NCBI GenBank assembly: GCA_024762485.1
Contig: JANTHH010000001.1
Location: forward strand, 1 to 48,966
Direction: 5' to 3'
Source of the DNA: Chromatiales bacterium
GTDB taxonomy: Bacteria > Pseudomonadota > Gammaproteobacteria > Chromatiales > Chromatiaceae
Length of the DNA stretch: 48,966 nucleotides
Part shown: positions 1 to 48,966 of the stretch, piece by piece
How the letters are laid out: each line of letters starts with the position of its first letter
How positions within the stretch are numbered: the first letter of the stretch is position 1
Made by a program: the position numbers and the translations under genes
Notes under the pieces: model-generated
Seen by the model: the letters and a program-made list of their open reading frames with translations, nothing else
Database searches by the model: none
What the model was told of the DNA's origin: nothing

Positions 1-186
1 GAACTGGGCCTGCCCACGGTTGCCATCGGCGGCATAAGCCCCGAGAATGGCCGCGCCCTGATCGACGCCGGTGCCGATATGCTGGCGGTCATCCGCGGCC
101 TGTTTGCCCAGCCGGACATCCATGCCGCGGCCCAGGCCTACGCCGCCCTGTTTGCCGAAGAAGACCACGAGGAACCCAAGCCATGA
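1..186 (+). CDS. thiE: Thiamine-phosphate synthase, C-terminal fragment (5' end outside the window)
   Basis: Frame 1 is open from base 1 to the TGA at 184-186. The translation ...[31 protein letters not shown]... resembles the ThiE C-terminus. Its stop overlaps the hemL ATG (ATGA), and thiE-hemL synteny is common in Gammaproteobacteria. Confidence 0.7.
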
Positions 187-1466
187 CCCGCTCCCACGAC
201 CTGTTCGAAAAAGCCCGGCGCCACATACCCGGCGGCGTGAATTCCCCGGTGCGGGCCTTCAAGGGCGTGGGTGGCGACCCGGTATTCATCGACCACGCCG
301 AGGGGGCCTACCTGTTCGACAGTGATGGCCAGCTGTACATCGACTATGTGGGATCCTGGGGGCCGATGATCCTCGGTCACACCCACCCCGAGGTGATCGC
401 CGCGGTAAAGGCCGCCGCCGACAAGGGCCTGTCCTTCGGCGCCCCCACCGAGGTGGAAATCCGCATGGCCGACCGGGTGTGCGACATCATGCCCGGCATG
501 GACATGGTACGCATGGTCTCATCAGGCACCGAGGCCACCATGAGCGCCATCCGCCTGGCGCGCGGCTATACCGGCCGCGACAAGATCGTCAAGTTCGAGG
601 GCTGCTACCACGGCCACGCCGACTCGCTGCTGGTGAAGGCCGGTTCCGGCATGCTGACCCTCGGCGAGCCGTCCTCGCCCGGCGTGCCCGCGTCGCTGGC
701 CGAGCATACCCTCACCCTGAACTACAATGACGCCGAGCAGGTGAAGGAGACCTTCGCCAGGCTCGGCGAACAGATCGCCTGCATCATCGTCGAGCCGGTG
801 GCCGGCAACATGAACTGCATCCCGCCCGTGCCCGGCTTCCTCGAGACCCTGCGCGCACAGTGCGACGAGCACGGCGCGGTGCTGATCTTCGACGAGGTGA
901 TGACCGGCTTCCGGGTCTCGCTCACCGGCGCCCAGGGCCACTATGGCATCCAGCCGGACCTGACCACCCTGGGCAAGGTCATCGGCGGCGGCATGCCGGT
1001 GGGTGCCTTCGGCGGCAAGGCCGAGATCATGCAGAAGATCGCCCCGCTCGGCCCCGTCTACCAGGCCGGCACCCTGTCCGGCAATCCGGTGGCCATGGCC
1101 GCGGGCCTGAAGACCCTGGAACTGATCTCCGCCCCCGGCTTCTACGCAGACCTGTCCAGCAAGGTCGACAGGCTGGTCGCTGGCGTCATGCAGGCCGCCG
1201 CCGATGCCGGCGTCCCCTTGGCGGAAAACCACGTCGGCGGCATGTTCGGCTTCTTCTTCACCGGGGCTGGACCAGTCACCGACTTCGCCGGTGCCACCGC
1301 CTGCGACCAGGAACAGTTCAGACACTTTTTCCACGGCATGCTGGACCGTGGCGTGTACCTGGCGCCTTCCGCCTTCGAGGCCGGCTTCGTCTCCGCGGCC
1401 CACAGCGGCAAGGACCTCGACGCCACCATCACCGCCGCCAGCGAGGTCTTCGCCGATCTAGGCTGA
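183..1466 (+). CDS. hemL: Glutamate-1-semialdehyde 2,1-aminomutase
   Basis: 427-aa ORF with the typical HemL N-terminus ([25 protein letters not shown]) and class-III aminotransferase body ([28 protein letters not shown]). Confidence 0.97.
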
Positions 1467-3863
1467 TGTCTCCGGCGGCGCATCAAAGGCATACTCCTCC
1501 GCCCCGAGGGGCGGCTGTACGAAATAGCCCTGCACGAGGTCCACGCCACAGCGATACAGCTCGCTCAGGACCTCTGCCGTCTCCACGTAGCCGGCGACGA
1601 CCCGCGGCCCGGCCTTCTGGATGCGCGCCACCACCTCGCCCACATATTCGACCTGTGCCGCATCCTGCGCCAAGGCACGGGTCAGCGCCTGTGGCAGCTT
1701 GACCAGGGCCGGCCGCAGGGTGTGAATGATCTGGCTTCCCCGCTTGCTGGGGATCACGCCCTCCACCATCAACTGACAGCCCAGCGCGGTGAGTGGGCGA
1801 AGGCCTTCGGCCATCGCCTCCAACGGGACATCCTGTCCCGGTCTGTCGAAGGAGAGACCGATCAGGCTGGCCGGCAGGCCGTGCCTGTTCAACGCGGCAA
1901 CGAGCCAATCAGGGAATGCGGGATCCAGCAGACTCTGCTGCGAAATCTTCATGAACAGCTGGCCCTGCCATCCCTTGCCGACATGGGGTGCAGCCCACGC
2001 CAGCACGCCCTCGATGACATGCTGATCGAGGGTCTCGGCCAGGCCGGCGTAGGGCATGAGGCGCATGAAATCCGATGGCGGAGCACCCTCGCCGGGGACA
2101 TCCGCATCGCACAGGCGACTGCGCACTTCGATGCAGTCATTGGCCCCGCTGACCAGATCGACCATGGGCTGCATCAGCAGACGCAGACGCCGCCGCGTCT
2201 CGTCGAGGTCGGCCTTCAGTTGCGCCGCCCGGTTTTTATTCGTGGCCACCCACAGCCTGCGCGCGGCCTCCAGACCCTGGGCCACCACCCGCCCGCCACC
2301 GGCCTTCTGTGCCTTGCGGCAGGCCAGGCCGGCGCGCCGGATCTGTTCCACCACCGAAAGCTGAGGCTCGCACATCACCAGACCACCTGAATTGCCCGGC
2401 CAGTGATGATCTACCTTGCAGATATCCTGTGCCAGCAGGCGTGCCTGCCCGAACCCGAGGTGGCGCATCACCATGGCGACACCGTGGGCAAAGCGCAGCG
2501 GGTGGGCATCCGGATATCGCCTGGCCAGGTTCGACATCAGATGCTCAAGTGCCGATTCCAGGGCACTGAGATCCTCGCTGCTGGCAGGGATATCCGGTTC
2601 CAGGTAGAGCAGTGCGCCACCCTCTTCGGCCGTCGCCACCTCGAGCAGCTTAAGCAGGTTTTCGTTCGCCAGCAGGTCCATGTGATGAAAGACACCCGCA
2701 GCGGCCTCCCGGCGTGCCCGCGCACGCTGCAGGTGCAGACTGACGGCATCCACCAGCAGGGCCGGGGAGATCGGCTTCTGCAGGAAGTCATCGCCCCCGG
2801 ACTTCAATGCCGCAAACTGGCGCGCCGGGCTCTGCTCACGGGAGAGAAAGAGGACGGGGACATCGTCCCAGGCCGGGAACTGCCGGATCAATGCGGTCAG
2901 CTCCTGGCCATCCACCTCCGGCATGTAGAGATCCATGAGGATCAGGTCCGGCCGGTGACGCTGCAGCGACTGTTCGATGGCCTCCGGCTTCAGCAGCCCC
3001 TCGACGTCGAAACCGGCCTGCCTGAGCACCCCCTGCAGATAGGCCGACTGGTCCGCATCATCCTCAACCACCAGGATCCGGGCGCCGCCGGTCACCGGAT
3101 CGAGCAACAGCAGGAGACGCTCCAGCAGCAGGTGCATGTCCACGGGCTTGGTGAGGTAGGCATCACCGCCAGCGCGGATCGCCCGCAGACGACTCTGCAT
3201 GTCCCGCCGGGCGGAGAGGAAGATCACCGGCAAGGGCAGGCGATTGGCCCGGCGCATGGCGGCAATCGCATCGATGCCGCCAAACTCGCCCTCCGGCAGC
3301 ATGACGTCCATGATCACCGCTGCCGGATTCTCTGCCTCCACCGCCGCAGGCAGCAACGCTGCCGAATCCATCACCCGGACCCGGTAACCCGCCAACTTCA
3401 GTTGCGCTGTCAGGTAGTCGGCCATGTCGGCATCGTCATCTACCAGGTACAGCAGATGACCTCTCTGCTCCCCCGGCGCCGCTGGCCGGTTGGTGGCAGC
3501 ACCCACTGTCGTGGAAGGCTCGTGCAGCGGGTGGGTGACCGCGTCCTCCAGGCGGCCGAAGAGGATCCCCAGCCTGCCGACGATCTCCGGGTCGATCCCG
3601 CCGGACACCGGCATGAGCTCTGCCAGCGCCTGTTGCAATTGATCGGCAGCCGCACTGATCTCCAGGAAGCGGAAGCTGCCGCTGGCACCCACCAGACTGT
3701 GCAGGTGCCGCATCAATGCATCGAGGTCCCCGCTCTCGGCAACGCCTTCCGCCACCTGCCGCCAGCAACGGCGGATCTCATCGAGCCGTTGCGGCAGCCC
3801 GTCGATGAATCGCTGACGTACCGCCGCCAGCTTGCCGTTCCCGGGAATTCCCTGTTCCTGCAT
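1458..3863 (-). CDS. Multidomain signalling protein: Hpt - REC - REC - degenerate GGDEF-like - degenerate EAL-like
   Basis: 801 aa. The N-terminal Hpt has [10 protein letters not shown]. Two receivers carry intact Asp/Lys pockets (VIMDVMLP...YLTKP and LILMDLYMP...FLQKP). The GGDEF-shaped region has RFAHGVAMV where RxGGDEF is expected. The EAL-shaped C-terminus (QPMV..IEVRSRL...VAGYVET...QGYF) has the DDFGTG position reading VEGVIP. An RBS (GGAAGGA) lies 6 nt upstream of the ATG at 3863. Confidence 0.85.
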
Positions 3864-3878
3864 CTCGTCCTTCCTGTC

Positions 3879-5408
3879 CTAGCCCAGTTCACTCAGGGTC
3901 TTGAGCAACACAGCGGGATCGATGGGCTTCGCCAGATAGGCATCGACGCCGACCGCAGCCGCCTGCGCCTGCTCGGCCTGCCCCGCCGCCGCAGACAGTA
4001 TGATCACCGGCCCCTCGTACCCCTCATCTCGGGCCGCCTGCACGACCTGCGGTCCCATCATGTCGGGCAGATGCAGATCCATGAGCAGCAGGTCCGGTTT
4101 CGAGGCGGTCAGGGCCGCCAGCGCCATCCCGCCATCCGCTGCAAAGGCGAGGTCGTAACCACTGTCTTCGAGATAAGCCCCGAGCAGTGCCCGGATATCG
4201 GGGTCATCCTCGACGATCAGCAGATGCCGCCTGCCGGTCGTCCGGGCCCGTGTGACCGGTATCCGATGGGACTCGGGGGCATCGATGTCGAAGACGAAGC
4301 GGCTGCCCTTGCCCGGTGTGCTCTCCAGCTGCATCCGCCCCCCCATGCGTTCAACCAGTGCCAGGGTGATGGCGAGACCCAGCCCGGCGCCATGCCTGCG
4401 AATGGCAGGCTGCCCGGCCTGTCTGAAAGGCTCGAAGATACGTCGTTGCTCCGCCACCGGGATCCCGCTGCCGGTATCGCTGACCGCGACGTTGAGCCGG
4501 GCGTCCTGCCAATCGAGTGTCACCCGGATCTCGCCCTGTTGCGTGAACTTGAATGCGTTGCCGGTGAGATTGACCAGGATCTGCCGCAGGCGCATGCCAT
4601 CGAGCAGCAGGCAGGCCGGCAGTCGGGGGCTGACCTCGACGGTGAAGCCGATACCCGATTGCCGGGCAGTCCGCTCGAACATCTGGCGAATGACCCCGGC
4701 GATCTCACGCACGTCGGTCTCTGTGGGATTCAGCTGGAGTTCATCGTTCTCCAGCTTCGCCTGGTCGAGCAGATTATCAACCAGGCTCAGCAGGTGGCGT
4801 GCCGCGCCTTCCATGGCGTCGAGATAGGCCGGCTTCATCTCGCCCTGATGGCGAAGATCGAGATATCCCAGGATGCTGGTGAGCGGCGTGCGGAATTCGT
4901 GGGACATGTTGCCGATGAACAGGCTCTTCAGTTGGCCGGCCTCCTCCAGCCTGCGATGACTCTCCTGCAGACGCACCTGGCTCTGTTCCAGTTCGGCCAG
5001 CAGTTTTTCCCGCTGCCGGTGCAGCAGCGCCAATTCATTGGCCGCCTGTTGCCGCTCCCGCCGCTGGGCCTGTTCATCCGAGGCATCGAGCAGCACGATG
5101 CCGAGTCCTGCAGACAGCGGCACCAGGTGGACATGGGCCGTGTGCGCCACCCCCGGACGGGTCTCCATGCTGAGGAACTCCAGCACCAGCGGCTCGACGA
5201 GTCCTGCAGCCGTGCCACTGAGCCAGGGCAGGACATTGTCGAGCCGTTCCCCCTCCACGAGGTCCGCCAGGCCGTAAAAGTCCAGGTCGCCGGAGGCGCC
5301 GGTGAGCCGCTCTTGCGCATCGGCCACCAGGCACAACGGGTGCACGCGGTGAAACAACTGGCGGTCCAGGTAGTGCTGCAGTTCCTGCGGCAGGCGGTGC
5401 TCTTTCAT
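3879..5408 (-). CDS. Soluble hybrid sensor histidine kinase (unassigned N-terminal domain - coiled coil - HisKA - HATPase_c - REC)
   Basis: I chose the ATG at 5406-5408 (MKEHRL...) rather than the 618-aa ORF-track start, because it overlaps the stop of the upstream GTPase gene as ATGA. H-box SHEFRTPL, N-box NLTGNAFKFT, G1 DTGSGI, G2 GAGLGLAI. The C-terminal receiver has LLLMDLHLP...YLAKP. No hydrophobic TM segment is present. Confidence 0.9.
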   Translation of the reverse strand: MKEHRLPQELQHYLDRQLFHRVHPLCLVADAQERLTGASGDLDFYGLADLVEGERLDNVLPWLSGTAAGLVEPLVLEFLSMETRPGVAHTAHVHLVPLSAGLGIVLLDASDEQAQRRERQQAANELALLHRQREKLLAELEQSQVRLQESHRRLEEAGQLKSLFIGNMSHEFRTPLTSILGYLDLRHQGEMKPAYLDAMEGAARHLLSLVDNLLDQAKLENDELQLNPTETDVREIAGVIRQMFERTARQSGIGFTVEVSPRLPACLLLDGMRLRQILVNLTGNAFKFTQQGEIRVTLDWQDARLNVAVSDTGSGIPVAEQRRIFEPFRQAGQPAIRRHGAGLGLAITLALVERMGGRMQLESTPGKGSRFVFDIDAPESHRIPVTRARTTGRRHLLIVEDDPDIRALLGAYLEDSGYDLAFAADGGMALAALTASKPDLLLMDLHLPDMMGPQVVQAARDEGYEGPVIILSAAAGQAEQAQAAAVGVDAYLAKPIDPAVLLKTLSELG

Positions 5409-5905
5409 CGTGCAGCAATCGCGTTCGCCAGCTGCTGAAATACCGCGCCGACGCCCTCGCCTGTCTTGGCGCTGCAACATTCCACGGGCCAGCCCGCAGC
5501 GATCCGTTGCGAGATATCGTCCGGCGTCACCTCCCACGCCGCCTTCAGGTCGGCCTTGTTGACTGCCGCCACAAAGGGGGTGTCGCCGAGCATCCCGCTG
5601 ACCTGTTCCTGCAGCCTGCAGGCGGTCTCCAGGGTGTCCCGACGGGTACCGTCGATGACCAGCAGGTAGCCCGCAGCGCCCCGTAGATAGGCGCTGCCCG
5701 TCGCATTCAGCACATCGGTCCCTGCCAGGTCCCACAACACCAGCTTCATCGCCATGCCCCCCTCCAGTTCCACCTGCCGTGTGTCGATCTTGACGCCGAC
5801 GGTGGTGAGATATCTGTCGGAGAAGGTGCTATGCACGTAACGCGCCACCATGCTGGTCTTGCCCACCGAAAAATCACCGACCATGCAGATCTTCGCCGCC
5901 TGCAT
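5405..5905 (-). CDS. Ras/Rap-like small GTPase (166 aa)
   Basis: Starts at ATG 5903-5905 (MQAAKICMVGDFSVGKT), 1 nt after the stop of the upstream gene. G1 GDFSVGKT, switch-I TTVGV, G3 WDLAGT, G4 NKAD and G5 SAK occur in canonical order and spacing. The longer ORF-track N-terminus overlaps the upstream gene and has a low-complexity R/P/C composition. Confidence 0.85.
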   Translation of the reverse strand: MQAAKICMVGDFSVGKTSMVARYVHSTFSDRYLTTVGVKIDTRQVELEGGMAMKLVLWDLAGTDVLNATGSAYLRGAAGYLLVIDGTRRDTLETACRLQEQVSGMLGDTPFVAAVNKADLKAAWEVTPDDISQRIAAGWPVECCSAKTGEGVGAVFQQLANAIAAR

Positions 5906-5906
5906 G

Positions 5907-7880
5907 TCAGCCCGACCCGCCCTGTGTGTCGCCCTCCGGCGAGAGGAAACGGATATGCACATCCGCCCGCCGGCTGGCCAGTTCGGGCACGCCACGGCCC
6001 CGCTTCGGCACCGCCGTTTCAATGAGGAACAGTGATGCCGGCAGCCCCTCGCCAACCAGCAGGTCAACCAGCCGCCGGGCCCGTGCCGCGGCGAGCTGGC
6101 GGTTGTACTGGGGCGTGCCAACAGCATCGGTACGGCCTGTGACCACCACCTTGAAGGGCCGCTGCAGCCGCTCCGCCAAGTGCTGGATCTCGCGCAGGCT
6201 GTCGGCCAGCGACGACATGCCCGCCAGCTGGCCGGGATCGGGATCAATGCCATTGGGGAAGCCGATACTCACCTTGTCGACCTCGGCCACCAGGGTGTCG
6301 AGCCGGCGGGATTCACGGACCACCAGCGCCTTGTCGTCGAGCCCGGCAAAGCCGGGCAACTGCTCCAGCGGAAGGATCGACAGGCGCTGCTTCCAGTCCA
6401 GCGGGGCGTCACCCTCGAGCATGATCCAGCCATCCTTCACGCGCAGAGTGACCCCTTCCGGAGGATCGATCATGGCCCTCGCCTGCTGCAGCAAATAGCT
6501 GTCGCGGTCGGTCAGCCGACTGTCATCGAAGGCGTTGATGCCGGGGATCGCCGGTGCCAGCAGCCGGGCACGCTCGATCCAGCGGGCATCCGGGACGCCT
6601 TCGGCCAGCAGTACGCCATCCGCGCCCAGTCTCAGATTGACCGTGGGCGGCGGCGCGAGGATACGCTGTGCCCGGCGCAGGGCGAACGGGGGCGAGAGAT
6701 CCTGGTAGGGCCGCCAGTTGAACGTCACCGCATCCGCCGCTAGGCCACTGCCAGCTACCAGCTCGTCGAGCGGTGGCGCGAGGGGGTCCCGCAGGCCCTC
6801 GATATGCAGCCGGCCATCCGTCCGGTCGACACGTGTCACCACCACGCCGGGACGGGACTCGAGCTGTTGCAACAGTGCCGCCTCCCGTCCCCGGCGTTCA
6901 CTGGCGGCACGCTGCTCGTCCCAGGCCTGGTAACCGAACCATGACAGCAGCAGCACGACAAACGCCAGCAGCCACCACAGAAAGGCGCGGCGCGGTCTCT
7001 TGTCCGTCTCACGCTCCTCCGACACCAGGCAGCGGCGCAGCTCCGGCTGCACCGCCAGCAGCGAATCGCTGTCGCCGTCGAAGGCCTTTATCGCAGCAGC
7101 AAATTTCTCGTGCACGTCCTCGAGGATGCCCATCAACCGCTGCCGCAGGTCGGGTGGCGGCATACCTCGGATGACGCAGGCCATCAGGGCGTAGGGTCCG
7201 TGCAACAGCAAGACGGTGTGCTCGCCCACGTCCACCGTATCCAGGGTGCCCTCGCCGCCCGCGACGAAGGCATCCTTGACGAAGTCCTCGATGGCAGTGA
7301 GCATCGCGGAGACCGCGTCCGCGTCCCGGTCCAGGGCCGTGGGGTCGGCCACATGCTGCATCAGCAGACCACTGCCGGGCTGGATCAGGAATACCTGTTC
7401 CACCCGGTAGATGAGGGTGTGGCGCAACACCACGGCAGAGAACGGCACGCCGGCACGCATGGCCTCGATGCGCCAGGCGATGCCTCGGGGTGAAAGGCTG
7501 TGCTCCAGTGCCTTGTTGAGTGCATCGACGATGCCGCGAAGTGATTCGGCGATGGCGCGCCGGATGGCGGGACCCATGACCGGGAACAGGGCATCGGCCA
7601 GGGAATGGGGGTCGGCCTGGACGGAGCGATGCAGACATTCGGCCACTGGCGCCTCGAGGGCGCTGATCAGGGCGTCGCCCTGCCGTAGTTGCAGCTGTAC
7701 CGCATCCGGCAGCACCTGCGATACGTCCTGGGCTCGCAGGGGCAGATCATCGATACGCTGACGCAGCTGCTCGAGGTCCTTCTGCTCGGGCTCGAACAAA
7801 AGGCGCTTCAGGGTATCGAGTGCGTCCGCGTCCGTGGTGGACGGCCGATCATCCCGGGGTTTCGGTCCCTGCTGATTCAC
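5907..7880 (-). CDS. Bitopic membrane protein: cytoplasmic Roadblock/LC7-like region - 1 TM - periplasmic BON-like repeats - OmpA_C-type peptidoglycan-binding domain
   Basis: 657 aa with a GTG start. It has a single hydrophobic helix (AFLWWLLAFVVLLLSWFGYQAW, aa ~299-320). The C-terminus (VVVTGRTDAVGTPQYNRQLAAARARRLVDLLV...RRADVHI) matches the OmpA/MotB peptidoglycan-binding signature (TD..G....N..LS..RA). The cytoplasmic aa ~155-260 has a Roadblock-like pattern (details in the findings). Confidence 0.8.
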   Translation of the reverse strand: MNQQGPKPRDDRPSTTDADALDTLKRLLFEPEQKDLEQLRQRIDDLPLRAQDVSQVLPDAVQLQLRQGDALISALEAPVAECLHRSVQADPHSLADALFPVMGPAIRRAIAESLRGIVDALNKALEHSLSPRGIAWRIEAMRAGVPFSAVVLRHTLIYRVEQVFLIQPGSGLLMQHVADPTALDRDADAVSAMLTAIEDFVKDAFVAGGEGTLDTVDVGEHTVLLLHGPYALMACVIRGMPPPDLRQRLMGILEDVHEKFAAAIKAFDGDSDSLLAVQPELRRCLVSEERETDKRPRRAFLWWLLAFVVLLLSWFGYQAWDEQRAASERRGREAALLQQLESRPGVVVTRVDRTDGRLHIEGLRDPLAPPLDELVAGSGLAADAVTFNWRPYQDLSPPFALRRAQRILAPPPTVNLRLGADGVLLAEGVPDARWIERARLLAPAIPGINAFDDSRLTDRDSYLLQQARAMIDPPEGVTLRVKDGWIMLEGDAPLDWKQRLSILPLEQLPGFAGLDDKALVVRESRRLDTLVAEVDKVSIGFPNGIDPDPGQLAGMSSLADSLREIQHLAERLQRPFKVVVTGRTDAVGTPQYNRQLAAARARRLVDLLVGEGLPASLFLIETAVPKRGRGVPELASRRADVHIRFLSPEGDTQGGSG

Positions 7881-7910
7881 CTGGATTCAATCCCTGTAGC
7901 ACAGGCCATT

Positions 7911-8489
7911 TCAGGATTTGTCCATGCCTTCCATGTCGAATGAGCCCTTGAGCCGCAGTGCCACCTCGCCAAGCATGTCGGCAAGACTCTCGCGGCTCAG
8001 TTTGTCGTCATGCAGTTGCTGCGTTTCCTTATCGAGGGAATCGAGCAGTTGCTCGCCCTGCTTGCGCATCGCGGCCTGCAGCACATCGACCTGGTCGTGC
8101 AGTTCCATGCGCAGGTCCGTGAGCTGTTTGCCGGCATCCTTGTGCACCTCGTCAAGGCGTTTCGCCAGTGAATCGTCCGCCTGCTTGAGCACATCCGAGA
8201 GGCTGCCCAGCGCCTGGGCCGCGGCCTTTTTTTCTGTCTCCAGTGCATTGCCGAGCCGTTCGACCTGGGTGTTCAGCAGATCTTCCAGCCGCTTGAAGCG
8301 TGCATCGAGATCATCCTGCAGCTGTACCCTGTCCCGCTCGAGACGCTCCTCCAGCCGCTGGAAGCGACGATCGAAGTCCCGCATCTGTCCACCGAACAGA
8401 ATTTCTCGAATCTGATCAACATTGTCAGACGTCGCTTCGGTGGCTGCCTCTACCCCCGCGACCTTCTTGGATGCCTTGTTGCCTGCCAT
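7911..8489 (-). CDS. Acidic coiled-coil protein, function unknown (first gene of the operon)
   Basis: 192 aa with an ATG preceded by AAGGAG. Long heptad-like E/R/L/Q/D-rich sequence with no TM or signal peptide. It lies 30 nt upstream of the next gene on the same strand. Confidence 0.6.
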   Translation of the reverse strand: MAGNKASKKVAGVEAATEATSDNVDQIREILFGGQMRDFDRRFQRLEERLERDRVQLQDDLDARFKRLEDLLNTQVERLGNALETEKKAAAQALGSLSDVLKQADDSLAKRLDEVHKDAGKQLTDLRMELHDQVDVLQAAMRKQGEQLLDSLDKETQQLHDDKLSRESLADMLGEVALRLKGSFDMEGMDKS

Positions 8490-8671
8490 CTCGTGGACTC
8501 CTTGCCCGGGCTATTGCTTCAAACTGTGACCTGATTCTATATCTTGCAATTGCCAGACCCTAGCACTTTAACTACTTGAAATCTCCAATCCGGCGACTGG
8601 GAAATGTCGTCAATACAGATGCCTGCAGCGACCGATGGATACCATTTCGGGCGCTAACTGCAGACACCAAA

Positions 8672-8700
8672 TAAAAAAGACCCCGCCAGATGGCAGGGTC
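8672..8700 (-). terminator. Rho-independent terminator after the lipoprotein gene
   Basis: Minus-strand RNA reads GACCCUGCC-AUCU-GGCGGGGUC: a 9-bp stem including one G.U pair, followed by UUUUUUAU. It lies 32 nt downstream of the stop at 8732. Confidence 0.72.
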
Positions 8701-8731
8701 TCCTATTACGTACCGCAGTGATGTCAGGCGA

Positions 8732-9814
8732 TCAACCCGCCGACATGACACCCAGTTTTTTCAGCGTCTCAAGGGTCAGCTGACCGACAGCCAGCCCGTT
8801 CTTGCGCTGATAGGCCTTGACGGCAGCCATGGTCTGGCGACCAACGATGCCATCGATCGGACCGGGGTCGAAACCGTCATCCTTCAATGCCACCTGTAGT
8901 CGCTTCACCACGTCCTTGGTGGTATTGGTTTCACAGAGGATTGGGCGCCACTCAAGCTCGCCCTCGCTGACCAGCTGGCGTTCCTTAATGGTGCGATACT
9001 CCGCCGGGATATCAAATTGCTGCTCGCTGGCATCCTTGACCATCTTGCGCACCCTGATGGTCTTGTATTCCGCCGGAACCACCTCGGTAGCCGTCTTGGC
9101 AGACTCGACCACCACGCGCTTGCGCACGACCTTGTACTCGGCCGGAATGGCCACCTTGCGGACACCGGCCGGCTTGACCAGTACACGCTTGGCAACGTTC
9201 TTGTACTCGGCCGGGACCTCCACCAGACACATGATCTCGCCGGTGGCATCATCGATTTTCTCGATCGGACCGCGACCCTTCTTCCAGGTGGTATAGGCAT
9301 CGCGCACGAGCACCTTCTCGTACTCGGTCTCATACACCGCGGGCTCCTCGATCAGCTTGCTGGAGGCCTCCTTGACCAGCACGCGCTCTTCCACCCAGTC
9401 GTATTTCGCCGGGATGACCTTGAGCACTTCGGTGGGCTCCTTCACCAGCACCTTCTCTTCTACCCATTCATAGACGGCGGGCACCGTCTGGATACGCTTG
9501 CCGGCCTCCTTCACCAGGACGGTTTTCTCGATATCCTTATATTGTGCAGGCGCGAATACCCGGGCATAACACTCGCCGGGCTGTGCCTTCGGCGGCAACA
9601 GGTTGTTCCCCGCATCACCCTCACCCGCAGACTGTGCATCACGGGTGGACATCTCACCCCTGAGGCCTTGCAGCGATTGCTTCAGACTTGCGTTCTCCCG
9701 CTCCGTTTCCTTCAAGCGCATTTCCAGATCATCACGTGACTGCATACCGCTACAGCCCGACAGACCAATGATCGCGGCGCTCGCCAACAATCCAAATACT
9801 ATTCTTTTGTTCAT
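8732..9814 (-). CDS. Lipoprotein with eight 23-aa tandem repeats and a C-terminal PG_binding_1-type peptidoglycan-binding domain
   Basis: Starts at ATG 9812-9814 (MNKRIVFGLLASAAIIGLSGC) with lipobox LSGC and a GGAGAG RBS. The repeats follow [VI]PA.Y..V...VLVK.A. The C-terminus (VVKRLQVALKDDGFDPGPIDGIVGRQTMAAVKAYQRKNGL) is a typical PG_binding_1 motif. Confidence 0.85.
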   Translation of the reverse strand: MNKRIVFGLLASAAIIGLSGCSGMQSRDDLEMRLKETERENASLKQSLQGLRGEMSTRDAQSAGEGDAGNNLLPPKAQPGECYARVFAPAQYKDIEKTVLVKEAGKRIQTVPAVYEWVEEKVLVKEPTEVLKVIPAKYDWVEERVLVKEASSKLIEEPAVYETEYEKVLVRDAYTTWKKGRGPIEKIDDATGEIMCLVEVPAEYKNVAKRVLVKPAGVRKVAIPAEYKVVRKRVVVESAKTATEVVPAEYKTIRVRKMVKDASEQQFDIPAEYRTIKERQLVSEGELEWRPILCETNTTKDVVKRLQVALKDDGFDPGPIDGIVGRQTMAAVKAYQRKNGLAVGQLTLETLKKLGVMSAG

Positions 9815-10033
9815 CGGATCCTCTCCAAATTTTATGAACGTCTTTCCGAACCCGTAACTCAGCCACCCTGTCTGCTCAGCCCGACAGCCCCTGCTCGAAT
9901 CACCCTCGCCATCTGTCACGACCAATCAATCAGACGCTTGGTATTTCACTTTGTTTTCAACAACTAAGCGCATTACCCGGAACATCTGACCGACGACTGA
10001 CCGCACCTGAAAACCGTGAGTCGACCAACTATC

Positions 10034-10050
10034 AGCAAGGGCAGTGCCAA
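10034..10050 (-). promoter_or_regulatory. Sigma-54 (RpoN) -24/-12 promoter
   Basis: The minus strand reads TTGGCAC-TGCCC-TTGCT, which matches TGGCAC-N5-TTGCW exactly. It is oriented toward the lipoprotein gene, whose ATG is at 9814 (~210-nt leader). Confidence 0.7.
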
Positions 10051-10130
10051 GTTTTCGAACCCAGGTCGAATGCAATGAGGATCACCGGCCTGTATGGGCG
10101 TCTGGGTGGATGAAAGGAAAGGGTGATGCG

Positions 10131-10150
10131 GCGCACGCGCACTCGTGCGC
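10131..10150. promoter_or_regulatory. Inverted repeat GCGCACG-N6-CGTGCGC (candidate activator-binding site or weak terminator)
   Basis: Perfect 7-bp arms centred ~93 bp upstream of the -24 element and ~55 nt downstream of the Hpt stop. No U-tract follows on the minus strand. Confidence 0.3.
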
Positions 10151-10199
10151 ACAGGCTGGTGGTGGGCCGGGATAAATCAGTGGAGTGAAGGATCGCCGG

Positions 10200-10526
10200 T
10201 CAGGTGGGGGAGCCGGTGTCCTCGGGAGGGATGATCTCTATCGATGCGAGATGTTGATCGAGCCGCTGCAGCTGTTGATCGATCACCGCATCGTCCGACG
10301 CCTGCGCGGCCTGCTCCAGGGCAAGACCGATGGCTGACAGGTGATCAAAACCATAGCTGCCCGCGACACCCTTGAGGTTGTGAGCCAGCTGCCACAGGCG
10401 TCGATGGTCCCGGGCCTTCGCGGCAGCACGAATCACGTCGAGTTCCCGGCGGCGGTTCTCAAGGAAGGCCGGCACCAAGTCAGCGATGCCGGCCGCGATC
10501 CTTATCCGGTGAGGCTGCCCGCTCAC
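10200..10526 (-). CDS. Stand-alone histidine phosphotransfer (Hpt) protein
   Basis: 108 aa with the Hpt signature AHNLKGVAGSYGF. Its GTG start overlaps the stop of the upstream activator gene (GTGA). Confidence 0.8.
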   Translation of the reverse strand: MSGQPHRIRIAAGIADLVPAFLENRRRELDVIRAAAKARDHRRLWQLAHNLKGVAGSYGFDHLSAIGLALEQAAQASDDAVIDQQLQRLDQHLASIEIIPPEDTGSPT

Positions 10527-11893
10527 TGGCCGGCCGACTCGGCCTCGGCCCGGAAGCTCGCCGCATCCAGACCATGGCGCCCCAGCAGCTTGTAGAATTC
10601 GGTGCGATTACGCCCGGCCATGCGCGCGGCAGTACTGACATTGCCATTGGTGGTGCGCAACAGACCGACCAGGTAGCGGTGTTCGAAGGCATGCTTCGCC
10701 TCGTCGAGCGACTGCACCTCACCCACCTGGTCCGCCAGGGCCTCGACGACCAGCTGGTCGGGGATCACCTCGGAGGTGCTCAGCACCACGCAGCGTTCAA
10801 CCAGGTTGCGCAGCTGCCGCACGTTGCCCGGCAGGGCGGCCTGCAGCAGGTACTCCTGCCCCTTGGGGGAGAAGCGCCGTCGCGCCGAGGGCTTTGTCCC
10901 CGCCAGGGACGCGAGGAAATGCTCGATCAGCAAGGGGATGTCTTCCCGGCGATCACGCAGCGGGGGTATCAGCAGCGGCACCACGTTCAGCCGGTAGTAC
11001 AGGTCTTCGCGGAATTCATGGCTGCACACCATGGACAACAGGTCATGGTGGGTGGCGGAGATGATCCGCACATCGACAGGCACCGCCTTCAGCGCACCCA
11101 CCGGGCGCACCTGGAAATCCTGCAGCACCCTCAGCAGCTTGGCCTGCAGGTTGGCGGGCATGTCGCCGATCTCATCCAGGAACAGGGTGCCCTTGTCCGC
11201 CGCCTGAAACAGGCCGACATGGCGGCTGTTTGCGCCAGTGAACGCACCCTTCTCATGGCCGAACAACTCGGACTCAAGCAGGTGTTCCGGCATGGCACTG
11301 CAGTTGATGCTGACAAAAGGTCCCTGGCGACGCGGGCTGGCCCTGTGGATCGCCTTGGCCAGCTCCTCCTTGCCGGTACCGGTCTCTCCGCTCAGCAGCA
11401 GCGTGGTATCGCCCATCGCCACCAGACGGGCCCGCTCCACCAGCTCCACCATGGCCGCGGAGCGGTAGACCAGCCCCTCACCGAAGGCCTGGACGGCCGC
11501 ACCCTGCTTGCCTCCGGCACGCTGCAGTGCGCGCTCCACCGCAGCGACCAGGTCCGGCTCCCGAATGGGCTTGGTGATGAAATCCGATACCCCCAGGTGT
11601 GCCGCCTGGATGGCATCACGCACCTCTGCCTGGCCGCTGATCAGGATCACCGGCAACACCGCATCCAGCTGGTGGATGGCCGACAACAGGCGCATGCCAT
11701 CGAGTTCTTCCATCATCAGGTCGCTGACCACCAGATCCGGGCGGCGCCGCTCCATCACCGCCAGTGCCTGACGCCCGCCAGCAGCGGCCGTCACCTGCAT
11801 GCCGGCGAGTTGCAGCCAGCGTTGCGTCAGCGCCAGATGATCGGGGTCATCGTCGACGACAAGGATGTGGGCGCCTTTGGCATGGTCGGACAT
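10523..11893 (-). CDS. Sigma-54-dependent response regulator (REC - AAA+ - Fis-type HTH), NtrC/LuxO class
   Basis: Receiver ILVVDDDPD...VVSDLMM...ITKP. Walker A GETGTGKE, GAFTGA loop, Walker B LFLDEIGDM. The C-terminal HTH is NVSTAARMAGRNRTEFYKLL. I preferred the ATG at 11893 (AGGAAA RBS) over the TTG at 11917. Confidence 0.93.
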   Translation of the reverse strand: MSDHAKGAHILVVDDDPDHLALTQRWLQLAGMQVTAAAGGRQALAVMERRRPDLVVSDLMMEELDGMRLLSAIHQLDAVLPVILISGQAEVRDAIQAAHLGVSDFITKPIREPDLVAAVERALQRAGGKQGAAVQAFGEGLVYRSAAMVELVERARLVAMGDTTLLLSGETGTGKEELAKAIHRASPRRQGPFVSINCSAMPEHLLESELFGHEKGAFTGANSRHVGLFQAADKGTLFLDEIGDMPANLQAKLLRVLQDFQVRPVGALKAVPVDVRIISATHHDLLSMVCSHEFREDLYYRLNVVPLLIPPLRDRREDIPLLIEHFLASLAGTKPSARRRFSPKGQEYLLQAALPGNVRQLRNLVERCVVLSTSEVIPDQLVVEALADQVGEVQSLDEAKHAFEHRYLVGLLRTTNGNVSTAARMAGRNRTEFYKLLGRHGLDAASFRAEAESAGQ

Positions 11894-11920
11894 CGTGGGG
11901 TTTCCTGGCCTGTTCAAGGA

Positions 11921-11948
11921 AAAACTGTCGTGACCAGACGACAGTTTT
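11921..11948. repeat. Perfect 11-bp inverted repeat AAAACTGTCGT-N6-ACGACAGTTTT in the divergent intergenic region
   Basis: Read directly from the sequence. It lies 28 nt upstream of the activator ATG and ~150-175 nt upstream of the plus-strand sigma-54-like promoter. Confidence 0.5.
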
Positions 11949-12095
11949 TAAATTTCGCGCAGCATGCAATTGCTCGTGCCTGCGGCCCGATCAATCACCT
12001 GAACACCATGCCCCAACAAAACACGACACACAACACCCTGTTACACATAGCTTTTTCGAAGATCAATGACATACGAACCCGCATCCCATGATAAT

Positions 12096-12110
12096 TGGCA
12101 CGCAATTCGC
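12096..12110 (+). promoter_or_regulatory. Near-consensus sigma-54 promoter upstream of the MscS-family gene
   Basis: TGGCAC-GCAAT-TCGC has correct GG/GC spacing and one mismatch in the -12 box (TCGC instead of TTGC). It lies ~70 nt upstream of the ATG at 12180. Confidence 0.45.
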
Positions 12111-12179
12111 TGTTGGGACATGTGGCATGCAAACATCTCTGAACACGTTACCAACCAACTAACAACGAGGATCAATGAA

Positions 12180-13010
12180 ATGGACATCGCAGGATTTGAC
12201 ATCAACCACCTTATAGACATCTACCTGATTCCCTGGGGCATCAAAATCGTCACCGCCCTGGCGGTCTTCATCATCGGCCGCTGGATCGCCAAGAAGCTGG
12301 TCAGCGTGCTGAAGAAGGTCATGGCCAAGGGCTCCGTTGACGAGATGCTGAGCGCCTTCATCGGCAACATCGTCTATGCCCTGCTGCTGGTGGTGATCGT
12401 GCTGGCCGCGCTGGAACAGCTCGGCGTCAACACCACCTCGGCACTGGCCATACTCGGTGCTGCCGGCCTGGCCGTCGGTCTGGCACTGCAGAGTTCGCTG
12501 TCCAACTTCGCCGCCGGCGTCATGCTGATCATGTTCCGCCCCTTCCAGAAGGGTGACTTCGTCGAGGCCGCCGGACAGAGTGGTGTGGTCGAGGAGGTGC
12601 AGATCTTCAATACCACCATGAAGACCGGCGACAACCGCCAGATCATCATCCCCAACGGTCAGATCTACGGCGGCACCATCGTCAACTATTCCGCCAAGGA
12701 TACCCGTCGCATCGACCTGGTGATCGGCATCGGCTATGACGACGACATCGCCAAGGCCAAGGAAATCCTTGCCGACCTGATGGTGCAGGAGAACCGCATC
12801 CTCGCCGACCCGGCACCCGCCATCGCACTGGGCGAACTGGGCGACAGCAGCGTCAACTTCAATGTACGCCCCTGGGTCGCCTCGGGCGACTACTGGCCGG
12901 TGCGCGGTGACCTGCTGGAGCGGATCAAGCTCGCCTTCGATGCGGCCGGCATCTCGATCCCCTACCCGCAGCAGGATGTGCACATGTACGAAGAGAAAAA
13001 GATTGCCTGA
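12180..13010 (+). CDS. Small-conductance mechanosensitive channel, MscS family
   Basis: 276 aa from the ATG at 12180 (RBS GAGGA). Three TM helices are followed by the MscS beta-domain pattern (FRPFQKGDFVE...GVVEEVQIFNTTMKTGDNRQIIIPNGQI). Confidence 0.9.
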   Translation: MDIAGFDINHLIDIYLIPWGIKIVTALAVFIIGRWIAKKLVSVLKKVMAKGSVDEMLSAFIGNIVYALLLVVIVLAALEQLGVNTTSALAILGAAGLAVGLALQSSLSNFAAGVMLIMFRPFQKGDFVEAAGQSGVVEEVQIFNTTMKTGDNRQIIIPNGQIYGGTIVNYSAKDTRRIDLVIGIGYDDDIAKAKEILADLMVQENRILADPAPAIALGELGDSSVNFNVRPWVASGDYWPVRGDLLERIKLAFDAAGISIPYPQQDVHMYEEKKIA

Positions 13011-13038
13011 TCGCTCCTGACAGGCAGGGCATAAGGCC

Positions 13039-13087
13039 GGCCAGGTCACCTCGGCGCAAACGAGGTGACCTGGCCTTTTCTTTTTTT
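13039..13087 (+). terminator. Rho-independent terminator
   Basis: 15-bp perfect stem GGCCAGGTCACCTCG / CGAGGTGACCTGGCC with a 7-nt loop, followed by TTTTCTTTTTTT. Confidence 0.88.
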
Positions 13088-13129
13088 ACGGCGCCGCTGC
13101 GTTGGCCTGGCGGTTAAACTGGCAGCCAA

Positions 13130-14401
13130 ATGAATGAACTGATGCAGCAGATACTCCAGTGGGTGCAGGCCCATCCGGTATGGGCCGGCGCGGTGGTCTG
13201 CCTGATTGCCTTTGCCGAGTCGGTGGCGATCATCGGCATCCTGGTACCCGGCGTGGTGATCCTGTTCGGGGTCGGCGCGCTGATCGCCGTCGGCGCGCTG
13301 GACTTCTGGACCATGTGCGCCTGGGCGGTGGCCGGCGCGGTGGCCGGCGATGGCCTCAGCTTCTGGCTGGGCCGTCATTATCACCAGCAACTGCAGCATC
13401 TCTGGCCCTTCTCGCGCCACCCGCAGATGCTGCATAAAGGCATCGCGTTTTTCCATCGCAATGGCGGCGTGAGCGTGGTGATCGGCCGCTTTTTCGGCCC
13501 GGTGCGTGCCACCATCCCCTTTGTCGCCGGCATGCTGGAGATGAAACCCAGCCATTTCCTCGCCGCCAACGTCGGCTCCGCCCTGCTGTGGGCGCCGGCC
13601 TATCTGCTGCCGGGAATGGCGCTGGGCGCCTCACTGGAGGCCGCCTCGGCGGTGGCGCTGCGCCTGGTGATCCTGCTGCTGGGTCTGCTCGGCAGTGTCT
13701 GGCTGCTGGAACGCAGCCTGCGCTGGATCGGCCGACGCCTGGGACGGGGCATCGCCTGGGGACTGCTGCTGGTGCTGCTGGGACTGCCCATCATGCTCGG
13801 CGGCGGCCAGACGCTGAACCGTCTCTGGCATGCGCTCGAGGGACCGCCCGAAACCGGCGAACTGGCCATGGACACGCACCAGTGGTGGCGCTCGGGCTGG
13901 CAAGACCTGCCGGCACGACGCCAGGGACTGGCCGGCAACGCCGAGACCCTGAATCTCCAGTACGGCGGTGAGCTGGCGCGACTGCAGTCCCTGTTAAAGG
14001 CGCGCGGCTGGCAGACCGCCAGCCGGCCTGGCGTGGCGGAGGTGACCCGCTGGCTGTCTCCCGAGGCGCCGCTGAGCGAACTGCCGGTGTTGCCGCGCCT
14101 GCATGGCAACCGCTTCGAGCACCTGATCCTGGTTCGCAATCAGGGCACACAACGGGAGGTGCTGCGAATCTGGCCGGCGGGCCGGCTCAGCGATGGCGTT
14201 CCGCTATGGCTTGGCTCGGTGCACTGGCAGGCCCGCCAGTACCGGCTGTGGACGCTGTTCAGTTACGCCGTGGCCCGCAATAGTGAAGAGGCGGTGCGCC
14301 GGCTGTGGGAGGAACTGGTGGACGCCCCGCTGTGGCTGCGCCGGGTCGATGGCCGGCTGCTGCTGCGCCAGCCAGCCGGGTCCACCATCAGCCGGGAGTG
14401 A
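13130..14401 (+). CDS. DedA-family membrane protein fused to a C-terminal LssY-like domain
   Basis: The N-terminus has the DedA/SNARE-associated pattern (AFAESVAIIGILVPG...GRHY...GRFFGPVRATIPFVAG). A ~200-aa extra C-terminal domain follows further TM helices. Confidence 0.75.
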   Translation: MNELMQQILQWVQAHPVWAGAVVCLIAFAESVAIIGILVPGVVILFGVGALIAVGALDFWTMCAWAVAGAVAGDGLSFWLGRHYHQQLQHLWPFSRHPQMLHKGIAFFHRNGGVSVVIGRFFGPVRATIPFVAGMLEMKPSHFLAANVGSALLWAPAYLLPGMALGASLEAASAVALRLVILLLGLLGSVWLLERSLRWIGRRLGRGIAWGLLLVLLGLPIMLGGGQTLNRLWHALEGPPETGELAMDTHQWWRSGWQDLPARRQGLAGNAETLNLQYGGELARLQSLLKARGWQTASRPGVAEVTRWLSPEAPLSELPVLPRLHGNRFEHLILVRNQGTQREVLRIWPAGRLSDGVPLWLGSVHWQARQYRLWTLFSYAVARNSEEAVRRLWEELVDAPLWLRRVDGRLLLRQPAGSTISRE

Positions 14402-15020
14402 ATCGCCCCGTCGCCAGGTATGTGCAGACCGCCTGCGCCACCGGCCGGGCGAACAGCATCGAAAAGTGGCTGTAGGGTACAACCAGGTGATCCGTGATCG
14501 CCGGGTCCTCGGTCTCTGACACCGCCACGGTGCCGTCATGGGGACGCGGCAGCTGCCTGCCCGCCAGCAGCTTGCCGATACCGATGCCACGGTTGCCTGC
14601 GATCATCCCCAGCTCGCGCCCCGGGGGGCAGCGTGGCGCGTCGCCCAGCAGTCCCTGCTCGCAGGAACGTCCCAGCAGCCAGCGTGACCAGCGATGGCGC
14701 CACACACGCTGCGCCACCACCGAGCCACGCAGCGGCGAGCCCAGCATCAGCACCCGCCCCGGGCGGGCCGGGTACTGCTGTGCAAACAGGTGGCAGAGCA
14801 CGATCCCGCCCAGGCTGTGGGCCACCAGGTGGACGATGTCCGCGTCCAGTGCGTCGAGGAACCTTGCCAGCGCCAGTGCGTTTTCCCGTGGCGAATGGCG
14901 CAGCGAGGGATAGTGGAACTGCACGGTCTGGTAGCCGCAGGCGGCGACGCGACGGCGCAGCGGCGTCAGTTCCAGCCCGGTCATCCAGACACCATGTATG
15001 AAGACCACCGACTCGCGCAT
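14388..15020 (-). CDS. Alpha/beta-fold hydrolase (lipase/esterase-like)
   Basis: 210 aa with the pattern VVFIHGVWMTG and nucleophile elbow AHSLGG. Confidence 0.72.
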   Translation of the reverse strand: MRESVVFIHGVWMTGLELTPLRRRVAACGYQTVQFHYPSLRHSPRENALALARFLDALDADIVHLVAHSLGGIVLCHLFAQQYPARPGRVLMLGSPLRGSVVAQRVWRHRWSRWLLGRSCEQGLLGDAPRCPPGRELGMIAGNRGIGIGKLLAGRQLPRPHDGTVAVSETEDPAITDHLVVPYSHFSMLFARPVAQAVCTYLATGRFTPG

Positions 15021-15035
15021 GATGACCTGTCGTCC

Positions 15036-15632
15036 TCAGGACGGGACGGCGTGCAGTGCCTCGAGCTGGCGCGCCACCTGCGCCAGCCGCTGCAACGGAT
15101 CGGACTGCTCGAGCAGCACCTGGCGCTGGCTCGGCTTGAGCAGCAGTTCCGCCAGGCGGAAGGCCACCCAGTCGGCATCGTCAGGCTGCTGCGGCAGGTC
15201 CCGGTAGGGTTCGAGGGTCGGTAGCACCCCGCTCAGCCAGGCCGCCTGCTCGCGATACTTTGCCGGCAATGGCTGCGGCGGAGATTCAGACAGCAGTTCG
15301 ATGGTGGCCGTGGTCAGCTGATCCGCACGCACCGTCTTCTCGAGCACGCGAAAGCGTTGCTGGCCGATGGCGGTGATGCTCAGCAGACCATCCTCGCCAC
15401 GGTCCCAGTCGGTGATGCGTGCCAGGGTGCCCACGTCGTGGCAACGCGCCGCCTCGCCGGTCTCACCACCCTGGGTGATCAGCACCACACCGAAGGGGCT
15501 GTCGTTGCGCAGGCAATCGCTGACCATGGAGAGGTAGCGCGGCTCGAAGATGCGCAGCGGCAGCGGCCCACCGGGGAACAGCACCAGATGCAGCGGGAAC
15601 AGCGGCACCTGCCGGGATTGCACCGCACCCAT
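15036..15632 (-). CDS. LON N-terminal (LON substrate-binding) domain protein
   Basis: VPLFPLHLVLFPGGPLPLRIFEPRYLSM is the characteristic LON_substr_bdg opening. The ATG at 15630-15632 lies 1 nt after the ubiX stop. Confidence 0.8.
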   Translation of the reverse strand: MGAVQSRQVPLFPLHLVLFPGGPLPLRIFEPRYLSMVSDCLRNDSPFGVVLITQGGETGEAARCHDVGTLARITDWDRGEDGLLSITAIGQQRFRVLEKTVRADQLTTATIELLSESPPQPLPAKYREQAAWLSGVLPTLEPYRDLPQQPDDADWVAFRLAELLLKPSQRQVLLEQSDPLQRLAQVARQLEALHAVPS

Positions 15633-15633
15633 G

Positions 15634-16248
15634 TCAGTCACCGCCCCAGCGCGGCAGCAGCTGGTTGGGCACACCGAGCTGGTCGAGGATGCGCGCAACC
15701 ATGAAATCCACCAGATCGGCCACCGAGCGGGGTTGCTGATAAAAACCGGGATTGGCCGGCATGATGATGGCACCGGCGCGATCGAGCCGGCTCATGTTCT
15801 CCAGGTGGATGCTGGAGAAGGGGGTCTCGCGCACCACCAGGATCAGCTTGCGCCGCTCCTTGAGCATGACATCGGCGGCGCGGTCGATGAGATCGTCGCA
15901 GATGCCGTTGGCGATGGAGCCCAGGGTGCCGGTGGTGCACGGCACCACCACCATCGCCTCGGGAGGGTTGGAGCCACTGGCCACCGGCGCGGTCCATTGC
16001 TGGCGTCCGAACACCCGCAGCTGCCCCGCTGCGGCACCGAAGCGGGCCGACAGCTGCTGCTCGGCCTCTGCGGGGCGAGCGGACAGCTCGATGCCATCCT
16101 CCATCTTCAGCACCACCTGGGCGGCCTGGGAATAGAGCAGCCAGACGTCGCGCCCTGCCGCCAGCAACTGCTCGATCAGCCGCAAGGCGTAGGCGGTGCC
16201 CGAGGCACCGGTGATGGCGACGGTGATGGCGTTGGCTGGTGAACTCAT
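15634..16248 (-). CDS. ubiX: Flavin prenyltransferase UbiX
   Basis: 204 aa with ITVAITGASGTAYALRLIEQL and the pattern of a flavoprotein of UbiX/Pad1 type (VVPCTTGTLGSIANG). Confidence 0.92.
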   Translation of the reverse strand: MSSPANAITVAITGASGTAYALRLIEQLLAAGRDVWLLYSQAAQVVLKMEDGIELSARPAEAEQQLSARFGAAAGQLRVFGRQQWTAPVASGSNPPEAMVVVPCTTGTLGSIANGICDDLIDRAADVMLKERRKLILVVRETPFSSIHLENMSRLDRAGAIIMPANPGFYQQPRSVADLVDFMVARILDQLGVPNQLLPRWGGD

Positions 16249-16382
16249 GGGGTCTTATTAAAACACGAGCGGCGCGCCAACCGACCCTGGCGTGCCCGGG
16301 GTCTTGCACGGGCCGGGGTGCGCCGCGGTCGGATAGCTGCTAATTTTTCGGCCTTCTGCTGTCACCTGGCCCGCGAACACCC

Positions 16383-17195
16383 ATGCCGGAACTACCCGAA
16401 GTCGAGACCACCCGCCGCGGCATCGCCCCCCATCTCGAGGGCCGCACCGTCAAGGGCGTGGTGGTGCGCGAGCGCCGGCTGCGCTGGCCGGTGCCGGTGG
16501 GGCTCGATCGCACCCTGCGCGGCCAGCGGGTTCAGGGGGTGGAGCGCCGTGGAAAATACCTGCTGATCCGCTTCGCCAGCGGCACACTGATCATCCACCT
16601 GGGCATGTCGGGCAGCCTGCGGGTGCTCCCCGCCGAGACCCCGCCGCAGCCCCACGACCACATCGACCTGTGTCTTGCCGACCACTGTCTGCGCCTGCGT
16701 GACCCGCGGCGCTTCGGCGCGGTGCTGTGGACCCGGGACGACCCGCGCGAGCACAAACTGATCGCCCACCTCGGCCCCGAGCCCCTGTCGGACGCCTTCA
16801 GCGCCGATTATCTCCACCAATATGCCAGCAAGCGCCGGGTCGCCATCAAGTCACTGTTGATGGACAGCAAGGTGGTGGTCGGGGTGGGCAACATCTACGC
16901 CAATGAATCACTGTTCATGGCCGGCATCCATCCGCAACGTACCTGCAACCGTATCTCCCTGGCACGCTGTGAAAGGCTGGTCGCAGCGGTAAAACAGGTG
17001 CTGGCCGCCGCCATCGAGCAGGGCGGCACCACGCTGCGCGACTTCCAGCGCGAAGACGGTAAACCCGGTTATTTCGCCCAGCAGCTACAGGTCTACGGCC
17101 GCGGCGGTGCGCCCTGTGTAGCGTGTGGCAGGCCATTGAAGGAGACCCGCATCGGCCAGCGCAGCACCGTCTACTGCGGGCGATGCCAGCGCTGA
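16383..17195 (+). CDS. mutM: Formamidopyrimidine-DNA glycosylase
   Basis: [15 protein letters not shown]-terminus, H2TH region, and a C-terminal zinc finger C..C...C..C (CVACG...CGRCQ). Confidence 0.96.
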
Positions 17196-17223
17196 TCCCG
17201 CCAGCTGCCGGCTACAGGGCCCC

Positions 17224-19515
17224 TCATGCGGCACCGTGGATCACATAGCGGTTCCTGCCCGATTGCTTGGCCTGATACATGGCCCGGTCGGCCACCGCCA
17301 GCAATCCTTCCGGGTCGTCGGCATCCTGCGGATAGATCGCGATGCCCAGGCTGCCGCTCACCTGCTCCTGCTGACCATCTTCCGTTACCGTGACGGTCAC
17401 CTGTCTCAGCAGCCGGCCGGCCAGTTCCTCCACCTCGGCACGGTCATCCACCTCATTGAGGATAATGGCGAACTCGTCACCCCCGAGCCGGGCCACCGTG
17501 TCGTCCTCGCGGACCGACTGGCTGAGCCGTGCGGCGATATCGACCAGCAGTTCGTCGCCCCGCTGATGGCCGAAACGGTCATTCACCGCCTTGAAACCAT
17601 CAAGATCGAGATACAGCAGCGCCAACAGCTTGCCGCTGCGACGTGCCCGCGCCATGCCCGCTCGCAGGCGATCCTGGAAGAGGATGCGGTTGGCCACGCC
17701 GGTCAGCACGTCGAAATGGGCGAGGTTCTCCAACCGGGCCTGGTTTTCCTTCAACGCCGTGATATCCGCATAGATGCCCACATAACGACAAGTATCCTGG
17801 TCGTCGTCACAGACGCGGGTAACGGACATCAGCCGTGGCAGAATCTCGCCGGACTTGGTGCGCAGCCAGACCTCACTCTGCCAGCGCCCCTCTGACATCA
17901 GGTTGTCCCACATGCGGCGATAGTATTCCTGGTCGTGCAGACCCGATTTGAGCAGCGCCGGGGTCTTACCCCGCAGCTCGCCCCACTGGTAGCCGGTCAT
18001 CTCGCAGAAGGCATCGTTGGCGTCGACGATGTTGCTGTCCTGATCAGTGATCAGGATCGGCTGCGAGACCTGGTCGATGATGGCCTGATCCAGTTGCAGT
18101 TCCCGTTCCCGCTGCTTGCGTTCGGTGATGTCCTGTACCGTGCCGAGCAGGTGCCTGCCGTTCCCGCCGTCATCATTGACGAGACGGGCAAAGCCATGCA
18201 CGTAGAGATCGCCGCCGTCGGCCCGCACGATGCGGTATTCGAGCTCACCCCTGCCCCCATCACGGATCACCTGGCGCAAGGCCTGGATGAAACGGCGCCG
18301 ATCCGCGGGATGGACATGGCGCAGGAACAAGCGGGGACCCGGCTGCACGCTGCGGGGCTCGAGGTCGAGCAACCGGAACATCTCATCCGACCAGGTCTGC
18401 CGACCACTCGACAGGTCCCAGTCCCAGCTGCCCAGATGGGTGAGCGACTGGGCCATCTGCAGGGCCTCGTGTTCGCGCTGCAGTGCCGTCTCCATCTGCC
18501 GCTGCTGGCTGATGTCACGCAGGCTCACCAGGGCCACCCGGCCGCTGTCCTGCAACGAGTAGCTCAGGCTGATACTGACTGGCACTTCACTGCCATCGGC
18601 ACAGCGCACCCGGAACCCGCGCATACTGGTCATCGGCCGCCCCTGTCCCGAGGCGAAGTGCTGTTCGCGCATGCCGACATGACCTGCGCGCAGGTCCTCG
18701 GGCAGCAGATCCTCCGCCGTCATCCCCACCAGTTGCGCACGCCTATAGCCGAGCAGGTGCTCGGCCTGCAGGTTGACACGGACGATACGGCCGGACTCGT
18801 CGACGATCAGCAGGGCATCGGGCATGGCCTCGAGCAGTTCCGACAGGTAGCGCTGGCTGAGCTCGGATCGCTCCCGGGCCCGGGACAGTTCACGCCGGTC
18901 CCATACCAGCAGCATGGCCAGCAGCAGGAAGGGGATGAACAGCAAGGCGGAATATCGCGTCTTCACCACCACGTCATGCAGGGCAGCGTCGACCTCGCGC
19001 TGTGCCACACCGGCCTGGGCCTCGATCCGTTCCTGCAGCCGGGCGATGGCCTGCAGGGCCGGGTCGTCATCGACCTTCACCCGACGATCGATCTGCCGGG
19101 GCGACATGCCCTGGGCGACCAGCTGTCGCGCCAGGTCGAGCTTGCCGGCGTACTCATCGACAACGGCTTCGAGGGTGGCCAGGGCATCGAGCGCCATGGG
19201 GTCGTCCGACAGCTGCCGGAACCGGGCCATGGCCAGGCGTGTGGCCGCGAGATGGCCGGCAAGCTTGGGTGGCAGCGATTCATCCTGCCGCAGGACGTAG
19301 TTCTTGAAGTCATGGATGAAACCACCGTAGCCGAAATTGCGCACGATCTGGTGCAGGGTCTCATCCATCTGTACCGCGCGACCATGGTAGCGCTGCCACA
19401 GTTGCGAGGTGTCTTCGACCTGCCGCGCCAGCGAAACGCCGAGCGCGAACAACCCCAGCACGCTGAGCGTGACCAGCAGATAGATCAGAAAGGGCAGTTT
19501 CTTCAGGCGTTGCAT
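17224..19515 (-). CDS. Membrane sensor diguanylate cyclase (TM - periplasmic helical sensor - TM - 3x PAS - GGDEF)
   Basis: Intact RLGGDEFAI active site. Three PAS/PAC-like blocks and two TM segments flank a ~170-aa periplasmic region. The ATG at 19515 lies one codon inside the TTG used by the ORF track. Confidence 0.88.
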   Translation of the reverse strand: MQRLKKLPFLIYLLVTLSVLGLFALGVSLARQVEDTSQLWQRYHGRAVQMDETLHQIVRNFGYGGFIHDFKNYVLRQDESLPPKLAGHLAATRLAMARFRQLSDDPMALDALATLEAVVDEYAGKLDLARQLVAQGMSPRQIDRRVKVDDDPALQAIARLQERIEAQAGVAQREVDAALHDVVVKTRYSALLFIPFLLLAMLLVWDRRELSRARERSELSQRYLSELLEAMPDALLIVDESGRIVRVNLQAEHLLGYRRAQLVGMTAEDLLPEDLRAGHVGMREQHFASGQGRPMTSMRGFRVRCADGSEVPVSISLSYSLQDSGRVALVSLRDISQQRQMETALQREHEALQMAQSLTHLGSWDWDLSSGRQTWSDEMFRLLDLEPRSVQPGPRLFLRHVHPADRRRFIQALRQVIRDGGRGELEYRIVRADGGDLYVHGFARLVNDDGGNGRHLLGTVQDITERKQRERELQLDQAIIDQVSQPILITDQDSNIVDANDAFCEMTGYQWGELRGKTPALLKSGLHDQEYYRRMWDNLMSEGRWQSEVWLRTKSGEILPRLMSVTRVCDDDQDTCRYVGIYADITALKENQARLENLAHFDVLTGVANRILFQDRLRAGMARARRSGKLLALLYLDLDGFKAVNDRFGHQRGDELLVDIAARLSQSVREDDTVARLGGDEFAIILNEVDDRAEVEELAGRLLRQVTVTVTEDGQQEQVSGSLGIAIYPQDADDPEGLLAVADRAMYQAKQSGRNRYVIHGAA

Positions 19516-19696
19516 CAAGGAAAGACCTTCGGCCGATACCGGCTGTTGTCACGTCTGCGCGTGATTCGTCATGGCATCTTCCCTGAACCTCTTCTGACTA
19601 TATGGAAAAATCCCCGCAAAAGGGCTCGGGAAGTTGCGCTGGATCAATACCCTCGCATTGTCCGGCGCACATCCGGAAGGCCGATCCCTATCCCTT

Positions 19697-22003
19697 TCAG
19701 CGACCTTCCCGCGCCTTGGCGAAGGCCGCGGCCAGCGCGCCGGCAGCCGGTTCACGCTGCACGCCTGGTTTCTTTTTCTTTCCCTTGCCTGGGCGGTCAG
19801 GAGATCTATCGGCGCGCGCCATCCTTTCTTCAGGTTCGTCCGACAGGCGCATGGACAGCGCCACCCGCCTGCGCGGCAGATCGACCTCCATCACCTTGAC
19901 CCGCACCACGTCGCCGGCCTTCGCCACCTGGTGCGGGTCCTTGACGAACTTGTCGCTCATCGCCGAGATGTGCACCAGCCCGTCCTGGTGCACGCCCACG
20001 TCGACGAAGGCACCAAAGTTGGTGATGTTGGTGACCACGCCCTCCAGCACCATGCCGGGCCTGAGATCTTTCAGCTCCTCCACCCCTTCCTGGAACACGG
20101 CGGTTACGAACTCCGGTCGCGGGTCACGGCCGGGCTTTTCCAGCTCGGCGAGGATGTCGCGCACCGTGGGCAGACCGAAGCGCTCGTCGGTGAACTGCTC
20201 CGGCTTGATCCGATGCAGAAAGCCTGCGTCACCCACTACCTGGTCGATGGCCCGGTCGTTGGCGGCGAGGATGCGCTGCACCAGCGGATAGGCCTCCGGG
20301 TGCACTGCCGAGGCATCGAGTGGGTTGGCGCCACCGACGATGCGCAGAAAACCCGCCGCCTGCTCGAAGGTCTTCTCACCGAGACGCGACACCTTCAGCA
20401 GCGCCTTGCGCTCGGCAAAGGCGCCGTTGGCATTGCGGTAGTCGACGATATTCTCCGCCAGCGTGGCGGACAGCCCCGAGACCCGCGCCAAAAGCGCCGG
20501 CGAGGCGGTGTTGAGGTCCACGCCCACCGCGTTGACGCAGTCCTCCACCACGTTTTCCAGACCCCGTGCCAGGCGCACCTGGCTGACATCGTGCTGGTAC
20601 TGGCCGACCCCGATGGACTTGGGGTCGATCTTCACCAGCTCGGCCAGCGGGTCCTGTAGGCGCCGCGCAATGGACACCGCGCCGCGCAGCGACACGTCCA
20701 GCTCGGGCAGCTCGCGGCTGGCCAGTTCGGAGGCGGAATAGACCGAGGCACCGGCCTCGCTGACCATGATCTTGGTCAGGCGCAACTCGCTGTGCTTCCT
20801 GATCAGCTCGGCCGCCAGCCTGTCGGTCTCGCGCGAGGCGGTGCCGTTGCCGATGGCGATCAGGTCGACGCGATGTACGCGGGCGATGTTCGCCAGCGTG
20901 GCAATGCTTTGGTCCCATTGTTTCTTCGGCGCATGGGGATAGATGGTGTCGGTGGCCACCACCTTGCCGGTGGCGTCCACCACCGCCACCTTGACGCCGG
21001 TACGCAGCCCCGGGTCCAGACCCAGGGTGGCGCGGGGGCCGGCGGGGGCCGCCAGCAGCAGGTCGTGCAGATTGCGCGCGAAGACCTGGATCGCCTCCTC
21101 CTCCGCTGCCTCGCGCAGCCGGGTCTTCAGTTCCAGGTCGAGCCGGGTCAGCAGCTTCACCCGCCAGGTGTAGCGCACGGTCTCACGCAGCCAGGCATCG
21201 GCCGGACGACCCCGGTCCTCGATGGCAAAGTGCTGCGCCAGCATGACCTCGGGGACACTCACCGCGCCCGGTTCGGCCTCACCCAGGTCCAGGTCGAGAT
21301 ACAGCACCCCCTCGTTGCGGCCGCGGAACAGGGCCAGCGCACGGTGCGACGGGATCTTGTTCAGCGCCTCGGCAAACTCGAAATAGTCGGCGAACTTGGC
21401 ACCCTCCTGCGCCTTGCCCTCGACCAGGGTCGACTTCAACCGGGCATTTGCCCACAGCCAGTCACGCAGCTGGCCGGTGAGGGCAGCGTCCTCGGCGAAG
21501 GTCTCCATGAGGATCTGGCGCGCACCCTCCAGCGCCGCCTTCACGTCGGCCACGCCCTTGCCGGCATCCACATAATCGGCTGCGGCCTGCGCCGGCTCCC
21601 GGCCCGGGTCTTGCCACAATCCCAGGGCCAGTGGCTCCAGACCGGCCTCGCGTGCGATCTGCGCCTTGGTGCGGCGCTTCGGCTTGTAGGGCAGGTAGAT
21701 GTCCTCCAGCCGGGTCTTGGTCTCGGCGTCGAGGATCGCCTGCTGCAGCGCGGGTGTGAGCTTGTCCTGCTCCTCGATGCTCTTGAGGATGGTGGCGCGC
21801 CGATCATCCAGCTCGCGCAGGTAGCCGAGACGCTCCTCGAGCTGGCGCAACTGGGCATCGTCCAGGCCGCCGGTGGCCTCCTTGCGATAGCGGGCGACGA
21901 AGGGCACGGTGGCGCCGCCGTCGAGCAGTTCGATGGCGGCCGCCACCTGGGCGGGACGGACACCGAGTTCATCGGCGATGCGTTGCTGGATGGGGGCTGG
22001 CAT
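19697..22003 (-). CDS. tex: Transcription accessory protein Tex (S1 RNA-binding domain protein)
   Basis: 768 aa. The N-terminus ([34 protein letters not shown]) is diagnostic of Tex. YqgF-like and HhH regions are present, with a C-terminal S1 domain. Confidence 0.95.
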
Positions 22004-22085
22004 GGCTGGCTTCTCCGGGAACGGCGACGGACAAAGCGGGGAATCTACTACAGTGCGGCGCCCAGGTCGCCGTTGACATTCCGCC

Positions 22086-23849
22086 CTAGCGGACCACGGC
22101 CGAGCCGCCGCCGCGGGGGTCGCTGGCGGCGCGCACGGTGCCCTGCGTCTTGTCCCAATAGATCGCCTGCAGGTTGCCGAAGCGGCCCTCCAGTTCCTTC
22201 AGCTCATAACCCATGTCCATGAGGAGCAGCTCGGCCAGCGGGGCGATGGCACCGGGTTCGTACTGCACCACATCGGGCAGGTACTGGTGGTGCAGACGCG
22301 GCCGGGCGACCCAGACCGCAGGGTCGGTCTCGCCGTCGAACAGTTGCAGCATGGCCTGCAGCACCATGGTGATGATGCGCGAGCCGCCGGGGGTGCCGAG
22401 GATGGCGACGCCGTGCGGGCCCTCGACGAAGGTGGGCGACATGCTGGAGAGCGGTCGCTTGCCCGGGGCGATGGCATTGGCCTGTGCCCCCACCAGGCCG
22501 TAGGCGTTGGGCACGCCCGGCTTGGCGGAGAAGTCGTCCATCTCGTCGTTGAGCAACACACCGGTACCCGGCGGGATGTAGAGGGCGCCGAAGGGGTAGT
22601 TGATGCTCAGGGTCGCCGCCACCCGGTTGCCGTCGCGGTCGAGGATGGAGAAGTGGGTGGTGTTCATGCCCTCGCGCCGGCCCTGGCCGGATCGGGCCGC
22701 AGGTGGTGCATCGGCCCCGTAGGGGTCGGCCACACCGGTGTCGCTCTGCGCACTCCCCACCGCCGGGAGCGTGCGGCTCGGGGTGGCGCGATCGGGCCGG
22801 ATGTCCGCCACAAGGCGCCGCGCATAATCCTTTGAAAGCAGACGCTCCACCGGCACCGTGACGAAATCCGTGTCGCCGAGGTAGCGGGCGCGGTCACGGT
22901 AGGCACGGCGCATCACCTCGATCAGCCGGTGCAGGCGCTGCGCGCCGGCCTCCTCTGCGGTCGTCTCCGGTGCGGTGTCATCCGCCGGCAGGGCCGCGAG
23001 CATGTTCAGCATCTCCACCAGTGCGATCCCGCCCGAGGAGGGCGGCGCAGCGCTGACGATGCGCCAGCCACGGTATTCACCGCTGATGGGTTCGCGCTCG
23101 ATCACCCGGTAGTCGGCCAGGTCCTGCAAGGTCCAGATACCGCCGGCGGCACGCACGCCATCCACAAGGCGCCGGGCGATCTCGCCCTGGTAGAAACCGG
23201 CCGCGCCGTGGCGAGCGATCTGTTCCAGTGTATGGGCCAACGCGGGCTGGCGGATGACATGACCGACGGGAGGAAGCTCCCCGTCCAGCAGGAACTGCTG
23301 CGCCACGGTGGGCGATGCGGCCATGGCCTGCAGCCGGAAGCCCGCCCACTTGCGGTACTCCCCGTCCACTGCGAAGCCCTCGCGGGCGAGGCGGATGGCC
23401 GGGGCCAGCGAACGGGACAGTGGCAGCCGTCCATAGCGTTCGGCCAGATGGGCCAATGCCGCCGGCTCACCGGGGATGGCCGCAGCCAGCCCACCCTCGA
23501 TGCTGGCGCCGGGGATCACCTTTCCCGTGTCGTCGAGATAGAGGTCACGATGGGCTGCCAGCGGTGCGCGCTCACGCCCGTCGAGCATCACCTGGCGGCC
23601 GTCTCTGGCGCGGTGCAGCAGCCAGAAACCACCCCCACCCAGCCCCGAGCCAGAGGGCTCGACCACCGCCAGCGCGGCGCTCACCGCCACCGCGGCATCG
23701 AAGGCATTGCCGCCGGTCTCGAGCACCTCGAAACCCGCCGCGGTGGCCAGCGGGTGGGCCGAGGCGATGGCAGCCTTGCCGGGTGCGGCCCCGGCCCACG
23801 TCTGCAGACCGGCCAGCAGGAGAGTGACGGTGATCAGCTGACGAAGCAT
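22086..23849 (-). CDS. ggt: Gamma-glutamyltransferase
   Basis: Signal peptide [21 protein letters not shown] from the ATG at 23849 (GGAGG RBS). GGT body includes the autoprocessing Thr motif (NTTHFSILD) and GSPGGSRII-like TPGGSRII. Confidence 0.92.
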
Positions 23850-23911
23850 GGCGGGCCTCCGGGTTCTCGTCGGTTTACTGCGCGGGAAACCGCGCATGAA
23901 AGTCGCGCATT

Positions 23912-23944
23912 AAAAAAGCCGTGCGCAGTCTCACCACGCACGGC
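23912..23944 (-). terminator. Rho-independent terminator after the ferredoxin gene
   Basis: The minus strand forms GCCGTGCG-(11-nt loop)-CGCACGGC followed by TTTTTTAA. Confidence 0.7.
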
Positions 23945-23965
23945 CTCTGTCAGGCATCCGCCGCA

Positions 23966-24268
<303 letters not shown>

Positions 24269-24279
24269 TCATGTCGACA

Positions 24280-24789
<510 letters not shown>

Positions 24790-24845
24790 TTATATCAGCC
24801 GTGGCTAATAATAAGCACCAGCATGGTGCAGGGTTTTGCCTGGCA

Positions 24846-25454
24846 TCAATCGGTGGTCACTGCTCGGGCCGCCGCATTCGACGACCTGTGTCGCCGCATC
24901 AGGCGGAAGGCGGCCTGCCCGGCCCGGCCCTCGCGGTGCAATTGCCAATTGGCTGGCAGCTCGGGCCAGGGATGGGAGGCATCCTGCTCCAGGTAGATCC
25001 AGGCCTCGTCCGAGAGCCAGCTGTGGCCCTCCAGGGCGTGGGCCGTCCCGCCCAGCAGACCGGCGGCGAAGGGTGGATCGAGAAAGACGATGTCGAAGGA
25101 CTGCTCCGGTGCGCTGGCAAGCAGCTTGCGGGCATCACGGAGCAGTACCTCTCCACGTTTGCCGGTATCCAGCGTCTCGAGATTGGCGCGCAAGCGTTCG
25201 ACCACCACCCGGGCCTGATCGCACAGCAAGACGAAACCGGCGCCGCGCGACAGGGCTTCCAGCCCCAGCGCGCCGCTGCCGGCGAACAGGTCCAGGCAGC
25301 GGCTGCCCGCCAGCTCGGACTGCAGCCAGTTGAACAGGGTCTCGCGTACCCGGTCGGCAGTCGGACGCAGCCCCTTCACCGTGGCAAAGTCGAGCCGGCG
25401 CCCCTTGTGCTCGCCACCGATGATGCGCACCCGGTTGGCGTGGCCGCGACTCAT
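24846..25454 (-). CDS. rsmD: 16S rRNA (guanine966-N2)-methyltransferase
   Basis: RIIGGEHKGRRL...RPTADRVRETLFNWL, SAM motif DLFAGSGALGLEALSRGA, and DPPF motif. The start overlaps the upstream stop (ATGA). Confidence 0.9.
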   Translation of the reverse strand: MSRGHANRVRIIGGEHKGRRLDFATVKGLRPTADRVRETLFNWLQSELAGSRCLDLFAGSGALGLEALSRGAGFVLLCDQARVVVERLRANLETLDTGKRGEVLLRDARKLLASAPEQSFDIVFLDPPFAAGLLGGTAHALEGHSWLSDEAWIYLEQDASHPWPELPANWQLHREGRAGQAAFRLMRRHRSSNAAARAVTTD

Positions 25455-26743
25455 TCCGCTGCGCCACCCACCACCACGCCGGTCAGGGCCTGTGGGTCGA
25501 CGCGACGCCGGAAGGCGTCACGCACCTGTTCCAGGGTGACCGCCTCGAGCTTGTCGGTGAGGGTGTCGAGCCAGTCCAGCGGATAGTCGTAGAAGCCCAT
25601 CATGGCGATGTACTCGACGATCTGCTTGTTGCTCGAGACCTTCAGCGGGAACCCGCCCACCAGGTTCTGCTTGGCCTTGTCGAAATCATCGCGCGCCGGT
25701 CCTTCGCTGATGAAGCGAGCCAGGGTTTCACGCATCACCGCGATCGTCTCGTCCGCCTGAGCGTTCTTGGTCTGGGCCACCATCAGGAAGGGGCCGGCGA
25801 CCCGCATCGGCGAGAAATAACTGTAGACGCTGTAGGACAGCCCACGCTTGTTGCGCACCTCCTCGCCCAGCAGCGAGACCAGACTGCCACCGCCGAAGAC
25901 ATGGTTGCCCACGTACAATGCAAAGTAGTCGGGATCGTGACGCGCCATGCCGATCTGGCCGAGGTAGAGATGGGTCTGGGTGGAGGGGAAACGCAGGCGC
26001 TCGATACCGCTGTTCGCGGCCACCGGGGTGGGCAGCTCCGGCGCATGCCGGCCCTCCGGCAGGCGTGCGGTCAGACGCTCGGCCAGTGCCTGCGCGGCCT
26101 TGCGGTCGAGGTCACCGACGATGGCGATCACCGCATTGGCGGCGACATAGTAGCGGCGGTGGAAGGCCTGCAGATCGGCACGCCGGAAGGCACGGATCGA
26201 CGCAGGCTCGCCACTCGGGTCATGGCCGTAGGGATGATCACCATAGAGCCGGCTCATGAAGGCCCGTCCGGCGATGCTGGCCGGAGACTGCTGCTTCTGA
26301 CGCAGCCCGATGAGCAGTTGCTGGCGGTTACGCTCGATGTCCCTGGCAGCGAAGGTCGGCTCGGCGAGGATGCCGGCCAGACTGTCGATGGCCACATCCA
26401 GGGTGTCGGGCTCACTGAGGCTGCGCACGGTGAACCAGGCCATGTCCCGCAGGGCACCGTTGCCGAGTTCGATGCCGTGGCTCTCCAGCCGCTCGGCCAG
26501 GGCATCGGCATCGAGACCGGCAGCGCTGTCGACCATTACCGCGTTGGTGAACAGCGCCAGCCCCGGCTGATCGCCGTCGCGGGCGGAGCCGGCATCGAAG
26601 ACCACCCGCACGTCCACCATCGGCAGCGTGGGGGCCTGGACATACATCACCTTGGCCCCGCCCTGGGTACGCCAGGACTGGACCTCGGGCGCAGCCTGGG
26701 CAGTTGTGGCGAGGCCGATCAGCAGAACGAACAGCAGACGCAT
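25451..26743 (-). CDS. M16-family peptidase-like protein (non-catalytic partner; no HxxEH seen)
   Basis: Signal peptide MRLLFVLLIGLATTAQA with insulinase-fold-like sequence. The ATG lies 1 nt after the stop of the upstream M16 gene. Confidence 0.82.
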   Translation of the reverse strand: MRLLFVLLIGLATTAQAAPEVQSWRTQGGAKVMYVQAPTLPMVDVRVVFDAGSARDGDQPGLALFTNAVMVDSAAGLDADALAERLESHGIELGNGALRDMAWFTVRSLSEPDTLDVAIDSLAGILAEPTFAARDIERNRQQLLIGLRQKQQSPASIAGRAFMSRLYGDHPYGHDPSGEPASIRAFRRADLQAFHRRYYVAANAVIAIVGDLDRKAAQALAERLTARLPEGRHAPELPTPVAANSGIERLRFPSTQTHLYLGQIGMARHDPDYFALYVGNHVFGGGSLVSLLGEEVRNKRGLSYSVYSYFSPMRVAGPFLMVAQTKNAQADETIAVMRETLARFISEGPARDDFDKAKQNLVGGFPLKVSSNKQIVEYIAMMGFYDYPLDWLDTLTDKLEAVTLEQVRDAFRRRVDPQALTGVVVGGAAE

Positions 26744-26744
26744 A

Positions 26745-28178
26745 TCAATCACCGGTTTGGTCTCCCTGAGCAGGACGTGGGGTGGCAGTGGGGGATTCGA
26801 TCGGCAGCGGCACCAGCTCACCCACCGTGAGGTTGTCACGGGTCAGGTACTTGCGCGCCACCGCCTGCACCTGGGCCGGGGTGACCGCGCGCACCGATGC
26901 CAGCTCCTGTTCGCTGAGCCGCCAGTCGAGGCCGACGGTCTCCAGCATGCCCAGCTGCATCGCCTGGTAGAACATGGAGTCCCGCTCGAAGACCTTGCCC
27001 GCCACCAGCTGGGTGACGATGCGATCGAGTTCGGCCCGGCTCACCGGCTCGCTTTTCAATCGCTCCACTTGTTCCAGCAGCGCCTGTTCGAGTTCGCGCG
27101 TGCTGTGCGCATCGGTGGGGATCCCGTCGAGGGTCAGCATGTCGGGCAAGCGGCTGTAGGGCGAGTAGTCGGCATCCGCCGCGGCGGCGATGGCACGGTC
27201 ACGTTCCAGCTCGCGGCTGAAGCGGGCGCTGCTGCCGCCATCGAGGATCGCTGACAGCACGTACAGCGCGTAGGGCTCCCAGTCCTCCGTCCCGTTGCCA
27301 CCGACGCCGCTGCCGACGATCGGTGTCTTGTAACCCATCATCAGATAGGACTGACGTGCGGGAACCCGCACCTCGACCCGGCTGATCCCGTGCTGCACCG
27401 GCTCGACCGGGGTCTTGAGCTCGAGATCGTCAAAGGGCGCGATGGGACCGAAGTGGCGCCGGGCCAGTTGCACCACGGCTTCGGGGGTGACGTCGCCGAC
27501 CACCACCAGGGTGGCGTTGTTGGGGGCATACCAGCGCTGGTACCAGGCGGCCAGGTCATCCACCGTCATGTGGTCGAGGTCGCTCATCCAGCCGATGACG
27601 GGGTTGTGGTAGGGCGAGGCACGCCAGGCAGCGGCGTTGAAGTTCTCGTAGGTCAGCCCGGTGGGCTTGTCCTCGGTGCGCAGCCGTCGCTCCTCCTTGA
27701 CCACCTCGAGCTCCTTGGCGAACTCGGCCGGGTCCAGCACCAGGTTGTGCATGCGATCGGCCTCGAGGCGCAGCGCGGTCTCCAGGTGCTGCTTCGAGAG
27801 GGTCTCGAAATAAGCGGTGTAATCGCGCCCGGTGAAGGCGTTCTCACTGCCCCCCTTGGCGGCGATGATGCGCGAGAACTCGCCCGGCCCCACCGTCTTC
27901 GTGCCCTTGAACATCATGTGTTCGAGCACATGGGACAGGCCGGTGATGCCGGGGTACTCGTAGCTCGACCCCACCTTGTACCAGACCTGGGACACCACCA
28001 CCGGGGCCCGATGGTCGGGCTTGACCAGCACCTTCATGCCGTTGTCGAGCATGTACTCGGTGACGCCGGCCTCGCTGGCGGCGACCGGCACGGTCTGTGC
28101 CGGGCCGGTTTCGAGGGCGGCACAGCCGCCCAGTGACAGGGCGAGCAACAGCCCGCCGGCCAATTTCAAATCGAACAT
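26745..28178 (-). CDS. M16-family zinc metallopeptidase (insulinase/pitrilysin-like)
   Basis: Lipoprotein-like leader MFDLKLAGGLLLALSLGGC and zinc motif HVLEH (HxxEH) within GLSHVLEHMMFKGT. Confidence 0.86.
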   Translation of the reverse strand: MFDLKLAGGLLLALSLGGCAALETGPAQTVPVAASEAGVTEYMLDNGMKVLVKPDHRAPVVVSQVWYKVGSSYEYPGITGLSHVLEHMMFKGTKTVGPGEFSRIIAAKGGSENAFTGRDYTAYFETLSKQHLETALRLEADRMHNLVLDPAEFAKELEVVKEERRLRTEDKPTGLTYENFNAAAWRASPYHNPVIGWMSDLDHMTVDDLAAWYQRWYAPNNATLVVVGDVTPEAVVQLARRHFGPIAPFDDLELKTPVEPVQHGISRVEVRVPARQSYLMMGYKTPIVGSGVGGNGTEDWEPYALYVLSAILDGGSSARFSRELERDRAIAAAADADYSPYSRLPDMLTLDGIPTDAHSTRELEQALLEQVERLKSEPVSRAELDRIVTQLVAGKVFERDSMFYQAMQLGMLETVGLDWRLSEQELASVRAVTPAQVQAVARKYLTRDNLTVGELVPLPIESPTATPRPAQGDQTGD

Positions 28179-28351
28179 GGTATGCCTGACTCCAATCCGC
28201 AGGACCGCCGGGAAATAATGGTAGGATGCGGGGCGTGGATCGGCCCGCCAGGGACACGATTCTTCCAAAGCCCGCCCGCCTTGTCCAAGGTGACGGCAGA
28301 GTTGACCGGGAAAGCCCGACAGGGTTCCCATCCACAGGCAGCAGACGACAC

Positions 28352-29329
28352 ATGTTTGGTTTCGGCAGAAAAAAAGCTCACACCGAGGAACAGGAACAGC
28401 AGGAGAAGTCGCCGGGTTTCTTCCAGCGACTCAAGTCCGGGCTGGCGCGCACCCGCCACAACCTTGGCGATGGACTCGCCAATCTGGTGCTCGGCCGCAA
28501 ACAGATCGACGAGGAACTGCTGGAGGAGCTGGAGACCCTGCTGCTGACCGCCGACGTGGGCGTTGAGACCACTGCGCGCATCATCGACGACCTCACAGCA
28601 CGGGTGAAGCGGAAGGAACTGTCGGACCCGCAGACGTTGACCCGCATCCTGCGCGAACAGCTCGCCGCGGTCCTCCACCAGGTGGACCGGCCGGTGCGCC
28701 AGCCCAGCCCCGGCCATCCCCAGGTAATCCTCATGGTGGGAATCAACGGCGCCGGCAAGACCACCACCATCGGCAAGCTCGCCAAGCGGCTGCAGGACGA
28801 GGGGCAGAGCGTGATGCTGGCCGCCGGCGACACCTTCCGCGCCGCCGCGGTGGAACAGCTGCAGACCTGGGGCGAGCGCAACGGCATCCCGGTGATCGCC
28901 CAGCACAGCGGTGCCGACTCCGCCTCGGTGATCTTCGACGCCCTGCAGGCCGCCACCGCCCGCGGTGCCGACGTGCTGATCGCCGACACGGCCGGACGAC
29001 TGCACACCAAGACCAACCTGATGGATGAACTGGCCAAGATCGCCCGGGTGATGAAGAAGATCGACCCCGAGGCACCCCACGAAGTGATGCTGGTGGTGGA
29101 CGCGGGCACCGGCCAGAATGCCATCAACCAGGCACAGCAGTTCAATCAGGCCATTCCCTTGACCGGGATCACGCTCACCAAGCTCGACGGCACCGCCAAG
29201 GGCGGTATCATCTTCGCCATCGCCGACAAGCTGAAACTGCCGATCCGCTTCATCGGCGTCGGCGAGGGCATCGAGGACCTGCGGGTCTTCGATGCCGACG
29301 AGTTCGTCAGGGCACTTTTCGAGGAATAG
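28352..29329 (+). CDS. ftsY: Signal recognition particle receptor FtsY
   Basis: I chose the ATG at 28352 (MFGFGRKK...). NG domain has GINGAGKTTTIGKLA, DTAGRL and TKLDGTAKGG. Confidence 0.93.
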   Translation: MFGFGRKKAHTEEQEQQEKSPGFFQRLKSGLARTRHNLGDGLANLVLGRKQIDEELLEELETLLLTADVGVETTARIIDDLTARVKRKELSDPQTLTRILREQLAAVLHQVDRPVRQPSPGHPQVILMVGINGAGKTTTIGKLAKRLQDEGQSVMLAAGDTFRAAAVEQLQTWGERNGIPVIAQHSGADSASVIFDALQAATARGADVLIADTAGRLHTKTNLMDELAKIARVMKKIDPEAPHEVMLVVDAGTGQNAINQAQQFNQAIPLTGITLTKLDGTAKGGIIFAIADKLKLPIRFIGVGEGIEDLRVFDADEFVRALFEE

Positions 29330-29376
29330 ACCGCCATCCGCGGTCCACCAGAAATAAAACGGGGCAACCAGCCAGC

Positions 29377-30048
29377 GTGATCCAGTTCGACAACGTCAGC
29401 AAGCGCTACCCCGGCGGCCACGAGGGCCTCGCCGGTACCAGTTTCCGCCTCGATTCCGGCGAGATGGCCTTCCTCACCGGCCATTCGGGCGCCGGCAAGA
29501 GCACCCTGCTGAAGCTCATCGGCCTGCTGGAGCGGGCCACGCGCGGCCAGGTCTGGGTCAATGAGCGCAACCTCAACCGCCTGAAGGATCGCGATATCCC
29601 CTATCACCGCCGCGAGGTGGGCATGATCTTCCAGGACCACCGCCTGCTCGCCGACCGCACCGTGTTCGACAACATCGCCCTGCCGCTGGTGGCCTCTGGC
29701 GTCGGTCACCAGGAAATCTCGCGCAAGGTGCGCGCGGCGCTGGACAAGGTCGGGCTGCTGAAGAAGGAGAAGCTGTACCCGCTGATGCTGTCAGGCGGTG
29801 AGCAGCAGCGGGTCGGCATCGCCCGCGCGGTGGTCACCCGGCCACCGGTGATCCTCGCCGATGAGCCCACCGGCAACCTGGACCCGGAGCTGTCGCGCGA
29901 GATCATGGAGCTGTTCATGCAGTTCAACGACGTCGGCGTCACCCTGCTGATAGCCACCCACGACGTCGACCTGATCAACACCCTCGACAAGCGCATACTC
30001 ACCCTCAGGCAGGGCCGCATGGCCAATGACACCGGGGTCGCCGCATGA
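29377..30048 (+). CDS. ftsE: Cell-division ABC transporter ATP-binding protein FtsE
   Basis: GTG start with MIQFDNVSKRY. Walker A GHSGAGKST, signature LSGGEQQRV, Walker B ILADEPTGNLD. Confidence 0.95.
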   Translation: MIQFDNVSKRYPGGHEGLAGTSFRLDSGEMAFLTGHSGAGKSTLLKLIGLLERATRGQVWVNERNLNRLKDRDIPYHRREVGMIFQDHRLLADRTVFDNIALPLVASGVGHQEISRKVRAALDKVGLLKKEKLYPLMLSGGEQQRVGIARAVVTRPPVILADEPTGNLDPELSREIMELFMQFNDVGVTLLIATHDVDLINTLDKRILTLRQGRMANDTGVAA

Positions 30049-31010
30049 CGGGTCGCCGTTCGGGCCGCGGGCCCGCCTTCGCACGCAACCGCAACCCCAT
30101 GACCTGGCTGCTGCGTCATGCCCAGGTGATGCTGGCGAGCCTGGGACGGCTCAGCCGCTCGCCGCTGGGCACCACCATGACCGCGGCGGTACTGGGCATC
30201 GCCATCGCGTTGCCGGCCGGCCTCTACACCCTGGTCAATCACGTGCAGGCCCTGTCCGGCGCCTGGGACGGCTCTGTCAGCATCTCGCTTTTTCTGCGGC
30301 CCGACATCCGGGATGACGAGGCCGAACGGCTGGCGCAGCGGCTGCACACTCTGCCCGGGGTCGGCGAACTGCGCCTGATCACTCCGGCGCAGGCGCTCGA
30401 CGAATTCCGCCGGCTGTCGGGCTTCGGCGAGGCGCTCGATATCCTTGACGAAAACCCCCTCCCCGCTGTGCTGCTGGTCAATCCGACCCCCGCCTACAGC
30501 AGCCCCGACAAGGCCGAACAGCTGTTGCTGGAACTGCGCGCCCGGCCGGAGGTCGAACTCGCCCAGCTCGACCTGCAGTGGGTGCGGCGGCTGCACGCGA
30601 TCACCCTGGCGATCGAGCGGGCGGTGTGGGTGCTGGCGGCCCTGCTGTCGCTGGCGGTACTGCTGATCGTCGGCAACACCATCCGCCTGGAGATCCAGAA
30701 CCGTCGCCCCGAGATCGAGATCACCAAGCTGGTGGGGGCCACCAATGCCTTCATTCGCCGCCCTTTCCTCTATGACGGCCTCTGGTACGGGCTGCTCGGT
30801 GGCCTCATCGCCTGGTTGCTGGTCAGTATCTCCCTGTGGCTGCTGCAGGGGCCGATCGCCCAGCTGTCCGGTCTCTACGACAGCGTCTACCGGCTGGAGG
30901 GGCCATCATTCACCAGCCTGCTGGCGATGCTCGGCGGCGGTGGCCTGCTGGGCCTTACCGGGGCCTGGATCGCCGTTGGCCGCCACCTCAGCGAGATCGA
31001 GCCCAGCTGA
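30045..31010 (+). CDS. ftsX: Cell-division permease-like protein FtsX
   Basis: Its ATG overlaps the ftsE stop. 321 aa with four TM segments and the typical FtsX periplasmic loop. Position is consistent with ftsYEX. Confidence 0.9.
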   Translation: MTGRRSGRGPAFARNRNPMTWLLRHAQVMLASLGRLSRSPLGTTMTAAVLGIAIALPAGLYTLVNHVQALSGAWDGSVSISLFLRPDIRDDEAERLAQRLHTLPGVGELRLITPAQALDEFRRLSGFGEALDILDENPLPAVLLVNPTPAYSSPDKAEQLLLELRARPEVELAQLDLQWVRRLHAITLAIERAVWVLAALLSLAVLLIVGNTIRLEIQNRRPEIEITKLVGATNAFIRRPFLYDGLWYGLLGGLIAWLLVSISLWLLQGPIAQLSGLYDSVYRLEGPSFTSLLAMLGGGGLLGLTGAWIAVGRHLSEIEPS

Positions 31011-31102
31011 TAGCCAGGCCCGCCAGATCAGGGCATTTGCCACAGATCAAGAAACTTTTTCCTTCATTAGCACTCTAACCTCGCGACTGCTAATTTTGGC
31101 TG

Positions 31103-31123
31103 GCACCTGTTCGATTCAGGTGC
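31103..31123 (+). terminator. Weak hairpin between ftsX and rpoH (possible ftsYEX terminator/attenuator)
   Basis: GCACCTG-ttcgatt-CAGGTGC followed by TACTTTATT. The stem is short, so the assignment is tentative. Confidence 0.3.
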
Positions 31124-31172
31124 TACTTTATTCATCAAATCAAGAATACAAATCCACAGCGGAGGGAATGCA

Positions 31173-32027
31173 ATGAGCAACGAACTCGCTATGCCGGCTA
31201 TCCTGCCCACGGGCAGCATGGATGCCTATGTCAGCGCAGCCTTTCAGCTGCCAATCCTCTCCGAGCAGGAGGAGCACGATCTGGCCGTGCGCCTGCGTGA
31301 TCACAACGACATGGATGCGGCCCGCGCGCTGGTTTTTTCACACCTGCGCTTCGTGGTGCGGGTGGCCCGTCAATACAATGGCTATGGCCTGCCGCAGAAT
31401 GACCTGATCCAGGAGGGCACCCTGGGCCTGATGAAGGCGGTGCGCCGTTTCAATCCGGACATGGGCGTACGGCTGGTGTCCTTCGCGGTTCACTGGATCA
31501 AGGCCGAGATCCACGAATACATCCTGCGCAACTGGCGCATCGTCAAGATCGCCACCACCAAGGCCCAGCGCAAGCTGTTCTTCAACCTGCGCAGCAACAA
31601 GAAACGGCTGGGCTGGTTCAGCCAGGAAGAGGTGGAGCAGGTGGCCGAGGATCTGGGCGTCAAGCCAGAGACCGTGCTGGAGATGGAATCACGCCTGAGC
31701 AATCAGGACCTCGCCTTCGATGGCGGCATGGACGAGGACGACGGCCCGGCGCTGACCCCGGCAGGCTATCTCGCCGACAACCGCATGGAGCCCGCCGCAC
31801 TGGTCGAGGCCGAGGACGCCGAGCAGGTGCAGCATGAGCAACTGCAGCACGCCATTGCGGAACTGGACGAGCGCAGCCGCGATATCCTGCAACAGCGGTG
31901 GCTGGGCGACAGCAAGGCCACCCTCCATGAACTGGCCGACCAATACGGCGTGTCGGCGGAGCGGATCCGTCAGATCGAGAAAAACGCCATGAACAAGCTG
32001 AAAAAACAGCTGGCGGTGGCTGCCTGA
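31173..32027 (+). CDS. rpoH: RNA polymerase heat-shock sigma factor sigma-32
   Basis: 284 aa with a GGAGGG RBS. RpoH box QRKLFFNLR and sigma-70 regions 2 and 4 are present. Confidence 0.96.
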
Positions 32028-32060
32028 TACTGGCCCACCCACGGTGACAGGATGATGAGA

Positions 32061-32087
32061 AACGGCCCACACGGGCCGTTTTTTATT
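32061..32087 (+). terminator. Rho-independent terminator after rpoH
   Basis: AACGGCCC-acac-GGGCCGTT followed by TTTTTATT. Confidence 0.82.
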
Positions 32088-32958
32088 GCGGCGAAGTCGC
32101 GCGCCCCTTGGCCAGAAACCCCTCGATGAAGGGCTGCAAACTCGCCATTTCGGCCTCGCTCACGGGCTGGAAGCCCACCATGCGGGTCGTCTGGAAGTAG
32201 GCGCGGCCGACATCGGTATCGGCGAAGCCAAGTAACGACTCGCGTACGCGATCCGCCTCTTCGGGGTCGACATGCGGTGCCGCCAGCACCACGAAGCCGA
32301 TAACCGACTCGGTCTCTCCGATCACCCGCAGCCGCTCGCCGAGCGTCTCACCCATCGCCAGGAACAACTGCTTGCCGCTCAACGAGGCGTCGCTGTCGCC
32401 CAGCAGGCAGGCCATCAGCGCGTTGTTGTGATTGGGCACATTCTGGATATCGAGGTTTCTGCCCTTCTCCAGCCCCGCCTCCCGCAGGGCCTGTACTGCC
32501 AGCTGACTGATGACCGCCGATTGTCCGACCATGGTGATGCGGCGGTTTTCCAGGTCCTGCAGCGTCCTGATATCGGAATCCTTCGGCACCACGAAGACGC
32601 CTGCAATCCGGTGACCGGTCTTCACCAGTGGACGGTAATGATCCCGGTACTGCGCCAGGCGGGCGAGATGGGGGGCGGTGAACACGTAATCGTAGCGCCC
32701 CTGGCTGGTGCGCTGTACGAAGGCCTTGAAGCCGGGGGCGGTTATCAGTGAAACCGGACGCCCGGTGGCCTCCGCCAGCCTCAACCGCAGCGGGTTATGG
32801 GTCTGGATGAGCTTCACCGGGGTGATGTACGGCAGGACACCGAGACTGACAGGCGCCTCCCCCGCCACCCCGAGGCCCGGCAGCATCAGAGCGGCAACCA
32901 GGCACAACAACCGTGTCCATGAATTGTGTCGATATGGCCTCATCCGGATCTCCCGCAC
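32083..32958 (-). CDS. PhnD-family periplasmic substrate-binding protein (phosphonate/phosphite-type SBP fold), orphan
   Basis: Signal peptide, then GVLPYITPVKLIQTHNPLRLRLAEATGRPV...YDYVFTAPHLA, typical of PhnD-like SBPs. The start could alternatively be the ATG at 32943. Confidence 0.72.
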   Translation of the reverse strand: MREIRMRPYRHNSWTRLLCLVAALMLPGLGVAGEAPVSLGVLPYITPVKLIQTHNPLRLRLAEATGRPVSLITAPGFKAFVQRTSQGRYDYVFTAPHLARLAQYRDHYRPLVKTGHRIAGVFVVPKDSDIRTLQDLENRRITMVGQSAVISQLAVQALREAGLEKGRNLDIQNVPNHNNALMACLLGDSDASLSGKQLFLAMGETLGERLRVIGETESVIGFVVLAAPHVDPEEADRVRESLLGFADTDVGRAYFQTTRMVGFQPVSEAEMASLQPFIEGFLAKGRATSPQ

Positions 32959-33110
32959 GGGTTTTCGATCATGCTGCAGTGGCTATCGGCAACCGGCCGA
33001 TGGCATTGAGCTGCCGCATGGCTGCAAGGTGAAGAAAGCATAGCGGGATCGGCGCCCGGCGTTACACCATGACGCGCCGCCTGCCGCCTGCCCTGTGCCA
33101 CAAACACAAA

Positions 33111-33130
33111 AGGCCGCCTCACGGCGGCCT
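33111..33130 (-). terminator. Rho-independent terminator closing the ccoGHIS(-small ORF) unit
   Basis: The minus strand forms AGGCCGCC-gtga-GGCGGCCT followed by TTTGTGTTTG. Confidence 0.7.
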
Positions 33131-33153
33131 TTCTGCAGCAACAGCAATCGGCC

Positions 33154-33255
33154 TCAGCCTGCAAGGATCACTGAGAACAGGCTGATATAGGACCAGGCGA
33201 TCAGCATGACCACCAGGGTCAGGGCCAGATTCTGGAAATTGAATAATTTCATCAT
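33154..33255 (-). CDS. Candidate 33-aa single-TM peptide (below the ORF-track cutoff)
   Basis: MMKLFNFQNLALTLVVMLIAWSYISLFSVILAG, preceded by AAGGAG 9 nt upstream of the first ATG. It lies 27 nt downstream of ccoS and is followed by the terminator at 33111-33130. Confidence 0.4.
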   Translation of the reverse strand: MMKLFNFQNLALTLVVMLIAWSYISLFSVILAG

Positions 33256-33282
33256 GGGAGTTACTCCTTACAAAGACTTGTA

Positions 33283-33507
33283 TCAGGTTTTCGATGACGT
33301 CCCGCCCGCTGGCGGGACGTCGGATTCGTGTTTGTCCTCGGCTGCCTGGTGCCCCGGAATCATCGGGTCGTCGTCATCCATCAGGATGCGGTAGGCAGGC
33401 CCCTCGAGGTCGTCATACTGGCCGGTCTTCACCGTCCACAGAAAGAACACCCCGGCCACCAGCATCAACACGACGGCGAGTGGAATCAGCAGATAAAGGA
33501 TACTCAT
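33283..33507 (-). CDS. ccoS: cbb3-type cytochrome oxidase maturation protein CcoS/FixS
   Basis: MSILYLLIPLAVVLMLVAGVFFLWTVKTGQYDDLEGPAYRIL is the canonical CcoS sequence pattern. Confidence 0.9.
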   Translation of the reverse strand: MSILYLLIPLAVVLMLVAGVFFLWTVKTGQYDDLEGPAYRILMDDDDPMIPGHQAAEDKHESDVPPAGGTSSKT

Positions 33508-33514
33508 GGGCGTC

Positions 33515-35938
33515 TCAATCCAGGTTGCGCAGTCGCAGCGCGTTGAAAACCACCACCAGGGAGCTGGCCGACATGCCGATGGCCGCCATCCAGGGCGCGA
33601 CCAGCCCGGCGGCCGCCAGCGGGATAGCTGAAATATTATACAACACCGCCCAGCCCAGGTTCTGCCGGATCACACTCAGGGTCCGGCGGGCGGCCCTGAC
33701 ACCGGCCACCAGGGTGACCAGTCGCTGTGACAGCATCACCATGTCTGCACTGGCATGAGCAAGCTGGGCACCACTGCCCATGGCCACCGAAACCTGGGCA
33801 CCCGCGAGCACTGGTGCGTCATTGACGCCATCACCGACCATCACCACCACCTCACCGGCGGCCTGCAGCTCGCGCACCCGCGCCAGCTTGTCATCGGGAC
33901 GCAGACCGGCCTGCCAGTCGGTGATCCCCAGCGCCTCGGCCACCCGTCGCACCGGCCCCTCGGCATCGCCACTGAGTATCTCCACGGCCAGCCCCAGATC
34001 CTGGAGCCCGGCCACGGTATCGGCGGCGTCGCTGCGCAACGTGTCCTCGAGTGTGAACAGGGCCAGCGGGCCGGACTCGCTGGCCAGCAGCACCTGGGTA
34101 TGCTCACCCTGCAAGGTCTCGTCCGCCTCGCCAGCGCACAACGCGAGGGCGAAATCTGCCCGGCCGATACGGTAACGCCTGCCGTCGACGCTGCCCTCCA
34201 CACCCAGCCCGGGGGTCGCTTCCACGCCGCTGACGGCCAGTTGATGGCGGCCGGCCGCCGCCAGCACCCTGGCCACGGGGTGCTCGGACTGGGCCTCCAG
34301 GGCCGCTGCAATATCCCGCGCCGATGCTTCGTCCACGTCACCAAGCAGGCGTACTCCGCTGAGGCTGAGCATGCCGCGGGTCAGCGTCCCGGTCTTGTCG
34401 AAGACCACCCGGCTTGCATGGGCAAGTGACTCCAGGGCATGACCGCGAGTGGTCAGCAGGCCGAGCCTGGTGAGCGCACCGGTGGCCGCGGTCACCGCCG
34501 TCGGTGTGGCCAGCGACAGGGCACAGGGGCAGGTCACCACCAGCACCGACAGGGTGATCATGAAGGCGCGATCCGGCTCATGCAGCCACCACCAGGTGGC
34601 CACTGCCGTCGCCAGCAGCAGCAGTCCGGCCACGAAGCCGCTCGCCACCCGGTCGGCAAGACGGGCGATACGTGGTTTCTCGGCCTGGGCGCGATCGAGC
34701 AGGCGGACGATACCGGACAGCAGGGTGTCTTCGCCGACCGTCTCCACCCGCATCTGCAGCGGGCTTTCCACGTTGACACTGCCGCCCACCAGGTGATCAC
34801 CCGGCTGACGCGGCCGGGGCACGCTCTCGCCGGTCAGCAGTGACTCGTCCACCGAGCTGACCCCCTCGGTCACCACACCGTCAGCGGGCACGGTCTCGCC
34901 GGGACGCACCAACACCTGATCACCCGGCACCAGATCGGCAACGGCGACAACCTGCTCCTCGCCATCACGCAGCACGGTGGCCGTGGCCGGCAACAGCTTC
35001 ACCAGCTCCTCTGCTGCCTGGCCGGCGCGGTGGCGCGCACCCATCTCCAGGAAGCGGCTGGCCAGCAGGAAGAAGGTGAACATGCAGACCGAGTCGAAAT
35101 AGACATCCTGCCCGCCGGTCAGGGTGGACCAGACACTGGCGGCAAAGGCACCACCGATGGCCAGCGAGACGGGCACATCCATCCCGACCCGGCCGTGGCG
35201 CAGGTCGCGCCAGGCGGAGCGGAAGAATGTCTGACCGGAATAGAACACCACCGGCAGGGTCAGCAGGAGACTGACCCAGCGCATGAACACCCGCAGCCCC
35301 TCGTCCATGCCGGAATAGTCCCCGGCATACAGCGCCACCGCGAGCATCATCACCTGCATGGCGCCGAGGCCGGCCACCGCCAGCCGGCGCAGGGCGACTG
35401 CACGCTCCTTCTTGAACACGGCCTCCTGGCGCCCGGGATCAAAGGGGTGGGCGACGTAACCGATATCGGCGATGGCCTTGAGGATGGCCGACAGCTTGAT
35501 GCGGCTGTTGTCCCACACCAGACGTGCACGGTGCGTGCTGTAGTTGACCTGGAACTCGAGTACGCCAGGCAGGCTGCGCACGTGGCGTTCATTGAGCCAG
35601 ACACAGGCCGCGCAGGTGATACCCTCCAGGATCAGCGAGGCGGACTTGCGCTCGCCGGCCTCATCGTGGACGAAGCCCTGCTGGAGTTCGGGCTTGTCAT
35701 AGAGATCGAGCCGGGCCAGCGCCTCGGGAATCAGTTCATCCGGGCGCGGCGCACTGGCGGTGCGATGCCGATAGAAATCCTCCAGCCCGCCGTTGACGAT
35801 CGCCTGGGCCACCGCCTGGCACCCGGGGCAGCACATCGCGCGCTGCTCGCCCATGACCTCCACCCGGTAGTCGGCACCCGGCGGTACAGGCAGACCACAG
35901 TGAAAGCAGGCCTCCTGAGGCTGGCCACCACCGCTCAC
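33515..35938 (-). CDS. ccoI: Copper-translocating P1B-type ATPase CcoI/FixI
   Basis: I chose the GTG at 35936-35938, which overlaps the ccoH stop (GTGA). N-terminal CFHCG...CCPGC, HMA-like domain, CPC motif, DKTGTLT, GDGVNDAP. Confidence 0.92.
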   Translation of the reverse strand: MSGGGQPQEACFHCGLPVPPGADYRVEVMGEQRAMCCPGCQAVAQAIVNGGLEDFYRHRTASAPRPDELIPEALARLDLYDKPELQQGFVHDEAGERKSASLILEGITCAACVWLNERHVRSLPGVLEFQVNYSTHRARLVWDNSRIKLSAILKAIADIGYVAHPFDPGRQEAVFKKERAVALRRLAVAGLGAMQVMMLAVALYAGDYSGMDEGLRVFMRWVSLLLTLPVVFYSGQTFFRSAWRDLRHGRVGMDVPVSLAIGGAFAASVWSTLTGGQDVYFDSVCMFTFFLLASRFLEMGARHRAGQAAEELVKLLPATATVLRDGEEQVVAVADLVPGDQVLVRPGETVPADGVVTEGVSSVDESLLTGESVPRPRQPGDHLVGGSVNVESPLQMRVETVGEDTLLSGIVRLLDRAQAEKPRIARLADRVASGFVAGLLLLATAVATWWWLHEPDRAFMITLSVLVVTCPCALSLATPTAVTAATGALTRLGLLTTRGHALESLAHASRVVFDKTGTLTRGMLSLSGVRLLGDVDEASARDIAAALEAQSEHPVARVLAAAGRHQLAVSGVEATPGLGVEGSVDGRRYRIGRADFALALCAGEADETLQGEHTQVLLASESGPLALFTLEDTLRSDAADTVAGLQDLGLAVEILSGDAEGPVRRVAEALGITDWQAGLRPDDKLARVRELQAAGEVVVMVGDGVNDAPVLAGAQVSVAMGSGAQLAHASADMVMLSQRLVTLVAGVRAARRTLSVIRQNLGWAVLYNISAIPLAAAGLVAPWMAAIGMSASSLVVVFNALRLRNLD

Positions 35939-36747
35939 CCCGTTGCGGCCTTGTCCACGGTGGTGGTGGCGCGCACCTCGTGCAGATCCTCGCCCTTGCG
36001 GATCTGCAACACCAGGCGCCACAAGCCGGGCTGTGGCATCACGGTGACCACCTCGTAGCGCCCGGGGGCCGCCTGCTGCATGGTGAAGGCAAAATCGAAC
36101 TCGCTGTTGGAGGTGCGCAGGAAGCGTCCACTCACTTCGGCATCGGTCACCGGCTGGCCGGCGGCATCCCGCACCTCAACGATGAATCGCGCGGGCTTGC
36201 CGACAACCGGTCGATCCTGCCAGCCCTTCTGGACCTGCCAGCCGCGTGCCCGCTGTGCCTCGACCTGTTTCAGGTAGTCGTTGTACTGTGATTCCTTCTT
36301 CTGGTAGTCGTGGGAGACCGTACCCGGGAAGCGGGAGTCGGCCACCTCACCGGAGCGCGGTGCTGGCAGCAGTTCGGCGAAGATGCCGGTAATGCCCTGC
36401 TCGGAGACCACCAGGAAGACCACATCCACCGCTACCACGAAGGTAAAAAAGCCGATCAGCAGCGTTGGCCCCCAGTGCCAGCCGCCGCCTTTTCCCTGCT
36501 GGCCCTGGCTGCCGATGATACCGAGGATATAGGCCACGATCAGGTACAGAGCGAGGTGGATGGCGAAGATATCGGCGCCCGGCCAGGTGAGTATCCCCCA
36601 GGGCACATAGATCAGCAGTACCAGCATGGCAACGGCCGCCGCGGCGGTACGGGCATCGAGACGCAGCAGCCTGCGCAGCACCACGAACAGCACCGTCTCG
36701 GCAAGGAGGCCGAGGCCGATGGTGAGCAGGATCATGCCGGCACTCAT
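35935..36747 (-). CDS. ccoH: CcoH/FixH-family protein with an N-terminal ~95-aa, 3-TM extension
   Basis: The C-terminal ~170 aa (WHWGPTLLIGFFTFVVAVDVVF...YNDYLKQVEAQRARGW...PGRYEV...GLWRLVL) fits the FixH pattern. The ATG overlaps the ccoG stop (ATGA). Confidence 0.72.
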   Translation of the reverse strand: MSAGMILLTIGLGLLAETVLFVVLRRLLRLDARTAAAAVAMLVLLIYVPWGILTWPGADIFAIHLALYLIVAYILGIIGSQGQQGKGGGWHWGPTLLIGFFTFVVAVDVVFLVVSEQGITGIFAELLPAPRSGEVADSRFPGTVSHDYQKKESQYNDYLKQVEAQRARGWQVQKGWQDRPVVGKPARFIVEVRDAAGQPVTDAEVSGRFLRTSNSEFDFAFTMQQAAPGRYEVVTVMPQPGLWRLVLQIRKGEDLHEVRATTTVDKAATG

Positions 36748-38171
36748 GGTTTGTGATCCGGCACGTAGAACACCGCCTCGTGCTCGATCACCGGCAGTGC
36801 CGGGTCATCGGGTACCGCGCGTATCCGATAGGGACGGGTGCGGCCATCGAACACCTTTGGCGCGTACTTGACCAGGGCGCGGACCCGCAGGTGTTGTCCA
36901 GGCGCCAGCTTAAGGGTCTCGAATGGTCCCATGTCCAGTTCGGCACCCGGCAGCCCCTCGAGTTCGAAATGCAGCACCAGCGGCAGCGTCAGCTTGTTGT
37001 TGAGCTTGATCTCGTAGCTGTTCTGGATGCGTCCGTCGGACAGCTGCACAAAGATCGGCTGGCGTACCTGTGCAACGGTCAGGTCATAGGGGGCCTGCTT
37101 GGACATGTTGTAGATCAGTGCGCCAAGGATGAACAGCAGCATCATCCCGTAACCGATCACCTTCGGCCGCAGGATCTTCGTCGGCTTGCCCTCCTCCAGT
37201 TCCTTCTCGGAGGTATAGCGGATCAGGCCGCGCTCCCAGCCCAGCGAATCCATGATGGTGTCGCAGGCATCGATGCACAGGGCGCAGGAGATGCACTGCA
37301 TCTGCAGTCCGTTACGGATGTCGATGCCCACCGGGCAGACCTGCACGCAGTAACCACAGTCGATACAGTCACCGACGCCCTTTTCGGCACGCTCTTCGCG
37401 TGTCTTGTAGCCTTTGCCAAGGCGGTGGCGCCCGGCCGTCCCCTCACCCCGGTGCTCGTCGTAGGAGACGATCAGGGTATCCTTGTCGAACATCGCGCTC
37501 TGGAATCGGGCATAGGGACACATGTAGGTACACACCTGCTCTCGTGCCAGGCCGGCCATGACATAGGTGGTGGCCGTGAGAAACAGCGCCGTGGCATAGG
37601 CGGCGAAGGGTGCCTGGCCGGTGAAGAACTCCACCACCAGTTTCGGCGCCTCACCCCAGTAGAGGACGAAGGTCAGACCGGTGGCGAAGGCCACGAGCAG
37701 CCACAACAGGTGCGTCAGACCCAGCTTGATGGCCTTCTCCGCATTCATCGGCTGCTTGGCGAGACGGATACGTGCCGGCCGCTCACCCTGCACCAGCCGT
37801 TCGATGAAGATAAACACGTCGGTCCAGAGGGTCTGGAAACAGAAATAGCCGCAGAACACCCGCCCCGCCACCCCGGTGACGAAGAACAGCATGAAGGCGG
37901 CGATCATGAGAAAGCCGGCGAGCCAGAAGATGTCCTGTGGGTGCACCACCAGATCAAACAAGTAGAACTTGCGGCCGACGATATCGAACAACACCGCCTG
38001 ACTCGGCGCGTTGGGACGCTCCCAGGGGATCCAGGGCAGCAGGAAGTAGACCGCGTATGCGGTCAGCAGGATGGCCCACTTGATGTTACGGAAACGGCCC
38101 TTTACCGACCGCGGATAGATCGGAATCCGCGTCTGGTAGAGCTGGGGCTCCTGATCTTGGGTATTGCTCAT
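36744..38171 (-). CDS. ccoG: cbb3 oxidase accessory 4Fe-4S protein CcoG/FixG
   Basis: 475 aa with N-terminal TM helices, two ferredoxin motifs (CIDCGYCVQVCP and CISCALCIDACD), and a C-terminal IPT-like domain. Confidence 0.93.
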   Translation of the reverse strand: MSNTQDQEPQLYQTRIPIYPRSVKGRFRNIKWAILLTAYAVYFLLPWIPWERPNAPSQAVLFDIVGRKFYLFDLVVHPQDIFWLAGFLMIAAFMLFFVTGVAGRVFCGYFCFQTLWTDVFIFIERLVQGERPARIRLAKQPMNAEKAIKLGLTHLLWLLVAFATGLTFVLYWGEAPKLVVEFFTGQAPFAAYATALFLTATTYVMAGLAREQVCTYMCPYARFQSAMFDKDTLIVSYDEHRGEGTAGRHRLGKGYKTREERAEKGVGDCIDCGYCVQVCPVGIDIRNGLQMQCISCALCIDACDTIMDSLGWERGLIRYTSEKELEEGKPTKILRPKVIGYGMMLLFILGALIYNMSKQAPYDLTVAQVRQPIFVQLSDGRIQNSYEIKLNNKLTLPLVLHFELEGLPGAELDMGPFETLKLAPGQHLRVRALVKYAPKVFDGRTRPYRIRAVPDDPALPVIEHEAVFYVPDHKP

Positions 38172-38200
38172 CGTTGCTGCTGATTCCTGTTGTCAGAAGA

Positions 38201-38229
38201 CAGAAAAGGCCGCAAGCGGCCTTTTCTGT
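38201..38229 (-). terminator. Hairpin between ccoP and ccoG (terminator/attenuator)
   Basis: CAGAAAAGGCCG-cttg-CGGCCTTTTCTG forms a 12-bp stem on the minus strand. The U-run lies partly inside the stem. Confidence 0.5.
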
Positions 38230-38271
38230 CAGTCGACGGTGACGCTCCGGCCGTGACCGGATGTCAGCCCG

Positions 38272-39192
38272 TCATTGACCGCCGCCGAGTCCGTGTACGT
38301 AAACCGTCAGCAGCTTGATCTCGGTATCGCTCAGGCGTCCGGACCAGCTGGGCATCTCGCGCTTGACGCCGTTGCGGATCACGCCCTTGACCGCCTCGAG
38401 TTTCGCATCCAGGCCATCGGCACCAGGCACGTCCGCCACGGTCCATACCGCATCGGTCAGATTGGCAGAGCCTTGCGAATAGAGGCCGGTCGCCCCCGTG
38501 GTGTGGCAGTAATAACAGCCGGCGGCCTCGCTCTTGAAGATCTTCTCGCCGGCAGCCGCCTTGTTGCTGTCGACGGTATCCTCAGAGAAGCTCAGGACGT
38601 AGTTCGCCAAGGCATCGATCTGCGCGTCATCGAGGACCGTGCCGAAAGCGGGCATGTAGCCGAGGCGGCCATGACGGATCGTCTGCTCGATGTTCTCGAC
38701 CTTGCCACCCCACAGCCAGGCATCATCACCGAGGTTGGGATACTGGCCGATCATCGCCGGGGTGCCGCCCACGCCATGACAGGCAGCGCAGTTGTCCCCG
38801 AACAGCCCCTTGGCCATGGAGTTGACGAAGGCGGTCATGTCCGGATCGTTGACGATCTCCTGGTAACTCGCCTGGGAAACCTTGTCCAGATAGGCCTTCT
38901 GCTTCAGTGATTCCTCGCCGGTCTGCATCTCCTTGATCAGGCGCGCGCGGGTGTTCCAGTTCGTGGTGACCTCCTTCCCGTTCTCTTCGAAGGTGATGGT
39001 CTTGATGCCCGTGGTATAGCCCTTGCCGAGCGGCCAGGTGGGATAAAGCACCCAGTAGACAATCGCGAACACACAGCTCGCATAGAACGTCCACAACCAC
39101 CAGGTCGGGAGCGGGTTGTTGTATTCCTGGAGGTCACCATCCCAGGCATGGCCCGTTGTCTGGACCGCCTTGCCATGCTGTTGTTCAGCCAT
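38272..39192 (-). CDS. ccoP: cbb3-type cytochrome c oxidase subunit III (dihaem c)
   Basis: Starts MAEQQHGKAVQTTGHAWDGDLQEYNNPLPTWW. Two CxxCH motifs are present (CAACH and CYYCH). Confidence 0.93.
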   Translation of the reverse strand: MAEQQHGKAVQTTGHAWDGDLQEYNNPLPTWWLWTFYASCVFAIVYWVLYPTWPLGKGYTTGIKTITFEENGKEVTTNWNTRARLIKEMQTGEESLKQKAYLDKVSQASYQEIVNDPDMTAFVNSMAKGLFGDNCAACHGVGGTPAMIGQYPNLGDDAWLWGGKVENIEQTIRHGRLGYMPAFGTVLDDAQIDALANYVLSFSEDTVDSNKAAAGEKIFKSEAAGCYYCHTTGATGLYSQGSANLTDAVWTVADVPGADGLDAKLEAVKGVIRNGVKREMPSWSGRLSDTEIKLLTVYVHGLGGGQ

Positions 39193-39388
39193 TGTGTTTG
39201 CCCTTTTCGCTTTCTTTTGATTCCCGCTCGTCGTCCTGGAATGGGATGTCCTTGTAGGATTCAAAACGCGCCTTGCGCTTTTTGCCGGTGAAGACATACA
39301 GGACGATGGCCACGAAGGTGACGAAGAAGATCACCAACGCCAGAGGCTTGGTGTTCTCCATCTTCGAAAACCATTCGATCAGGTCCAT
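39185..39388 (-). CDS. ccoQ: cbb3-type cytochrome c oxidase subunit IV CcoQ
   Basis: Small single-TM protein (MDLIEWFSKMENTKPLALVIFFVTFVAIVLYVF) between ccoO and ccoP. Its 3' end overlaps ccoP by 8 nt. Confidence 0.8.
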   Translation of the reverse strand: MDLIEWFSKMENTKPLALVIFFVTFVAIVLYVFTGKKRKARFESYKDIPFQDDERESKESEKGKHNG

Positions 39389-39433
39389 CACGTCGGAAAT
39401 CCTCTGTTCACTTGGAATTCAACCGTTATCCGA

Positions 39434-40174
39434 TCAACGGAATTCGGCGAAATAACCCTCGTCGTACTTGCTGAAATCGACCATCGTTCCGAGCACCTGG
39501 AGATAGGCAACGAGGGCGTCCATTTCGGTCAAGCGCGCGCGATCACCATCGAAGTCCTCCGATTGCGCCTGCGCCAGCAGGTTCTCCTCCGCCTCGAGGA
39601 TGTTCAACTGGTCTGCAGTTTCCTTGCCGAACTTCTCGACATTCGCCTGGTACTCGGCGGTGGTCAATGAGTAGGGCACCCCTGTGACCTTGAGGGCACG
39701 CATGCGGTCAGCGATATCCGAATAGTCCAGGTCATTCTCAAGCAACCAGGGGTAGTTCGGCATGATGGACTCGGGCACCACCGAACGGGGGGCCTTCAGG
39801 TGCTGGACGTGCCACTGGTTGGAATATTTCTCGCCGACACGGGCAAGGTCCGGGCCGGTCCGTTTCGATCCCCACTGGAAGGGATGGTCGTACTGCGACT
39901 CCGCCGCCAACGAATAATGGCCATAGCGCATGTCCTCGTCGCGGAACGGACGAATCATCTGCGAGTGGCACAGATAGCAGCCTTCGCGGGTGTAAATGTC
40001 GCGTCCCTTCTGCTCCAGCGGGGTGTACGGACGTACACCCTCCACCTTCTCGATGGTCTCGTCGATATAGAACAGCGGGACGATCTCCACCAGACCACCG
40101 ATGCTGATGGCAATCATGGTGAGCACGATCATCAGGCCCGCATTGATTTCGATACTTTCGTGACTGAATTTCAT
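39434..40174 (-). CDS. ccoO: cbb3-type cytochrome c oxidase subunit II (monohaem c)
   Basis: 246 aa with an N-terminal TM anchor and [11 protein letters not shown]. Confidence 0.96.
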
Positions 40175-40185
40175 CTGGGACCCCG

Positions 40186-41649
40186 TTAAACGCCGGCATT
40201 CGCCATCTTGGCGGCGATCTTGGCTTCCATCGCGGCCTGTTCAAGCTTGGCATTGCGGATGGTCATGAAGATATTGAAGCTCATCACCAGGATGCCGGAG
40301 ACGAAGAACATGCCGCCGACCATGCGTGCCGCCAGAGGCAGGTGCATGAAGGAGACGGTCTCGACGAAGGTGTAAGCCAGGTTGCCGTAGTCATCGAAGG
40401 CACGCAGCATCATGCCCTGACCGATGCCCGACACCCACATGGAGGTGATATAGAGCACGATGCCGATGGTGGCGAGCCAGAAGTGGGTGATCACCAGACG
40501 GTCGCTGTAGAGCTTGGTGTCATACAGGCGCGGGATCATGTGGTACAGGGAGCCGAAGGACACCAGCGCCACCCAGCCCAGCGCACCGGAGTGCACGTGG
40601 CCCACGGTCCAGTCGGTGTAGTGAGACAGTGCGTTTACGCTCTTGAGAGACATCATTGGTCCCTCGAAGGTCGACATGCCGTAGAACGCCAGCGAGGCGA
40701 TCAGGAAACGCATGATCGGGTCGGTGCGAAGCTTATCCCAGGCACCCGACAGGGTCATGATGCCGTTGATCATGCCGCCCCAGGAGGGCAGCAAGAGGAG
40801 GATGGAGAAAGTCGCCGCCAGTGACGAGGTCCAATCCGGCAACGCGGTCCAGTGCAGGTGATGTGCGCCGACCCACATGTAGAGGAACGACAGTGCCCAG
40901 AAGTGAACAATGGACAGGCGGTAGGAATAGATTGGGCGACCTGCCTGCTTCGGGACGAAGTAGTACATCATGCCGAGGAAGGCAGCGGTGAGGAAGAAGC
41001 CCACGGCGTTGTGGCCATACCACCACTGGGTCATAGCGTCCTGCACACCCGAGAACAGGCTGTATGAGTGCATGCTCAGCAGGTTCACCGGCACCGCAAG
41101 GTTGTTGAAGATGTGCAGGATCGCGGTGGCCAGGATAAAGGCCATGTAGAACCAGTTCGCCACGTAGATATGTGGCTGCGAACGGCGACGCAGGGTCTGA
41201 ACGAAGACCGTGGCATAGGCCACCCAGGTCACCGTGATCAGCAGATCCACCGGCCACGGAAACTCCGCGTATTCACGTGCCTGAGTGATGCCGTTCATGT
41301 AACCGATGGCGCCGATCAGGACGGACAGCTGCCAGCCCCAGAAGGTAAATTTCGGCAACAGATCGCCGTAGAGTCGGGTCTGACAGGTCCGCTGGACGAT
41401 GTAGTAGGAGGTGGCAAACAGCGCACTGCCCCCGAAACCGAAGATGACCAGCGTGGTGTGCACCGGACGCAGGCGACCAAAGGTGATCTCTGCGGTATCG
41501 AAATTCAGAAACGGAAACGCCAGTTCAGCTGCGATGTAGGTACCGGCTGTCATGCCGAGGACACCCCACACCAGCGCCATAATGGCAAATCTTTTTACTA
41601 TGTCGTAGTTGTACTGCGTATCCACAGCCACTGCACCCGAAGCCATCAT
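40186..41649 (-). CDS. ccoN: cbb3-type cytochrome c oxidase subunit I
   Basis: I chose the ATG at 41649 ([21 protein letters not shown]...). 12-TM haem-copper oxidase pattern typical of CcoN ([18 protein letters not shown]..). Confidence 0.96.
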
Positions 41650-42034
41650 CAAACCCCTGTCTCTGTATCGGACATGCAAAAGGGGTCGCGCCGGACCCTG
41701 CACGTGCCGAGGAATGGGAACACACGTTACCGCCCTATTACAGGACCCTGCGAGCTGCACAGGGCCGCAACGCCGTCATGCGCCGAAAATTCAAATCTGG
41801 ACCCATAAAGGGTAGTCGAAACTCTCGATCGCAGGCCGTCTGTAACGGCTGGTAAGCAGCGGAAGTTTAGCCGGGGAGGGGAGTATTAGTCAATTATGAA
41901 ATGGTTATCCGGAAACCCGATGACCATGCCCGGCGTGGCCTGGGGAAACGGATTCCTGGCGGGCCGGCGCAAGGCAAAACCAGCCATAGACAGCCTTGTG
42001 AAGGGGCGCCAGGTCCGCCCGATCCAGGTTCCAG

Positions 42035-42946
42035 TCAGCTCATCATTCCCTGCAGTAGCGGGACGTAATGATCAATCAGCAGCAGTGCGAACAAGGCCAT
42101 CAGATAGACAATGGAATAGCCAAAGGTGCGCATCGGCGCGCCGGCATCCTCGTTGCGGAACAGCACAATCGCGTGATAGAGGAACCCAAGTCCCAGGGGG
42201 ATGGCCCCCAGCAGGTAAAACCAGCCACTCATCCCGTAGCCATAGGGCATAAGCGAGACCAGGAACAGGAGAATGGTATAGAAGACGATTTGCAGGCGGG
42301 TGAAATCGTGCCCATGGGTGACCGGCAGCATGGGCATGCCGACCTTGGCATATTCGTCTGAACGGTGGATGGCCAGTGCCCAGAAGTGCGGTGGCGTCCA
42401 GGTAAAGACGATCAGGAACAGGATCATCGCCTGGGGATCGCAACTGCCGGTGACCGCGCACCAGCCCAGAAGTGGCGGTGCCGCACCGGCAGCACCCCCG
42501 ATAACGATGTTCTGTGGTGTCGCCCGCTTCAGGTACATGGTGTAGATCACTGCGTAGCCGATCAGCGAGATGAAGGTCAGCAACGCCGTCAGGACATTCA
42601 CCCGGGTCACAAGGATGACCATGGACACGGCACCGATGGCCAGGGCAAACAGCAGTGCATCACGGCGTGAAAGCTGCCCTTTTGGAAGAGGACGGTTATG
42701 AGTCCGCCCCATCACCGCATCGATCTTCCGGTCCACCACGTGATTGATGGCCGCCGCCGAGGCGGATGCGAGGCCGATTCCCAAGGTGCCGAAGAACAAT
42801 ACATCCAGCGGCACCAGCCCCGGGCTGGCGAGAAACATGCCGACCATTGCGGTAAAAACGATCAGTGCGACCACCTTGGGCTTGCACAGCTCCAGGTAAT
42901 CACGCCAGTGGCCGATGACGGGTACGTTTACGAGGGTCGTTGCCAT
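42035..42946 (-). CDS. ctaB: Protohaem IX farnesyltransferase (haem O synthase)
   Basis: 303-aa UbiA-family polytopic protein ([20 protein letters not shown]...[21 protein letters not shown]). Confidence 0.94.
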
Positions 42947-43929
42947 AACTGGTAGCTCAGCAGAATGAGTGAGAGGAGAAGCAGGGCGGCGACGGCGTTA
43001 TGCGCGACGGCTACCGGTAACGGCAGATGCAGCAGGACATTGCCAATGCCGAGCGAGACCTGCGTCAGCAGCAGGCCGAGTATCAGCCAGCCCGTCCGCG
43101 CAAGGATCTCGCCACCCCGATTGATCAATCGCAACGCCAGCCACCCCAGGTAGAGAAAGACCAGCAGTGCTCCGACGCGGTGGACGAAGTGGATCGCCGT
43201 CCTCGCCGGGTGTTCGAGCACACCGAATTCATAATTGATCCCAATGCCACGCCACAGGACGAAGGCTTCACGGAAGTCCATCTCCGGCAGCCAGCGCCCC
43301 TGGCAGGTCGGAAAGTCGGGACAGGCCAGGGCCGCGTAGTTGGAACTGGTCCAGCCCCCCAAGGCGATCTGCAGGACCAGGAGTAGCAGACCCAGCACGG
43401 CATACGGTCGCCAGACGCCGGGGTTGACCGAGCCGGGCACTGGCGTCTGCCGTGTCCGCAGTGCCAGAACGAACAGGAGCGCCAGGGTCGTAAAGCCACC
43501 GAGTAGATGTCCCATCACCACCACCGGCTTCAACTGCAGGGTAACCGTCCACATCCCCAGCATCGCCTGAAACACGACGATCACCAGCAGCACCAGCGGC
43601 AGCAGGGTCGGCTGGCCAGGGACATCCCTGCGCAGCCAGCCCCATATCGCCAGCATCAGGATCACCAGACCGAGCGTGCCGGCAAAGTAACGATGGACCA
43701 TCTCTTTCCAGCCCTTGTGCGGCTCCAGTGGTCGTTGGGCAAGATAATCCTTGTGCTGCACTGCCTCCTCGCTCGCCGGCACCACCAGTTCGCCATAGCA
43801 GCCTGGCCAGTCCGGACATCCCAGCCCGGCATGGGACAAGCGGGTGTAGGCGCCGAGGACAACGACGATCAGCGCAAGAAAACAGGCGGCAACCGCCAGA
43901 CGATGGTAATTCACAAACGTCCCCTGCAT
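42928..43929 (-). CDS. ctaA: Haem A synthase (COX15/CtaA)
   Basis: 333 aa, 8 TM. Motifs [18 protein letters not shown] and conserved His pairs. It overlaps ctaB by 19 nt. Confidence 0.9.
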
Positions 43930-43936
43930 CCCGCCA

Positions 43937-44551
43937 TCATCCGACCTGCGAGACCTTGAGCAGTTTACGCAGATCCTTTGCGATGCCCTTCGCAGAGACC
44001 GCAGGGCTGTAGCGCATCATCAGGTTGCCCAGCGGATCCACCATGAAGAAATGAGCACCGTCCACCGCCTCCTCCCGGGTGCGAAACTGTTCGGTAAAAT
44101 GGGACCATGCATCACCCGTCGCCGTAACGACCACAAGGTCGGGATGATCCCGCTGCAGCTGTTGCAGCCATTCATCCTTTGGCGGGTGTCCGAGGACAAG
44201 TATGCGTCGAACCCTGGCCATGTCCTTGCTGACACCGGTGCGTATCTGCCGTGTGTAGTAGAGCTGGCGTTCACATTCCTCATCACAGTCTTGTCTGGCA
44301 AACATCACGTAGGCCCAGCGGCCACGGACCTGCGCCATCGACCACGGCTTGCCCGCGGCATCGTCCAGCACCACCGGCTGCAATGGCCGGGCCGGCTGCA
44401 CCAGTTCCCCGGCATTCGTCGACGACGTGCTGCCACCATTGTTCAGGTAGAGCCAGGCACCCCAGGATGTCAGCACCGGCGCCAGAAACAAGGCGGCCAA
44501 CATGACCAACTGTTTGCGTCCACGGTTCGATTTCGCCAATGGCTCACTCAC
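43937..44551 (-). CDS. Membrane-anchored Sco/thioredoxin-fold-like cytochrome oxidase assembly protein
   Basis: GTG start with a GGAAGGTGAG RBS. One N-terminal TM and a CDEEC (CxxxC) motif. It sits between SURF1 and ctaA. Confidence 0.55.
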   Translation of the reverse strand: MSEPLAKSNRGRKQLVMLAALFLAPVLTSWGAWLYLNNGGSTSSTNAGELVQPARPLQPVVLDDAAGKPWSMAQVRGRWAYVMFARQDCDEECERQLYYTRQIRTGVSKDMARVRRILVLGHPPKDEWLQQLQRDHPDLVVVTATGDAWSHFTEQFRTREEAVDGAHFFMVDPLGNLMMRYSPAVSAKGIAKDLRKLLKVSQVG

Positions 44552-44563
44552 GTTCTCACCTTC

Positions 44564-45295
44564 CTACTGCTTTATCCGTCTGGCATTCACGCCAATGAAA
44601 ATAATCACCAGGGCAACCGCCAGCGAGAACCATTGGAGCGCATAACCAAGATGCTTCTCCGGTCCCATCTGCATGACCGGTGACCAGTCCCCGGCAAGGG
44701 ACCCCGGCTCACCCTCATCCAGCACCAGGACCAGTGGAAACAGCTCCCGCTGCATCACATTCCCCAACATACGAACATCCAGGTAAGGATGCACGGATAC
44801 CGGCGAATCCATCGGGTAACTCAAATCCCCCATGGCAATGCCCACCGATGCCGGCTTGTCGAGATGTCCGTGCAACCTAACATCACCTGATGGCAGCGGC
44901 AGATCCGGCAAGGCGGAGCGATCAGGACCCGTCGGCACCCAGCCTCGATTCACCAGCAAGGCCCGGGTCCCACCGCCATCGGGAATCAGCAGGCTATAGA
45001 CGTGGTAACCCGCCTGTCCTTTACGAATGCGATTGTCCTGCAACCACTGGTGGCTCGAATCAAACCGCCCGCTCACCTTCGCCGGCCGGTAACGATCCTC
45101 CACAGACATGTCCCACTGCCAGTTGATGTCGAGCGCCGGGCGTTCAATGCCAGACTCACGTGCCTCAATCAGCAACTGCTTCTGCTCCGCCCTTTCCACC
45201 TGCCAGACACCCAGGCCGACCAACAGGCCAAGCAACAGGATGAATACCAGTGTGGGTATCAGTGACGGCCTGAACGAGAACCCGGCAACCGTCAC
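44564..45295 (-). CDS. SURF1-family cytochrome oxidase biogenesis protein
   Basis: FRPSLIPTLVFILLLGLLVGLGVWQVERAEQKQ opening, a C-terminal TM, and the YALQWFSLA motif. Confidence 0.88.
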   Translation of the reverse strand: MTVAGFSFRPSLIPTLVFILLLGLLVGLGVWQVERAEQKQLLIEARESGIERPALDINWQWDMSVEDRYRPAKVSGRFDSSHQWLQDNRIRKGQAGYHVYSLLIPDGGGTRALLVNRGWVPTGPDRSALPDLPLPSGDVRLHGHLDKPASVGIAMGDLSYPMDSPVSVHPYLDVRMLGNVMQRELFPLVLVLDEGEPGSLAGDWSPVMQMGPEKHLGYALQWFSLAVALVIIFIGVNARRIKQ

Positions 45296-45358
45296 TCACT
45301 GCATCCTTCAGGGGCGGTTGATATAATCGGCACTCTTTTCGGCCATCGAGACATTTCC

Positions 45359-45604
45359 ATGTGGGTCAAGATCGTCATACTGCTTATCTTTGCAGGCATC
45401 CTGCTCAGCCTGGGGTCAGCCCTGTTCTATCTGGTACGGGATAAAGGGCACTCCCGAAAAAGCCTCCATGCACTGACCTTCCGGATTGGCCTCTCGCTGG
45501 GTCTCTTCATCTTCCTGATGATTCTGGCGGCCACCGGTGTCATCACCCCGCATGGACTGGTTCCACCCTCCGGCGAGACCCCCCCCGTCACGCAACAGGA
45601 GTAA
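45359..45604 (+). CDS. Small twin-TM protein (DUF2909-like) commonly found in cox clusters
   Basis: 81 aa with two hydrophobic helices. It is divergent from SURF1 and convergent with coxC. Confidence 0.55.
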   Translation: MWVKIVILLIFAGILLSLGSALFYLVRDKGHSRKSLHALTFRIGLSLGLFIFLMILAATGVITPHGLVPPSGETPPVTQQE

Positions 45605-45617
45605 TCAACATCTGGCG

Positions 45618-46484
45618 CTACAGCACGTAGACGAAGATGAACAGACCCAGCCAGACAACGTCAACAAAGTGCCAGTACCACGCCACACCCTCGAAGGCAA
45701 AGTGATTGTCGGGTGTGAAATGACCCTTCGCCGCCCTGATCGTTATCACGATCAACATGATGGTACCGAGGGTCACGTGAAAACCGTGGAACCCGGTCAG
45801 CATGAAGAAGGTCGAGCCGTATATGCCGGACTCGAGCGTCAGGTTCAGTTCGTGATAGGCGTGAATGTATTCATAGGCCTGGAAACCGAGAAAGACGGCG
45901 CCTAGCAGGACGGTGGCGACCAGCCACAGCACCGTCTTCGCACGATCATTCGCTTTAAGCGCCCAGTGGGACAGGGTGATGGTAACGCCCGAACTCAGCA
46001 GTAACAGGGTATTGAGTGCCGGGATACCCCATGCTCCCACTGTCTGGAATTCACCACCAACACCGGCCGGCCCGTTGGTAGGCCAGGCCTCGTTGAAGCT
46101 ACTCCAAAGGAACTCATGGGTAGCCGCACCTGAATCCTCACCCAGCAACCAGGGAACGGACAGCATTCGGGCATAGAACAGGGCGCCAAAGAAGGCCGCG
46201 AAGAACATCACCTCGGAGAAGATGAACCACATCATTCCCTGGCGGAAGGAACGGTCGACCTGCTCGTTGTATTCGCCTTTGAGGCTTTCCCTGATGACCG
46301 TGCCAAACCAACCGAACATCATGTAGAAGATGATAGCCAGTCCGACGGCCAGAACGGCGTAGCCCGTGCTGGAGCCATTGAAGGCACTCGCCGCGCCCAC
46401 CACCCCGATGGTGAGACCGACACTGGCAATAATCGGCCAGTAGCTGCCATGCGGTACATAATAATGATCACTTGCGTGAGCCAT
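45618..46484 (-). CDS. coxC: aa3-type cytochrome c oxidase subunit III
   Basis: 288 aa, 7-TM CoxC pattern (FFMLTGFHGFHVTLGTIML...WYWHFVDVVWL). Confidence 0.95.
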   Translation of the reverse strand: MAHASDHYYVPHGSYWPIIASVGLTIGVVGAASAFNGSSTGYAVLAVGLAIIFYMMFGWFGTVIRESLKGEYNEQVDRSFRQGMMWFIFSEVMFFAAFFGALFYARMLSVPWLLGEDSGAATHEFLWSSFNEAWPTNGPAGVGGEFQTVGAWGIPALNTLLLLSSGVTITLSHWALKANDRAKTVLWLVATVLLGAVFLGFQAYEYIHAYHELNLTLESGIYGSTFFMLTGFHGFHVTLGTIMLIVITIRAAKGHFTPDNHFAFEGVAWYWHFVDVVWLGLFIFVYVL

Positions 46485-46523
46485 AGCTCCCCCTCGTTAA
46501 AAAACGGTGTTGTTCCCAGTGGT

Positions 46524-47069
46524 TCAGTTTTTTTCGCTCTGTCCGGTTACATCGAAAAATGTATAGGCGAGACTCAAGGTTTTTATTTTTTCCGGCAAGG
46601 CCGGGGCGACGATGAAACGCAGGGGCATGGCCTTGGTCTCCCCCGCAGCCAGGTCCTGCTTGGTAAAACAAAAGCATTCGGTCTTGTTGAAATGACGGTT
46701 GGCCAGCCCTGGCGCGACACTGGGTACCGCCTGACCAGTCATCGCTCGCGATGTCCCGTTGTGTGCAGTGAAGATCGTCTCGTAGACCTGCCCCGGGTGT
46801 ACGCGCATCTGTGCCACCTCTGGAGTCACCTCCCAGGGCATCTGCGCACTGTTATTGACCACAAACTGAACCGTAACCAGACGATCGAGATCGGGCTGAT
46901 AGCGACTCGCTGCCTCCGCCTCTGCCATGCGTCCGGTCTTTCCGTTCAGACCGGTGATGTCACAGAACACGTTATAAAGCGGCACCAGCAGATATCCGAA
47001 ACCGAACATCATCACGACCACCAGCGCCATCCTGCCAGCCGATCTGAGGTTTGAATTACCGCCTGCCAT
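46524..47069 (-). CDS. ctaG: Cytochrome c oxidase copper-insertion protein Cox11/CtaG
   Basis: N-terminal TM and the CFCF copper motif (TECFCFTKQ). Confidence 0.93.
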   Translation of the reverse strand: MAGGNSNLRSAGRMALVVVMMFGFGYLLVPLYNVFCDITGLNGKTGRMAEAEAASRYQPDLDRLVTVQFVVNNSAQMPWEVTPEVAQMRVHPGQVYETIFTAHNGTSRAMTGQAVPSVAPGLANRHFNKTECFCFTKQDLAAGETKAMPLRFIVAPALPEKIKTLSLAYTFFDVTGQSEKN

Positions 47070-47072
47070 CGC

Positions 47073-47186
47073 TCAGCCCGCCGTGGACGTCAGGTAGATG
47101 AAACCGACATAGAACGCCAAGGCAATCAGCCCGAGTATTATCGCCAGTGTGACATTCGATCTTTTCTTTCCTGTATCAGTACCCAT
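47073..47186 (-). CDS. Candidate 37-aa single-TM peptide between coxA and cox11
   Basis: MGTDTGKKRSNVTLAIILGLIALAFYVGFIYLTSTAG with a GGGAG RBS. Its stop lies 3 nt before the cox11 ATG. Confidence 0.4.
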   Translation of the reverse strand: MGTDTGKKRSNVTLAIILGLIALAFYVGFIYLTSTAG

Positions 47187-47230
47187 TGTCCACTCCCGGC
47201 ATCCCGCTGTGATGCGGGATGCCACCGTTG

Positions 47231-48811
47231 TTATTTGACGACAGGCGCATCGGTGAAGGAGTGATACGGCGCGGGTGACGGCAGGGTCCATTCGAGGCCC
47301 TGCGCCCCTTCCCACACCTGGTCGGACGCCTTTTCACCGCCCCGGATCGTCTTGAATACGACATAGGCAAACATCAGCTGGGAAAGGCCGAAGACAAAGC
47401 CACCGATGGACGAGATCATGTTCCAGTCCGCGAACTGAACGGAGTAGTCGGGGATCCGCCGAGGCATGCCGGCAAGGCCGAGGAAGTGCTGCGGGAAGAA
47501 AAGCACATTCACCGAGATCGTGGAGATCCAGAAATGCAGTTTACCGAGGCGCTCGTCATACATATTCCCGGTCCACTTCGGCAGCCAGTAATAAGTGGCT
47601 GCCATGATCGAGTAAACCGCTCCGGTCACCAGCACATAATGGAAATGGGCCACCACGAAATAGGTGTCATGGTACTGGAAGTCAGCCGGTGCAATCGCCA
47701 GCATCAGGCCCGAGAATCCACCGATGGTGAACATGAAGATGAAGCCGATGGCAAACAGCATCGGCGTCTCGAAGGTCATGGAACCCTTCCACATGGTCGA
47801 CACCCAGTTGAACACCTTCACCCCGGTGGGCACGGCGATCATCATGGTGGCATACATGAAGAACAGTTCGCCCACCACCGGCATGCCGACGGTGAACATA
47901 TGGTGCGCCCAGACGATGAAGGACAGGAAGGCAATCGATGCGGTCGCGTAGACCATTGAGCTATAGCCAAACAGGGGCTTGCGCGCAAAAGTCGGAACGA
48001 TCGCCGAGACGATACCGAATGCCGGCAGGATCAGAATGTAGACCTCGGGATGACCGAAGAACCAGAAGATATGCTGGAACATCACCGGGTCACCGCCGCC
48101 CGCCGCACTGAAGAACGAGGTACCGGCAAACTTGTCGGTCAACAACATGGTCACCGCCCCGGCCAGTACCGGCATGGTGGCGATCAGCAGATAAGCCGTG
48201 ATCAGCCAGGTCCATGCGAACAGTGGCATCTTCATCAGGGTCATGCCCGGTGCACGCATGTTGAGTATGGTCACCACCACGTTGATCGATCCCATGATGG
48301 ACGAGATACCCATCAGGTGGATGGCGAATATCACGAACGGGAATGCCGCCCCTGTCTGCAGCACCAGTGGCGGGTACAGGGTCCAGCCGCCCGCGGGCGC
48401 ACCACCGTCCATGAAGAAGGTGCTGATCAACAGCGTGAAGGCAAAGGGAAGGATCCAGAAGCTGAAATTGTTCAGCCGTGGCAGTGCCATATCCGGCGCG
48501 CCGATCATCATCGGGATCAGCCAGTTTGCCAGGCCTGTGAAGGCCGGCATCACCGCACCGAAGATCATCACCAGGGCGTGGACCGTGGTCATCGAGTTGA
48601 AGAACTGCGGATCGACCAGCTGCATGCCAGGCTGGAACAGTTCTGCACGGATCACCATCGCCATCGCACCACCGATGAAGAACATCAGCAGTGCCAACAG
48701 CAGATACAGGGAGCCGATATCTTTGTGATTGGTTGTGGTAATCCAGCGCATCAGCCCCTTGGCGGGACCATGATCATGATGCTCATCATGTATCGCGGTT
48801 GCAGTTGTCAT
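47231..48811 (-). CDS. coxA: aa3-type cytochrome c oxidase subunit I
   Basis: 526 aa with [18 protein letters not shown] and the full haem-copper oxidase subunit I pattern. Confidence 0.97.
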
Positions 48812-48832
48812 CTTCTATCAATCTCCAAGGGA

Positions 48833-48966
48833 TTAACGCGCCGCCTTGACGGCGGAGGGTTGAACAACACTGGCACTGTTGCCCCAGCTGTTACGCTCGT
48901 ACGTGATCACTGCGGCCAGATCGACATCGTTCAGCAGGCCCTTGTAGGCTGCCATCGCCGTGCCAC
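48833..48966 (-). CDS. coxB: Cytochrome c oxidase subunit II, C-terminal fragment (cytochrome c domain tail)
   Basis: The minus-strand frame ends ...GTAMAAYKGLLNDVDLAAVITYERNSWGNSASVVQPSAVKAAR* with TAA at 48833-48835. This is typical of the fused c-type domain tail of CoxB. The 5' end lies outside the window. Confidence 0.78.
   Translation of the reverse strand, partial: GTAMAAYKGLLNDVDLAAVITYERNSWGNSASVVQPSAVKAAR

Follow-up and report, generated by a model that had tools for sequence, protein, structure and literature searches.

Analysis of the window (the whole stretch of 48,966 nt that was analysed) indicated that the five minus-strand genes at positions 1458-8489 probably make up a Group 1 Rup (Rup1) signalling system to which this lineage has added a phosphorelay; a mechanism that we infer for it is given below. 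The four-gene core is the widespread Group 1 Rup small-GTPase module, already described bioinformatically from genome comparisons (Wuichet & Søgaard-Andersen, Genome Biol Evol 2014/2015; PMC4316618), and the initial annotation's proposal of an undescribed system is not upheld for this core. Neither an experimental study of a Group 1 Rup system nor a functional characterisation of this exact module was found in the literature, only the bioinformatic description. That paper gave the neighbourhood as 'DUFY>DUFX:OmpA>Rup>' together with an output module carrying an invariant N-terminal Gln, proposed a GAP role for the conserved Gln of the output proteins, left both conserved domains 'unknown' and stated that a partnership of Rup proteins with MglB-like proteins is not predicted. 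Three features placed the present locus in Group 1 Rup: its genes stand in the order published in PMC4316618 (text and Table S2), the G3 motif of its GTPase has no Gln (T63; 1/80 relatives with Gln), and Q121 of the output N-domain hardly varies. Ras-like G1-G5 motifs without a Gln in G3, the same partners in the same order (the output being a histidine kinase at the present locus) and a broad taxonomic spread are shared with the published group. The present locus differs in having a separate gene for an Hpt-REC-REC-degenerate-EAL protein and perhaps also a sigma54 regulator, encoded upstream together with an Hpt protein of its own. The envelope protein (P2) and the output N-domain are here predicted to be longin/Roadblock-like and PAS-like, respectively, and the range of outputs in our survey is wider (PP2C, HD-GYP, sigma54 AAA+, cyclases).

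Direct reading of the sequence gave the five ORFs and their four junctions exactly as first annotated. The TGA of the coiled-coil gene (7911-8489) is followed by 30 nt and the GTG of the P2 gene (5907-7880), P2 and the GTPase gene (5405-5905) are joined as TGA-C-ATG with a 1-nt gap, the GTPase and kinase (3879-5408) genes share an ATGA overlap, and the TAG of the kinase gene is followed by 15 nt, within which lies a AGGAAGGA ribosome-binding site, and the ATG of the fifth gene (1458-3863). The intrinsic terminator closing the upstream transcription unit was recovered by the terminator scanner at 8675-8704 on the minus strand (13 pairs, then a T-run) versus 8672-8700 as previously placed; the leader of ~185 nt between it and the coiled-coil gene matched no Rfam family. 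The convergent gene was confirmed as hemL (183-1466, plus strand; TIGR00713, score above cut-off) and overlaps the stop of the fifth gene by 9 nt. Upstream and on the same strand as the operon, Pfam and NCBIfam identified a sigma54-dependent response regulator (10523-11917) and a stand-alone Hpt protein (10200-10526), both possibly associated with it. At locus L084 the coiled-coil, P2, GTPase and kinase genes are immediately preceded by a sigma54 response regulator of 56% identity, and in 5/80 loci the module is followed by, or fused to, sigma54 activators.

The core, consisting of the coiled-coil protein, P2, a Rab-like GTPase and an output protein that has the shared domain at its N-terminus, was recovered with its order and tight coupling in 80 genomes of many phyla. 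The same order, strand and near-zero spacing were seen in Gammaproteobacteria, Betaproteobacteria, Acidobacteriota, Cyanobacteria, Nitrospirota, Deinococcota, Verrucomicrobiota and others, and since the order recurs in dozens of species-level genomes of different phyla the arrangement is far beyond chance. Among the 66 loci with enough flank, P2 was present in 56 and a coiled-coil homologue lay immediately upstream of its gene in 54. The gap between the P2 and GTPase genes had a median of about 12 nt, with 4-nt (ATGA-type) overlaps in 11 loci. An N-domain of the type found in the window occurred in 49/75 loci, and a second subtype with the same Q motif in most others. The co-conservation expected for all five genes was borne out for four: the GTPase is kept together with the coiled-coil protein, the TM/OmpA protein and a signalling protein encoded downstream. 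It did not extend to the fifth gene, as no Hpt-REC-REC-EAL gene was found beside the GTPase in any of the 80 genome loci. The coiled-coil protein and P2 are missing from about 10 of the 66 loci, so the envelope input is not obligatory; where they are absent the GTPase and the N-domain-kinase are kept as a pair. The N-domain and a full P2 also occur, in one case, as a natural fusion. Both kinds of physical linkage, the pair and the fusion, were counted for the mechanism.

Judged from its sequence, the 166-aa protein (5405-5905) is a Ras-superfamily GTPase, as had been claimed (Pfam Ras PF00071, 3.7e-27, plus Roc). Its motifs are a P-loop GDFSVGKT, G3 DLAGT, G4 NKAD and G5 SAK, with a Phe at the Ras Gly12 position and, as in Rap, a Thr (T63) at the Ras Gln61 position. 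Among the relatives, F or Y occupies position 12 in 79/80, Gln the catalytic (Ras Q61) position in 1/80, while G1, G3 DxxG, NKxD and SAK are strictly conserved; the Phe at position 12, combined with the lack of Gln61, may leave the protein with almost no GTP hydrolysis. Among proteins of solved structure, eukaryotic Rabs are its closest relatives. Like Rap (Thr61) and Rheb (a bulky residue at position 12) the GTPase has no usable catalytic Gln in cis, and by analogy this may imply that the residue is supplied in trans. The presence of the G3 Asp places it in the Rup family and not in the MglA family: MglA of Myxococcus lacks this Asp and has an intrinsic Arg finger, while the present GTPase has WDxxG and groups with Rab/Ras. 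The MglA/MglB(/RomR-RomX) system is otherwise alike in combining a Ras-like GTPase with a Roadblock-fold regulator and in its link to response-regulator proteins; MglB, however, is a small soluble GAP, while the Roadblock-like part of P2 is a domain of a wall-anchored membrane protein.

The 192-aa protein encoded at 7911-8489, the 'DUFY' of Group 1 Rup systems, appears to be a cytoplasmic coiled-coil protein (weak coiled-coil-type Pfam matches only), and no TM segment was predicted in it. P2, the 657-aa 'DUFX:OmpA' protein, is predicted to be bitopic, with its N-terminus in the cytoplasm, a single TM segment (aa 297-319; 6924-6992; Kyte-Doolittle 19-residue maximum 2.0) and, in its C-terminal part on the periplasmic side, an OmpA-like domain for peptidoglycan binding (5931-6248). 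Pfam OmpA matched aa 562-618 of 657 above the gathering score (1e-06), and the domain contains the motif GRTDAVGTPQYNRQLAAARA (family consensus GHtD.tG....N..LS..RA). Across phyla, identity over the N-terminal 300 aa is 38-48%; the AF2 model of this part (mean pLDDT 79.4) contains an alpha/beta domain at aa ~147-282 (7035-7442) with a pLDDT of mostly 88-98 (58-71 at aa 181-210) and the topology helix 147-155, two strands, helix, three strands, two helices. Foldseek against the PDB matched this domain to AP sigma subunits, Mon1-Ccz1, TRAPP sedlin/Bet5, LAMTOR, MglB and Fuzzy-Inturned (E 2e-4 to 3e-3; target TM-score up to 0.73), while Pfam gave no Roadblock match in P2. The Roadblock-like part noted earlier was thus recovered by structure prediction and not by Pfam, and a longin/Roadblock fold is predicted for the cytoplasmic domain, which the published description had left 'unknown'. 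Longin/Roadblock proteins include GEFs, GAPs and inert platforms, so the fold alone does not fix the role of P2. By fold the domain resembles subunits of longin GEFs (Mon1-Ccz1, TRAPP, Fuzzy-Inturned); however, neither the Rab GEFs nor the Asn-thumb GAPs of Rap and Rheb have sequence homology to the present partners. Two tandem periplasmic repeats (aa ~407-525; 6306-6662) were detected by aligning one segment to the other with hhalign (probability 96%, E 4.6e-9, 55 columns); this region matched no Pfam family, and by eye the repeats look BON-like.

The output protein (509 aa; 3879-5408) was confirmed as a soluble hybrid histidine kinase by Pfam HisKA, HATPase_c and REC matches and no predicted TM segment. 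It is ordered as a PAS-like N-domain, a signalling helix, HisKA/HATPase_c and REC, and has an intact H-box (SHEFRTP), N box, G1 box and REC Asp. The N-domain (aa 1-109; 5082-5408), the 'N-term' domain of Group 1 Rup outputs, was modelled by AF2 with a pLDDT of 96.2, and Foldseek matched it to the PAS domain of Rv1364c, YF1, the FlrB PAS, YtvA and the BvgS PAS (E 7e-4 to 4e-3); the PAS-like assignment is a prediction added by the present analysis. The domain is common to 185 cluster representatives, in which it is almost always N-terminal. The helix leaving it carries a conserved patch, Q120-Q121-x-A-N124-E125 (5034-5051), in an alignment of 68 sequences (Q121 in 67, Q120 in 62, N124 in 56, E125 in 53), which includes the 'invariant glutamine' of the 2014 paper (PMC4316618); Q121 is kept in 64/69 downstream proteins across phyla. 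The patch residues take b, c, f and g heptad positions, off the coiled-coil core and on the outer face of the exit helix, although the conserved Gln could alternatively pack against the PAS core or an N-cap helix and not reach the GTPase. As a candidate trans residue it differs from the GAPs of Rap and Rheb in lying on a PAS exit helix and not on a RapGAP fold. Analysis of the domains that follow the N-domain revealed HisKA/HATPase in 45/69 proteins, SpoIIE in 7, HD-GYP in 4, sigma54 AAA+ in 3, GGDEF in 2 and cyclase in 2. That one N-domain is fused to such varied outputs (kinases, PP2C, HD-GYP, σ54 activators, cyclases) is likewise added here, and is the pattern of a swappable input domain.

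The fifth gene (1458-3863, minus strand) is lineage-specific; a similar gene was found beside only one related metagenomic kinase (L083). Its 801-aa product, linked to the kinase by adjacency, showed Pfam matches to Hpt, two REC and EAL, with ~175 aa without a match before the EAL; the GGDEF-like part claimed earlier could not be substantiated, as residues 381-560 had no Pfam or PDB match at E<=10 and no GGDEF signal. The protein retains the Hpt His and the Asp of each REC domain, and the intact phospho-residues of the kinase and relay were counted for the mechanism. The C-terminal ~290 aa best matched FimX GGDEF-EAL structures (3e-24), with EVR replacing EAL (EVL in FimX) and the metal-binding Asn, Glu and DD also replaced (alignment judged by eye), a loss shared with FimX. 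The N-terminus of FimX is a REC-like domain plus PAS, whereas the present protein begins with Hpt-REC-REC with intact phospho-acceptors and, unlike FimX, has no recognisable GGDEF. It is probably a phosphorelay acceptor and c-di-GMP receptor.

In the mechanism that we favour, P2, probably with the coiled-coil protein, would report the state of the envelope or peptidoglycan across the membrane, and its longin/Roadblock platform, most likely an exchange factor or scaffold, would set the nucleotide state of the GTPase. The GTP-bound GTPase would then dock on the kinase, at its PAS-like domain and the helix leaving it, and change autophosphorylation. This docking surface may also provide, in trans, the catalytic Gln/Asn that the GTPase lacks, in which case the effector would also be the GAP and time the signal. 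Phosphate on the kinase His would first move to the REC Asp of the same protein. The Hpt of the fifth protein, and possibly also the upstream stand-alone Hpt, would receive it next, before it reaches the REC domains of the fifth protein, which would control its FimX-like, non-catalytic, c-di-GMP-binding EAL module; the sigma54 response regulator is a possible second endpoint. The direction from GTPase to kinase, already suggested by the initial annotation, fits the domain logic and is favoured because the N-domain precedes many output types, as an input domain does.

The flow might be reversed, with the PAS-like domain acting mainly as a regulator (GAP) of the GTPase, two-component signalling as the input and the coiled-coil/P2 envelope complex as the true effector, through which the GTPase would, for example, remodel or position a peptidoglycan-anchored structure. 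The Gln/Asn patch fits the GAP role proposed in PMC4316618, sequence conservation is higher in P2 and the coiled-coil protein than in the outputs, and the kinase's own REC domain could receive signals. We nevertheless consider this reading somewhat unlikely, since the N-domain consistently stands N-terminal to varied transmitters and outputs, the usual sensor-to-effector order, and the coiled-coil/P2 pair cannot be an obligatory effector, being absent from about 10 loci that keep the GTPase and N-domain. It is unlikely, too, that the system acts like MglA/MglB as a spatial landmark, in which peptidoglycan-tethered P2 would mark a pole or septum where the GTPase recruits the kinase and the FimX-like protein, determining where and not how strongly they signal; this would be compatible with the favoured mechanism. 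Such a role would suit the wall anchor and predicted Roadblock/longin-like domain of P2 and the FimX-like fifth protein, FimX in Pseudomonas and Xanthomonas being a c-di-GMP receptor that is located at the pole and serves type IV pili. On the contrary, no pilus, flagellar or polarity genes were found within the 49-kb window, the GTPase is of the Rup and not the MglA family, and the outputs elsewhere are generic signalling enzymes.

The near-universal F/Y at position 12 and the rarity of the catalytic Gln would also suit a GTPase that is permanently GTP-bound, or a nucleotide-independent adaptor bridging P2 to the output without a regulated cycle. Against this, the nucleotide-binding motifs are all strictly conserved, the Gln/Asn patch of the partner resembles a trans-acting catalytic residue, and Rap and Rheb are true switches despite similar substitutions; we hold such an adaptor to be quite improbable. 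Chance placement of the GTPase between unrelated envelope and two-component genes, the latter being abundant in such genomes, has practically no probability: it is already refuted by the recurrence of order, strand and near-zero spacing across phyla, and the natural fusion joins two of the components.

A GTPase working with a histidine kinase, for which the initial annotation knew of no mechanistic case, has an experimentally studied precedent in the actinobacterial conservon/AGPS (PMC12236503; conservon CvnA-D, Komatsu 2006 as cited in PMC4316618). In both, one operon supplies a membrane-associated signalling complex with a small GTPase of the Ras superfamily, a histidine kinase and a protein of the Roadblock fold, the last by prediction at the present locus. 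The conservon GTPase is of the MglA type while that of the present locus is of the Rup type; its kinase, which has HAMP and an LPxR tail, is the membrane sensor while the present kinase is soluble; and the Roadblock part is taken by a small, soluble homologue of MglB, accompanied by a DUF742 protein. The conservon lacks an OmpA anchor, a coiled-coil partner and a PAS-like Q-motif domain, all three of which occur at the present locus.

The cluster consists of five open reading frames on the minus strand, placed exactly at the coordinates given in the initial annotation: a 192-aa coiled-coil protein (7911-8489), a 657-aa protein with a GTG start (5907-7880; hereafter the OmpA protein), a 166-aa GTPase (5405-5905), a 509-aa hybrid histidine kinase (3879-5408) and an 801-aa fifth protein (1458-3863). 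Direct reading of the minus strand also reproduced the four junctions annotated there: TGA, 30 nt and GTG between the first two genes; TGA-C-ATG, a 1-nt gap, before the GTPase gene; an ATGA overlap (GCA-CGA-TGA over ATG-AAA) between GTPase and kinase; and TAG, 15 nt with AGGAAGGA, and ATG before the fifth gene. A hydropathy scan located one transmembrane segment in the OmpA protein (aa 297-319) and none in the other four proteins. A terminator with a 13-bp hairpin and a T-run (8675-8704, minus strand) is followed by a leader of about 185 nt, which matched no Rfam family; a sub-threshold rnk-leader match in it proved to be the terminator itself. At the other end hemL (183-1466, plus strand; TIGR00713 match above cut-off) is convergent with the fifth gene, the two sharing 9 nt at the stop of the latter (1458-1466), and no terminator-like site was detected between them. 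The cluster is biologically real and the original observation is sound.

Pfam and NCBIfam searches agreed with the initial placement of the 166-aa protein in the Ras superfamily, with matches to Ras (3.7e-27), Roc and the small_GTP domain. It is a single-domain protein carrying Ras-like G1 to G5 motifs (GDFSVGKT, switch-I T35, WDLAGT with the G3 Asp, NKAD and SAK), and the solved structures closest to it are the eukaryotic Rab14, Rab23, Rab21 and Sec4 (E ~1e-19 to 1e-17). T63 aligned to the catalytic Gln of Rab and Ras, so that the G3 Gln is absent. The nearest homologue, with 72% identity, lies on a 1.3-kb fragment.

Group 1 Rup GTPases lack the G3 Gln, for which supply in trans was speculated, and their genes adjoin three conserved genes (PMC4316618). 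The first codes for a coiled-coil protein of the cytoplasm; the product of the second combines a conserved domain of unknown type with a TM helix and, at its C-terminus, an OmpA domain; the third encodes an output module, either a GGDEF/EAL protein or a histidine kinase, with an invariant Gln in its N-terminal region (PMC4316618). Table S2 of that paper gives 27 loci in the notation 'DUFY>DUFX:OmpA>Rup>', from taxa including Nostoc, Anabaena, Alteromonas, Glaciecola, Marinomonas, Pseudoalteromonas, Sorangium, Mesorhizobium, Nitrospira, Chloroflexus and flavobacteria (PMC4316618). Each of these traits was found in the window: the coiled-coil (DUFY) gene at 7911-8489, the DUFX:OmpA gene at 5907-7880 with its TM segment and Pfam OmpA domain arranged as in Table S2, a GTPase with Ras-like G1-G5 and the G3 Asp and no catalytic Gln in G3, and Q121 in the N-terminal region of the kinase. 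Homologues of the GTPase at about 50% identity occur in the same neighbourhood in Table S2 lineages (Nostocales, Gammaproteobacteria, Nitrospirae). By architecture and motifs the cluster is a Group 1 Rup system, and the suggestion that it was undescribed falls, its architecture having been published in 2014 (PMC4316618). The system is of a kind known from computational description and, as far as the literature found goes, experimentally untouched: searches by name, through papers citing the 2014 study and by locus tags of the listed members found no functional study of Rup or Rup1. [quoted passage not shown]

The protein search returned 4,599 clusters of GTPase homologues at E<=1e-10, some of which may be other Ras-like proteins, and the scan of species-representative genomes gave at least 587 confirmed loci; against 27 loci known in 2014, there are thus now at least 587 species-level genome matches. 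Neighbourhoods were analysed in the best 80 of these at least 587 loci, which belong to Thiotrichales/Beggiatoaceae, other Gammaproteobacteria, Variovorax, Limnobacter, Acidobacteriota, Nostocales, Nitrospirales, Deinococcota, Victivallales, Verrucomicrobiales and Desulfovibrionaceae. Searches of this set with HMMs built here revealed the N-terminal domain of the OmpA protein in 56 of the 66 loci with at least 3 kb upstream and a coiled-coil homologue, in the same relative position, in 54 of the 66. Where the two were present, the order coiled-coil protein, OmpA protein, GTPase and the common strand were almost always kept. The gap between the OmpA protein and GTPase genes had a median of about 12 nt, with 4-nt overlaps in 11 loci. 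The N-terminal domain of the window's kinase (N-domain) was found by HMM in 49 of the 75 loci of this set with enough downstream flank, most of the remainder carry a second N-domain subtype with the same motif (LQxARE..L), and a joint alignment across phyla showed the Gln in 64/69 downstream proteins. No correlation of the G3 residue with N-domain subtype was evident in the best 80 of the at least 587 loci. An Hpt or EAL match resembling the fifth gene adjoined the GTPase in none of these 80 loci, and the fifth gene is outside the conserved unit. Co-conservation across genomes holds for the coiled-coil protein, the OmpA protein, the GTPase and the N-domain output and fails for the fifth gene.

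About ten loci, mostly from Beggiatoaceae and Thiotrichaceae, are minimal and keep only the GTPase and the N-domain-kinase, which marks GTPase and N-domain as the irreducible couple. Loci L004, L005, L006, L010, L011, L014, L060, L069 and L081 are such pairs, with neither a coiled-coil nor an OmpA gene in the surrounding several kb, and in L010 and L014 an extra ORF for a stand-alone 166-aa PAS-like domain lies just upstream of the GTPase gene. In seven Nostocales loci (L030, L043, L046, L054, L072, L073 and L075) the PAS-like domain appears as an ORF of about 130 aa directly after the GTPase, followed by a kinase-like ORF of about 375 aa, which may reflect a genuine split or come from simple ORF calling.

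The kinase matched HisKA, HATPase_c and REC (Pfam, NCBIfam). Its first 109 residues have no Pfam PAS match, a word-indexed protein search with the N-terminus gave no match, and in a profile search of the kinase alignment against the PDB the matches were swamped by the kinase core and were uninformative on the N-domain. An exhaustive HMMER search yielded 185 representatives of N-terminus homologues. The model of aa 1-150, built with 68 sequences from that search (pLDDT 96.2), contains an N-cap helix, a sheet of five strands linked by short helices and a 40-residue exit helix. Foldseek matched it to PAS/LOV sensors with signalling helices (E 7e-4 and above), namely Rv1364c PAS, YF1, FlrB PAS, YtvA, BvgS PAS and VC2136. 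In the model, residues 1-109 display the N-cap helix, the five-stranded antiparallel sheet and the junction into a signalling helix that characterize PAS domains, the PAS-type D108-A-S/T junction is 93% conserved, and a PAS-like fold is predicted for this region.

Along the exit helix L119-Q120-Q121-x-A-N124-E125-L-x-L128 is conserved, with Q121 present in 67/68 sequences of the closer set. Assuming an a/d core at 119/122/126/129/133/136/140/143/147, residues Q120, Q121, N124, E125 and L128 fall at b, c, f, g and c positions and hence outside the coiled coil. Such an exposed, near-invariant polar patch would have the look of a partner-binding or trans-catalytic surface; possibly the conserved Gln patch packs instead against the PAS core or the N-cap helix.

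The 'Roadblock-like' call made initially for the OmpA protein is backed by its predicted fold and by Foldseek, with no match at sequence level. The AlphaFold2 model of aa 1-300 (56-sequence alignment, mean pLDDT 79.4) shows a helical region at aa 17-155 and then an alpha/beta unit at aa 147-282, ordered as helix, two strands, helix, three strands and two helices, with pLDDT mostly 88-98 and lower values (58-71) at aa 181-210. The top Foldseek matches of this unit in the PDB were longin/Roadblock proteins only: AP-1/AP-3 sigma subunits, Mon1-Ccz1 bound to Ypt7, TRAPP sedlin/Bet5, LAMTOR/Ragulator, MglB and Fuzzy-Inturned (E 2e-4 to 3e-3, probability 1.0, target TM-score up to 0.73). The model has the five-stranded antiparallel alpha/beta sandwich with flanking helices of that fold; aa ~147-282 gave no Pfam match, and the longin/Roadblock-like prediction thus assigns a fold and does not attest homology. 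Rup proteins were not predicted to pair with MglB-like partners in the 2014 paper (PMC4316618), a statement that the predicted fold qualifies. In the helical N-terminal part, the most conserved motif of the family, DALFPVMGPAIRKAI (aa 96-108, with P100 and G103 invariant), lies where the model is less confident (pLDDT ~61), and W136-R137 are also invariant. On the predicted periplasmic side there are two tandem repeats (aa ~407-525, hhalign probability 96%), which appeared BON-like by eye and had no Pfam match to BON domains, the internal duplication alone being supported. The Pfam OmpA domain (aa 562-618) carries the peptidoglycan-binding motif GxTDxxGxxxxNxxLSxxRA, which is kept in the family.

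Comparison with the characterized bacterial GTPase modules separated the cluster from both. The G3 motif of the MglA family lacks the conserved Asp, while the cluster GTPase has it (WDLAG); MglA proteins have an intrinsic Arg finger and couple to a small MglB, whereas the cluster contains no stand-alone Roadblock gene and no Pfam Robl_LC7 match, and the best PDB matches of its GTPase are Rabs and not MglA. Group 1 Rup was likened by its describers to the actinobacterial conservon (PMC4316618). The kinase of the conservon (CvnA-D) is a membrane protein with HAMP and an LPxR tail, and its partners are a soluble Roadblock protein, a protein with DUF742 and a GTPase of the MglA type. The kinase of the cluster is instead a soluble protein with a PAS-like domain and has neither HAMP nor a TM segment, no DUF742 match was found in the cluster, and the GTPase there is of the Rup type.

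The kinase has intact catalytic residues, the REC Asp and no Hpt of its own. The fifth protein matched Hpt, two REC domains and EAL (Pfam, NCBIfam), with the Hpt H55 and both REC Asp residues present. Its C-terminus aligned best to the FimX GGDEF-EAL structures (3e-24). An active EAL phosphodiesterase requires the EAL Glu and the metal-binding Asn, Glu (ExxE), DD(FGTG), Lys and Glu (EGVE); by eye in the FimX alignment the metal ligands are replaced, with EVR for EAL, M-K-I-S at the N position and VEGV for DDFG. From these residues the fifth protein probably acts as a c-di-GMP receptor rather than as a phosphodiesterase. The degenerate GGDEF domain that had also been annotated in it could not be maintained, as aa 381-560 gave no Pfam match and no PDB match at E<=10; only the last ~50 residues of this region fall within the FimX alignment. 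In the metagenomic locus L083 (1033-4265) a similar Hpt-REC-REC gene (32% identity, E 1e-49) follows the closest kinase relative (46% identity), and in the related locus L082 an Hpt is fused to the kinase. The L083 gene is cut by the contig end, and the kinase there is preceded by an ORF of 151 aa that is GTPase-like but divergent (29% identity) and has no precomputed Pfam match.

Upstream of the cluster, on the minus strand, lie genes for a stand-alone 108-aa Hpt (10200-10526) and a sigma54-dependent response regulator (10523-11917). In locus L084 a sigma54 regulator (3032-4450) with 56% identity to that of the window is directly upstream of the coiled-coil, OmpA, GTPase and kinase genes, while the module proteins themselves share only 37-48% identity with those of the window; in 5 of the best 80 of at least 587 loci a sigma54 activator comes after the module or forms a fusion with it. 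The sigma54 regulator may be a second relay endpoint. Beyond the terminator a lipoprotein-like protein (8732-9925, minus strand; lipobox LSGC, C-terminal PG_binding_1) has homologues (32-34% identity, E 1e-44 to 1e-47) about 2.7 kb downstream of the GTPase-kinase pairs of L060 and L069, both without an OmpA protein gene; it contains repeated 'VLVKE'-type segments. This thin evidence suggests that more than five genes may belong to the system at work in this organism.

The proposed mechanism would begin with the OmpA and coiled-coil proteins relaying an envelope or peptidoglycan cue to the longin/Roadblock platform, which would set the nucleotide state of the GTPase. The GTP-bound form would then dock on the PAS-like domain and exit helix and switch the kinase, the QQxxNE patch perhaps completing the active site in trans by analogy with the Asn thumb of RapGAP for Rap, and a His-Asp-His-Asp relay would control the FimX-like c-di-GMP receptor and perhaps the sigma54 regulator. 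Signals might instead run in reverse, from the kinase towards the GTPase. The 69 downstream N-domain proteins carry HisKA/HATPase_c (45), REC (23), Hpt (8), SpoIIE (PP2C) (7), HD-GYP (4), sigma54 AAA+ (3), GGDEF (2) and class III cyclase (2) outputs, and since one N-domain precedes so many output types, flow from GTPase to kinase is favoured. A single metagenomic protein, P0336 (771 aa), has an N-domain with LLDATxE...QQKTNELALL fused to a full OmpA protein (longin/Roadblock, TM and OmpA; 39% identity over 477 aa), a Rosetta-stone hint that the two may act in one complex. In the protein P0266 two copies of the PAS-like domain stand in tandem.

Two further readings concern what the GTPase does. 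It could be a non-cycling adaptor, its nucleotide state being no switch. F12 occupies the position of Ras Gly12, and among the best 80 of at least 587 loci Phe takes P-loop position 12 in 77 and Tyr in 2, while DxxG is followed by E (55), N (7), K (5), A (4), D (3), T (3), S (2) or Q (1); the canonical cis-Gln and Arg-finger mechanism is thereby excluded by the design of the family. The module could also serve as a spatial landmark. No pilus or polarity genes were found in the 48,966-nt window, so that the likeness to FimX comes with no contextual clue to the final output. The full cascade of receptor-GEF, Rab-like GTPase and effector-GAP, in which the wall-tethered longin/Roadblock unit would load the GTPase and the Gln/Asn of the PAS-like exit helix would make its partner both effector and GAP, is put forward tentatively and seems rather unlikely to be right in its entirety.

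Under the cascade reading, the GTPase state would be converted directly into a kinase, phosphatase, c-di-GMP or sigma54 output, from a platform with the fold of eukaryotic Rab and Rag GEFs. Were it true, the bacterial group closest to Rab/Ras/Rho/Ran would show the Rab-longin partnership to be older than eukaryotes, and a G protein would join the inputs of PAS domains as an added protein ligand. If the G protein is the input of a histidine kinase, it would constitute a second route, independent of the actinobacterial conservon, for coupling two-component and c-di-GMP signalling in bacteria to the switching of a G protein. With the fold predictions, the 'unknown domains' of the 2014 paper become specific hypotheses, an envelope-side longin/Roadblock platform and, on the output side, a PAS-like receiver with an exposed QQxxNE patch. 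The additions made here are modest: two fold assignments, the geometry of the Gln patch, a broader output catalogue, a natural fusion of two components, and a lineage-specific relay to a FimX-like protein with a sigma54 link.

The remainder of the window is ordinary chromosomal DNA with MscS, fpg, tex, a PAS-GGDEF protein, ggt, M16 peptidases and an rpoH-like sigma factor, and it offers no hint of the physiological output. The PAS-GGDEF protein (17224-19518, minus strand) contains three PAS domains and GGDEF (1.6e-51) and could supply the degenerate EAL receptor with c-di-GMP locally. Two respiratory oxidase clusters, ordinary for an aerobic proteobacterium, are located back to back at 33515-48811 on the minus strand: a cbb3-type cluster with genes for a COX1 subunit, FixO and FixP together with FixG, FixH and a P-type ATPase (fixGHI), and an aa3-type cluster with COX1, COX3, COX15/CtaA and a UbiA-family heme O synthase.

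Follow-up and report, generated by a model that had tools for sequence, protein, structure and literature searches.

The block between positions 1458 and 13,010 of the window (the whole stretch of 48,966 nucleotides that was analysed) encodes a small GTPase, phosphorelay proteins, a sigma-54 activator and envelope proteins side by side (Table 1), which raises the question of whether these form one system and what it would respond to. The best explanation, held with modest confidence, is that the whole block is a Group 1 Rup GTPase module joined to a multistep phosphorelay and a sigma-54 activator, with mscS and a lipoprotein gene as targets. It is based on the gene content, folds, motifs, promoter-like sites and conserved or recurrent synteny described below, from which we infer the interactions, the phosphotransfer and regulatory links, the direction of signalling and the stimulus. 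The same parts are found together across phyla, and this provides a testable clue to the role of a barely studied GTPase family.

The domain inventory of a first-pass annotation was reproduced with Pfam in all its counts and at the positions it had assigned: one HisKA/HATPase_c kinase, two Hpt domains and four REC domains (one in the kinase, two in the 801-aa protein and one in the sigma-54 activator). The three envelope-facing products that it had named (OmpA-like protein, PG_binding_1 lipoprotein and MscS) were also present by Pfam. Six products of the block are exact matches to called proteins in a public collection, and the same block is present in a second (twin) assembly, in which the 166-aa GTPase gene model is called as well. 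However, the annotation did not identify the core (3879-8489, minus strand), which by gene content and order is the already described Group 1 Rup small-GTPase system, defined by computation (Wuichet and Sogaard-Andersen, 2014; PMC4316618). The published system consists of a coiled-coil (CC) protein, an Unc-TM-OmpA protein, a Ras-like GTPase lacking the glutamine of G3 and an output protein whose N-terminal domain has an invariant glutamine (PMC4316618), and all four components are found in the block in the published order. Of 80 loci, 75 have a homologue of the CC gene immediately upstream of Unc, and in 71 the GTPase gene flanks Unc. In the window, the GTPase gene starts 1 nt after the Unc stop codon, and its own stop codon overlaps the start of the kinase gene, which is the fourth, output gene of the module. 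No experimental study of Rup systems of any kind was found in the literature. New compared to the published description are the activator/Hpt synteny, the sigma-54 and palindrome sites, the recurrent channel, lipoprotein and DUF4332 neighbours, and the folds of Unc and of the kinase N-domain.

Table 1. Features of the block, ordered by position in the window.
Feature	Position	Strand	Basis
Hpt-REC-REC-EAL protein, 801 aa	1458..3863	-	Pfam Hpt 8e-10, two REC 6.5e-44, EAL 2e-30
Cytoplasmic hybrid histidine kinase, 509 aa	3879..5408	-	Pfam HisKA, HATPase_c, REC; exact called-protein match
Ras-like GTPase, Rup family, 166 aa	5405..5905	-	Pfam Ras 2e-26; NCBIfam small_GTP
'Unc' inner-membrane anchor, 657 aa	5907..7880	-	Pfam OmpA
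Cytoplasmic coiled-coil (CC) protein, 192 aa, first Rup operon gene	7911..8489	-	Sub-threshold coiled-coil Pfam matches
Intrinsic-terminator-like hairpin past lipoprotein gene	8675..8704	-	13-bp stem, then T run
Peptidoglycan-binding lipoprotein, 360 aa	8732..9814	-	Pfam PG_binding_1 1.7e-12; exact called-protein match
GlrR-type TGTC-N10-GACA site TGTCtgctcagcccGACA	9869..9886	.	Exact motif match, lipoprotein 5' leader
Sigma-54-type -24/-12 element TGGCACtgcccTTGCT	10034..10049	-	Motif search; ~220 nt upstream of lipoprotein start codon
Free Hpt protein, 108 aa	10200..10526	-	Pfam Hpt 7e-11; exact called-protein match
Sigma-54 enhancer-binding response regulator, 456 aa	10523..11893	-	Pfam Sigma54_activat 4e-69, REC 1.4e-29
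Perfect palindrome AAAAACTGTCGT-gaccag-ACGACAGTTTTT	11920..11949	.	Read from sequence; contains TGTC-N10-GACA (11926-11943)
Sigma-54-type -24/-12 element TGGCACgcaatTCGCT	12096..12111	+	Motif search; upstream of mscS, single mismatch
MscS-type small-conductance mechanosensitive channel, 276 aa	12180..13010	+	Four Pfam MscS domains; NCBIfam MscS subfamily 270 bits; exact called-protein match
Terminator past mscS	13039-13075		

The GTPase carries the motifs G1 GDFSVGKT, G3 WDLAG, G4 NKAD and G5 SAK. The catalytic Gln of G3 is absent, a Thr following DxxG, and a Gln at this position was found in only 3 of 73 homologues. The kinase is composed of a PAS-like N-domain (residues 1 to ~110), a long helix with Q120-Q121, HisKA, HATPase_c and REC, and 41 orthologues all share G40, Q120 and Q121. 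In the AF2 model (pLDDT 94.6) the N-domain models as PAS/LOV-like with a signalling helix, its best Foldseek matches being PAS/LOV sensor-kinase structures such as 4gcz, YtvA and FlrB. Orthologues of ~625 aa carry a C-terminally fused Hpt domain; a fused EAL domain was never seen among the orthologues compared.

Unc contains a cytoplasmic helical bundle (17-143), a longin/Roadblock-like domain (147-265), one TM helix (~299-322), a periplasmic region and an OmpA-like peptidoglycan-binding domain, which is a weak Pfam match (29.4 bits, cut-off 27.2) with D/R positions that are invariant in 30 homologues. Four homologues have BON matches in their periplasmic part. Homologues number at least 1767, and at least 584 GTDB species carry the protein. 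The Roadblock-like module proposed earlier had no Pfam match even at E<=10, but was supported at the level of the fold: in the AF2 model of residues 1-300 (pLDDT 81), residues 147-265 have the topology a-b-b-a-b-b-b-a and model as a longin/Roadblock fold. Among the best 50 Foldseek matches, those recognised (Mon1-Ccz1, AP sigma subunits, TRAPP, LAMTOR, MglB 3t12_C and 3kye) are all what we take to be longin or Roadblock folds, at modest E-values of 3e-4 to 1e-2. In other systems this fold is a platform for GEFs or GAPs of small GTPases. The GTPase had been described as cell-wall-tethered; it is its membrane partner Unc that is tethered to the wall, and not the GTPase itself. Pfam matches of the CC protein were of the coiled-coil type alone, every one below cut-off.

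The activator is, as judged from its domains and profile matches, GlrR/QseF-like: it consists of a REC domain, an AAA+ domain with GAFTGA loop and a Fis-type HTH, and among NCBIfam models GlrR scores best, with 516 bits, under the equivalog cut-off of 763. The start of the free Hpt gene, whose product has the phospho-acceptor motif HNLKG, overlaps the activator stop codon by 4 nt. Orthologues of the activator lie directly upstream of the module and co-directional with it in L002, L084-L089, L092, L094 and L097. Among the closest relatives this place is taken by a GlrR-like activator, often accompanied by an Hpt gene. The six relatives with longer contigs (L084-L089) all have the order activator, then Hpt, a small REC protein or nothing, then CC, Unc, GTPase and HK-REC. 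L002 has activator-Hpt-Unc-GTPase-HK, with no CC gene detected, and the metagenome contigs L092, L094 and L097 have activator-Hpt-lipoprotein, with the module following where the contig is long enough; L093 begins at the lipoprotein gene and reads lipoprotein-CC-Unc-GTPase-HK. Hpt gene homologues stand beside the module in L002, L085, L092, L094, L097, L173 and Woeseiaceae-type loci, in many loci between activator and module or just past the kinase gene. In the Desulfobacterales loci L003, L004 and L009 the output protein of the module is the N-domain fused to a sigma-54 AAA+ activator. In other genomes, too, the sub-clusters are linked; they do not occur only independently. The branch that the annotation had drawn from HK-REC via the free Hpt to the activator is consistent with this synteny and with the Hpt-fused kinase orthologues, but the relay is not uniform among relatives, since a small REC protein replaces Hpt in L084, L086, L087 and L089 and L088 has neither.

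The sigma-54-type promoters that had been noted before the lipoprotein and mscS genes are both intergenic and face these genes; of the elements in the window they are the two best placed. TGGCACtgcccTTGCT is the sole perfect TGGCAC-N5-TTGC within the window. In the mscS element the -12 part is TCGC, not TTGC, and a sigma-70-like promoter, ATGACA-18-GATAAT (12066-12095), abuts it. Motifs with at most one mismatch are at chance level in the window (5 found, 5.6 expected); the weight of the two elements lies in their position, orientation and conservation. Equivalent elements are located 170-210 nt upstream of the orthologous lipoprotein gene in L092, L094 and L097, and of 63 loci with lipoprotein homologues, 12 had an upstream motif scoring at least 9/11, compared to 1/63 and 0/63 in controls, a statistic that ignores the shared ancestry of the loci.

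The binding motif of GlrR, TGTCN10GACA, lies >100 bp ahead of the sigma-54 promoter that GlrR controls (PMC3045617); the use of this E. coli motif here is an extrapolation, as the score of the activator falls short of the GlrR equivalog cut-off. The perfect palindrome at 11920-11949 lies ~155-170 nt upstream of the 12096 element, just upstream of the activator start codon, and is a candidate upstream activating sequence for mscS. Exact TGTC-N10-GACA sites number five in 49 kb, among them TGTCtgctcagcccGACA, which has an atypical position ~150 nt downstream of the lipoprotein -12 element; none was found within the 150 nt searched upstream of the lipoprotein promoter. The left half of TGTCtgctcagcccGACA, which reads TGTCGGGC on the minus strand, matches palindromes that precede the lipoprotein promoter in relatives: TGTCGGGGCTCCCCGACA in L085, ~135 nt upstream of the sigma-54 element heading a DUF4332-lipoprotein operon, and CGTCGGGC-N4-CCCGACA in L092, L094 and L097, ~160 nt upstream of the lipoprotein element. 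Promoter position, GlrR-type palindromes and the motif enrichment at lipoprotein homologues together suggest the sigma-54 control that had been proposed, and both the lipoprotein gene and mscS are predicted sigma-54 targets.

The lipoprotein has a lipobox (LSGC), an N-terminal coiled coil, ~8 repeats of ~22 aa ('PAxY..V.E.VLVK' in the family alignment) and a C-terminal PG_binding_1 domain, and the hairpin sets its gene apart from the Rup operon. Homologues adjoin Rup modules in L063, L079, L085, L092-L094, L097 and L141, and one stands beside a GTPase-activator pair in L170; 18 of 80 lipoprotein-homologue loci contain mscL or mscS. The lipoprotein/channel/DUF4332 set, like most lipoprotein/mscL pairs, mostly occurs without a Rup module and thus is a repeatedly recruited cassette, not an obligate part. 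Lipoprotein, DUF4332 and MscL also accompany modules with OmpR-type regulators (L013, L063 and L079).

The channel is a canonical MscS. Orthologues 58-60% identical adjoin Rup modules in L001, L004 and L173; next to the activator, mscS is found in this genome and its twin assembly alone, and L092 and L094 are without it. The sequence within 2 kb of the module (0.26 Mb) contained six MscS/MscL genes, the distal flank (0.65 Mb) 2 (Poisson P ~2e-4, kinship of the loci ignored); L173 and the window are two further cases beyond these 6. Channel and module are arranged in six ways in Gammaproteobacteria, Desulfobacterota and Acidobacteriota, and in Planctomycetota a more distant MscS lies ~3 kb from the module. 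MscS/MscL, the lipoprotein family and DUF4332 thus recur beside Rup modules in four phyla with differing regulators, and the recurrence of the channel genes supports the envelope or mechanical theme of the annotation.

The 801-aa gene is co-directional with the kinase gene, starts 15 nt past its stop codon and probably ends the operon. Its product has an N-terminal Hpt, two REC domains, a middle region (~385-545) and an EAL domain. The label of a degenerate EAL was borne out, the best solved relatives being the FimX EAL structures 4j40 and 3hv8 (E 3e-24), while a degenerate GGDEF is without profile support: the middle region had no Pfam match at E<=10, and only the ~60 residues just before EAL align with GGDEF-EAL structures of FimX and PA0861. 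Dozens of 50%-identity clusters show the same architecture over the full length. Beside Rup modules the protein was not found at the other loci examined, so that the second relay branch, drawn earlier through it, has no counterpart there; the protein looks like a lineage-specific addition, although in the nearest relatives the contigs stop at the kinase gene.

Combining these results, the following route may be proposed. Unc, with its OmpA-like periplasmic end tied to peptidoglycan and its longin/Roadblock-like domain exposed to the cytoplasm, would report a membrane-to-wall change (turgor, osmotic shift or wall damage) to the GTPase, whose nucleotide state it would alter; the CC protein may serve as scaffold. 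The GTPase would bind the PAS-like N-domain and the linker helix of the soluble hybrid kinase and set its activity, the invariant Gln-Gln perhaps completing the GTPase site in trans. Phosphate would pass from the kinase His to its own REC, the free Hpt and the REC of the activator, which would bind TGTC-N10-GACA-type palindromes and switch on the sigma-54 promoters of mscS and the lipoprotein gene. The co-transcribed 801-aa protein, probably a c-di-GMP-binding effector, would also be phosphorylated from the kinase and form a lineage-specific second outlet.

It is possible, though unlikely, that the lipoprotein and the channel are sensory partners instead of targets, or both. The lipoprotein, and perhaps the channel, would then interact with Unc in the periplasm and inform the GTPase switch, and gene linkage would reflect physical partnership, not regulation. 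The analogy is with the GlrR/QseF-type system, to which the activator is similar: QseE/QseF needs an accessory lipoprotein (PMC6075780, PMC12691602), QseG, which controls the kinase QseE. In the window and L092-L094 the lipoprotein gene also lies between Hpt and CC, within the signalling cluster, and a shared partner explains its association, with DUF4332 and MscL, with differing regulators as well as a shared target does. However, the lipoprotein showed no similarity to QseG in the searches run, most of its homologues are without a Rup module, and its own predicted sigma-54 promoter and terminator, with promoter and palindrome conserved in relatives, are direct evidence for regulated expression.

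A main output in post-translational control of polarity, motility or c-di-GMP is rated as improbable. The GTPase would then be MglA-like, the FimX-like 801-aa protein would be the principal effector (e.g., on type IV pili) and activator and Hpt would be served by another kinase; the FimX relationship and the gene position just past the kinase gene would fit this, as would the GGDEF/EAL proteins that are one of two usual Group 1 Rup output types (PMC4316618) and the control of polarity by small GTPases in Myxococcus (PMC2907295). Yet the Rup-associated N-domain is missing from the 801-aa protein, which was not seen next to other modules examined, nothing in the window was recognised as a pilus or motility gene (judged outside the block only from N-terminal sequences of called ORFs), the conserved neighbours are activator and Hpt, and it is Hpt, never EAL, that kinase orthologues fuse. 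Already disfavoured, and very improbable, is that Rup operon, activator-Hpt pair, lipoprotein gene and mscS are unrelated neighbours with chance sigma-54 and TGTC-N10-GACA motifs. The chance-level motif counts, the mscS-activator adjacency specific to this genome and the accessory genes lying mostly elsewhere in other genomes would agree with it; against it stand the activator-module order kept in at least 10 other loci, the Hpt fusions, the promoter and palindrome conserved in relatives and the enrichment of mechanosensitive channels near the module. Moreover, L004 and L009 have N-domain-activator fusions that adjoin mscS or mscL, and in L141 such a fusion stands beside mscL, DUF4332 and the lipoprotein gene.

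Between positions 1458 and 13010, ten genes could be identified by combining six-frame ORFs with Pfam, and those on the minus strand are arranged in three transcription units. The genes, together with the regulatory elements discussed below, are listed in the table. Spacing in the five-gene unit is tight: 30 nt separate the genes for the coiled-coil protein (CC) and the membrane protein Unc, 1 nt separates those for Unc and the GTPase, the GTPase and kinase genes overlap by 4 nt, and 15 nt lie between the kinase gene and that of the 801-aa protein. Six of the block's products have exact matches to called proteins in a public collection, in which the window's proteins are singletons at 90% identity, and the same block with the same gene calls was present in a second assembly, GCA_024762245.1. 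The ORFs and Pfam confirmed the inventory of the first-pass annotation, namely one kinase, two Hpt domains, four REC domains, one GTPase and three envelope proteins. Two of its labels fared differently: the GGDEF label has no profile support (Pfam, E ≤ 10), and the Roadblock-like label was borne out by the predicted fold and not by sequence. No Rfam families or tRNAs were detected in the window by Rfam and tRNA scans. A role in anti-phage defence was rejected, since PADLOC returned only coiled-coil and generic REC cross-hits.

Coordinates of the genes and regulatory elements in the block
Feature	Position	Strand	Description
Unit 1: sigma-54 activator and free Hpt	10523-11893, 10200-10526	-	4-nt gene overlap
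Sigma-54 activator	10523-11893	-	456 aa: REC, AAA+ with GAFTGA, HTH
Free Hpt	10200-10526	-	108 aa
Unit 2: lipoprotein gene, monocistronic	8732-9814	-	360 aa, lipobox LSGC, C-terminal PG_binding_1
Strong terminator 3' of lipoprotein gene	8704-8675	-	
Unit 3, gene 1: coiled-coil protein (CC)	7911-8489	-	192 aa
Unit 3, gene 2: Unc membrane protein, OmpA-like end	5907-7880	-	657 aa
Unit 3, gene 3: Ras-family GTPase	5405-5905	-	166 aa
Unit 3, gene 4: soluble hybrid kinase	3879-5408	-	509 aa
Unit 3, gene 5: Hpt-REC-REC-EAL protein	1458-3863	-	801 aa
mscS	12180-13010	+	276 aa; divergent from activator gene
Putative sigma-54 -24/-12 element, lipoprotein gene	10049-10034	-	11/11
Putative sigma-54 -24/-12 element, mscS	12096-12111	+	10/11
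Perfect palindrome, 12-bp arms, TGTC-N10-GACA at centre	11920-11949		~160 nt upstream of mscS element
TGTC-N10-GACA in lipoprotein leader	9869-9886		Downstream of lipoprotein promoter; atypical position

Rup proteins were defined as a family of prokaryotic Ras-like GTPases (Wuichet & Sogaard-Andersen, 2014; PMC4316618), and in that paper the Group 1 genes have a conserved four-gene neighbourhood. Its products are a coiled-coil protein of the cytoplasm, a protein in which a conserved unknown domain is combined with a TM helix and an OmpA domain, a GTPase without the G3 glutamine, and a histidine kinase or GGDEF/EAL output protein with an N-terminal invariant glutamine; no coupling of Rup proteins to MglB was found there. 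In the published phylogeny, Group 1 Rup proteins are the closest prokaryotic GTPases to eukaryotic Rab/Ran/Ras/Rho.

A Group 1 Rup GTPase should be a single-domain member of the Ras superfamily that is 150-240 aa long and has the canonical motifs G1-G5 with the Asp of G3. The window's GTPase was compared with this. With 166 aa, the motifs GDFSVGKT, TTVG, WDLAG, NKAD and SAK, and a Pfam Ras match of 2e-26, it corresponds to this description. The catalytic G3 glutamine is absent (DLAG-T), and among 73 GTPase homologues the position following DxxG is occupied by Glu in 42 and by Thr in 11, with Gln occurring in only 3. For the product of 7911-8489(-) Pfam matches of the coiled-coil type only were obtained. 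Unc has a TM helix at ~299-322 and an OmpA match of 29.4 bits, and 29 of 30 homologues also match OmpA. When 80 loci of GTDB species representatives were inspected, a CC homologue was found upstream of Unc in 75 and a flanking GTPase homologue in 71, many of the remaining loci being truncated at contig ends. GTDB contains at least 584 Unc loci. In the N-terminal domain of the kinase, Q120-Q121 did not vary among 41 orthologues, and in 44 locus-derived sequences these positions are 95-98% conserved. No Robl_LC7 Pfam match, which would mark a stand-alone MglB homologue, was obtained among the block's products. As all features of Group 1 Rup were found, it is concluded that 3879-8489 is a Group 1 Rup system.

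The window therefore has the same four genes as the published systems, with a histidine kinase as output and no separate mglB gene. The 2014 description covers four genes only and gives no fold for the Unc or N-terminal domains, whereas here an Hpt and a GlrR-like sigma-54 activator accompany the module, as do the lipoprotein and MscS as predicted sigma-54 targets and the FimX-like protein, and Unc and the kinase N-terminal domain are modelled as longin/Roadblock-like and PAS-like, respectively. No later paper using the Rup name or reporting an experiment on one was found in the literature searched.

Residues 1-300 of Unc were modelled with AF2 from 36 sequences (pLDDT 81). The model consists of a helical bundle at 17-143, followed by an α-β-β-α-β-β-β-α domain at 147-265, for which the pLDDT was roughly 60-98 and lowest at 181-210. 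The best 50 Foldseek PDB matches are, where recognised, longin/Roadblock proteins, and among the matches listed are Mon1-Ccz1, AP sigma subunits, TRAPP, Sec22b, LAMTOR, MglB and Roadblock/LC7 at E 3e-4 to 1e-2. With these modest E-values, the assignment of residues 147-265 to the longin/Roadblock fold holds at the level of the predicted fold. The best structural matches, Mon1-Ccz1, TRAPP and Ragulator/LAMTOR, all regulate Ras-superfamily GTPases at membranes; the likeness of the modelled domain to these eukaryotic platforms is a resemblance of fold only, at 11-22% identity. A regulator-type fold thus modelled would be present in the Rup system as a domain of the wall-anchored protein, which adds to the 2014 description.

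For the kinase, a model of residues 1-165 from 41 sequences reached a pLDDT of 94.6 and was PAS/LOV-like. The long C-terminal helix of this domain bears the Gln-Gln pair and, in the model, runs into the DHp domain. A profile of the domain found no match in PDB sequences. As neither this domain nor the cytoplasmic part of Unc gave a Pfam match at E ≤ 10, the terms PAS-like and Roadblock refer to predicted folds only.

BON-domain matches were observed in the periplasmic region of four individually checked Unc homologues, two of them in the 30-sequence alignment A1, and none was found in the window's own Unc protein. CC residues 21-48 (7911-8489(-)) and Unc residues 18-45 (5907-7880(-)) have a common N-terminal motif, D.I/L+..LF...Q.D...L.QR (BLASTP E 0.026 over 28 residues), which may be a common interaction helix. 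At L089:7569-9498, a compared locus from the endosymbiont of the scaly snail (AP012978.1), the Unc gene call is divided into two ORFs (361 and 308 aa) that overlap, possibly because of a frameshift or of decay in the reduced genome of a symbiont.

When the protein collection was searched for orthologues with the full-length kinase as query, many proteins of ~625 aa were found in which an Hpt is fused C-terminally, after REC, which argues for transfer from the kinase REC to Hpt. Such fused kinases include the homologous proteins P0128, P0138, P0141 and P0146 among others, and L091:10001-11884, and occur for example in Methylococcales. In the Desulfobacterales loci L003, L004 and L009 the fourth position of the module is taken by a gene for a sigma-54 AAA+ activator, and the N-terminal region of these activators gave no match to the kinase N-domain profile.

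Gene order around the closest Unc and kinase homologues was examined on longer contigs via precomputed Pfam annotation. In all six loci of the nearest clade (L084-L089) the sigma-54 activator comes first and the series CC, Unc, GTPase, HK-REC last, with an Hpt, a small REC or no gene in between, and in L002 it is activator, Hpt, Unc, GTPase and HK, with a CC homologue undetected. A metagenome scan seeded with the lipoprotein yielded contigs with 58-59% identity. Among these, L092 has the window's order of activator, Hpt, lipoprotein, Unc, GTPase and kinase, with the CC gene undetected, L094 and L097 have the upstream part of this order up to the contig limits, and L093 starts with the lipoprotein gene, followed by CC, Unc, GTPase and kinase. 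An OmpR-type regulator takes the activator's place in Woeseiaceae-type loci, Tahibacter, Methylococcales and Sedimenticola. The first-pass annotation had treated the block as one unit, an idea that would fail if its sub-clusters were never linked elsewhere. The orders recur in relatives, so that the activator, Hpt and lipoprotein are found linked elsewhere; for the 801-aa protein this was not observed.

In the clade of L084-L089, which has a GlrR-like activator, glmS and glmU lie directly 3' of the Rup kinase gene or within ~5 kb (L086:13954-17156, L087:15368-17988, L089:11762-14963 and L084:18546-21860), followed in L086 and L089 by the atp operon. Control of glmS by GlrR in E. coli goes through the sRNA GlmY. 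The arrangement may simply be the conserved atp-glmUS neighbourhood. At L020:5540-6769, upstream of a low-GC gammaproteobacterial Rup module, a 409-aa protein with REC and a Ser/Thr protein kinase domain is encoded between the Hpt and OmpR-type regulator genes.

Candidate sigma-54 promoters were sought by scoring GG-N10-GC sites against TGGCAC-N5-TTGCW on an 11-point scale. Only three sites in 49 kb scored at least 10/11, and two of them face the lipoprotein gene and mscS. GG-N10-GC-type motifs were found 26 times in the window versus 18.3 expected, and TGGCAC-N5-TTGC with at most one mismatch 5 times versus 5.6, so that the raw number is at chance level and the weight comes from position. Judged by consensus, by orientation towards the gene and by an activator site nearby, both elements are predicted sigma-54 promoters. 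No sigma-54 element was found 5' of the Rup operon (8490-8675). In the Sedimenticolaceae relative L002, a sigma-54-type element (TGGCACggtgcCTGCA, L002:9345 (+)) separates the Hpt gene from the Rup operon, and the Rup module there may, unlike that of the window, be under sigma-54 control. The mscS element is abutted by a sigma-70-like promoter (ATGACA-18-GATAAT, 10/12 matches), as at E. coli glmY; the two together span 12066-12111(+).

The activator's best NCBIfam model was GlrR/QseF (NF011695), whose score of 516 bits is below the equivalog cut-off of 763. At E. coli glmY, GlrR has three TGTC-N10-GACA binding sites, located over 100 bp upstream of the sigma-54 promoter (PMC3045617). Five exact sites were counted in the window. 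One forms the centre of the palindrome upstream of mscS, and none is located upstream of the lipoprotein promoter, for which the sole site is downstream. Related palindromes lie upstream in relatives: in L085, TGTCGGGGCTCCCCGACA is found ~135 nt upstream of a sigma-54 element that leads an operon encoding a 103-aa protein, DUF4332, a 58-aa protein and the lipoprotein, and in L092, L094 and L097, CGTCGGGC-N4-CCCGACA is found ~160 nt upstream of the lipoprotein sigma-54 element. Overall, a sigma-54 motif of at least 9/11 lies upstream of the lipoprotein at 12 of the 63 lipoprotein loci with enough upstream sequence, versus 1 in the reverse-complement control and 0 in the intragenic control.

The window's MscS contains all four Pfam MscS domains, covering the TM helices, the beta domain and the C-terminal domain, and scored 270 bits against an NCBIfam subfamily model with a cut-off of 321. 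In L013 and L079 an MscL gene immediately follows that of the Rup kinase, in L009 one is found no more than 0.8 kb past the activator gene, and in L054 one immediately precedes the CC gene. MscS orthologues 58-60% identical to the window's adjoin the module in L001, L004 and L173, that of L004 with its own sigma-54 element. Over the 80 GTDB loci, six channel genes were found within 2 kb of the module (0.26 Mb) and two in the distal flank (0.65 Mb), which corresponds to a Poisson P of ~2e-4 when shared ancestry of the loci is ignored. This association was the least expected result of the analysis, and no mention of a recurrent tie to mechanosensitive channels was found in the available part of Wuichet & Sogaard-Andersen (2014).

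Seen from the lipoprotein, mscL or mscS is present in 18 and DUF4332 in 13 of 80 lipoprotein loci, and a channel gene lies directly 3' of the lipoprotein gene in 11 of the 59 with enough downstream sequence. Desulfobacterales-type GTPase-activator pairs occur together with mscL, DUF4332 and the lipoprotein in L141, and with DUF4332 and the lipoprotein in L170. Most lipoprotein/channel pairs have no Rup module nearby; the set is a cassette repeatedly placed beside Rup systems, under differing regulators. DUF4332, a small helix-hairpin-helix protein, repeatedly occurs close to the lipoprotein, to the channels and to the Rup module (L079:7750-8157, L085:14611-15012, L013:988-1392 and 13 of 80 loci in L092-L171). 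It was not found in the window, and nothing relevant linking it with mechanosensitive channels was found in the literature searched. The lipoprotein (8732-9814(-), alignment A5) has tandem ~22-aa repeats, PAxY..V.E.VLVK.A, whose number differs among homologues, with two extra blocks in L063, and conserved Cys residues in GECYARV and MCLVE.

Two known systems combine a small GTPase with a Roadblock-fold partner, as is modelled here. In the actinobacterial conservon (CvnA-D) and the mycobacterial mfp conservon these are encoded together with a histidine kinase, and the proteins are thought to form one membrane-associated signalling complex. However, CvnD, the GTPase of the conservon, is a member of the MglA family and the window's GTPase one of Rup, the conservon Roadblock protein is separate and small (CvnB/MfpD) and not a domain of a wall-anchored membrane protein, CvnA is membrane-bound with HAMP whereas the window's kinase has neither TM helix nor HAMP, and a homologue of DUF742 (CvnC) is absent from the block; the conservon components include no response regulator. 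Membership was therefore rejected. In the MglA/MglB polarity switch of Myxococcus and Thermus, a Ras-superfamily GTPase is likewise paired with a Roadblock-fold regulator, and the structural matches listed for the Unc domain include MglB (3t12_C). The G3 DxxG Asp is missing in MglA, according to Wuichet & Sogaard-Andersen (PMC4316618), but kept in the window's GTPase, there is no stand-alone MglB, and the output would be a kinase phosphorelay instead of recruitment of a motility machine. On the retained Asp and the lack of a stand-alone MglB, membership of this switch was also rejected.

The best-supported reading is that the block is an envelope-state sensor. The peptidoglycan-anchored inner-membrane protein with its longin/Roadblock platform would switch the Ras-like GTPase, which would control the PAS-like hybrid kinase; phosphate would pass from the kinase to Hpt and on to the GlrR-like activator, and this would switch on mscS and the lipoprotein gene. 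For this pathway, we infer the interactions, the direction of flow and the stimulus alike. Its output end resembles the QseE/QseG/QseF (GlrK/GlrR) system of envelope homeostasis in Enterobacteriaceae: the activator is most similar to GlrR, a sigma-54 activator, a clustered lipoprotein and the envelope theme are found in both, and a TGTC-N10-GACA palindrome is a candidate activator site at over 100 bp from the predicted sigma-54 promoter of mscS. The main rival reading follows from this analogy, in that the lipoprotein might be a sensory partner, instead of or besides a target, with a precedent in QseG acting with the kinase QseE (PMC6075780). Yet the window's lipoprotein is a PG_binding_1 repeat protein unrelated to QseG, and GlrK/QseE and QseG are not encoded alongside. 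The kinase is a soluble hybrid with the Rup-associated PAS-like domain and would need an Hpt, in contrast to the membrane kinase GlrK; the activator lies below the GlrR equivalog cut-off, and, as there was no Rfam match in the window, there was none to GlmY.

For the envelope-state sensor, the proposed input is the relationship of membrane to wall, read via the OmpA-anchored protein, the switch would be the longin/Roadblock-GTPase pair, and the output would consist in transcribing the genes of mechanosensitive channels and of a wall-binding lipoprotein. If true, this would give Rup GTPases a physiological role and place mscS and mscL transcription under a dedicated sensory pathway, and the pairing of GTPase and longin/Roadblock protein that is central to eukaryotic trafficking and mTOR signalling would already work in bacterial envelope signalling. 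A wider and tentative proposal, rather less probable than its opposite, is that Group 1 Rup is a widespread cross-phylum pathway of envelope mechanics or turgor, in which a wall-anchored longin/Roadblock protein acts through the Ras-like GTPase on interchangeable regulators (a hybrid kinase feeding sigma-54 or OmpR-type regulators, or a fused sigma-54 activator) and on to a conserved emergency-valve cassette of MscL/MscS, the peptidoglycan-binding repeat lipoprotein and DUF4332. In that case, the pairing of longin/Roadblock protein and Ras-like GTPase at a membrane would predate eukaryotes. The Rup module is already known as a computational family; the Hpt-regulator relay extension, the predicted regulon, the two fold assignments and the cross-phylum association with mechanosensitive channels appear to be undescribed in the literature searched. 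The locus and its relatives turn the question of the role of Rup GTPases into a concrete, cheap hypothesis open to direct experiment, and should it fail, the block would remain a clean and well-annotated representative of a family that is known yet unstudied.

The 801-aa protein would be a local second outlet of the relay. It was not observed beside other Rup modules at the loci examined, although the contigs of the nearest relatives stop at the kinase; in L042 and L173 a small Hpt alone lies 3' of the kinase. Its architecture, Hpt-REC-REC-unassigned-EAL, is that of a widespread family in its own right. The closest solved relatives of its EAL domain are the EAL domains of FimX (E 3e-24), a c-di-GMP receptor in type IV pilus assembly of Pseudomonas aeruginosa and Xanthomonas, and like these it appears to have degenerate metal and catalytic motifs: EVR replaces EAL, and the other motifs (Asn of NxS, ExxE, DDFG, KxD) appear altered by eye when set against the canonical ones. 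The FimX-type order REC-PAS-GGDEF-EAL, with the first, third and fourth domains degenerate, was not found. The region before the EAL domain occupies the place of FimX's degenerate GGDEF domain, but this supposed GGDEF region was matchless, and Pfam gave neither PAS nor GGDEF in the protein even at E ≤ 10. Its N-terminal half consists of Hpt-REC-REC, in which the acceptor residues are intact, whereas that of FimX is a degenerate REC and PAS. No pilus genes were recognised near the 801-aa gene.

The Hpt-REC-REC N-terminal module (homologous proteins P0246-P0394) recurs in proteins of ~550, 690, 820 and >1000 aa that differ in their C-termini, which suggests an unnamed family of phosphorelay-fed output proteins. 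At 17224-19518(-), ~4 kb past mscS, the window encodes a 764-aa protein which in the second assembly is annotated as having several PAS domains and a diguanylate-cyclase sensor domain, and which could possibly be a local c-di-GMP source for the FimX-like protein.

What the first reader, a model, noticed from the sequence alone, without database searches (positions are those of the whole stretch)
5405..5905. Small GTPase has all five G motifs but a Rap-like Thr at the catalytic Gln position, and is translationally coupled on both sides
The motifs read directly from the translation are G1 GDFSVGKT (aa 10-17), switch-I TTVGV (aa 34-38), G3 WDLAGT (aa 58-63), G4 NKAD (aa 116-119) and G5 SAK (aa 145-147). 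The size and spacing are Ras/Rab-like, not Era/Der/Obg-like. The residue equivalent to Ras Gln61 is Thr (DLAG-T). Eukaryotic Rap has the same substitution and relies on a GAP that supplies the catalytic residue in trans. This predicts slow intrinsic hydrolysis and a dedicated GAP, for which the neighbouring Roadblock-like domain is the obvious candidate. The gene starts 1 nt after the upstream stop, and its TGA overlaps the kinase ATG (ATGA at 5405-5408). This suggests co-translation and probably matched (stoichiometric) expression of the three proteins.
Basis: partly seen in the sequence, partly recalled or inferred. Interest (0 to 1): 0.72.

Follow-up and report, generated by a model that had tools for sequence, protein, structure and literature searches.

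The report
Bacterial Rup1 Ras-like GTPase signalling operon
This is a real small Ras-like GTPase that lacks the usual catalytic glutamine, but it belongs to an already described, still untested bacterial family (Group 1 Rup), whose conserved neighbours are a membrane protein with a predicted Roadblock-like domain and a histidine kinase with a PAS-like domain carrying a near-invariant glutamine.

Summary
A 166-aa GTPase lies on the minus strand at 5905..5405, with all five G motifs at the stated residues. Thr63 aligns with Ras Gln61 and Rap Thr61. The upstream stop is 1 nt from the start, and the stop overlaps the kinase start (ATGA).

The Thr is not a Rap-like signature. In 204 homologues this position reads E, N, T, S, K, A or D, and Gln in only two. 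The Ras Gly12 position is a near-invariant Phe.

The gene and its operon match the Group 1 Rup system of Wuichet and Søgaard-Andersen (PMC4316618): coiled-coil protein, TM/OmpA protein, GTPase, then a signalling protein with an N-terminal domain. That paper had already noted the missing Gln and proposed a trans-acting Gln from that N-terminal domain. I confirmed this Gln here (Q121) and in 67 to 70 of 71 partner proteins.

Two points go beyond that paper. AlphaFold and Foldseek predict a Roadblock/LC7-like fold in the upstream membrane protein (aa 147-265), which sequence profiles miss. They also predict a PAS-like fold for the kinase N-terminal domain. The last gene of the operon carries an EAL domain closest to that of FimX.

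Verdict: new member of a known but uncharacterised kind. The mechanism is inferred, not shown.

The parts
5405..5905 (-). Rup1-type small Ras-like GTPase, 166 aa. G1 is GDFSVGKT with Phe12 (codon 5872-5870). The switch-I Thr is T35. G3 is WDLAGT with Thr63 at the Ras Gln61 position (codon 5719-5717). G4 is NKAD and G5 is SAK.
5907..7880 (-). Inner-membrane partner protein, 657 aa. It has a cytoplasmic helical region (aa 17-143) followed by a predicted Roadblock/LC7-like domain (aa 147-265). One TM helix follows at about aa 299-321, preceded by KRPRR. The periplasmic region ends in an OmpA-like peptidoglycan-binding domain (Pfam aa 562-618).
   Evidence: OmpA; hydropathy; homologues; invariant W136 and R137; fold.
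7086..7442 (-). Predicted Roadblock/LC7-like (longin/Roadblock superfamily) domain of the membrane protein, aa 147-265, with alpha-beta-beta-alpha-beta-beta-beta-alpha topology.
   Evidence: The AlphaFold2 model has mean pLDDT 79, above 90 in most of this segment. Foldseek against the PDB gives 16 hits at E <= 1e-3, all longin or Roadblock domains. LAMTOR2 and MP1-p14 match at rmsd about 3 A with TM 0.62-0.67, and MglB at E 2.8e-3.
3879..5408 (-). Hybrid histidine kinase, 509 aa: Rup-associated PAS-like N-terminal domain (aa 1-110), a long helix, HisKA (161-221), HATPase_c (270-377) and a receiver domain (397-505).
5046..5051 (-). Codons of Q120 and Q121 of the kinase. This is the near-invariant Gln pair on the helix that leaves the PAS-like core, and the published candidate for a Gln supplied in trans.
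   Evidence: Q121 is invariant in alignment A3. It is present in 67 of 71 downstream partners, or 70 if three one-column alignment offsets are counted. See also PMC4316618.
7911..8489 (-). Conserved 192-aa coiled-coil protein, the first gene of the operon.
   Evidence: Only sub-threshold coiled-coil-type Pfam matches. Homologues lie directly upstream of the membrane-protein gene in most related loci. It has a Shine-Dalgarno sequence, AAGGAG.
1458..3863 (-). Last gene of the operon, 801 aa: Hpt, two receiver domains, an unassigned 170-aa segment, and an EAL domain closest to that of the c-di-GMP receptor FimX. It is the probable endpoint of the phosphorelay.
   Evidence: Pfam. The best PDB matches are FimX EAL domains at E 8e-24. 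It has its own Shine-Dalgarno sequence.
8675..8704 (-). Intrinsic-terminator-like hairpin (13 bp stem followed by a T run) that closes the preceding gene and marks the upstream boundary of the five-gene operon.

Best explanation
The gene encodes a Group 1 Rup (Rup1) small Ras-like GTPase. It sits in that family's conserved module, here a five-gene minus-strand operon: coiled-coil protein, TM protein with a cytoplasmic Roadblock-like domain and a periplasmic OmpA-like domain, GTPase, hybrid histidine kinase, and an Hpt-REC-REC-EAL protein.

Shown:
- The protein is an intact GTP-binding domain (G1 to G5).
- Like almost all of its family, it lacks the cis catalytic Gln. It also carries Phe at the Gly12 position.
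- It is tightly, probably translationally, coupled to both neighbours.
- Both neighbours carry conserved domains that are specific to the neighbourhood of this GTPase.

Inferred mechanism:
- The GTPase is a nucleotide-dependent switch between the membrane protein and the kinase.
- The membrane protein reads the envelope or peptidoglycan through its periplasmic part. It acts on the GTPase through its cytoplasmic Roadblock-like platform, as GEF, GAP or anchor.
- The GTP-bound GTPase binds the PAS-like N-terminal domain of the kinase and changes kinase output. That output is relayed through REC and Hpt domains to a FimX-like EAL protein.
- Intrinsic GTP hydrolysis is expected to be slow, so switch-off needs a partner. 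The best candidate is the near-invariant Gln (Q121) on the helix leaving the PAS-like domain, acting in trans.
- Thr63 itself has no special role.
For: - Family assignment: Ras Pfam and PDB matches. At least 594 species-level genomes and 4599 database proteins encode relatives.
- The Gln61 position is variable and reads Gln in only 2 of 204 sequences. Phe occupies position 12 in 78 of 84 loci and 111 of 120 proteins.
- The gene order coiled-coil, OmpA-like, GTPase, output gene recurs across Gammaproteobacteria, Betaproteobacteria, Acidobacteriota, Cyanobacteria, Verrucomicrobiota and Deinococcota, with short or overlapping junctions.
- This is the neighbourhood, the missing Gln and the trans-Gln proposal published for Group 1 Rup (PMC4316618).
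- The kinase N-terminal domain is found in 223 representative proteins. It is fused to kinases or cyclases, or stands alone.
- Its model has pLDDT 96.5 and is PAS-like, with a long exit helix.
- Q121 is conserved in 67 to 70 of 71 partners, including a divergent second subtype.
- A Roadblock-like fold is predicted in the membrane protein.
- Operon limits come from a terminator and from the pattern of Shine-Dalgarno sequences.
Against: - No biochemical or genetic data exist for any Rup1 system. None were found, and the 2014 paper says none had been characterised.
- No complex could be modelled, so no contact between the GTPase and either neighbour is shown.
- Q121 lies on a long helix that probably forms the dimeric linker to the DHp domain. 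Its conservation could be structural rather than catalytic.
- The two family members that do have a cis Gln still have the partner Gln (n = 2, uninformative).
- The Roadblock and PAS assignments rest on predicted structures, with Foldseek E-values of only 1e-3 to 1e-4 and TM-scores of 0.45 to 0.67.
- In several Thiotrichaceae loci the membrane-protein gene is not adjacent.
Confidence: 0.6

Rival explanations
1. One reading: a Rap-like GTPase whose Thr61-type active site is completed by a GAP residue supplied in trans from the upstream Roadblock-like domain.
For: Thr occupies the Gln61 position. A Roadblock/longin-like fold is predicted in the upstream protein. That protein has an invariant Trp-Arg pair (W136, R137) just before the domain. 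From established knowledge, longin and Roadblock proteins include GAPs: MglB, and the FLCN and Nprl2 arginine-finger GAPs.
Against: Thr is not conserved in the family. The Gly12 position is Phe, unlike Rap. No RapGAP domain or Asn-thumb candidate was identified. MglB supplies no catalytic residue. The only residue conserved family-wide that could replace the missing Gln lies in the downstream protein, not the upstream one.
Confidence: 0.15
2. A hydrolysis-deficient, constitutively GTP-bound adaptor, comparable to the eukaryotic Rnd and RhoH proteins. These also carry substitutions at both the Gly12 and Gln61 positions. Regulation would come from expression level or partner binding rather than from a GTPase cycle.
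For: Both hot-spot positions are substituted (F12, T63), and position 63 evolves freely, as expected if it has no catalytic role. Tight co-translation with partners would suit a stoichiometric complex subunit.
Against: The switch-I Thr, DxxG and all nucleotide-binding motifs are strictly conserved. A near-invariant Gln in the partner and a Roadblock-like domain are what one expects of a regulated cycle. Nothing direct argues either way.
Confidence: 0.2
3. The conserved Gln pair in the kinase is only a structural feature of the PAS-to-DHp signalling helix. On this view the kinase domain is purely an effector, and GTP hydrolysis is intrinsic and slow (a timer) or is promoted allosterically by the Roadblock-like domain, as MglB does.
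For: Q120 and Q121 lie three turns into a 50-residue helix that continues to the HisKA domain. The closest folds are PAS-kinase linkers such as YF1 and FlrB.
Against: The Gln is kept in stand-alone versions of the domain of about 120-145 aa that have no kinase, some ending a few residues after it. It is also kept in cyclase fusions.
Confidence: 0.25

Closest known systems
Group 1 Rup (Rup1) GTPases and their four-gene neighbourhood (Wuichet and Søgaard-Andersen, Genome Biol Evol 2014/2015, PMC4316618)
   Same: A small Ras/Rab-like GTPase with eukaryote-like G1 to G5 motifs but no G3 Gln. It is flanked by a coiled-coil protein and by a protein with an unknown domain, a TM helix and an OmpA domain. 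It is followed by a signalling protein (a histidine kinase here) whose N-terminal region carries a near-invariant Gln. No Pfam Roadblock/MglB gene is adjacent.
   Different: Nothing essential differs. This copy is at most 72% identical to any database protein and at most 56% identical to any representative genome. Beyond the paper, the 'unknown' domain of the membrane protein is predicted to be Roadblock/LC7-like and the kinase N-terminal domain PAS-like. Phe at the Gly12 position is family-wide.
Eukaryotic Rap1 and RapGAP
   Same: Thr at the Gln61 position, and the idea that a GAP completes the active site in trans (established knowledge).
   Different: Thr is not conserved in this family. 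The Gly12 position is Phe. Switch I is Rab-like (TTVGV) rather than Rap-like (YDPTIEDSY). There is no RapGAP domain nearby.
MglA/MglB of Myxococcus and Thermus, and the actinobacterial conservon (CvnA-D, Mfp)
   Same: A bacterial small Ras-like GTPase working with a Roadblock-fold protein and, in conservons, a histidine kinase encoded in the same operon (PMC4316618; MglB is among the fold hits).
   Different: MglA-family proteins lack the G3 Asp, and Group 1 MglA keeps an intrinsic Gln and Arg. This protein has D59 and no Gln. The Roadblock-like domain here is embedded in a TM/OmpA protein and is not detectable by sequence. The kinase is a soluble hybrid kinase with a PAS-like GTPase-associated domain.
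Eukaryotic Rab GTPases with TBC GAPs; Rag GTPases with Ragulator (LAMTOR)
   Same: The best sequence matches are Rab14, Rab23 and Rab1. TBC GAPs supply a Gln finger in trans (established knowledge). The best structural matches of the partner domain include the LAMTOR Roadblock proteins, which form a membrane-anchored platform for a GTPase.
   Different: There are no C-terminal prenylation cysteines, no TBC domain, and no cis Gln at all. The membrane anchoring is by a bacterial TM/peptidoglycan-binding protein.

Membership tests
Ras superfamily small GTPase | Single G domain of about 160-200 aa with G1 GxxxxGK[ST], a switch-I Thr, G3 DxxG, G4 NKxD and G5 SAK | tested here: met
   All five motifs are present and are invariant in the family alignment. 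Pfam Ras scores E 3.7e-27 and PDB Rab matches E about 5e-19.
Group 1 Rup (Rup1) | The G3 motif lacks the catalytic Gln | tested here: met
   T63 follows DLAG. Homologues carry E, N, T, S, K, A or D, and Gln in 2 of 204.
Group 1 Rup (Rup1) | Conserved neighbourhood: coiled-coil protein; protein with unknown domain, TM helix and OmpA domain; signalling output protein with an N-terminal region carrying an invariant Gln | tested here: met
   All three are present in the window and in most of 80 related genomes. The Gln is Q121, conserved in 67 to 70 of 71 partners.
Group 1 Rup (Rup1) | Not coupled to a sequence-detectable MglB/Roadblock (Pfam Robl_LC7) gene | tested here: met
   No Robl_LC7 hit in the operon's five genes or the gene just upstream, nor in 75 homologues of the membrane protein even at E <= 1. 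A Roadblock-like fold is nevertheless predicted.
Group 1 Rup (Rup1) | Phylogenetic placement inside the published Group 1 Rup clade | not tested
   The reference sequences of the paper's supplementary table were not retrieved. Relatives occur in the same taxa the paper lists: Nostocales, Gammaproteobacteria, myxobacteria.
Rap subfamily | Conserved Thr61 with Gly12, a Rap effector loop, and a RapGAP (Asn-thumb) partner | tested here: not met
   Thr is not conserved. The Gly12 position is Phe and switch I is TTVGV. No RapGAP domain is present in the operon.
MglA family | G3 lacks the conserved Asp (TxxGQ type), and the gene is coupled to MglB | tested here: not met
   D59 is present and invariant. 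No MglB gene is detectable by sequence.
Rab family (eukaryotic sense) | C-terminal prenylatable Cys motif and the cis Gln of WDTAGQE | tested here: not met
   The C-terminus is ...ANAIAAR with no Cys, and G3 is WDLAGT. Overall similarity is highest to Rabs, and NCBI names some relatives 'Rab family GTPase'.
Roadblock/LC7 (longin-Roadblock superfamily): the upstream partner domain | Alpha-beta-beta-alpha-beta-beta-beta(-alpha) fold with structural similarity to MglB and LAMTOR | tested here: inconclusive
   The predicted topology matches, and all 16 Foldseek hits at E <= 1e-3 are longin or Roadblock domains. However, this is a model, TM-scores are 0.45 to 0.67, and there is no sequence-profile support beyond two sub-threshold Fuz_longin_1 hits.

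The most novel reading that the evidence does not exclude
The Rup1 module may be a bacterial transmembrane G-protein switch built like eukaryotic Ragulator-Rag or MglB-MglA. A membrane-anchored Roadblock-fold platform, tied to the peptidoglycan, would load or hold a Rab-like GTPase. The active site of that GTPase would be completed only in trans, by a Gln finger on the PAS-like domain of its effector kinase and possibly by the invariant Arg137 of the platform protein. Effector binding and switch-off would then be the same event. This would couple envelope state to a phosphorelay ending in a FimX-like c-di-GMP receptor.
Probability: 0.2. Interest if true: 0.7.

Novelty: new member of a known kind. 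Interest (0 to 1): 0.4.

Why it matters
Rup1 proteins are the bacterial small GTPases closest to eukaryotic Rab, Ras and Rho proteins (PMC4316618; bioRxiv 10.1101/2024.02.28.582541). They are widespread, with relatives in at least 594 species-level genomes. Even so, I found no published experiment on any of them.

The feature flagged in the window, the missing catalytic Gln, was described in 2014 and is not a discovery. This analysis adds predicted folds for the two conserved partners: a Roadblock/LC7-like domain in the TM/OmpA protein and a PAS-like domain carrying the conserved Gln in the kinase. This suggests that Rup systems, which were defined by the absence of MglB, may after all pair a GTPase with a Roadblock-fold regulator, as MglA, Rag and Rab systems do. 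It also gives concrete residues to mutate: F12, T63, Q121 of the kinase and R137 of the membrane protein.

Tried and rejected
- The word-indexed protein search with the kinase N-terminal domain found nothing. The exhaustive representative search then found 223 relatives.
It was replaced by alignment A4, made from the proteins.
- Sequence-profile searches of both partner domains against the PDB gave no meaningful hit. Pfam gave none even at E <= 1. The fold assignments therefore rest on predicted structures only.
- I tested whether GTPases that do have a cis Gln lose the partner Gln. Only two such loci exist and both keep it, so the test is uninformative.
- Four literature searches for experimental work on Rup or Rup1 systems found none.
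- Readings rejected: a Rap orthologue; an MglA-family member; a eukaryote-type prenylated Rab; the 282-aa extended ORF at 5405..6253 and the 1011-aa plus-strand ORF at 2403..5438, both high-GC artefacts that overlap real genes.
- Residue-level structural superposition of Thr63 on Ras Gln61 was not possible, because Foldseek output gives no residue alignment and both prediction jobs went to the partner domains. The assignment rests on the ungapped DxxG-X sequence alignment.
Full report
**1. The observation**

The finding sits on the minus strand. The ORF runs from ATG 5905-5903 to TGA 5407-5405 and encodes 166 aa: MQAAKICMVGDFSVGKTSMV...ANAIAAR.

- G1 GDFSVGKT, aa 10-17
- TTVGV, aa 34-38
- WDLAGT, aa 58-63
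- NKAD, aa 116-119
- SAK, aa 145-147

Independent scoring supports a real gene. Pfam Ras (PF00071) scores E 3.7e-27 over aa 5-163, Roc scores 4.4e-23, and TIGR00231 small_GTP scores 6.3e-15. The best solved structures by sequence are Rab14, Rab23, Rab21, Rab1 and Sec4, at E about 5e-19 over the full length.

In those alignments Thr63 lies opposite the Gln of WDTAGQE. The same alignment places Phe12 opposite Ras Gly12.

The upstream ORF ends at TGA 5909-5907, one base before the ATG. The downstream kinase starts at ATG 5408-5406, overlapping the GTPase stop (ATGA). No Shine-Dalgarno-like sequence precedes the GTPase or kinase starts. The first and last genes of the operon do have one: AAGGAG and GGAAGGA.

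**2. What the family looks like**

The protein search returned 4599 proteins at E <= 1e-5. The closest is 72% identical and most are 50-60% identical.

Among the best 120, the residue after DxxG reads N, E, T, S, K, A, D or G, and never Gln. G1 is GDFSVGKT or a close variant, with Phe at the Gly12 position in 111 of 120.

A scan of one genome per species found at least 594 genomes with a relative. They include Thiomargarita/Beggiatoa, Chromatiales, Variovorax, Limnobacter, Acidobacteriota, Nostocales, Verrucomicrobiota, Deinococcota and a myxobacterium. None is more than 56% identical, so the window's own genome is not among the representatives.

In 84 loci (83 related loci plus the window) the Gln61-equivalent reads E 49, T 9, N 9, K 5, S 3, A 3, D 3, Q 2, R 1. 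The Gly12-equivalent is Phe in 78.

The family trait is therefore 'no Gln, any small or polar residue' together with a bulky aromatic at position 12. Thr63 of this copy is one sample from a freely varying position. It is not a conserved Rap-like signature.

**3. Surroundings**

A 13-bp terminator hairpin on the minus strand at 8704-8675 closes the preceding gene. Five co-directional genes follow:
- A 192-aa coiled-coil protein (8489..7911).
- A 657-aa protein (7880..5907) with one TM helix near aa 299-321 after a KRPRR stretch, and a C-terminal OmpA-like domain.
- The GTPase.
- A 509-aa hybrid histidine kinase (5408..3879) with HisKA, HATPase_c and REC domains and a 150-aa N-terminus that matches no Pfam family.
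- An 801-aa Hpt-REC-REC-EAL protein (3863..1458).

Using the window's proteins as tblastn queries on 83 related loci, the order coiled-coil, OmpA-like, GTPase, output gene recurs across phyla. Junctions are tight. The median gap is 10 nt between the membrane-protein gene and the GTPase (18 of 55 overlap). It is 7 nt between the GTPase and the downstream gene (26 of 77 overlap). Start codons in those loci were assigned heuristically.

**4. It is a described system**

Wuichet and Søgaard-Andersen (PMC4316618) defined the Rup family as Ras-superfamily GTPases of unknown function in prokaryotes that are not coupled to MglB. For Group 1 Rup they reported the following:
- Eukaryote-like G motifs, but no G3 Gln.
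- An invariant Gln in the N-terminal region of that output protein, which they speculated is supplied in trans by an unknown GAP.

The window matches every tested point. A 2024 preprint still uses Rup1 only as a phylogenetic reference group. Four literature searches found no experimental work on it.

**5. The kinase N-terminal domain and its Gln**

jackhmmer from the window's first 150 residues recovered the same domain in 46 of 78 downstream proteins. In several cyanobacteria it is a stand-alone protein of about 130 aa.

Invariant or nearly invariant positions are G40, D108, Q120 and Q121; H94 is also strongly conserved (91%). Most of the remaining downstream proteins carry a divergent version with the same C-terminal motif...LLQxAR.... 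In a joint alignment of 71 partners the Gln equivalent to Q121 is present in 67. Three more are one-column offsets and one has Arg.

An exhaustive search of 1.84 billion representative proteins found 223 proteins with the domain. It is fused to HisKA/HATPase/REC or to adenylate/guanylate cyclase domains, or stands alone.

AlphaFold2 on a 72-sequence alignment gave a very confident model, with pLDDT 96.5. It has an N-terminal helix, two strands, a short helical excursion, three long strands, and then a helix from residue 110 to at least 159. Foldseek places it with PAS domains of histidine kinases and LOV proteins (FlrB, Rv1364c, YF1, YtvA, BvgS), at E about 1e-3 and TM 0.45-0.6.

Q120 and Q121 (nt 5051-5046) sit about three turns into the exit helix.

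**6. The membrane protein**

The cytoplasmic 310 residues have 523 detectable homologues and no Pfam domain. The AlphaFold2 model has mean pLDDT 79, above 90 over most of aa 160-290. It shows long helices at aa 17-143. An alpha-beta-beta-alpha-beta-beta-beta-alpha unit follows at aa 147-265.

All 16 Foldseek hits at E <= 1e-3 are longin or Roadblock-superfamily domains: AP sigma subunits, TRAPP subunits, Mon1-Ccz1 and LAMTOR. LAMTOR2 and MP1-p14 give the tightest superpositions, at rmsd about 3 A and TM 0.62-0.67. An Asgard Roadblock protein (E 2.0e-3) and MglB (E 2.8e-3) follow.

The helix-first topology is that of Roadblock/LC7. The 2014 classification treated this region as unknown and treated Rup as lacking MglB.

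Invariant residues include W136 and R137, just before the domain.

**7. Mechanism**

Shown by sequence and comparison:
- An intact nucleotide-binding switch protein.
- No cis Gln, and a blocked Gly12 position.
- Tight coupling to two partners that carry domains dedicated to this GTPase's neighbourhood.

Inferred:
- Intrinsic hydrolysis is slow.
- The Roadblock-like platform of the TM/OmpA protein controls loading, hydrolysis or localisation, in response to something sensed in the periplasm or peptidoglycan.
- The GTP-bound form acts on the PAS-like domain to set kinase output, which is relayed through REC and Hpt domains.
- The conserved Gln may complete the active site in trans, so that effector engagement also times switch-off.

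Precedent from established knowledge cuts both ways. TBC GAPs and RapGAP supply Gln or Asn in trans. MglB supplies nothing and works allosterically. FLCN and Nprl2, which carry longin domains, supply Arg.

None can be excluded without complex models or biochemistry.

**8. Output end**

The EAL domain of the last gene matches FimX EAL domains best (E 8e-24). From established knowledge, FimX is a c-di-GMP receptor with a catalytically inactive EAL domain that controls type IV pilus assembly at the cell pole.

Read against the canonical EAL motifs as I know them, several metal-binding positions are substituted: EVR for EAL, and VEGV for DDFG. The pathway therefore probably ends in c-di-GMP sensing rather than hydrolysis. 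I did not test this beyond the alignment.

**9. Verdict**

- Right: the missing Gln, the probable need for a partner, the coupling, and a Roadblock-like neighbour.
- Wrong: treating the Thr as Rap-like.
- Probably wrong: which neighbour replaces the Gln.

The system is a new, fairly divergent member of a family described in 2014, so the core finding is not novel. What remains interesting is that this widespread family is experimentally untouched, and that both partner domains now have predicted folds with specific residues to test.

Noticed in passing
window 5870-5872 (minus strand; Phe12 of the GTPase): The Ras Gly12 position is Phe, in GDFSVGKT. This is near-invariant in the family: 111 of the top 120 proteins and 78 of 84 loci. 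It is arguably a more distinctive family trait than the Thr. It was not mentioned in the passages of the 2014 Rup paper that I read. A bulky residue here would clash with a RasGAP-type arginine finger.
   Followed up: partly
window 1458-3863 (minus strand): The last gene of the operon encodes Hpt, two REC domains, an unassigned segment of about 170 aa, and an EAL domain. The EAL domain's best PDB matches are FimX EAL domains (E 8e-24), and canonical catalytic motifs appear substituted (EVR for EAL, VEGV for DDFG). The unassigned segment (aa about 385-555) might be a degenerate GGDEF domain, as in FimX. This was not tested.
   Followed up: partly
window 7086-7442 (minus strand), and homologues P0121-P0240: The 'domain of unknown function' of the Rup1-associated TM/OmpA protein is predicted to have a Roadblock/LC7-like fold that Pfam does not detect. 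The pair W136 and R137 just upstream of it is invariant in 75 sequences.
   Followed up: yes
L039, L051, L055, L066, L078, L016, L019 (gene directly downstream of the GTPase): In Nostocales and some other genomes the PAS-like, Gln-bearing domain is encoded as a stand-alone protein of about 120-145 aa instead of being fused to a kinase. Some copies end only a few residues after the conserved Gln pair.
   Followed up: partly
L001, L004, L006, L008-L010, L013, L015, L018 (Thiotrichaceae/Beggiatoa-type loci): In these loci only the GTPase and the kinase are adjacent. No homologue of the OmpA-like or coiled-coil genes was found within the fetched flanks, so the four-gene module is split or reduced in this lineage.
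   Followed up: no
window 8732-9925 (minus strand): The gene just upstream of the operon encodes a 397-aa protein with a C-terminal PG_binding_1 domain (E 1.7e-12). It also has an internal run of similar segments (VLVKE.../PAxYxxV... motifs). It is closed by the strong terminator at 8704-8675. This makes a second peptidoglycan-binding protein next to the operon.
   Followed up: no
window 10200-11917 (minus strand): A 464-aa ORF has an N-terminal receiver-like region and a GAFTGA motif, typical of a sigma-54-dependent activator. It overlaps by 4 nt a 108-aa ORF with an Hpt-like H..KG motif. This is read from the translations only and was not scanned against Pfam.
   Followed up: no
window 2403-5438 (plus strand) and 5405-6253 (minus strand): Long ORFs of 1011 aa and 282 aa overlap the real genes, one on the opposite strand and one in another frame. 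They are typical open frames of GC-rich DNA, not genes.
   Followed up: yes

Follow-up and report, generated by a model that had tools for sequence, protein, structure and literature searches.

In the contig of an uncultured gammaproteobacterium, a gene for a 657-residue protein with a C-terminal OmpA-like domain lies directly beside a gene for a small GTPase, which raises the question of whether a platform for a GTPase can be fixed to the cell wall. The stretch of DNA analyzed, here called the window, is 48,966 nucleotides long. An initial interpretation made without database searches (the sequence-only reading) had proposed that a Roadblock/LC7 (MglB)-like module is joined through one transmembrane (TM) helix to three BON-like units and an OmpA domain, that this would anchor a regulator of the adjacent GTPase to peptidoglycan, and that such an arrangement was undescribed. 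Translation of positions 7101-7418 on the (-) strand returned exactly the sequence that it had quoted, TLIYRVEQVFLIQPGSGLLMQHV...DADAVSAMLTAIEDFVKDAF...LDTVDVGEHTVLLLHGPYALMACVIRGMPPPDLRQRL, as aa 155-260 of the 657-aa open reading frame, and this segment falls within a conserved domain at aa 147-282. The target gene, its domains and its neighbors are listed in Table 1.

Table 1. Features of the target gene and the surrounding cluster, with positions in the window.
Feature	Position	Strand	Description and basis
Target gene, "DUFX:OmpA"	5907..7880	(-)	657-aa bitopic inner-membrane protein; ORF and translation
Conserved cytoplasmic helical region, aa 17-143	7452..7832	(-)	AF2 secondary structure, pLDDT 50-78
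Predicted longin/roadblock-type α/β domain, aa 147-282	7035..7442	(-)	AF2 domain model and Foldseek
Single TM helix, N-in, aa 299-320	6921..6986	(-)	Kyte-Doolittle peak 2.0
Three periplasmic BON / ring-building-motif-like modules, aa 346-515	6336..6845	(-)	AF2, Foldseek
OmpA-like peptidoglycan-binding domain (binding predicted), aa 519-645	5946..6326	(-)	Pfam OmpA, PDB profile search, Foldseek
Group 1 Rup small GTPase, 166 aa	5405..5905	(-)	Pfam Ras, E 3.7e-27
Hybrid histidine kinase, 509 aa	3879..5408	(-)	Pfam HisKA, HATPase, REC
Coiled-coil cytoplasmic protein, "DUFY", 192 aa	7911..8489	(-)	Weak coiled-coil-type Pfam matches only
Lipoprotein with C-terminal PG_binding_1 domain	8732..9925	(-)	Pfam, E 1.7e-12
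Hpt protein (10200-10526) and σ54-activator response regulator (10523-11917)	10200..11917	(-)	Pfam
Hpt-REC-REC-EAL protein, 801 aa, downstream of the kinase	1458..3863	(-)	Pfam

The homolog search recovered >1767 homologs of the target, and its full-length AF2 model has a pLDDT of 83.5. Because no signal peptide was found, the sole hydrophobic segment (aa 299-320) is enriched in K/R on its N-terminal flank in 34 of 40 homologs (a positive-inside bias), and the OmpA-like domain is C-terminal, the aa 147-282 region is placed in the cytoplasm rather than the periplasm. Computation therefore shows a bitopic inner-membrane protein composed of a cytoplasmic part of about 298 residues, one TM helix, periplasmic BON-like modules and an OmpA-like domain. 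Hydrophobicity, AF2, Foldseek and Pfam all agree with the architecture outlined by the sequence-only reading.

The periplasmic modules are three αββαβ-type units in the AF2 model, with Foldseek matches to YscD, CdsD, BonA and OsmY, and Pfam BON was detected in some homologs of the target. Pfam OmpA (PF00691) matched aa 562-618 with a score of 29.4 bits (cutoff 27.2), and was found in 73 of 80 relatives. A full-length profile searched against PDB sequences recovered Pal, OmpA, MotB and YfiB (E down to 4.5e-11), with no match outside the OmpA-like part, and Foldseek also paired the C-terminal domain with Pal and OmpA. The family-invariant motif GRTD..G....N..LA..RA is present in the target, and G582, D585, G588, N593 and R600 are invariant, including the D...R peptidoglycan-binding residues. 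HMM, fold and residues thus agree on an OmpA-like domain that is predicted to bind peptidoglycan.

The cytoplasmic part of the target drew no match in Pfam, NCBIfam or PADLOC scans. Its first region (aa 17-143) is modeled as four long helices with an FPVMGPAIRR motif and has invariant residues P100, P104, R107, I110, R137, E139 and R142; some long homologs (P0031, P0035 and P0097) carry a coiled-coil insertion here. The following region, aa 147-282, is the best-conserved portion of the family, which numbers 5391 clusters (50% identity) within E ≤ 1e-3. Since it is the best-conserved part of a large family and has a confident predicted fold, the segment singled out at 7101-7418 is not a chance feature.

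The neighborhood in which this gene lies was described by Wuichet & Søgaard-Andersen (2014; PMC4316618) for the Group 1 Rup proteins, the prokaryotic GTPases closest to eukaryotic Rab/Ras/Rho. Its order is DUFY > DUFX:OmpA > Rup > HK or GGDEF/EAL, and its parts are a coiled-coil protein, DUFX:OmpA, a GTPase whose G3 motif lacks Gln, and a kinase in whose N-terminal region one Gln is invariant. Each has a counterpart in the window. The cytoplasmic coiled-coil protein is encoded immediately upstream of the target and is kept in most related loci. The target has the DUFX:OmpA architecture, and the order coiled-coil > target > GTPase is that of DUFY > DUFX:OmpA > Rup (Table S2 of PMC4316618). The GTPase, correctly recognized beforehand, has the Ras-superfamily pattern of canonical G1 (GDFSVGKT), G4 (NKAD) and G5 (SAK) with a G3 lacking Gln (DLAGT), conserved over 63 orthologs; at G3+1 these carry E/T/K/S, in no case Q. 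The target stop codon and the GTPase start codon are separated by 1 nt, and the junction sequence indicates that the two genes are translationally coupled. An ATGA overlap joins the GTPase gene to that of the kinase, whose uncharacterized N-terminal domain bears an invariant QQ at aa 120-121 (Q121 in 52/52 sequences, Q120 in 98%). On this gene content and order, the 657-aa protein is assigned as the envelope-spanning DUFX:OmpA subunit of a Group 1 Rup module. The locus is an ordinary member of the described neighborhood, from which it differs in nothing essential, and the suggestion that the arrangement was undescribed is wrong.

The extended cluster adds a PG_binding_1 lipoprotein, an Hpt protein, a σ54 regulator and an Hpt-REC-REC-EAL protein to the published set. 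Orthologs of the lipoprotein (E 1e-98 to 1e-138) adjoin the cluster in 9 loci, and this linkage is confined to a subclade. Genes for Hpt and a σ54 regulator also lie upstream in loci L002 and L003, and those for a REC protein and a σ54 regulator lie upstream in L001. The Hpt protein and σ54-activator regulator are likely phosphorelay partners of the hybrid kinase, and the Hpt-REC-REC-EAL protein is a possible c-di-GMP output.

What appears to be new is a fold for DUFX. The 2014 paper gives none and compares the module with conservons by analogy only (PMC4316618); a literature search for later work on the module, for the locus tags and for a bacterial longin assignment returned nothing beyond that paper. 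AF2 modeling of aa 147-282 gave a pLDDT of 83 and a pTM of 0.76, with the element order α-β-β-α-β-β-β-α-α in two independent runs; one helix stands immediately ahead of β1 and two C-terminal helices follow the sheet, as in the longin fold. The central helix is the most conserved segment of the domain, yet its pLDDT is only 55-69. Foldseek searches of the PDB returned longin or roadblock domains as nearly all of the best 50 matches. These include Mon1-Ccz1 (5ldd, among the best matches, E 1.2e-4), σ-adaptin (9ddt_B, TM 0.57/0.73), Sec22b (1ifq, TM 0.58/0.72), Ykt6, COPI ζ and TRAPP subunits among longin-type structures, and MglC (7ct3, E 3.9e-3), a GATOR1-Rag chain (6ces), Ragulator-complex chains (5x6v and 7t3b) and Ego3 among roadblock structures. 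Foldseek E-values for the domain are modest throughout, about 1e-4 at best.

The conserved core is thus predicted to adopt a longin/roadblock-type α/β sandwich. In the model, β-β-α-β-β-β-α-α follows the solved longin domains over 130-159 columns (E about 1e-4, TM 0.5-0.73, rmsd 3-5 Å), and α-β-β-α-β-β-β follows the solved Roadblock structures more weakly, over 91-111 columns (E 3e-3 to 5e-3). The best structural matches of the modeled domain are to GEF-type longin domains rather than to the GAP MglB. Fold recognition assigned no unrelated fold. It is very unlikely, in our view, that the assignment is a prediction artifact and that the region is another small α/β sandwich, such as a ligand sensor of GAF/PAS type, or associates in part with the membrane. 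Phytochrome GAF/PAS chains (9iuz_B, 9irk_A and 8u62_B) do occur among the matches, the central helix has low pLDDT, and no sequence-level support for the assignment was found; against this, the phytochrome alignments have TM 0.29-0.35 and rmsd 14-17 Å, well short of the longin values, and the two AF2 runs concur at a good pTM.

Searches at the sequence level bear on whether the domain is a true MglB-type Roadblock/LC7 homolog that acts as GAP of the adjacent GTPase and is hard-wired to peptidoglycan. The helix ahead of β1, which gives the Roadblock order, and the roadblock structures among the Foldseek matches speak for this reading, as does the absence of the catalytic Gln from the GTPase, which must therefore be assisted in trans. 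Against it, the roadblock matches are weaker and shorter than the longin matches, and Pfam Robl_LC7 (PF03259) was undetected in 115 scanned members (E ≤ 1 to 10): it gave no match to the whole target protein at E ≤ 1, none in 34 domain sequences at E ≤ 10 and none in 80 further members at E ≤ 1. The domain profile searched against all PDB sequences with hmmsearch gave chance matches only (E > 1). Alignment by hhalign to M. xanthus MglB, used both singly and in a 10-sequence profile, gave 1-1.6% probability (1% for the profile) and no alignment, at a sensitivity limited by the shallow MglB profile (homologs ≥76% identical). Furthermore, the kinase and not the target holds the invariant Gln for which a role in trans has been proposed (PMC4316618). 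We consider an MglB-type GAP unlikely. Since no sequence method links the domain to Robl_LC7 or MglB, its membership in either family is not demonstrated. The sequence-only reading agrees with the predicted superfold and was too specific in naming MglB/Roadblock, as longin domains are the better structural match. For longins, PF19036 Fuz_longin_1 matched 2/34 domain sequences at a best E of 0.012, which is compatible with chance, and it was absent from the 25 most frequent Pfam families listed for 80 other members; it is not counted as evidence here.

Gene linkage was counted across 76 related loci that were informative, drawn from at least five phyla. The GTPase gene lies immediately downstream of the target in 57 of these (75%), the coiled-coil gene upstream and GTPase downstream in 48, and the full order coiled-coil, target, GTPase, kinase in 46. 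Fifteen loci encode the coiled-coil protein and the target, with neither a GTPase nor a kinase gene in the surrounding 4 kb or so; the pair stands alone in loci such as L032 and L037. Residues conserved in the domain persist in the fifteen, so that its conserved surface may have a role other than GTPase binding. These loci speak for regarding the longin/roadblock-like fold as a non-regulatory dimerization or scaffold module, which together with the coiled-coil protein would form a peptidoglycan-anchored, envelope-spanning structure. The GTPase and kinase would then be an optional signaling add-on, the GTPase talking to the kinase and not to the domain. The constant core of coiled-coil protein and target fits such a scaffold, as do the resemblance of the periplasmic modules to the ring-building motifs of YscD and CdsD and a 2171-aa family member that carries the domain three times with no Pfam-detectable GTPase or OmpA domain. 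No fusion of the domain to a GTPase (Rosetta stone) was found among the longest family members. Weighing against the scaffold are the translationally coupled GTPase directly downstream in three quarters of the loci and the recurrent use of longin and roadblock domains as GTPase platforms (PMC3521125); genomes that lack a GTPase at the locus may also encode one elsewhere. We regard a purely structural role as rather improbable.

The best explanation of the data as a whole, which we place just on the probable side, is that the target is the envelope-spanning subunit of the Rup module and carries a longin/roadblock-like platform for Rup. The predicted fold makes a membrane-anchored docking or regulatory platform a testable idea. 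In such a scheme the domain, probably dimeric and perhaps together with the coiled-coil protein, would provide a membrane-fixed site for Rup, in parallel with MglB, with Ragulator, and with Mon1-Ccz1 and TRAPP, which are longin GEFs. On the periplasmic side, the BON/OmpA part may anchor this platform to the cell wall or inform it of the state of the envelope. Rup has no catalytic Gln of its own; its nucleotide state could be read or completed by the N-terminal QQ domain of the kinase, and the signal would pass from the kinase through Hpt to the σ54 regulator and/or the EAL phosphodiesterase. Rup binding and any GAP or GEF activity of the domain are what we infer from this scheme, and roles as anchor, GEF or GAP would all be compatible with the data. 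The stronger proposal, that DUFX is a true, highly diverged bacterial longin/roadblock homolog that directly docks and regulates Rup at the inner membrane, is possible and somewhat doubtful.

The platform reading can be set beside several known systems. In Myxococcus and Thermus, MglA/MglB pairs a Ras-like GTPase with a Roadblock-domain GAP; there too a small GTPase gene lies beside a gene with a roadblock-superfold domain, and the fold similarity of the target domain extends to the MglB paralog MglC. MglB, however, is about 160 aa long, forms a soluble homodimer and, unlike the target, is detected by Pfam Robl_LC7, and it has no TM helix or periplasmic domains; MglA and Rup belong to different GTPase families. 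The actinobacterial conservon (CvnA-D, Mfp) consists of a membrane histidine kinase, the Roadblock protein CvnB, a DUF742 protein and an MglA-like GTPase, and is alike in being a four-gene set with a membrane-associated part, a roadblock-type protein, a GTPase and a histidine kinase (PMC4316618). In the conservon the kinase holds the membrane anchor and the Roadblock protein is free, whereas in the present module the anchor belongs to the protein with the longin/roadblock-like domain, which is also predicted to bind peptidoglycan, and no membrane domain was detected in the kinase, which appears to be soluble. The conservon GTPase is of MglA group 2, in contrast to Rup. The eukaryotic platforms (Mon1-Ccz1, TRAPP, DENN, SRα SRX, AP σ/μ and the roadblock dimers of Ragulator) are the best structural matches. 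Their partners are Rab/Ras-like GTPases, and Ragulator is membrane-fixed, as the proposed platform would be. The target differs from them in being bacterial, in having no detectable sequence homology to them, and in its anchor, a TM helix with predicted cell-wall binding instead of lipidation.

No Group 1 Rup has been characterized, and the partner domain has been without a fold or Pfam model since 2014. If DUFX is of longin/roadblock type, the module gains a testable mechanism, in which a GTPase switch docked on an envelope-spanning, peptidoglycan-binding scaffold would feed a phosphorelay and c-di-GMP output. The partnership of longin/roadblock domains with GTPases would then reach a bacterial family of >5000 clusters (50% identity) in at least five phyla, and would bear on the origin of eukaryotic GTPase regulation. 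Should DUFX be a true homolog, a Rab-like GTPase with a membrane longin-type platform would already have existed in bacteria, in this case linked to the cell wall, and the pairing could have entered eukaryotes with the GTPase, instead of being put together later from archaeal MglB-type parts.

In overall layout (cytoplasmic domain, single TM helix, periplasmic OmpA-like or ring-building modules) the target also resembles MotB, TssL (TagL) and YscD-PrgH. Unlike in those systems, no MotA/ExbB-like or secretion-system genes lie nearby, and the cytoplasmic domain is different. A stator anchor of the MotB/ZorB/TolR type was rejected, as the TM helix (AFLWWLLAFVVLLLSWFGY) contains no Asp and the cluster has no MotA-like gene. 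A Zorya-like defense system was likewise rejected, with PADLOC giving the target no match. On the coiled-coil protein, PADLOC gave weak matches only, to the coiled-coil regions of ZorA and LeoA.

The DNA around the target, a 657-aa protein, carries a conserved gene neighbourhood with a published precedent. The Group 1 Rup GTPases were defined by Wuichet & Søgaard-Andersen (Genome Biol Evol 2014; PMC4316618), whose account of their neighbourhood includes a cytoplasmic coiled-coil protein (DUFY), a DUFX:OmpA protein, a Rup GTPase without the catalytic G3 glutamine, and a histidine kinase or GGDEF/EAL output protein with an invariant glutamine in its N-terminal region, proposed to work in trans. 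Their Table S2 gives the order DUFY>DUFX:OmpA>Rup in Nostoc, Anabaena, Sorangium, Mesorhizobium loti, Alteromonas, Marinomonas and others; DUFX was left without a fold assignment. The window has the coiled-coil and DUFX:OmpA (target) genes in the published order, a G3 without Gln, and the invariant Gln in the kinase N-terminal region. We conclude that the locus is a new instance of the Group 1 Rup module, so the sequence-only reading was incorrect in calling the arrangement undescribed. Among the later papers searched, none gives DUFX a fold or studies the module experimentally.

The adjacent GTPase named in that reading is real and belongs to the Ras family (Pfam Ras, E 3.7e-27). Its ATG lies 1 nt past the stop codon of the target, and at its far end the stop codon and the start of the hybrid histidine kinase overlap in an ATGA. 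Across 63 orthologues, G3 reads W-D-x-A-G followed by E, T, K or S, never Q, and Q121 of the QQ at aa 120-121 in the kinase N-terminal domain is kept in 52/52. This kinase domain (aa 1-150, ~150 aa) has no Pfam match, and its QQ immediately precedes the coiled coil that links the domain to HisKA. Phe stands at the Ras Gly12 position (GDF[AG]VGKT) in 55/63 Rup GTPases (the window and related loci L004-L083). In Ras, a change of Gly12 or loss of the G3 Gln would each cripple GTP hydrolysis; the Phe and the missing Gln together suggest an unusual catalytic or locked-switch mechanism in Rup.

Translation places window 7101-7418 at exactly aa 155-260 of the target, with the sequence as originally quoted. 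The target has a single strongly hydrophobic segment (aa 299-320) and no signal-like segment at its N-terminus, and K/R are richer on the N-terminal than the C-terminal flank of the TM helix in 34/40 homologues. Its C-terminus is an OmpA-like domain, and the first ~298 residues are therefore cytoplasmic. A Pfam scan matched OmpA alone (aa 562-618; 29.4 bits, above the cutoff of 27.2), and NCBIfam gave OmpA-type anchors only. The peptidoglycan-binding signature GRTD..G....N..LA..RA is invariant across the family. The full-length protein was modelled with AlphaFold2 from a 40-sequence alignment (mean pLDDT 83.5). Foldseek matched the C-terminal domain of this model to Pal, OmpA, MotB, YfiB and TagL, and the periplasmic repeats to YscD, CdsD, BonA and OsmY; modules and matches together bear out the OmpA_C domain and the three BON-like units of the earlier description. 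Other long ORFs that overlap the target gene, e.g., 7009-7638 (-) and 6180-6743 (+), are shadows similar to the 505-aa ORF described below.

Genes of the locus (window positions) and modules of the target (AlphaFold2 model)
Feature	Position	Strand	Remark
Hpt-REC-REC-EAL protein	1458-3863	-	downstream of kinase
Hybrid histidine kinase	3879-5408	-	
Rup GTPase, 166 aa	5405-5905	-	
Target, 657 aa	5907-7880	-	
Four long cytoplasmic helices	aa 17-143		lower confidence
Compact α/β domain	aa 147-282		
TM helix running on into long periplasmic helix			
Three ββαβ/αββαβ modules	aa 346-515		periplasmic
OmpA-like domain	aa 519-645		
Coiled-coil protein, 192 aa	7911-8489	-	upstream of target
Lipoprotein, C-terminal PG_binding_1 domain	8732-9925	-	upstream of target
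Hpt protein	10200-10526	-	upstream of target
σ54-activator response regulator	10523-11917	-	upstream of target

The cytoplasmic α/β domain had been read as a Roadblock/LC7 (MglB)-like module. Robl_LC7 was not matched by the whole target, by 34 domain sequences at E<=10 or by 80 further members; the domain profile gave chance matches only against all PDB sequences, and hhalign against MglB (MglB sequence identical to PDB 6h5b_B) returned ~1% probability. A weak match to Fuz_longin_1 (MON1-type longin) in 2/34 sequences (E 0.012) was not reproduced and so was not counted. The profile and HMM searches made gave no sequence-level link of the domain to the longin or Roadblock family. A second AlphaFold2 run, on aa 131-292 alone (34 sequences; pLDDT 83, pTM 0.76), returned the element order α-α-β-β-α-β-β-β-α-α of the full-length model, and Foldseek against the PDB placed the domain in the longin/roadblock superfold. 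Top matches were the longin chains of the Rab-GEF Mon1-Ccz1 (5ldd, E 1.2e-4) and AP σ-adaptins (query TM 0.57, target TM 0.73), with further longin matches to Sec22b (TM 0.58/0.72), Ykt6, VAMP7, COPI ζ/δ, TRAPP subunits and the SRX domain. Lower scores went to Roadblock proteins, namely MglC (7ct3, E 3.9e-3), Ego3, chains 5x6v_F and 7t3b_G from Ragulator-complex entries and chain 6ces_A from a GATOR1-Rag entry; phytochrome GAF/PAS chains gave a few matches (TM ~0.3, rmsd >13 Å). The longin and Roadblock domains are considered circularly permuted versions of a single GTPase-binding fold (PMC3521125). The present domain combines the N-terminal helix usual in Roadblock with the pair of C-terminal helices usual in longin, and its alignments with longin are longer and better. 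Foldseek E-values are modest, and the most conserved helix, DADAVSAMLTAIEDFVKDAF, has a pLDDT of only 55-69. The longin/roadblock fold is thus supported by predicted structure alone, and with null sequence searches membership in the Roadblock/LC7 (MglB) family is not established.

The domain family has no Pfam model and comprises 5391 clusters (50% identity) at E<=1e-3, 1604 of them at E<=1e-30. The best match of the domain profile, P0241 (2171 aa), has three domain copies (including aa 669-800) with CARDB, TPR and DUF5915, and Pfam detects neither an OmpA nor a GTPase domain in it; the cytoplasmic domain therefore also occurs in a protein built quite differently.

Loci of homologues, located by exact-protein look-up, share the core gene order of the window, with additional σ54 regulator, Hpt and lipoprotein genes in L002 and L003. 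A domain-profile scan of one genome per species yielded 80 loci from Gammaproteobacteria (Chromatiales, Sedimenticolaceae, Methylococcales, Thiotrichales), Acidobacteriota, Bacteroidota/Rhodothermales, Gemmatimonadota and Verrucomicrobiota, 76 with enough downstream DNA to judge. The GTPase is directly downstream of the target in 57/76 and elsewhere in the locus in 4/76, and the complete order coiled coil, target, GTPase, kinase occurs in 46/76. The coiled-coil and target genes are still there in 15/76 loci that have neither GTPase nor kinase within some 4 kb (L029, L032, L037, L044, L047, L049, L050, L052, L057-L059, L071, L072, L079, L082). Conserved residues of the domain are unchanged in these 15, so its conserved surface may exist for the coiled-coil partner or for self-assembly and not for the GTPase. 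The periplasmic likeness to YscD and CdsD ring-building motifs would suit a scaffold role. The 15 loci are mostly from Thiotrichales, with targets often of 900-1500 aa; the gene next downstream in L032 lies on the opposite strand and is of the transglutaminase/DUF2126 type.

Computation shows the architecture, the topology, a predicted fold and a genetic link to the GTPase that is both tight and widespread. On the platform reading, the longin/roadblock-like domain would be a membrane-fixed docking and regulatory platform for Rup, probably dimeric and possibly formed together with the coiled-coil partner, a role proposed because some long homologues insert a coiled coil in the N-terminal helical region of the target. 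The periplasmic BON/OmpA part would tether this platform to the cell wall or pass envelope status to it, the kinase QQ domain would read or complete the GTPase, and the signal could exit via Hpt to the σ54 regulator and/or the EAL protein. Structural neighbours of the modelled domain (Mon1-Ccz1, TRAPP, Ragulator) tend to favour an anchor- or GEF-type platform over an MglB-type GAP. The fold class and GTPase link of the sequence-only reading are retained, and its MglB membership, GAP activity and novelty of the arrangement are not. For the large, uncharacterised domain that partners bacterial Rab/Ras-like GTPases, the analysis contributes a plausible fold and with it a mechanism open to testing.

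The lipoprotein has an internal repeated motif (VLVKE...PA.Y). Conservation among its orthologues is very strong (phmmer E 1e-98 to 1e-138); in nine related loci (L002-L004, L006, L017-L019 and L046 among them) they adjoin the coiled-coil and target genes, which gives one subclade of the module a second component that binds peptidoglycan. A 505-aa ORF without a Pfam match, 10574-12091 (+), was rejected as a high-GC artefact, the antisense shadow of the response regulator gene. Just beyond the cluster lie an MscS-family mechanosensitive channel and a DedA/VTT + LssY_C protein (12066-13010 (+), 13130-14401 (+)), and an MscL gene is near the cluster in L002 (13875-14327) and L003; this vicinity may be coincidence or a hint of an osmotic/envelope-stress theme. 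GC falls to 0.56-0.59 at window 8001-10000 and 38000-48966, against ~0.65 elsewhere, the first dip coinciding with the lipoprotein gene and its flanks.

Follow-up and report, generated by a model that had tools for sequence, protein, structure and literature searches.

In Vibrio, LuxO-LuxU pairs drive the Qrr sRNAs, and in Caulobacter the flagellar sigma-54 promoters have FlbD 'ftr' enhancers lying ~100 bp downstream of the transcription start. GlrR binds TGTCN10GACA, and its classical targets are the sRNAs GlmY and GlmZ (PMC3045617). The Group 1 Rup neighbourhood was defined in a 2014 survey (Wuichet and Sogaard-Andersen, PMC4316618) as four adjacent genes, which encode a coiled-coil protein, a protein combining an unknown domain with a C-terminal OmpA domain, a Ras-like (Rup) GTPase and an output protein of the histidine kinase or c-di-GMP type. 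No experimentally characterised Rup interaction was reported there, and a term search of the survey for the spelling 'sigma54' gave no match (PMC4316618). Here a 48,966-nt stretch of DNA (the window) was analysed, in which a sigma-54 promoter is placed between an activator-Hpt gene pair and a lipoprotein gene, with a Group 1 Rup module further downstream. The features around this promoter are as follows.

10034-10050, minus strand: sigma-54 promoter P1, unique in the window as an exact match to the consensus and conserved in nine loci
9815-10022, minus strand: predicted 5' leader of ~208 nt, without terminator, Rfam family or significant structure
8732-9814, minus strand: lipoprotein gene, the predicted P1 target; its 360-aa product has an LSGC lipobox, internal repeats and PG_binding_1 at the C-terminus
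8675-8704, minus strand: intrinsic terminator closing the lipoprotein unit, a 13-pair stem and then a T run
10200-10526, minus strand: Hpt phosphotransfer protein, whose GTG overlaps the activator stop (GTGA), as in translational coupling
10523-11893, minus strand: sigma-54 activator of the GlrR/QseF family, with REC, AAA+ (GAFTGA) and Fis-type HTH

P1 reads TTGGCACTGCCCTTGCT on the minus strand from 10050 to 10034, that is TTGGCAC, TGCCC and TTGCT. The -24 element (TGGCAC) is at 10049-10044 and the -12 element (TTGC) at 10038-10035, the spacing between the GG at -24 and the GC at -12 is exactly 10 nt, and transcription is predicted to start at ~10022. When both strands of the window were scanned for TGGCAC-N5-TTGCW with zero mismatches, P1 alone was found, confirming the exact match and the correct -24/-12 spacing claimed by an earlier note on this DNA. 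Dinucleotide shuffles gave a mean of 0.08 exact matches per window, with one or more matches in 8 of 100 shuffles; on window-wide statistics alone, the exact match is only mildly improbable. P1 is on the coding strand, within the 385-nt gap from the Hpt stop (10200) to the lipoprotein ATG (9814), 150 nt below the Hpt stop and with 220 nt between its -12 element and the ATG. The distances (150 nt from the Hpt stop, ~210 nt to the ATG at 9814) and gene coordinates given earlier were correct, and the enhancer-binding protein said to be encoded directly upstream (10523-11893) was found to have both a Sigma54_activat domain and the GAFTGA loop. No rpoN gene was detected among the window ORFs examined, so we infer the presence of sigma-54 from the activator.

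Related loci were collected by searching with the lipoprotein against genomes and with the activator against a large protein collection, and contigs were fetched for selected matches. Activator orthologues of 56–65% identity were obtained from the protein collection, and the activators of the loci compared were 60–65% identical to that of the window. Three loci (L130, L133 and L135) had the gene order of the window, i.e. activator, Hpt, PG_binding_1 lipoprotein, coiled-coil protein, 650-aa protein, GTPase and hybrid kinase, except that no GTPase gene was called in L133. This order was also seen in L128, with a longer lipoprotein, and in L002, where a DUF4332 gene in reverse orientation interrupts it. 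The activator was beside the Rup module and the lipoprotein absent in L125, L127, L129 and L134, and the activator-Hpt pair alone was kept in L126, L131 and the P0004 locus. Wherever a Rup module was present, the first unit downstream was preceded by a sigma-54 consensus. An Hpt gene directly followed the activator orthologue in nine loci (L125, L126, L128, L130, L131, L133, L135, L002 and the P0004 locus) and was two genes downstream of it in L127. A metagenome scan with the activator yielded 80 loci (35–54% identity) with no adjacent Hpt gene and one distant Hpt-like match (L106).

Several other features of these contigs were recorded. In L002 (2264-3676) two ORFs (2264-3013 and 3104-3676) together make up the activator orthologue, the result of a frameshift in a pseudogene or of faulty assembly. 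A 135-aa DUF4332 protein was encoded beside the lipoprotein gene or the Rup module in L125 (13417-13824), L129 (8410-8817), L002 (4708-5115) and L005 (5538-5944), and its gene was the first behind a sigma-54 promoter in L125 and L005. In L127 (3776-9640, Candidatus Sedimenticola), glmU and glmS were directly upstream of the activator orthologue, an adjacency that recalls the enterobacterial GlrR-GlmY-glmS circuit, and two site-plus-promoter pairs would, by their position, drive an OmpA/TSP_3 gene and an Hpt-REC-Rup operon. In L134 (8922-9240), the orthologous promoter, with a site at -178, was followed by a ~290-nt unit ending in a strong terminator. This unit contained no lipoprotein gene; a basic ORF of 31 codons is possible in it, and it may specify either a small protein or an sRNA.

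The homologous intergenic regions of nine loci were aligned (A2). Mean column identity was 43% (9-way), and the invariant columns were TGGCAC and TGC of the promoter, plus one isolated column (C173). In a 5-way alignment of homologous regions (A1), TGGCAC..TGC was the sole invariant block. Judged by this conservation, P1 is a real, conserved sigma-54 promoter. It is standard in kind, an ordinary sigma-54 promoter beside an activator gene.

The activator contained Response_reg, Sigma54_activat (232 bits) and AAA_lid domains and the sequence EKGAFTGA. It was 52% identical to E. coli K-12 GlrR over the full length, and the recognition helix RNRTEFYKLL (AARMAGRNRTEFYKLL) was identical in the two proteins, their DNA-binding ends being nearly so (GNVSTAARMAGRNRTEFYKLLGRHGLDA in the activator and GNVTHAARMAGRNRTEFYKLLSRHELDA in E. 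coli GlrR). Among 119 NCBIfam families GlrR was its best match, at 516 bits, under the equivalog cut-off of 763. Scores were 295 bits on the LuxO equivalog (cut-off 800) and 20 bits on LuxU (cut-off 140). By its sequence, then, the activator is a member of the GlrR/QseF family.

E. coli GlrR sites read TGTCGCTTTCTGGCGACA and TGTCTCTTTTTAGCGACA. A position matrix for CTGTCG-N8-CGACAG sites was derived without using any site of the window, and motif specificity was assessed by scanning 1.3 Mb of fetched DNA at a threshold of at least 13 bits; the metagenome activator loci (35–54%), which gave no synteny, were reused as a control. The scan returned 46 matches, of which 43 fell in L002 and L014, already linked to the regulon, or in loci whose activator belongs to the GlrR clade (identity of 47% or more). 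The other three came from ~1 Mb of loci in which the sigma-54 activators were all more distant or the lipoprotein homologues unrelated; at this threshold, the background where no GlrR-clade activator is encoded is ~3 matches per Mb. Orthologous promoters with an upstream GlrR-type site at about 144–188 bp were found in seven relatives: the site centres lay between -166 and -188 from the predicted start in L130, L133, L135, L128, L134 and L002, and at -144 in L129. In many of the 47–54% loci, such sites directly followed the activator gene, with a sigma-54 consensus and then a small gene or short terminated unit behind them, suggesting that an adjacent target promoter is a general habit of the family. 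In most of the GlrK/GlrR-like metagenome loci L050-L059 (47–54%), the activator gene was followed directly by a sigma-54 consensus together with one or two GlrR sites; behind these, the cases inspected had either genes for EF-hand-like, small secreted proteins or, in L059, a short RNA with a terminator.

The predicted sites of the window, and the second promoter and gene associated with them, are listed below.

9866-9889: site B, predicted GlrR-type palindrome GGCTGTCGGGCTGAGCAGACAGGG, 14.4 bits, second in the window
9928-9968: AT-rich patch between P1 and site B, with an IHF-consensus match AATCAGACGCTTG (9928-9940, plus strand)
11920-11949: site A, predicted palindrome AAAAACTGTCGT-N6-ACGACAGTTTTT with perfect 12-nt arms and the core TGTCG-N8-CGACA at 11926-11943
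12096-12111, plus strand: sigma-54-like promoter P2, TGGCACGCAATTCGCT, one mismatch, divergent from the activator gene
12180-13010, plus strand: MscS-type mechanosensitive channel gene, its likely start being an ATG preceded by a GAGGA Shine-Dalgarno sequence

Upstream of P1 (10051-10400) the best matrix score was -3.1 bits and no activator site was found, so the canonical site at about -177 is missing; its position would coincide with the Hpt stop. Sites ~80–200 bp upstream of the promoter were thus a feature of the seven related loci and of P2, and not of P1. Two other sequences upstream of P1 were considered as enhancers and rejected. A GC-rich repeat at ~10131-10154 (GTGCGCAC-GA-GTGCGCG...) did not match the family motif and was not conserved. 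A segment at the Hpt stop (~10188-10207) was aligned with the enhancer of the relatives in A1, yet it scored -5.5 bits and was placed elsewhere by the 9-way alignment; it is at best a relic.

Site B lies within the leader, 55 nt ahead of the ATG, and is centred at ~+145 relative to the predicted start. Its 14.4 bits fall within the range of the best matches of shuffled windows (mean 12.1, maximum 18.4). In L014, whose lipoprotein was the closest homologue in the genome collection (60% identity), the -177 site was also absent, and a perfect site (23.6 bits) was found at +157, in a leader segment that was homologous by eye, with a distant second site at -416. Site B is ~163 bp from the -24/-12 centre, and the canonical upstream distance is ~159 bp; its placement would therefore amount to a mirror-image enhancer arrangement. 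The AT-richest 40-nt bin was at +60 to +100 in the window and at -100 to -60 in L130, L133, L002 and L128. The AT-rich patch with its IHF match between P1 and site B is suggestive only. Given its place in a transcribed leader, site B could just as well be a repressing site or a roadblock.

Site A (matrix match 11923-11946) ranked first in the window with 25.3 bits, which exceeds the top match of every one of 50 shuffled windows. The site is centred ~41 nt before the start codon of the activator gene (11893) and may therefore also autoregulate that gene. The palindrome is flanked by A5 and T5 and resembles a bidirectional intrinsic terminator, which could insulate the activator-Hpt operon. The third-best site of the window (6197-6220, 13.9 bits) had an exact TGTCG-N8-CGACA inside the OmpA-type gene; this intragenic sequence (6200-6217) encodes MSSLADSL, the equivalent in L129 has one mismatch and reads LSQLAAS by eye, and it is probably a coding coincidence. 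A minus-strand GGCAC..TTGCA at ~11965-11985 was rejected as a promoter, its GG-to-GC spacing being one base too long.

P2 is exactly 153 nt from site A, the centre of which is at about -188 from the predicted start of P2, the canonical enhancer geometry that P1 does not have. The TCGC variant of its -12 element also occurred in regulon promoters of L125 and L127. Since 2.16 one-mismatch sigma-54 matches are expected per window, the P2 match is not significant by itself; as a rough estimate, the chance of such a match at the right distance and orientation from the best site is ~0.003. Upstream of the activator gene, L131, L125 and L126 likewise have divergent sigma-54 promoters; mscS is the probable target of P2. 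In L125 (6667-6918) and L131 (4644-4895), the position held by mscS in the window is taken by a gene for an 83-aa protein, divergent from the activator and behind a sigma-54 consensus; a Pfam scan of the L125 copy gave no match. Another one-mismatch sigma-54-like sequence of the window, TGGCACGGCGATGGCA (48950-48965, minus strand), precedes the gene for a COX1-family oxidase (47231-48811) by ~140 nt; its position is at the extreme end of the window, and a chance match is probable.

The lipoprotein gene had been proposed as the target of P1, and the comparison gave this proposal support: the same promoter was followed by a PG_binding_1 lipoprotein gene in five relatives (L130, L133, L135, L128 and L002). 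An intrinsic terminator was located after the lipoprotein gene in L130, L135, L128 and the window, indicating a unit of promoter, leader, lipoprotein gene and terminator, which supports the lipoprotein as the target. Among 44 lipoprotein homologues in genomes, a sigma-54 consensus (at most one or two mismatches, in a plausible position) was found for L002, L014 and L005 only, suggesting that the sigma-54 control is specific to the lineage. The L005 homologue, from an alphaproteobacterium, is behind the consensus TGGCACGGAACTTGCC and after a DUF4332-type gene, as judged by eye from its N-terminal sequence.

The earlier note had seen no hairpin plus U-tract in the leader and had preferred a long 5' UTR to a Qrr-like sRNA, and both statements held. 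In a scan of the minus strand from P1 to the ATG no intrinsic terminator was found, the single site being that at 8704-8675, after the lipoprotein stop. Rfam at the gathering threshold gave no match in the whole window, and at E<=10 on 9700-10250 it gave only mir-230 (16 bits), which is meaningless. The fold z-score of the leader was -1.66, and the leader was poorly conserved in alignment A1, save for the site B segment common to the window and L014. The leader was accordingly rejected as an sRNA, and no Qrr- or GlmY-like sRNA was found at the locus.

Downstream of the lipoprotein unit is the Rup module, with the following genes.

3879-8489, minus strand: the whole Group 1 Rup module, its domains and gene order fitting the published definition (PMC4316618)
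7911-8489, minus strand: coiled-coil protein, 192 aa
5907-7880, minus strand: OmpA-type protein, 657 aa, with a C-terminal OmpA domain
5405-5905, minus strand: Ras/Roc GTPase, 166 aa
3879-5408, minus strand: hybrid histidine kinase, 509 aa, with HisKA, HATPase and REC
1458-3863, minus strand: protein with Hpt, two REC and EAL domains, 801 aa, following the Rup module

The module was syntenic in L002, L125, L127-L130 and L133-L135 (in L133 without a called GTPase gene). In the window and nine related loci, it is beside a GlrR-like activator and sigma-54 promoters, and most of these loci also have an Hpt gene. Genes for the kinase, for Hpt and for the activator were found together across loci, and the hybrid kinase (3879-5408) is the probable source of phosphate for Hpt. 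A separate promoter for the Rup operon was sought in 8490-8675, where no sigma-54 promoter or activator site was present (best score 3.1 bits).

Taken together, we propose, with a probability of roughly 0.7, that P1 is functional as the promoter of the lipoprotein mRNA and is opened by the adjacent GlrR-family activator, most likely by way of site B. Sigma-54 dependence, the transcription start, the wiring of the phosphorelay, activator binding and activation from downstream are all predictions from sequence in this model. A signal, probably envelope-related, would reach the Rup module and the hybrid kinase, and phosphate would be relayed through the receiver domain of the kinase to Hpt (10200-10526) and on to the receiver domain of the activator. 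The activator would then recognise CTGTCG-N8-CGACAG sites, oligomerise on them and remodel the sigma-54 holoenzyme at P1 (lipoprotein) and P2 (mscS). At P1, the closed complex of the holoenzyme would be opened by the activator encoded immediately upstream, and the transcript would be a monocistronic lipoprotein mRNA from ~10022 to the terminator at 8704-8675. The site ~177 bp upstream of P1 appears to have been lost; the activator would most likely act from site B, ~163 bp downstream of the -24/-12 elements, by looping across the AT-rich segment, with site A, 1.9 kb upstream of P1, as a possible helper. The link from the neighbouring activator to the lipoprotein gene, as first suggested, is strengthened by the GlrR-family identity of the protein and by the predicted sites that flank orthologous promoters, with the qualification that P1 itself has no canonical upstream site. 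A broader claim, that the locus has both an enhancer inside the leader (+145–157, shared by two or more lineages, those of the window and L014) and the first identifiable transcriptional output of a Group 1 Rup module, is put forward only tentatively, and we regard the two together as doubtful.

The other readings agree with parts of these data. P1 could be functional and yet uncoupled from its neighbour, being driven by some other enhancer-binding protein, with site B a relic or a repressor-type site. The canonical site at about -177 is indeed absent from the window, and the three GC-rich GTGCGC units upstream (~10131-10154) could be a site for another protein; however, no other activator gene is nearby, site B is at the mirror-image distance and is matched by the perfect site of L014, and seven relatives use, by sequence, a GlrR-type site for this promoter. 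We therefore consider uncoupling unlikely. An output consisting mainly of a regulatory RNA of the GlmY or Qrr kind, or of a leader processed into one, would agree with the classical GlrR targets GlmY and GlmZ, with the Qrr sRNAs driven by LuxO-LuxU pairs, with the ~290-nt terminated unit lacking a lipoprotein gene behind the L134 promoter and with L059, where a GlrR-clade promoter is followed after ~170 nt by a terminator. Set against the absence of a terminator between P1 and the ATG, the lack of anything credible in Rfam, the z-score of -1.66 and a leader that is not conserved among loci, such an output is very unlikely.

That P1 is a chance or silent sigma-54 binding site without transcriptional output is the least probable of these readings. 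An exact match did occur somewhere in 8 of 100 shuffled windows, and many of the sigma-54 sites mapped in E. coli are reported to be non-productive (PMC4591121). P1, however, is intergenic, on the correct strand and adjoining an activator gene, and it is invariant across nine loci though its flanks fall to 43% mean column identity. Transcription of the lipoprotein gene from P1 under the GlrR-family activator is thus the reading we prefer.

If so, a concrete regulon that can be tested is available for an activator of the GlrR family from outside the Enterobacteriaceae, comprising a peptidoglycan-binding lipoprotein and an MscS channel, and in relatives also OmpA-type proteins and the Rup operon itself. 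The locus also ties a GlrR-like activator to the Group 1 Rup module by gene neighbourhood; if true, the chain from the Rup hybrid kinase through Hpt and the activator to the lipoprotein and MscS would make the Rup module an envelope-stress circuit. With the enhancer upstream in the relatives and, as predicted, downstream here, the promoters form a natural pair that asks if sigma-54 enhancers work just as well from within a transcribed leader. P1 alone is useful for annotation and not surprising; its value is in these connections.

The locus resembles the GlrR/glmY (glmZ) system of E. coli and Yersinia in its activator family, recognition helix and motif (TGTC(G)-N8/10-(C)GACA), in the promoter type (TGGCAC-N5-(T/C)TGC), in the activator gene beside the target promoter and in the presence of a lipoprotein gene in the locus. 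It differs in that the score of the activator on the GlrR equivalog model (516 bits) falls short of the cut-off (763), its partners are Hpt and a hybrid kinase and not GlrK(QseE)/QseG, and the target is a protein-coding lipoprotein gene instead of the sRNA GlmY or GlmZ. Site placement also differs, with one downstream site here and three sites >100 bp upstream in the GlrR/glmY system. As in Vibrio LuxO-LuxU, a REC-AAA+-HTH gene is followed by a small Hpt gene, a feed from a hybrid kinase is probable and a sigma-54 promoter adjoins the operon. Unlike LuxO-LuxU-qrr, the equivalog scores are far below the cut-offs and there is no Qrr-like RNA, terminator or Rfam match; the promoter is downstream of Hpt and co-directional here, whereas it is divergent from the activator gene in LuxO-LuxU. 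The resemblance is only one of operon layout.

A literature search for downstream sigma-54 enhancers gave nothing usable. The Caulobacter FlbD case has a downstream enhancer in common with the present locus, while activator family and motif differ and the arrangement here is deduced from sequence alone. The same four-gene module is found here as in the Group 1 Rup neighbourhoods (PMC4316618), and in the present loci it adjoins a sigma-54 activator and sigma-54 promoters. What is less ordinary about the locus is that its only nearby predicted enhancer lies downstream of the promoter and that it is linked to a Rup GTPase module.
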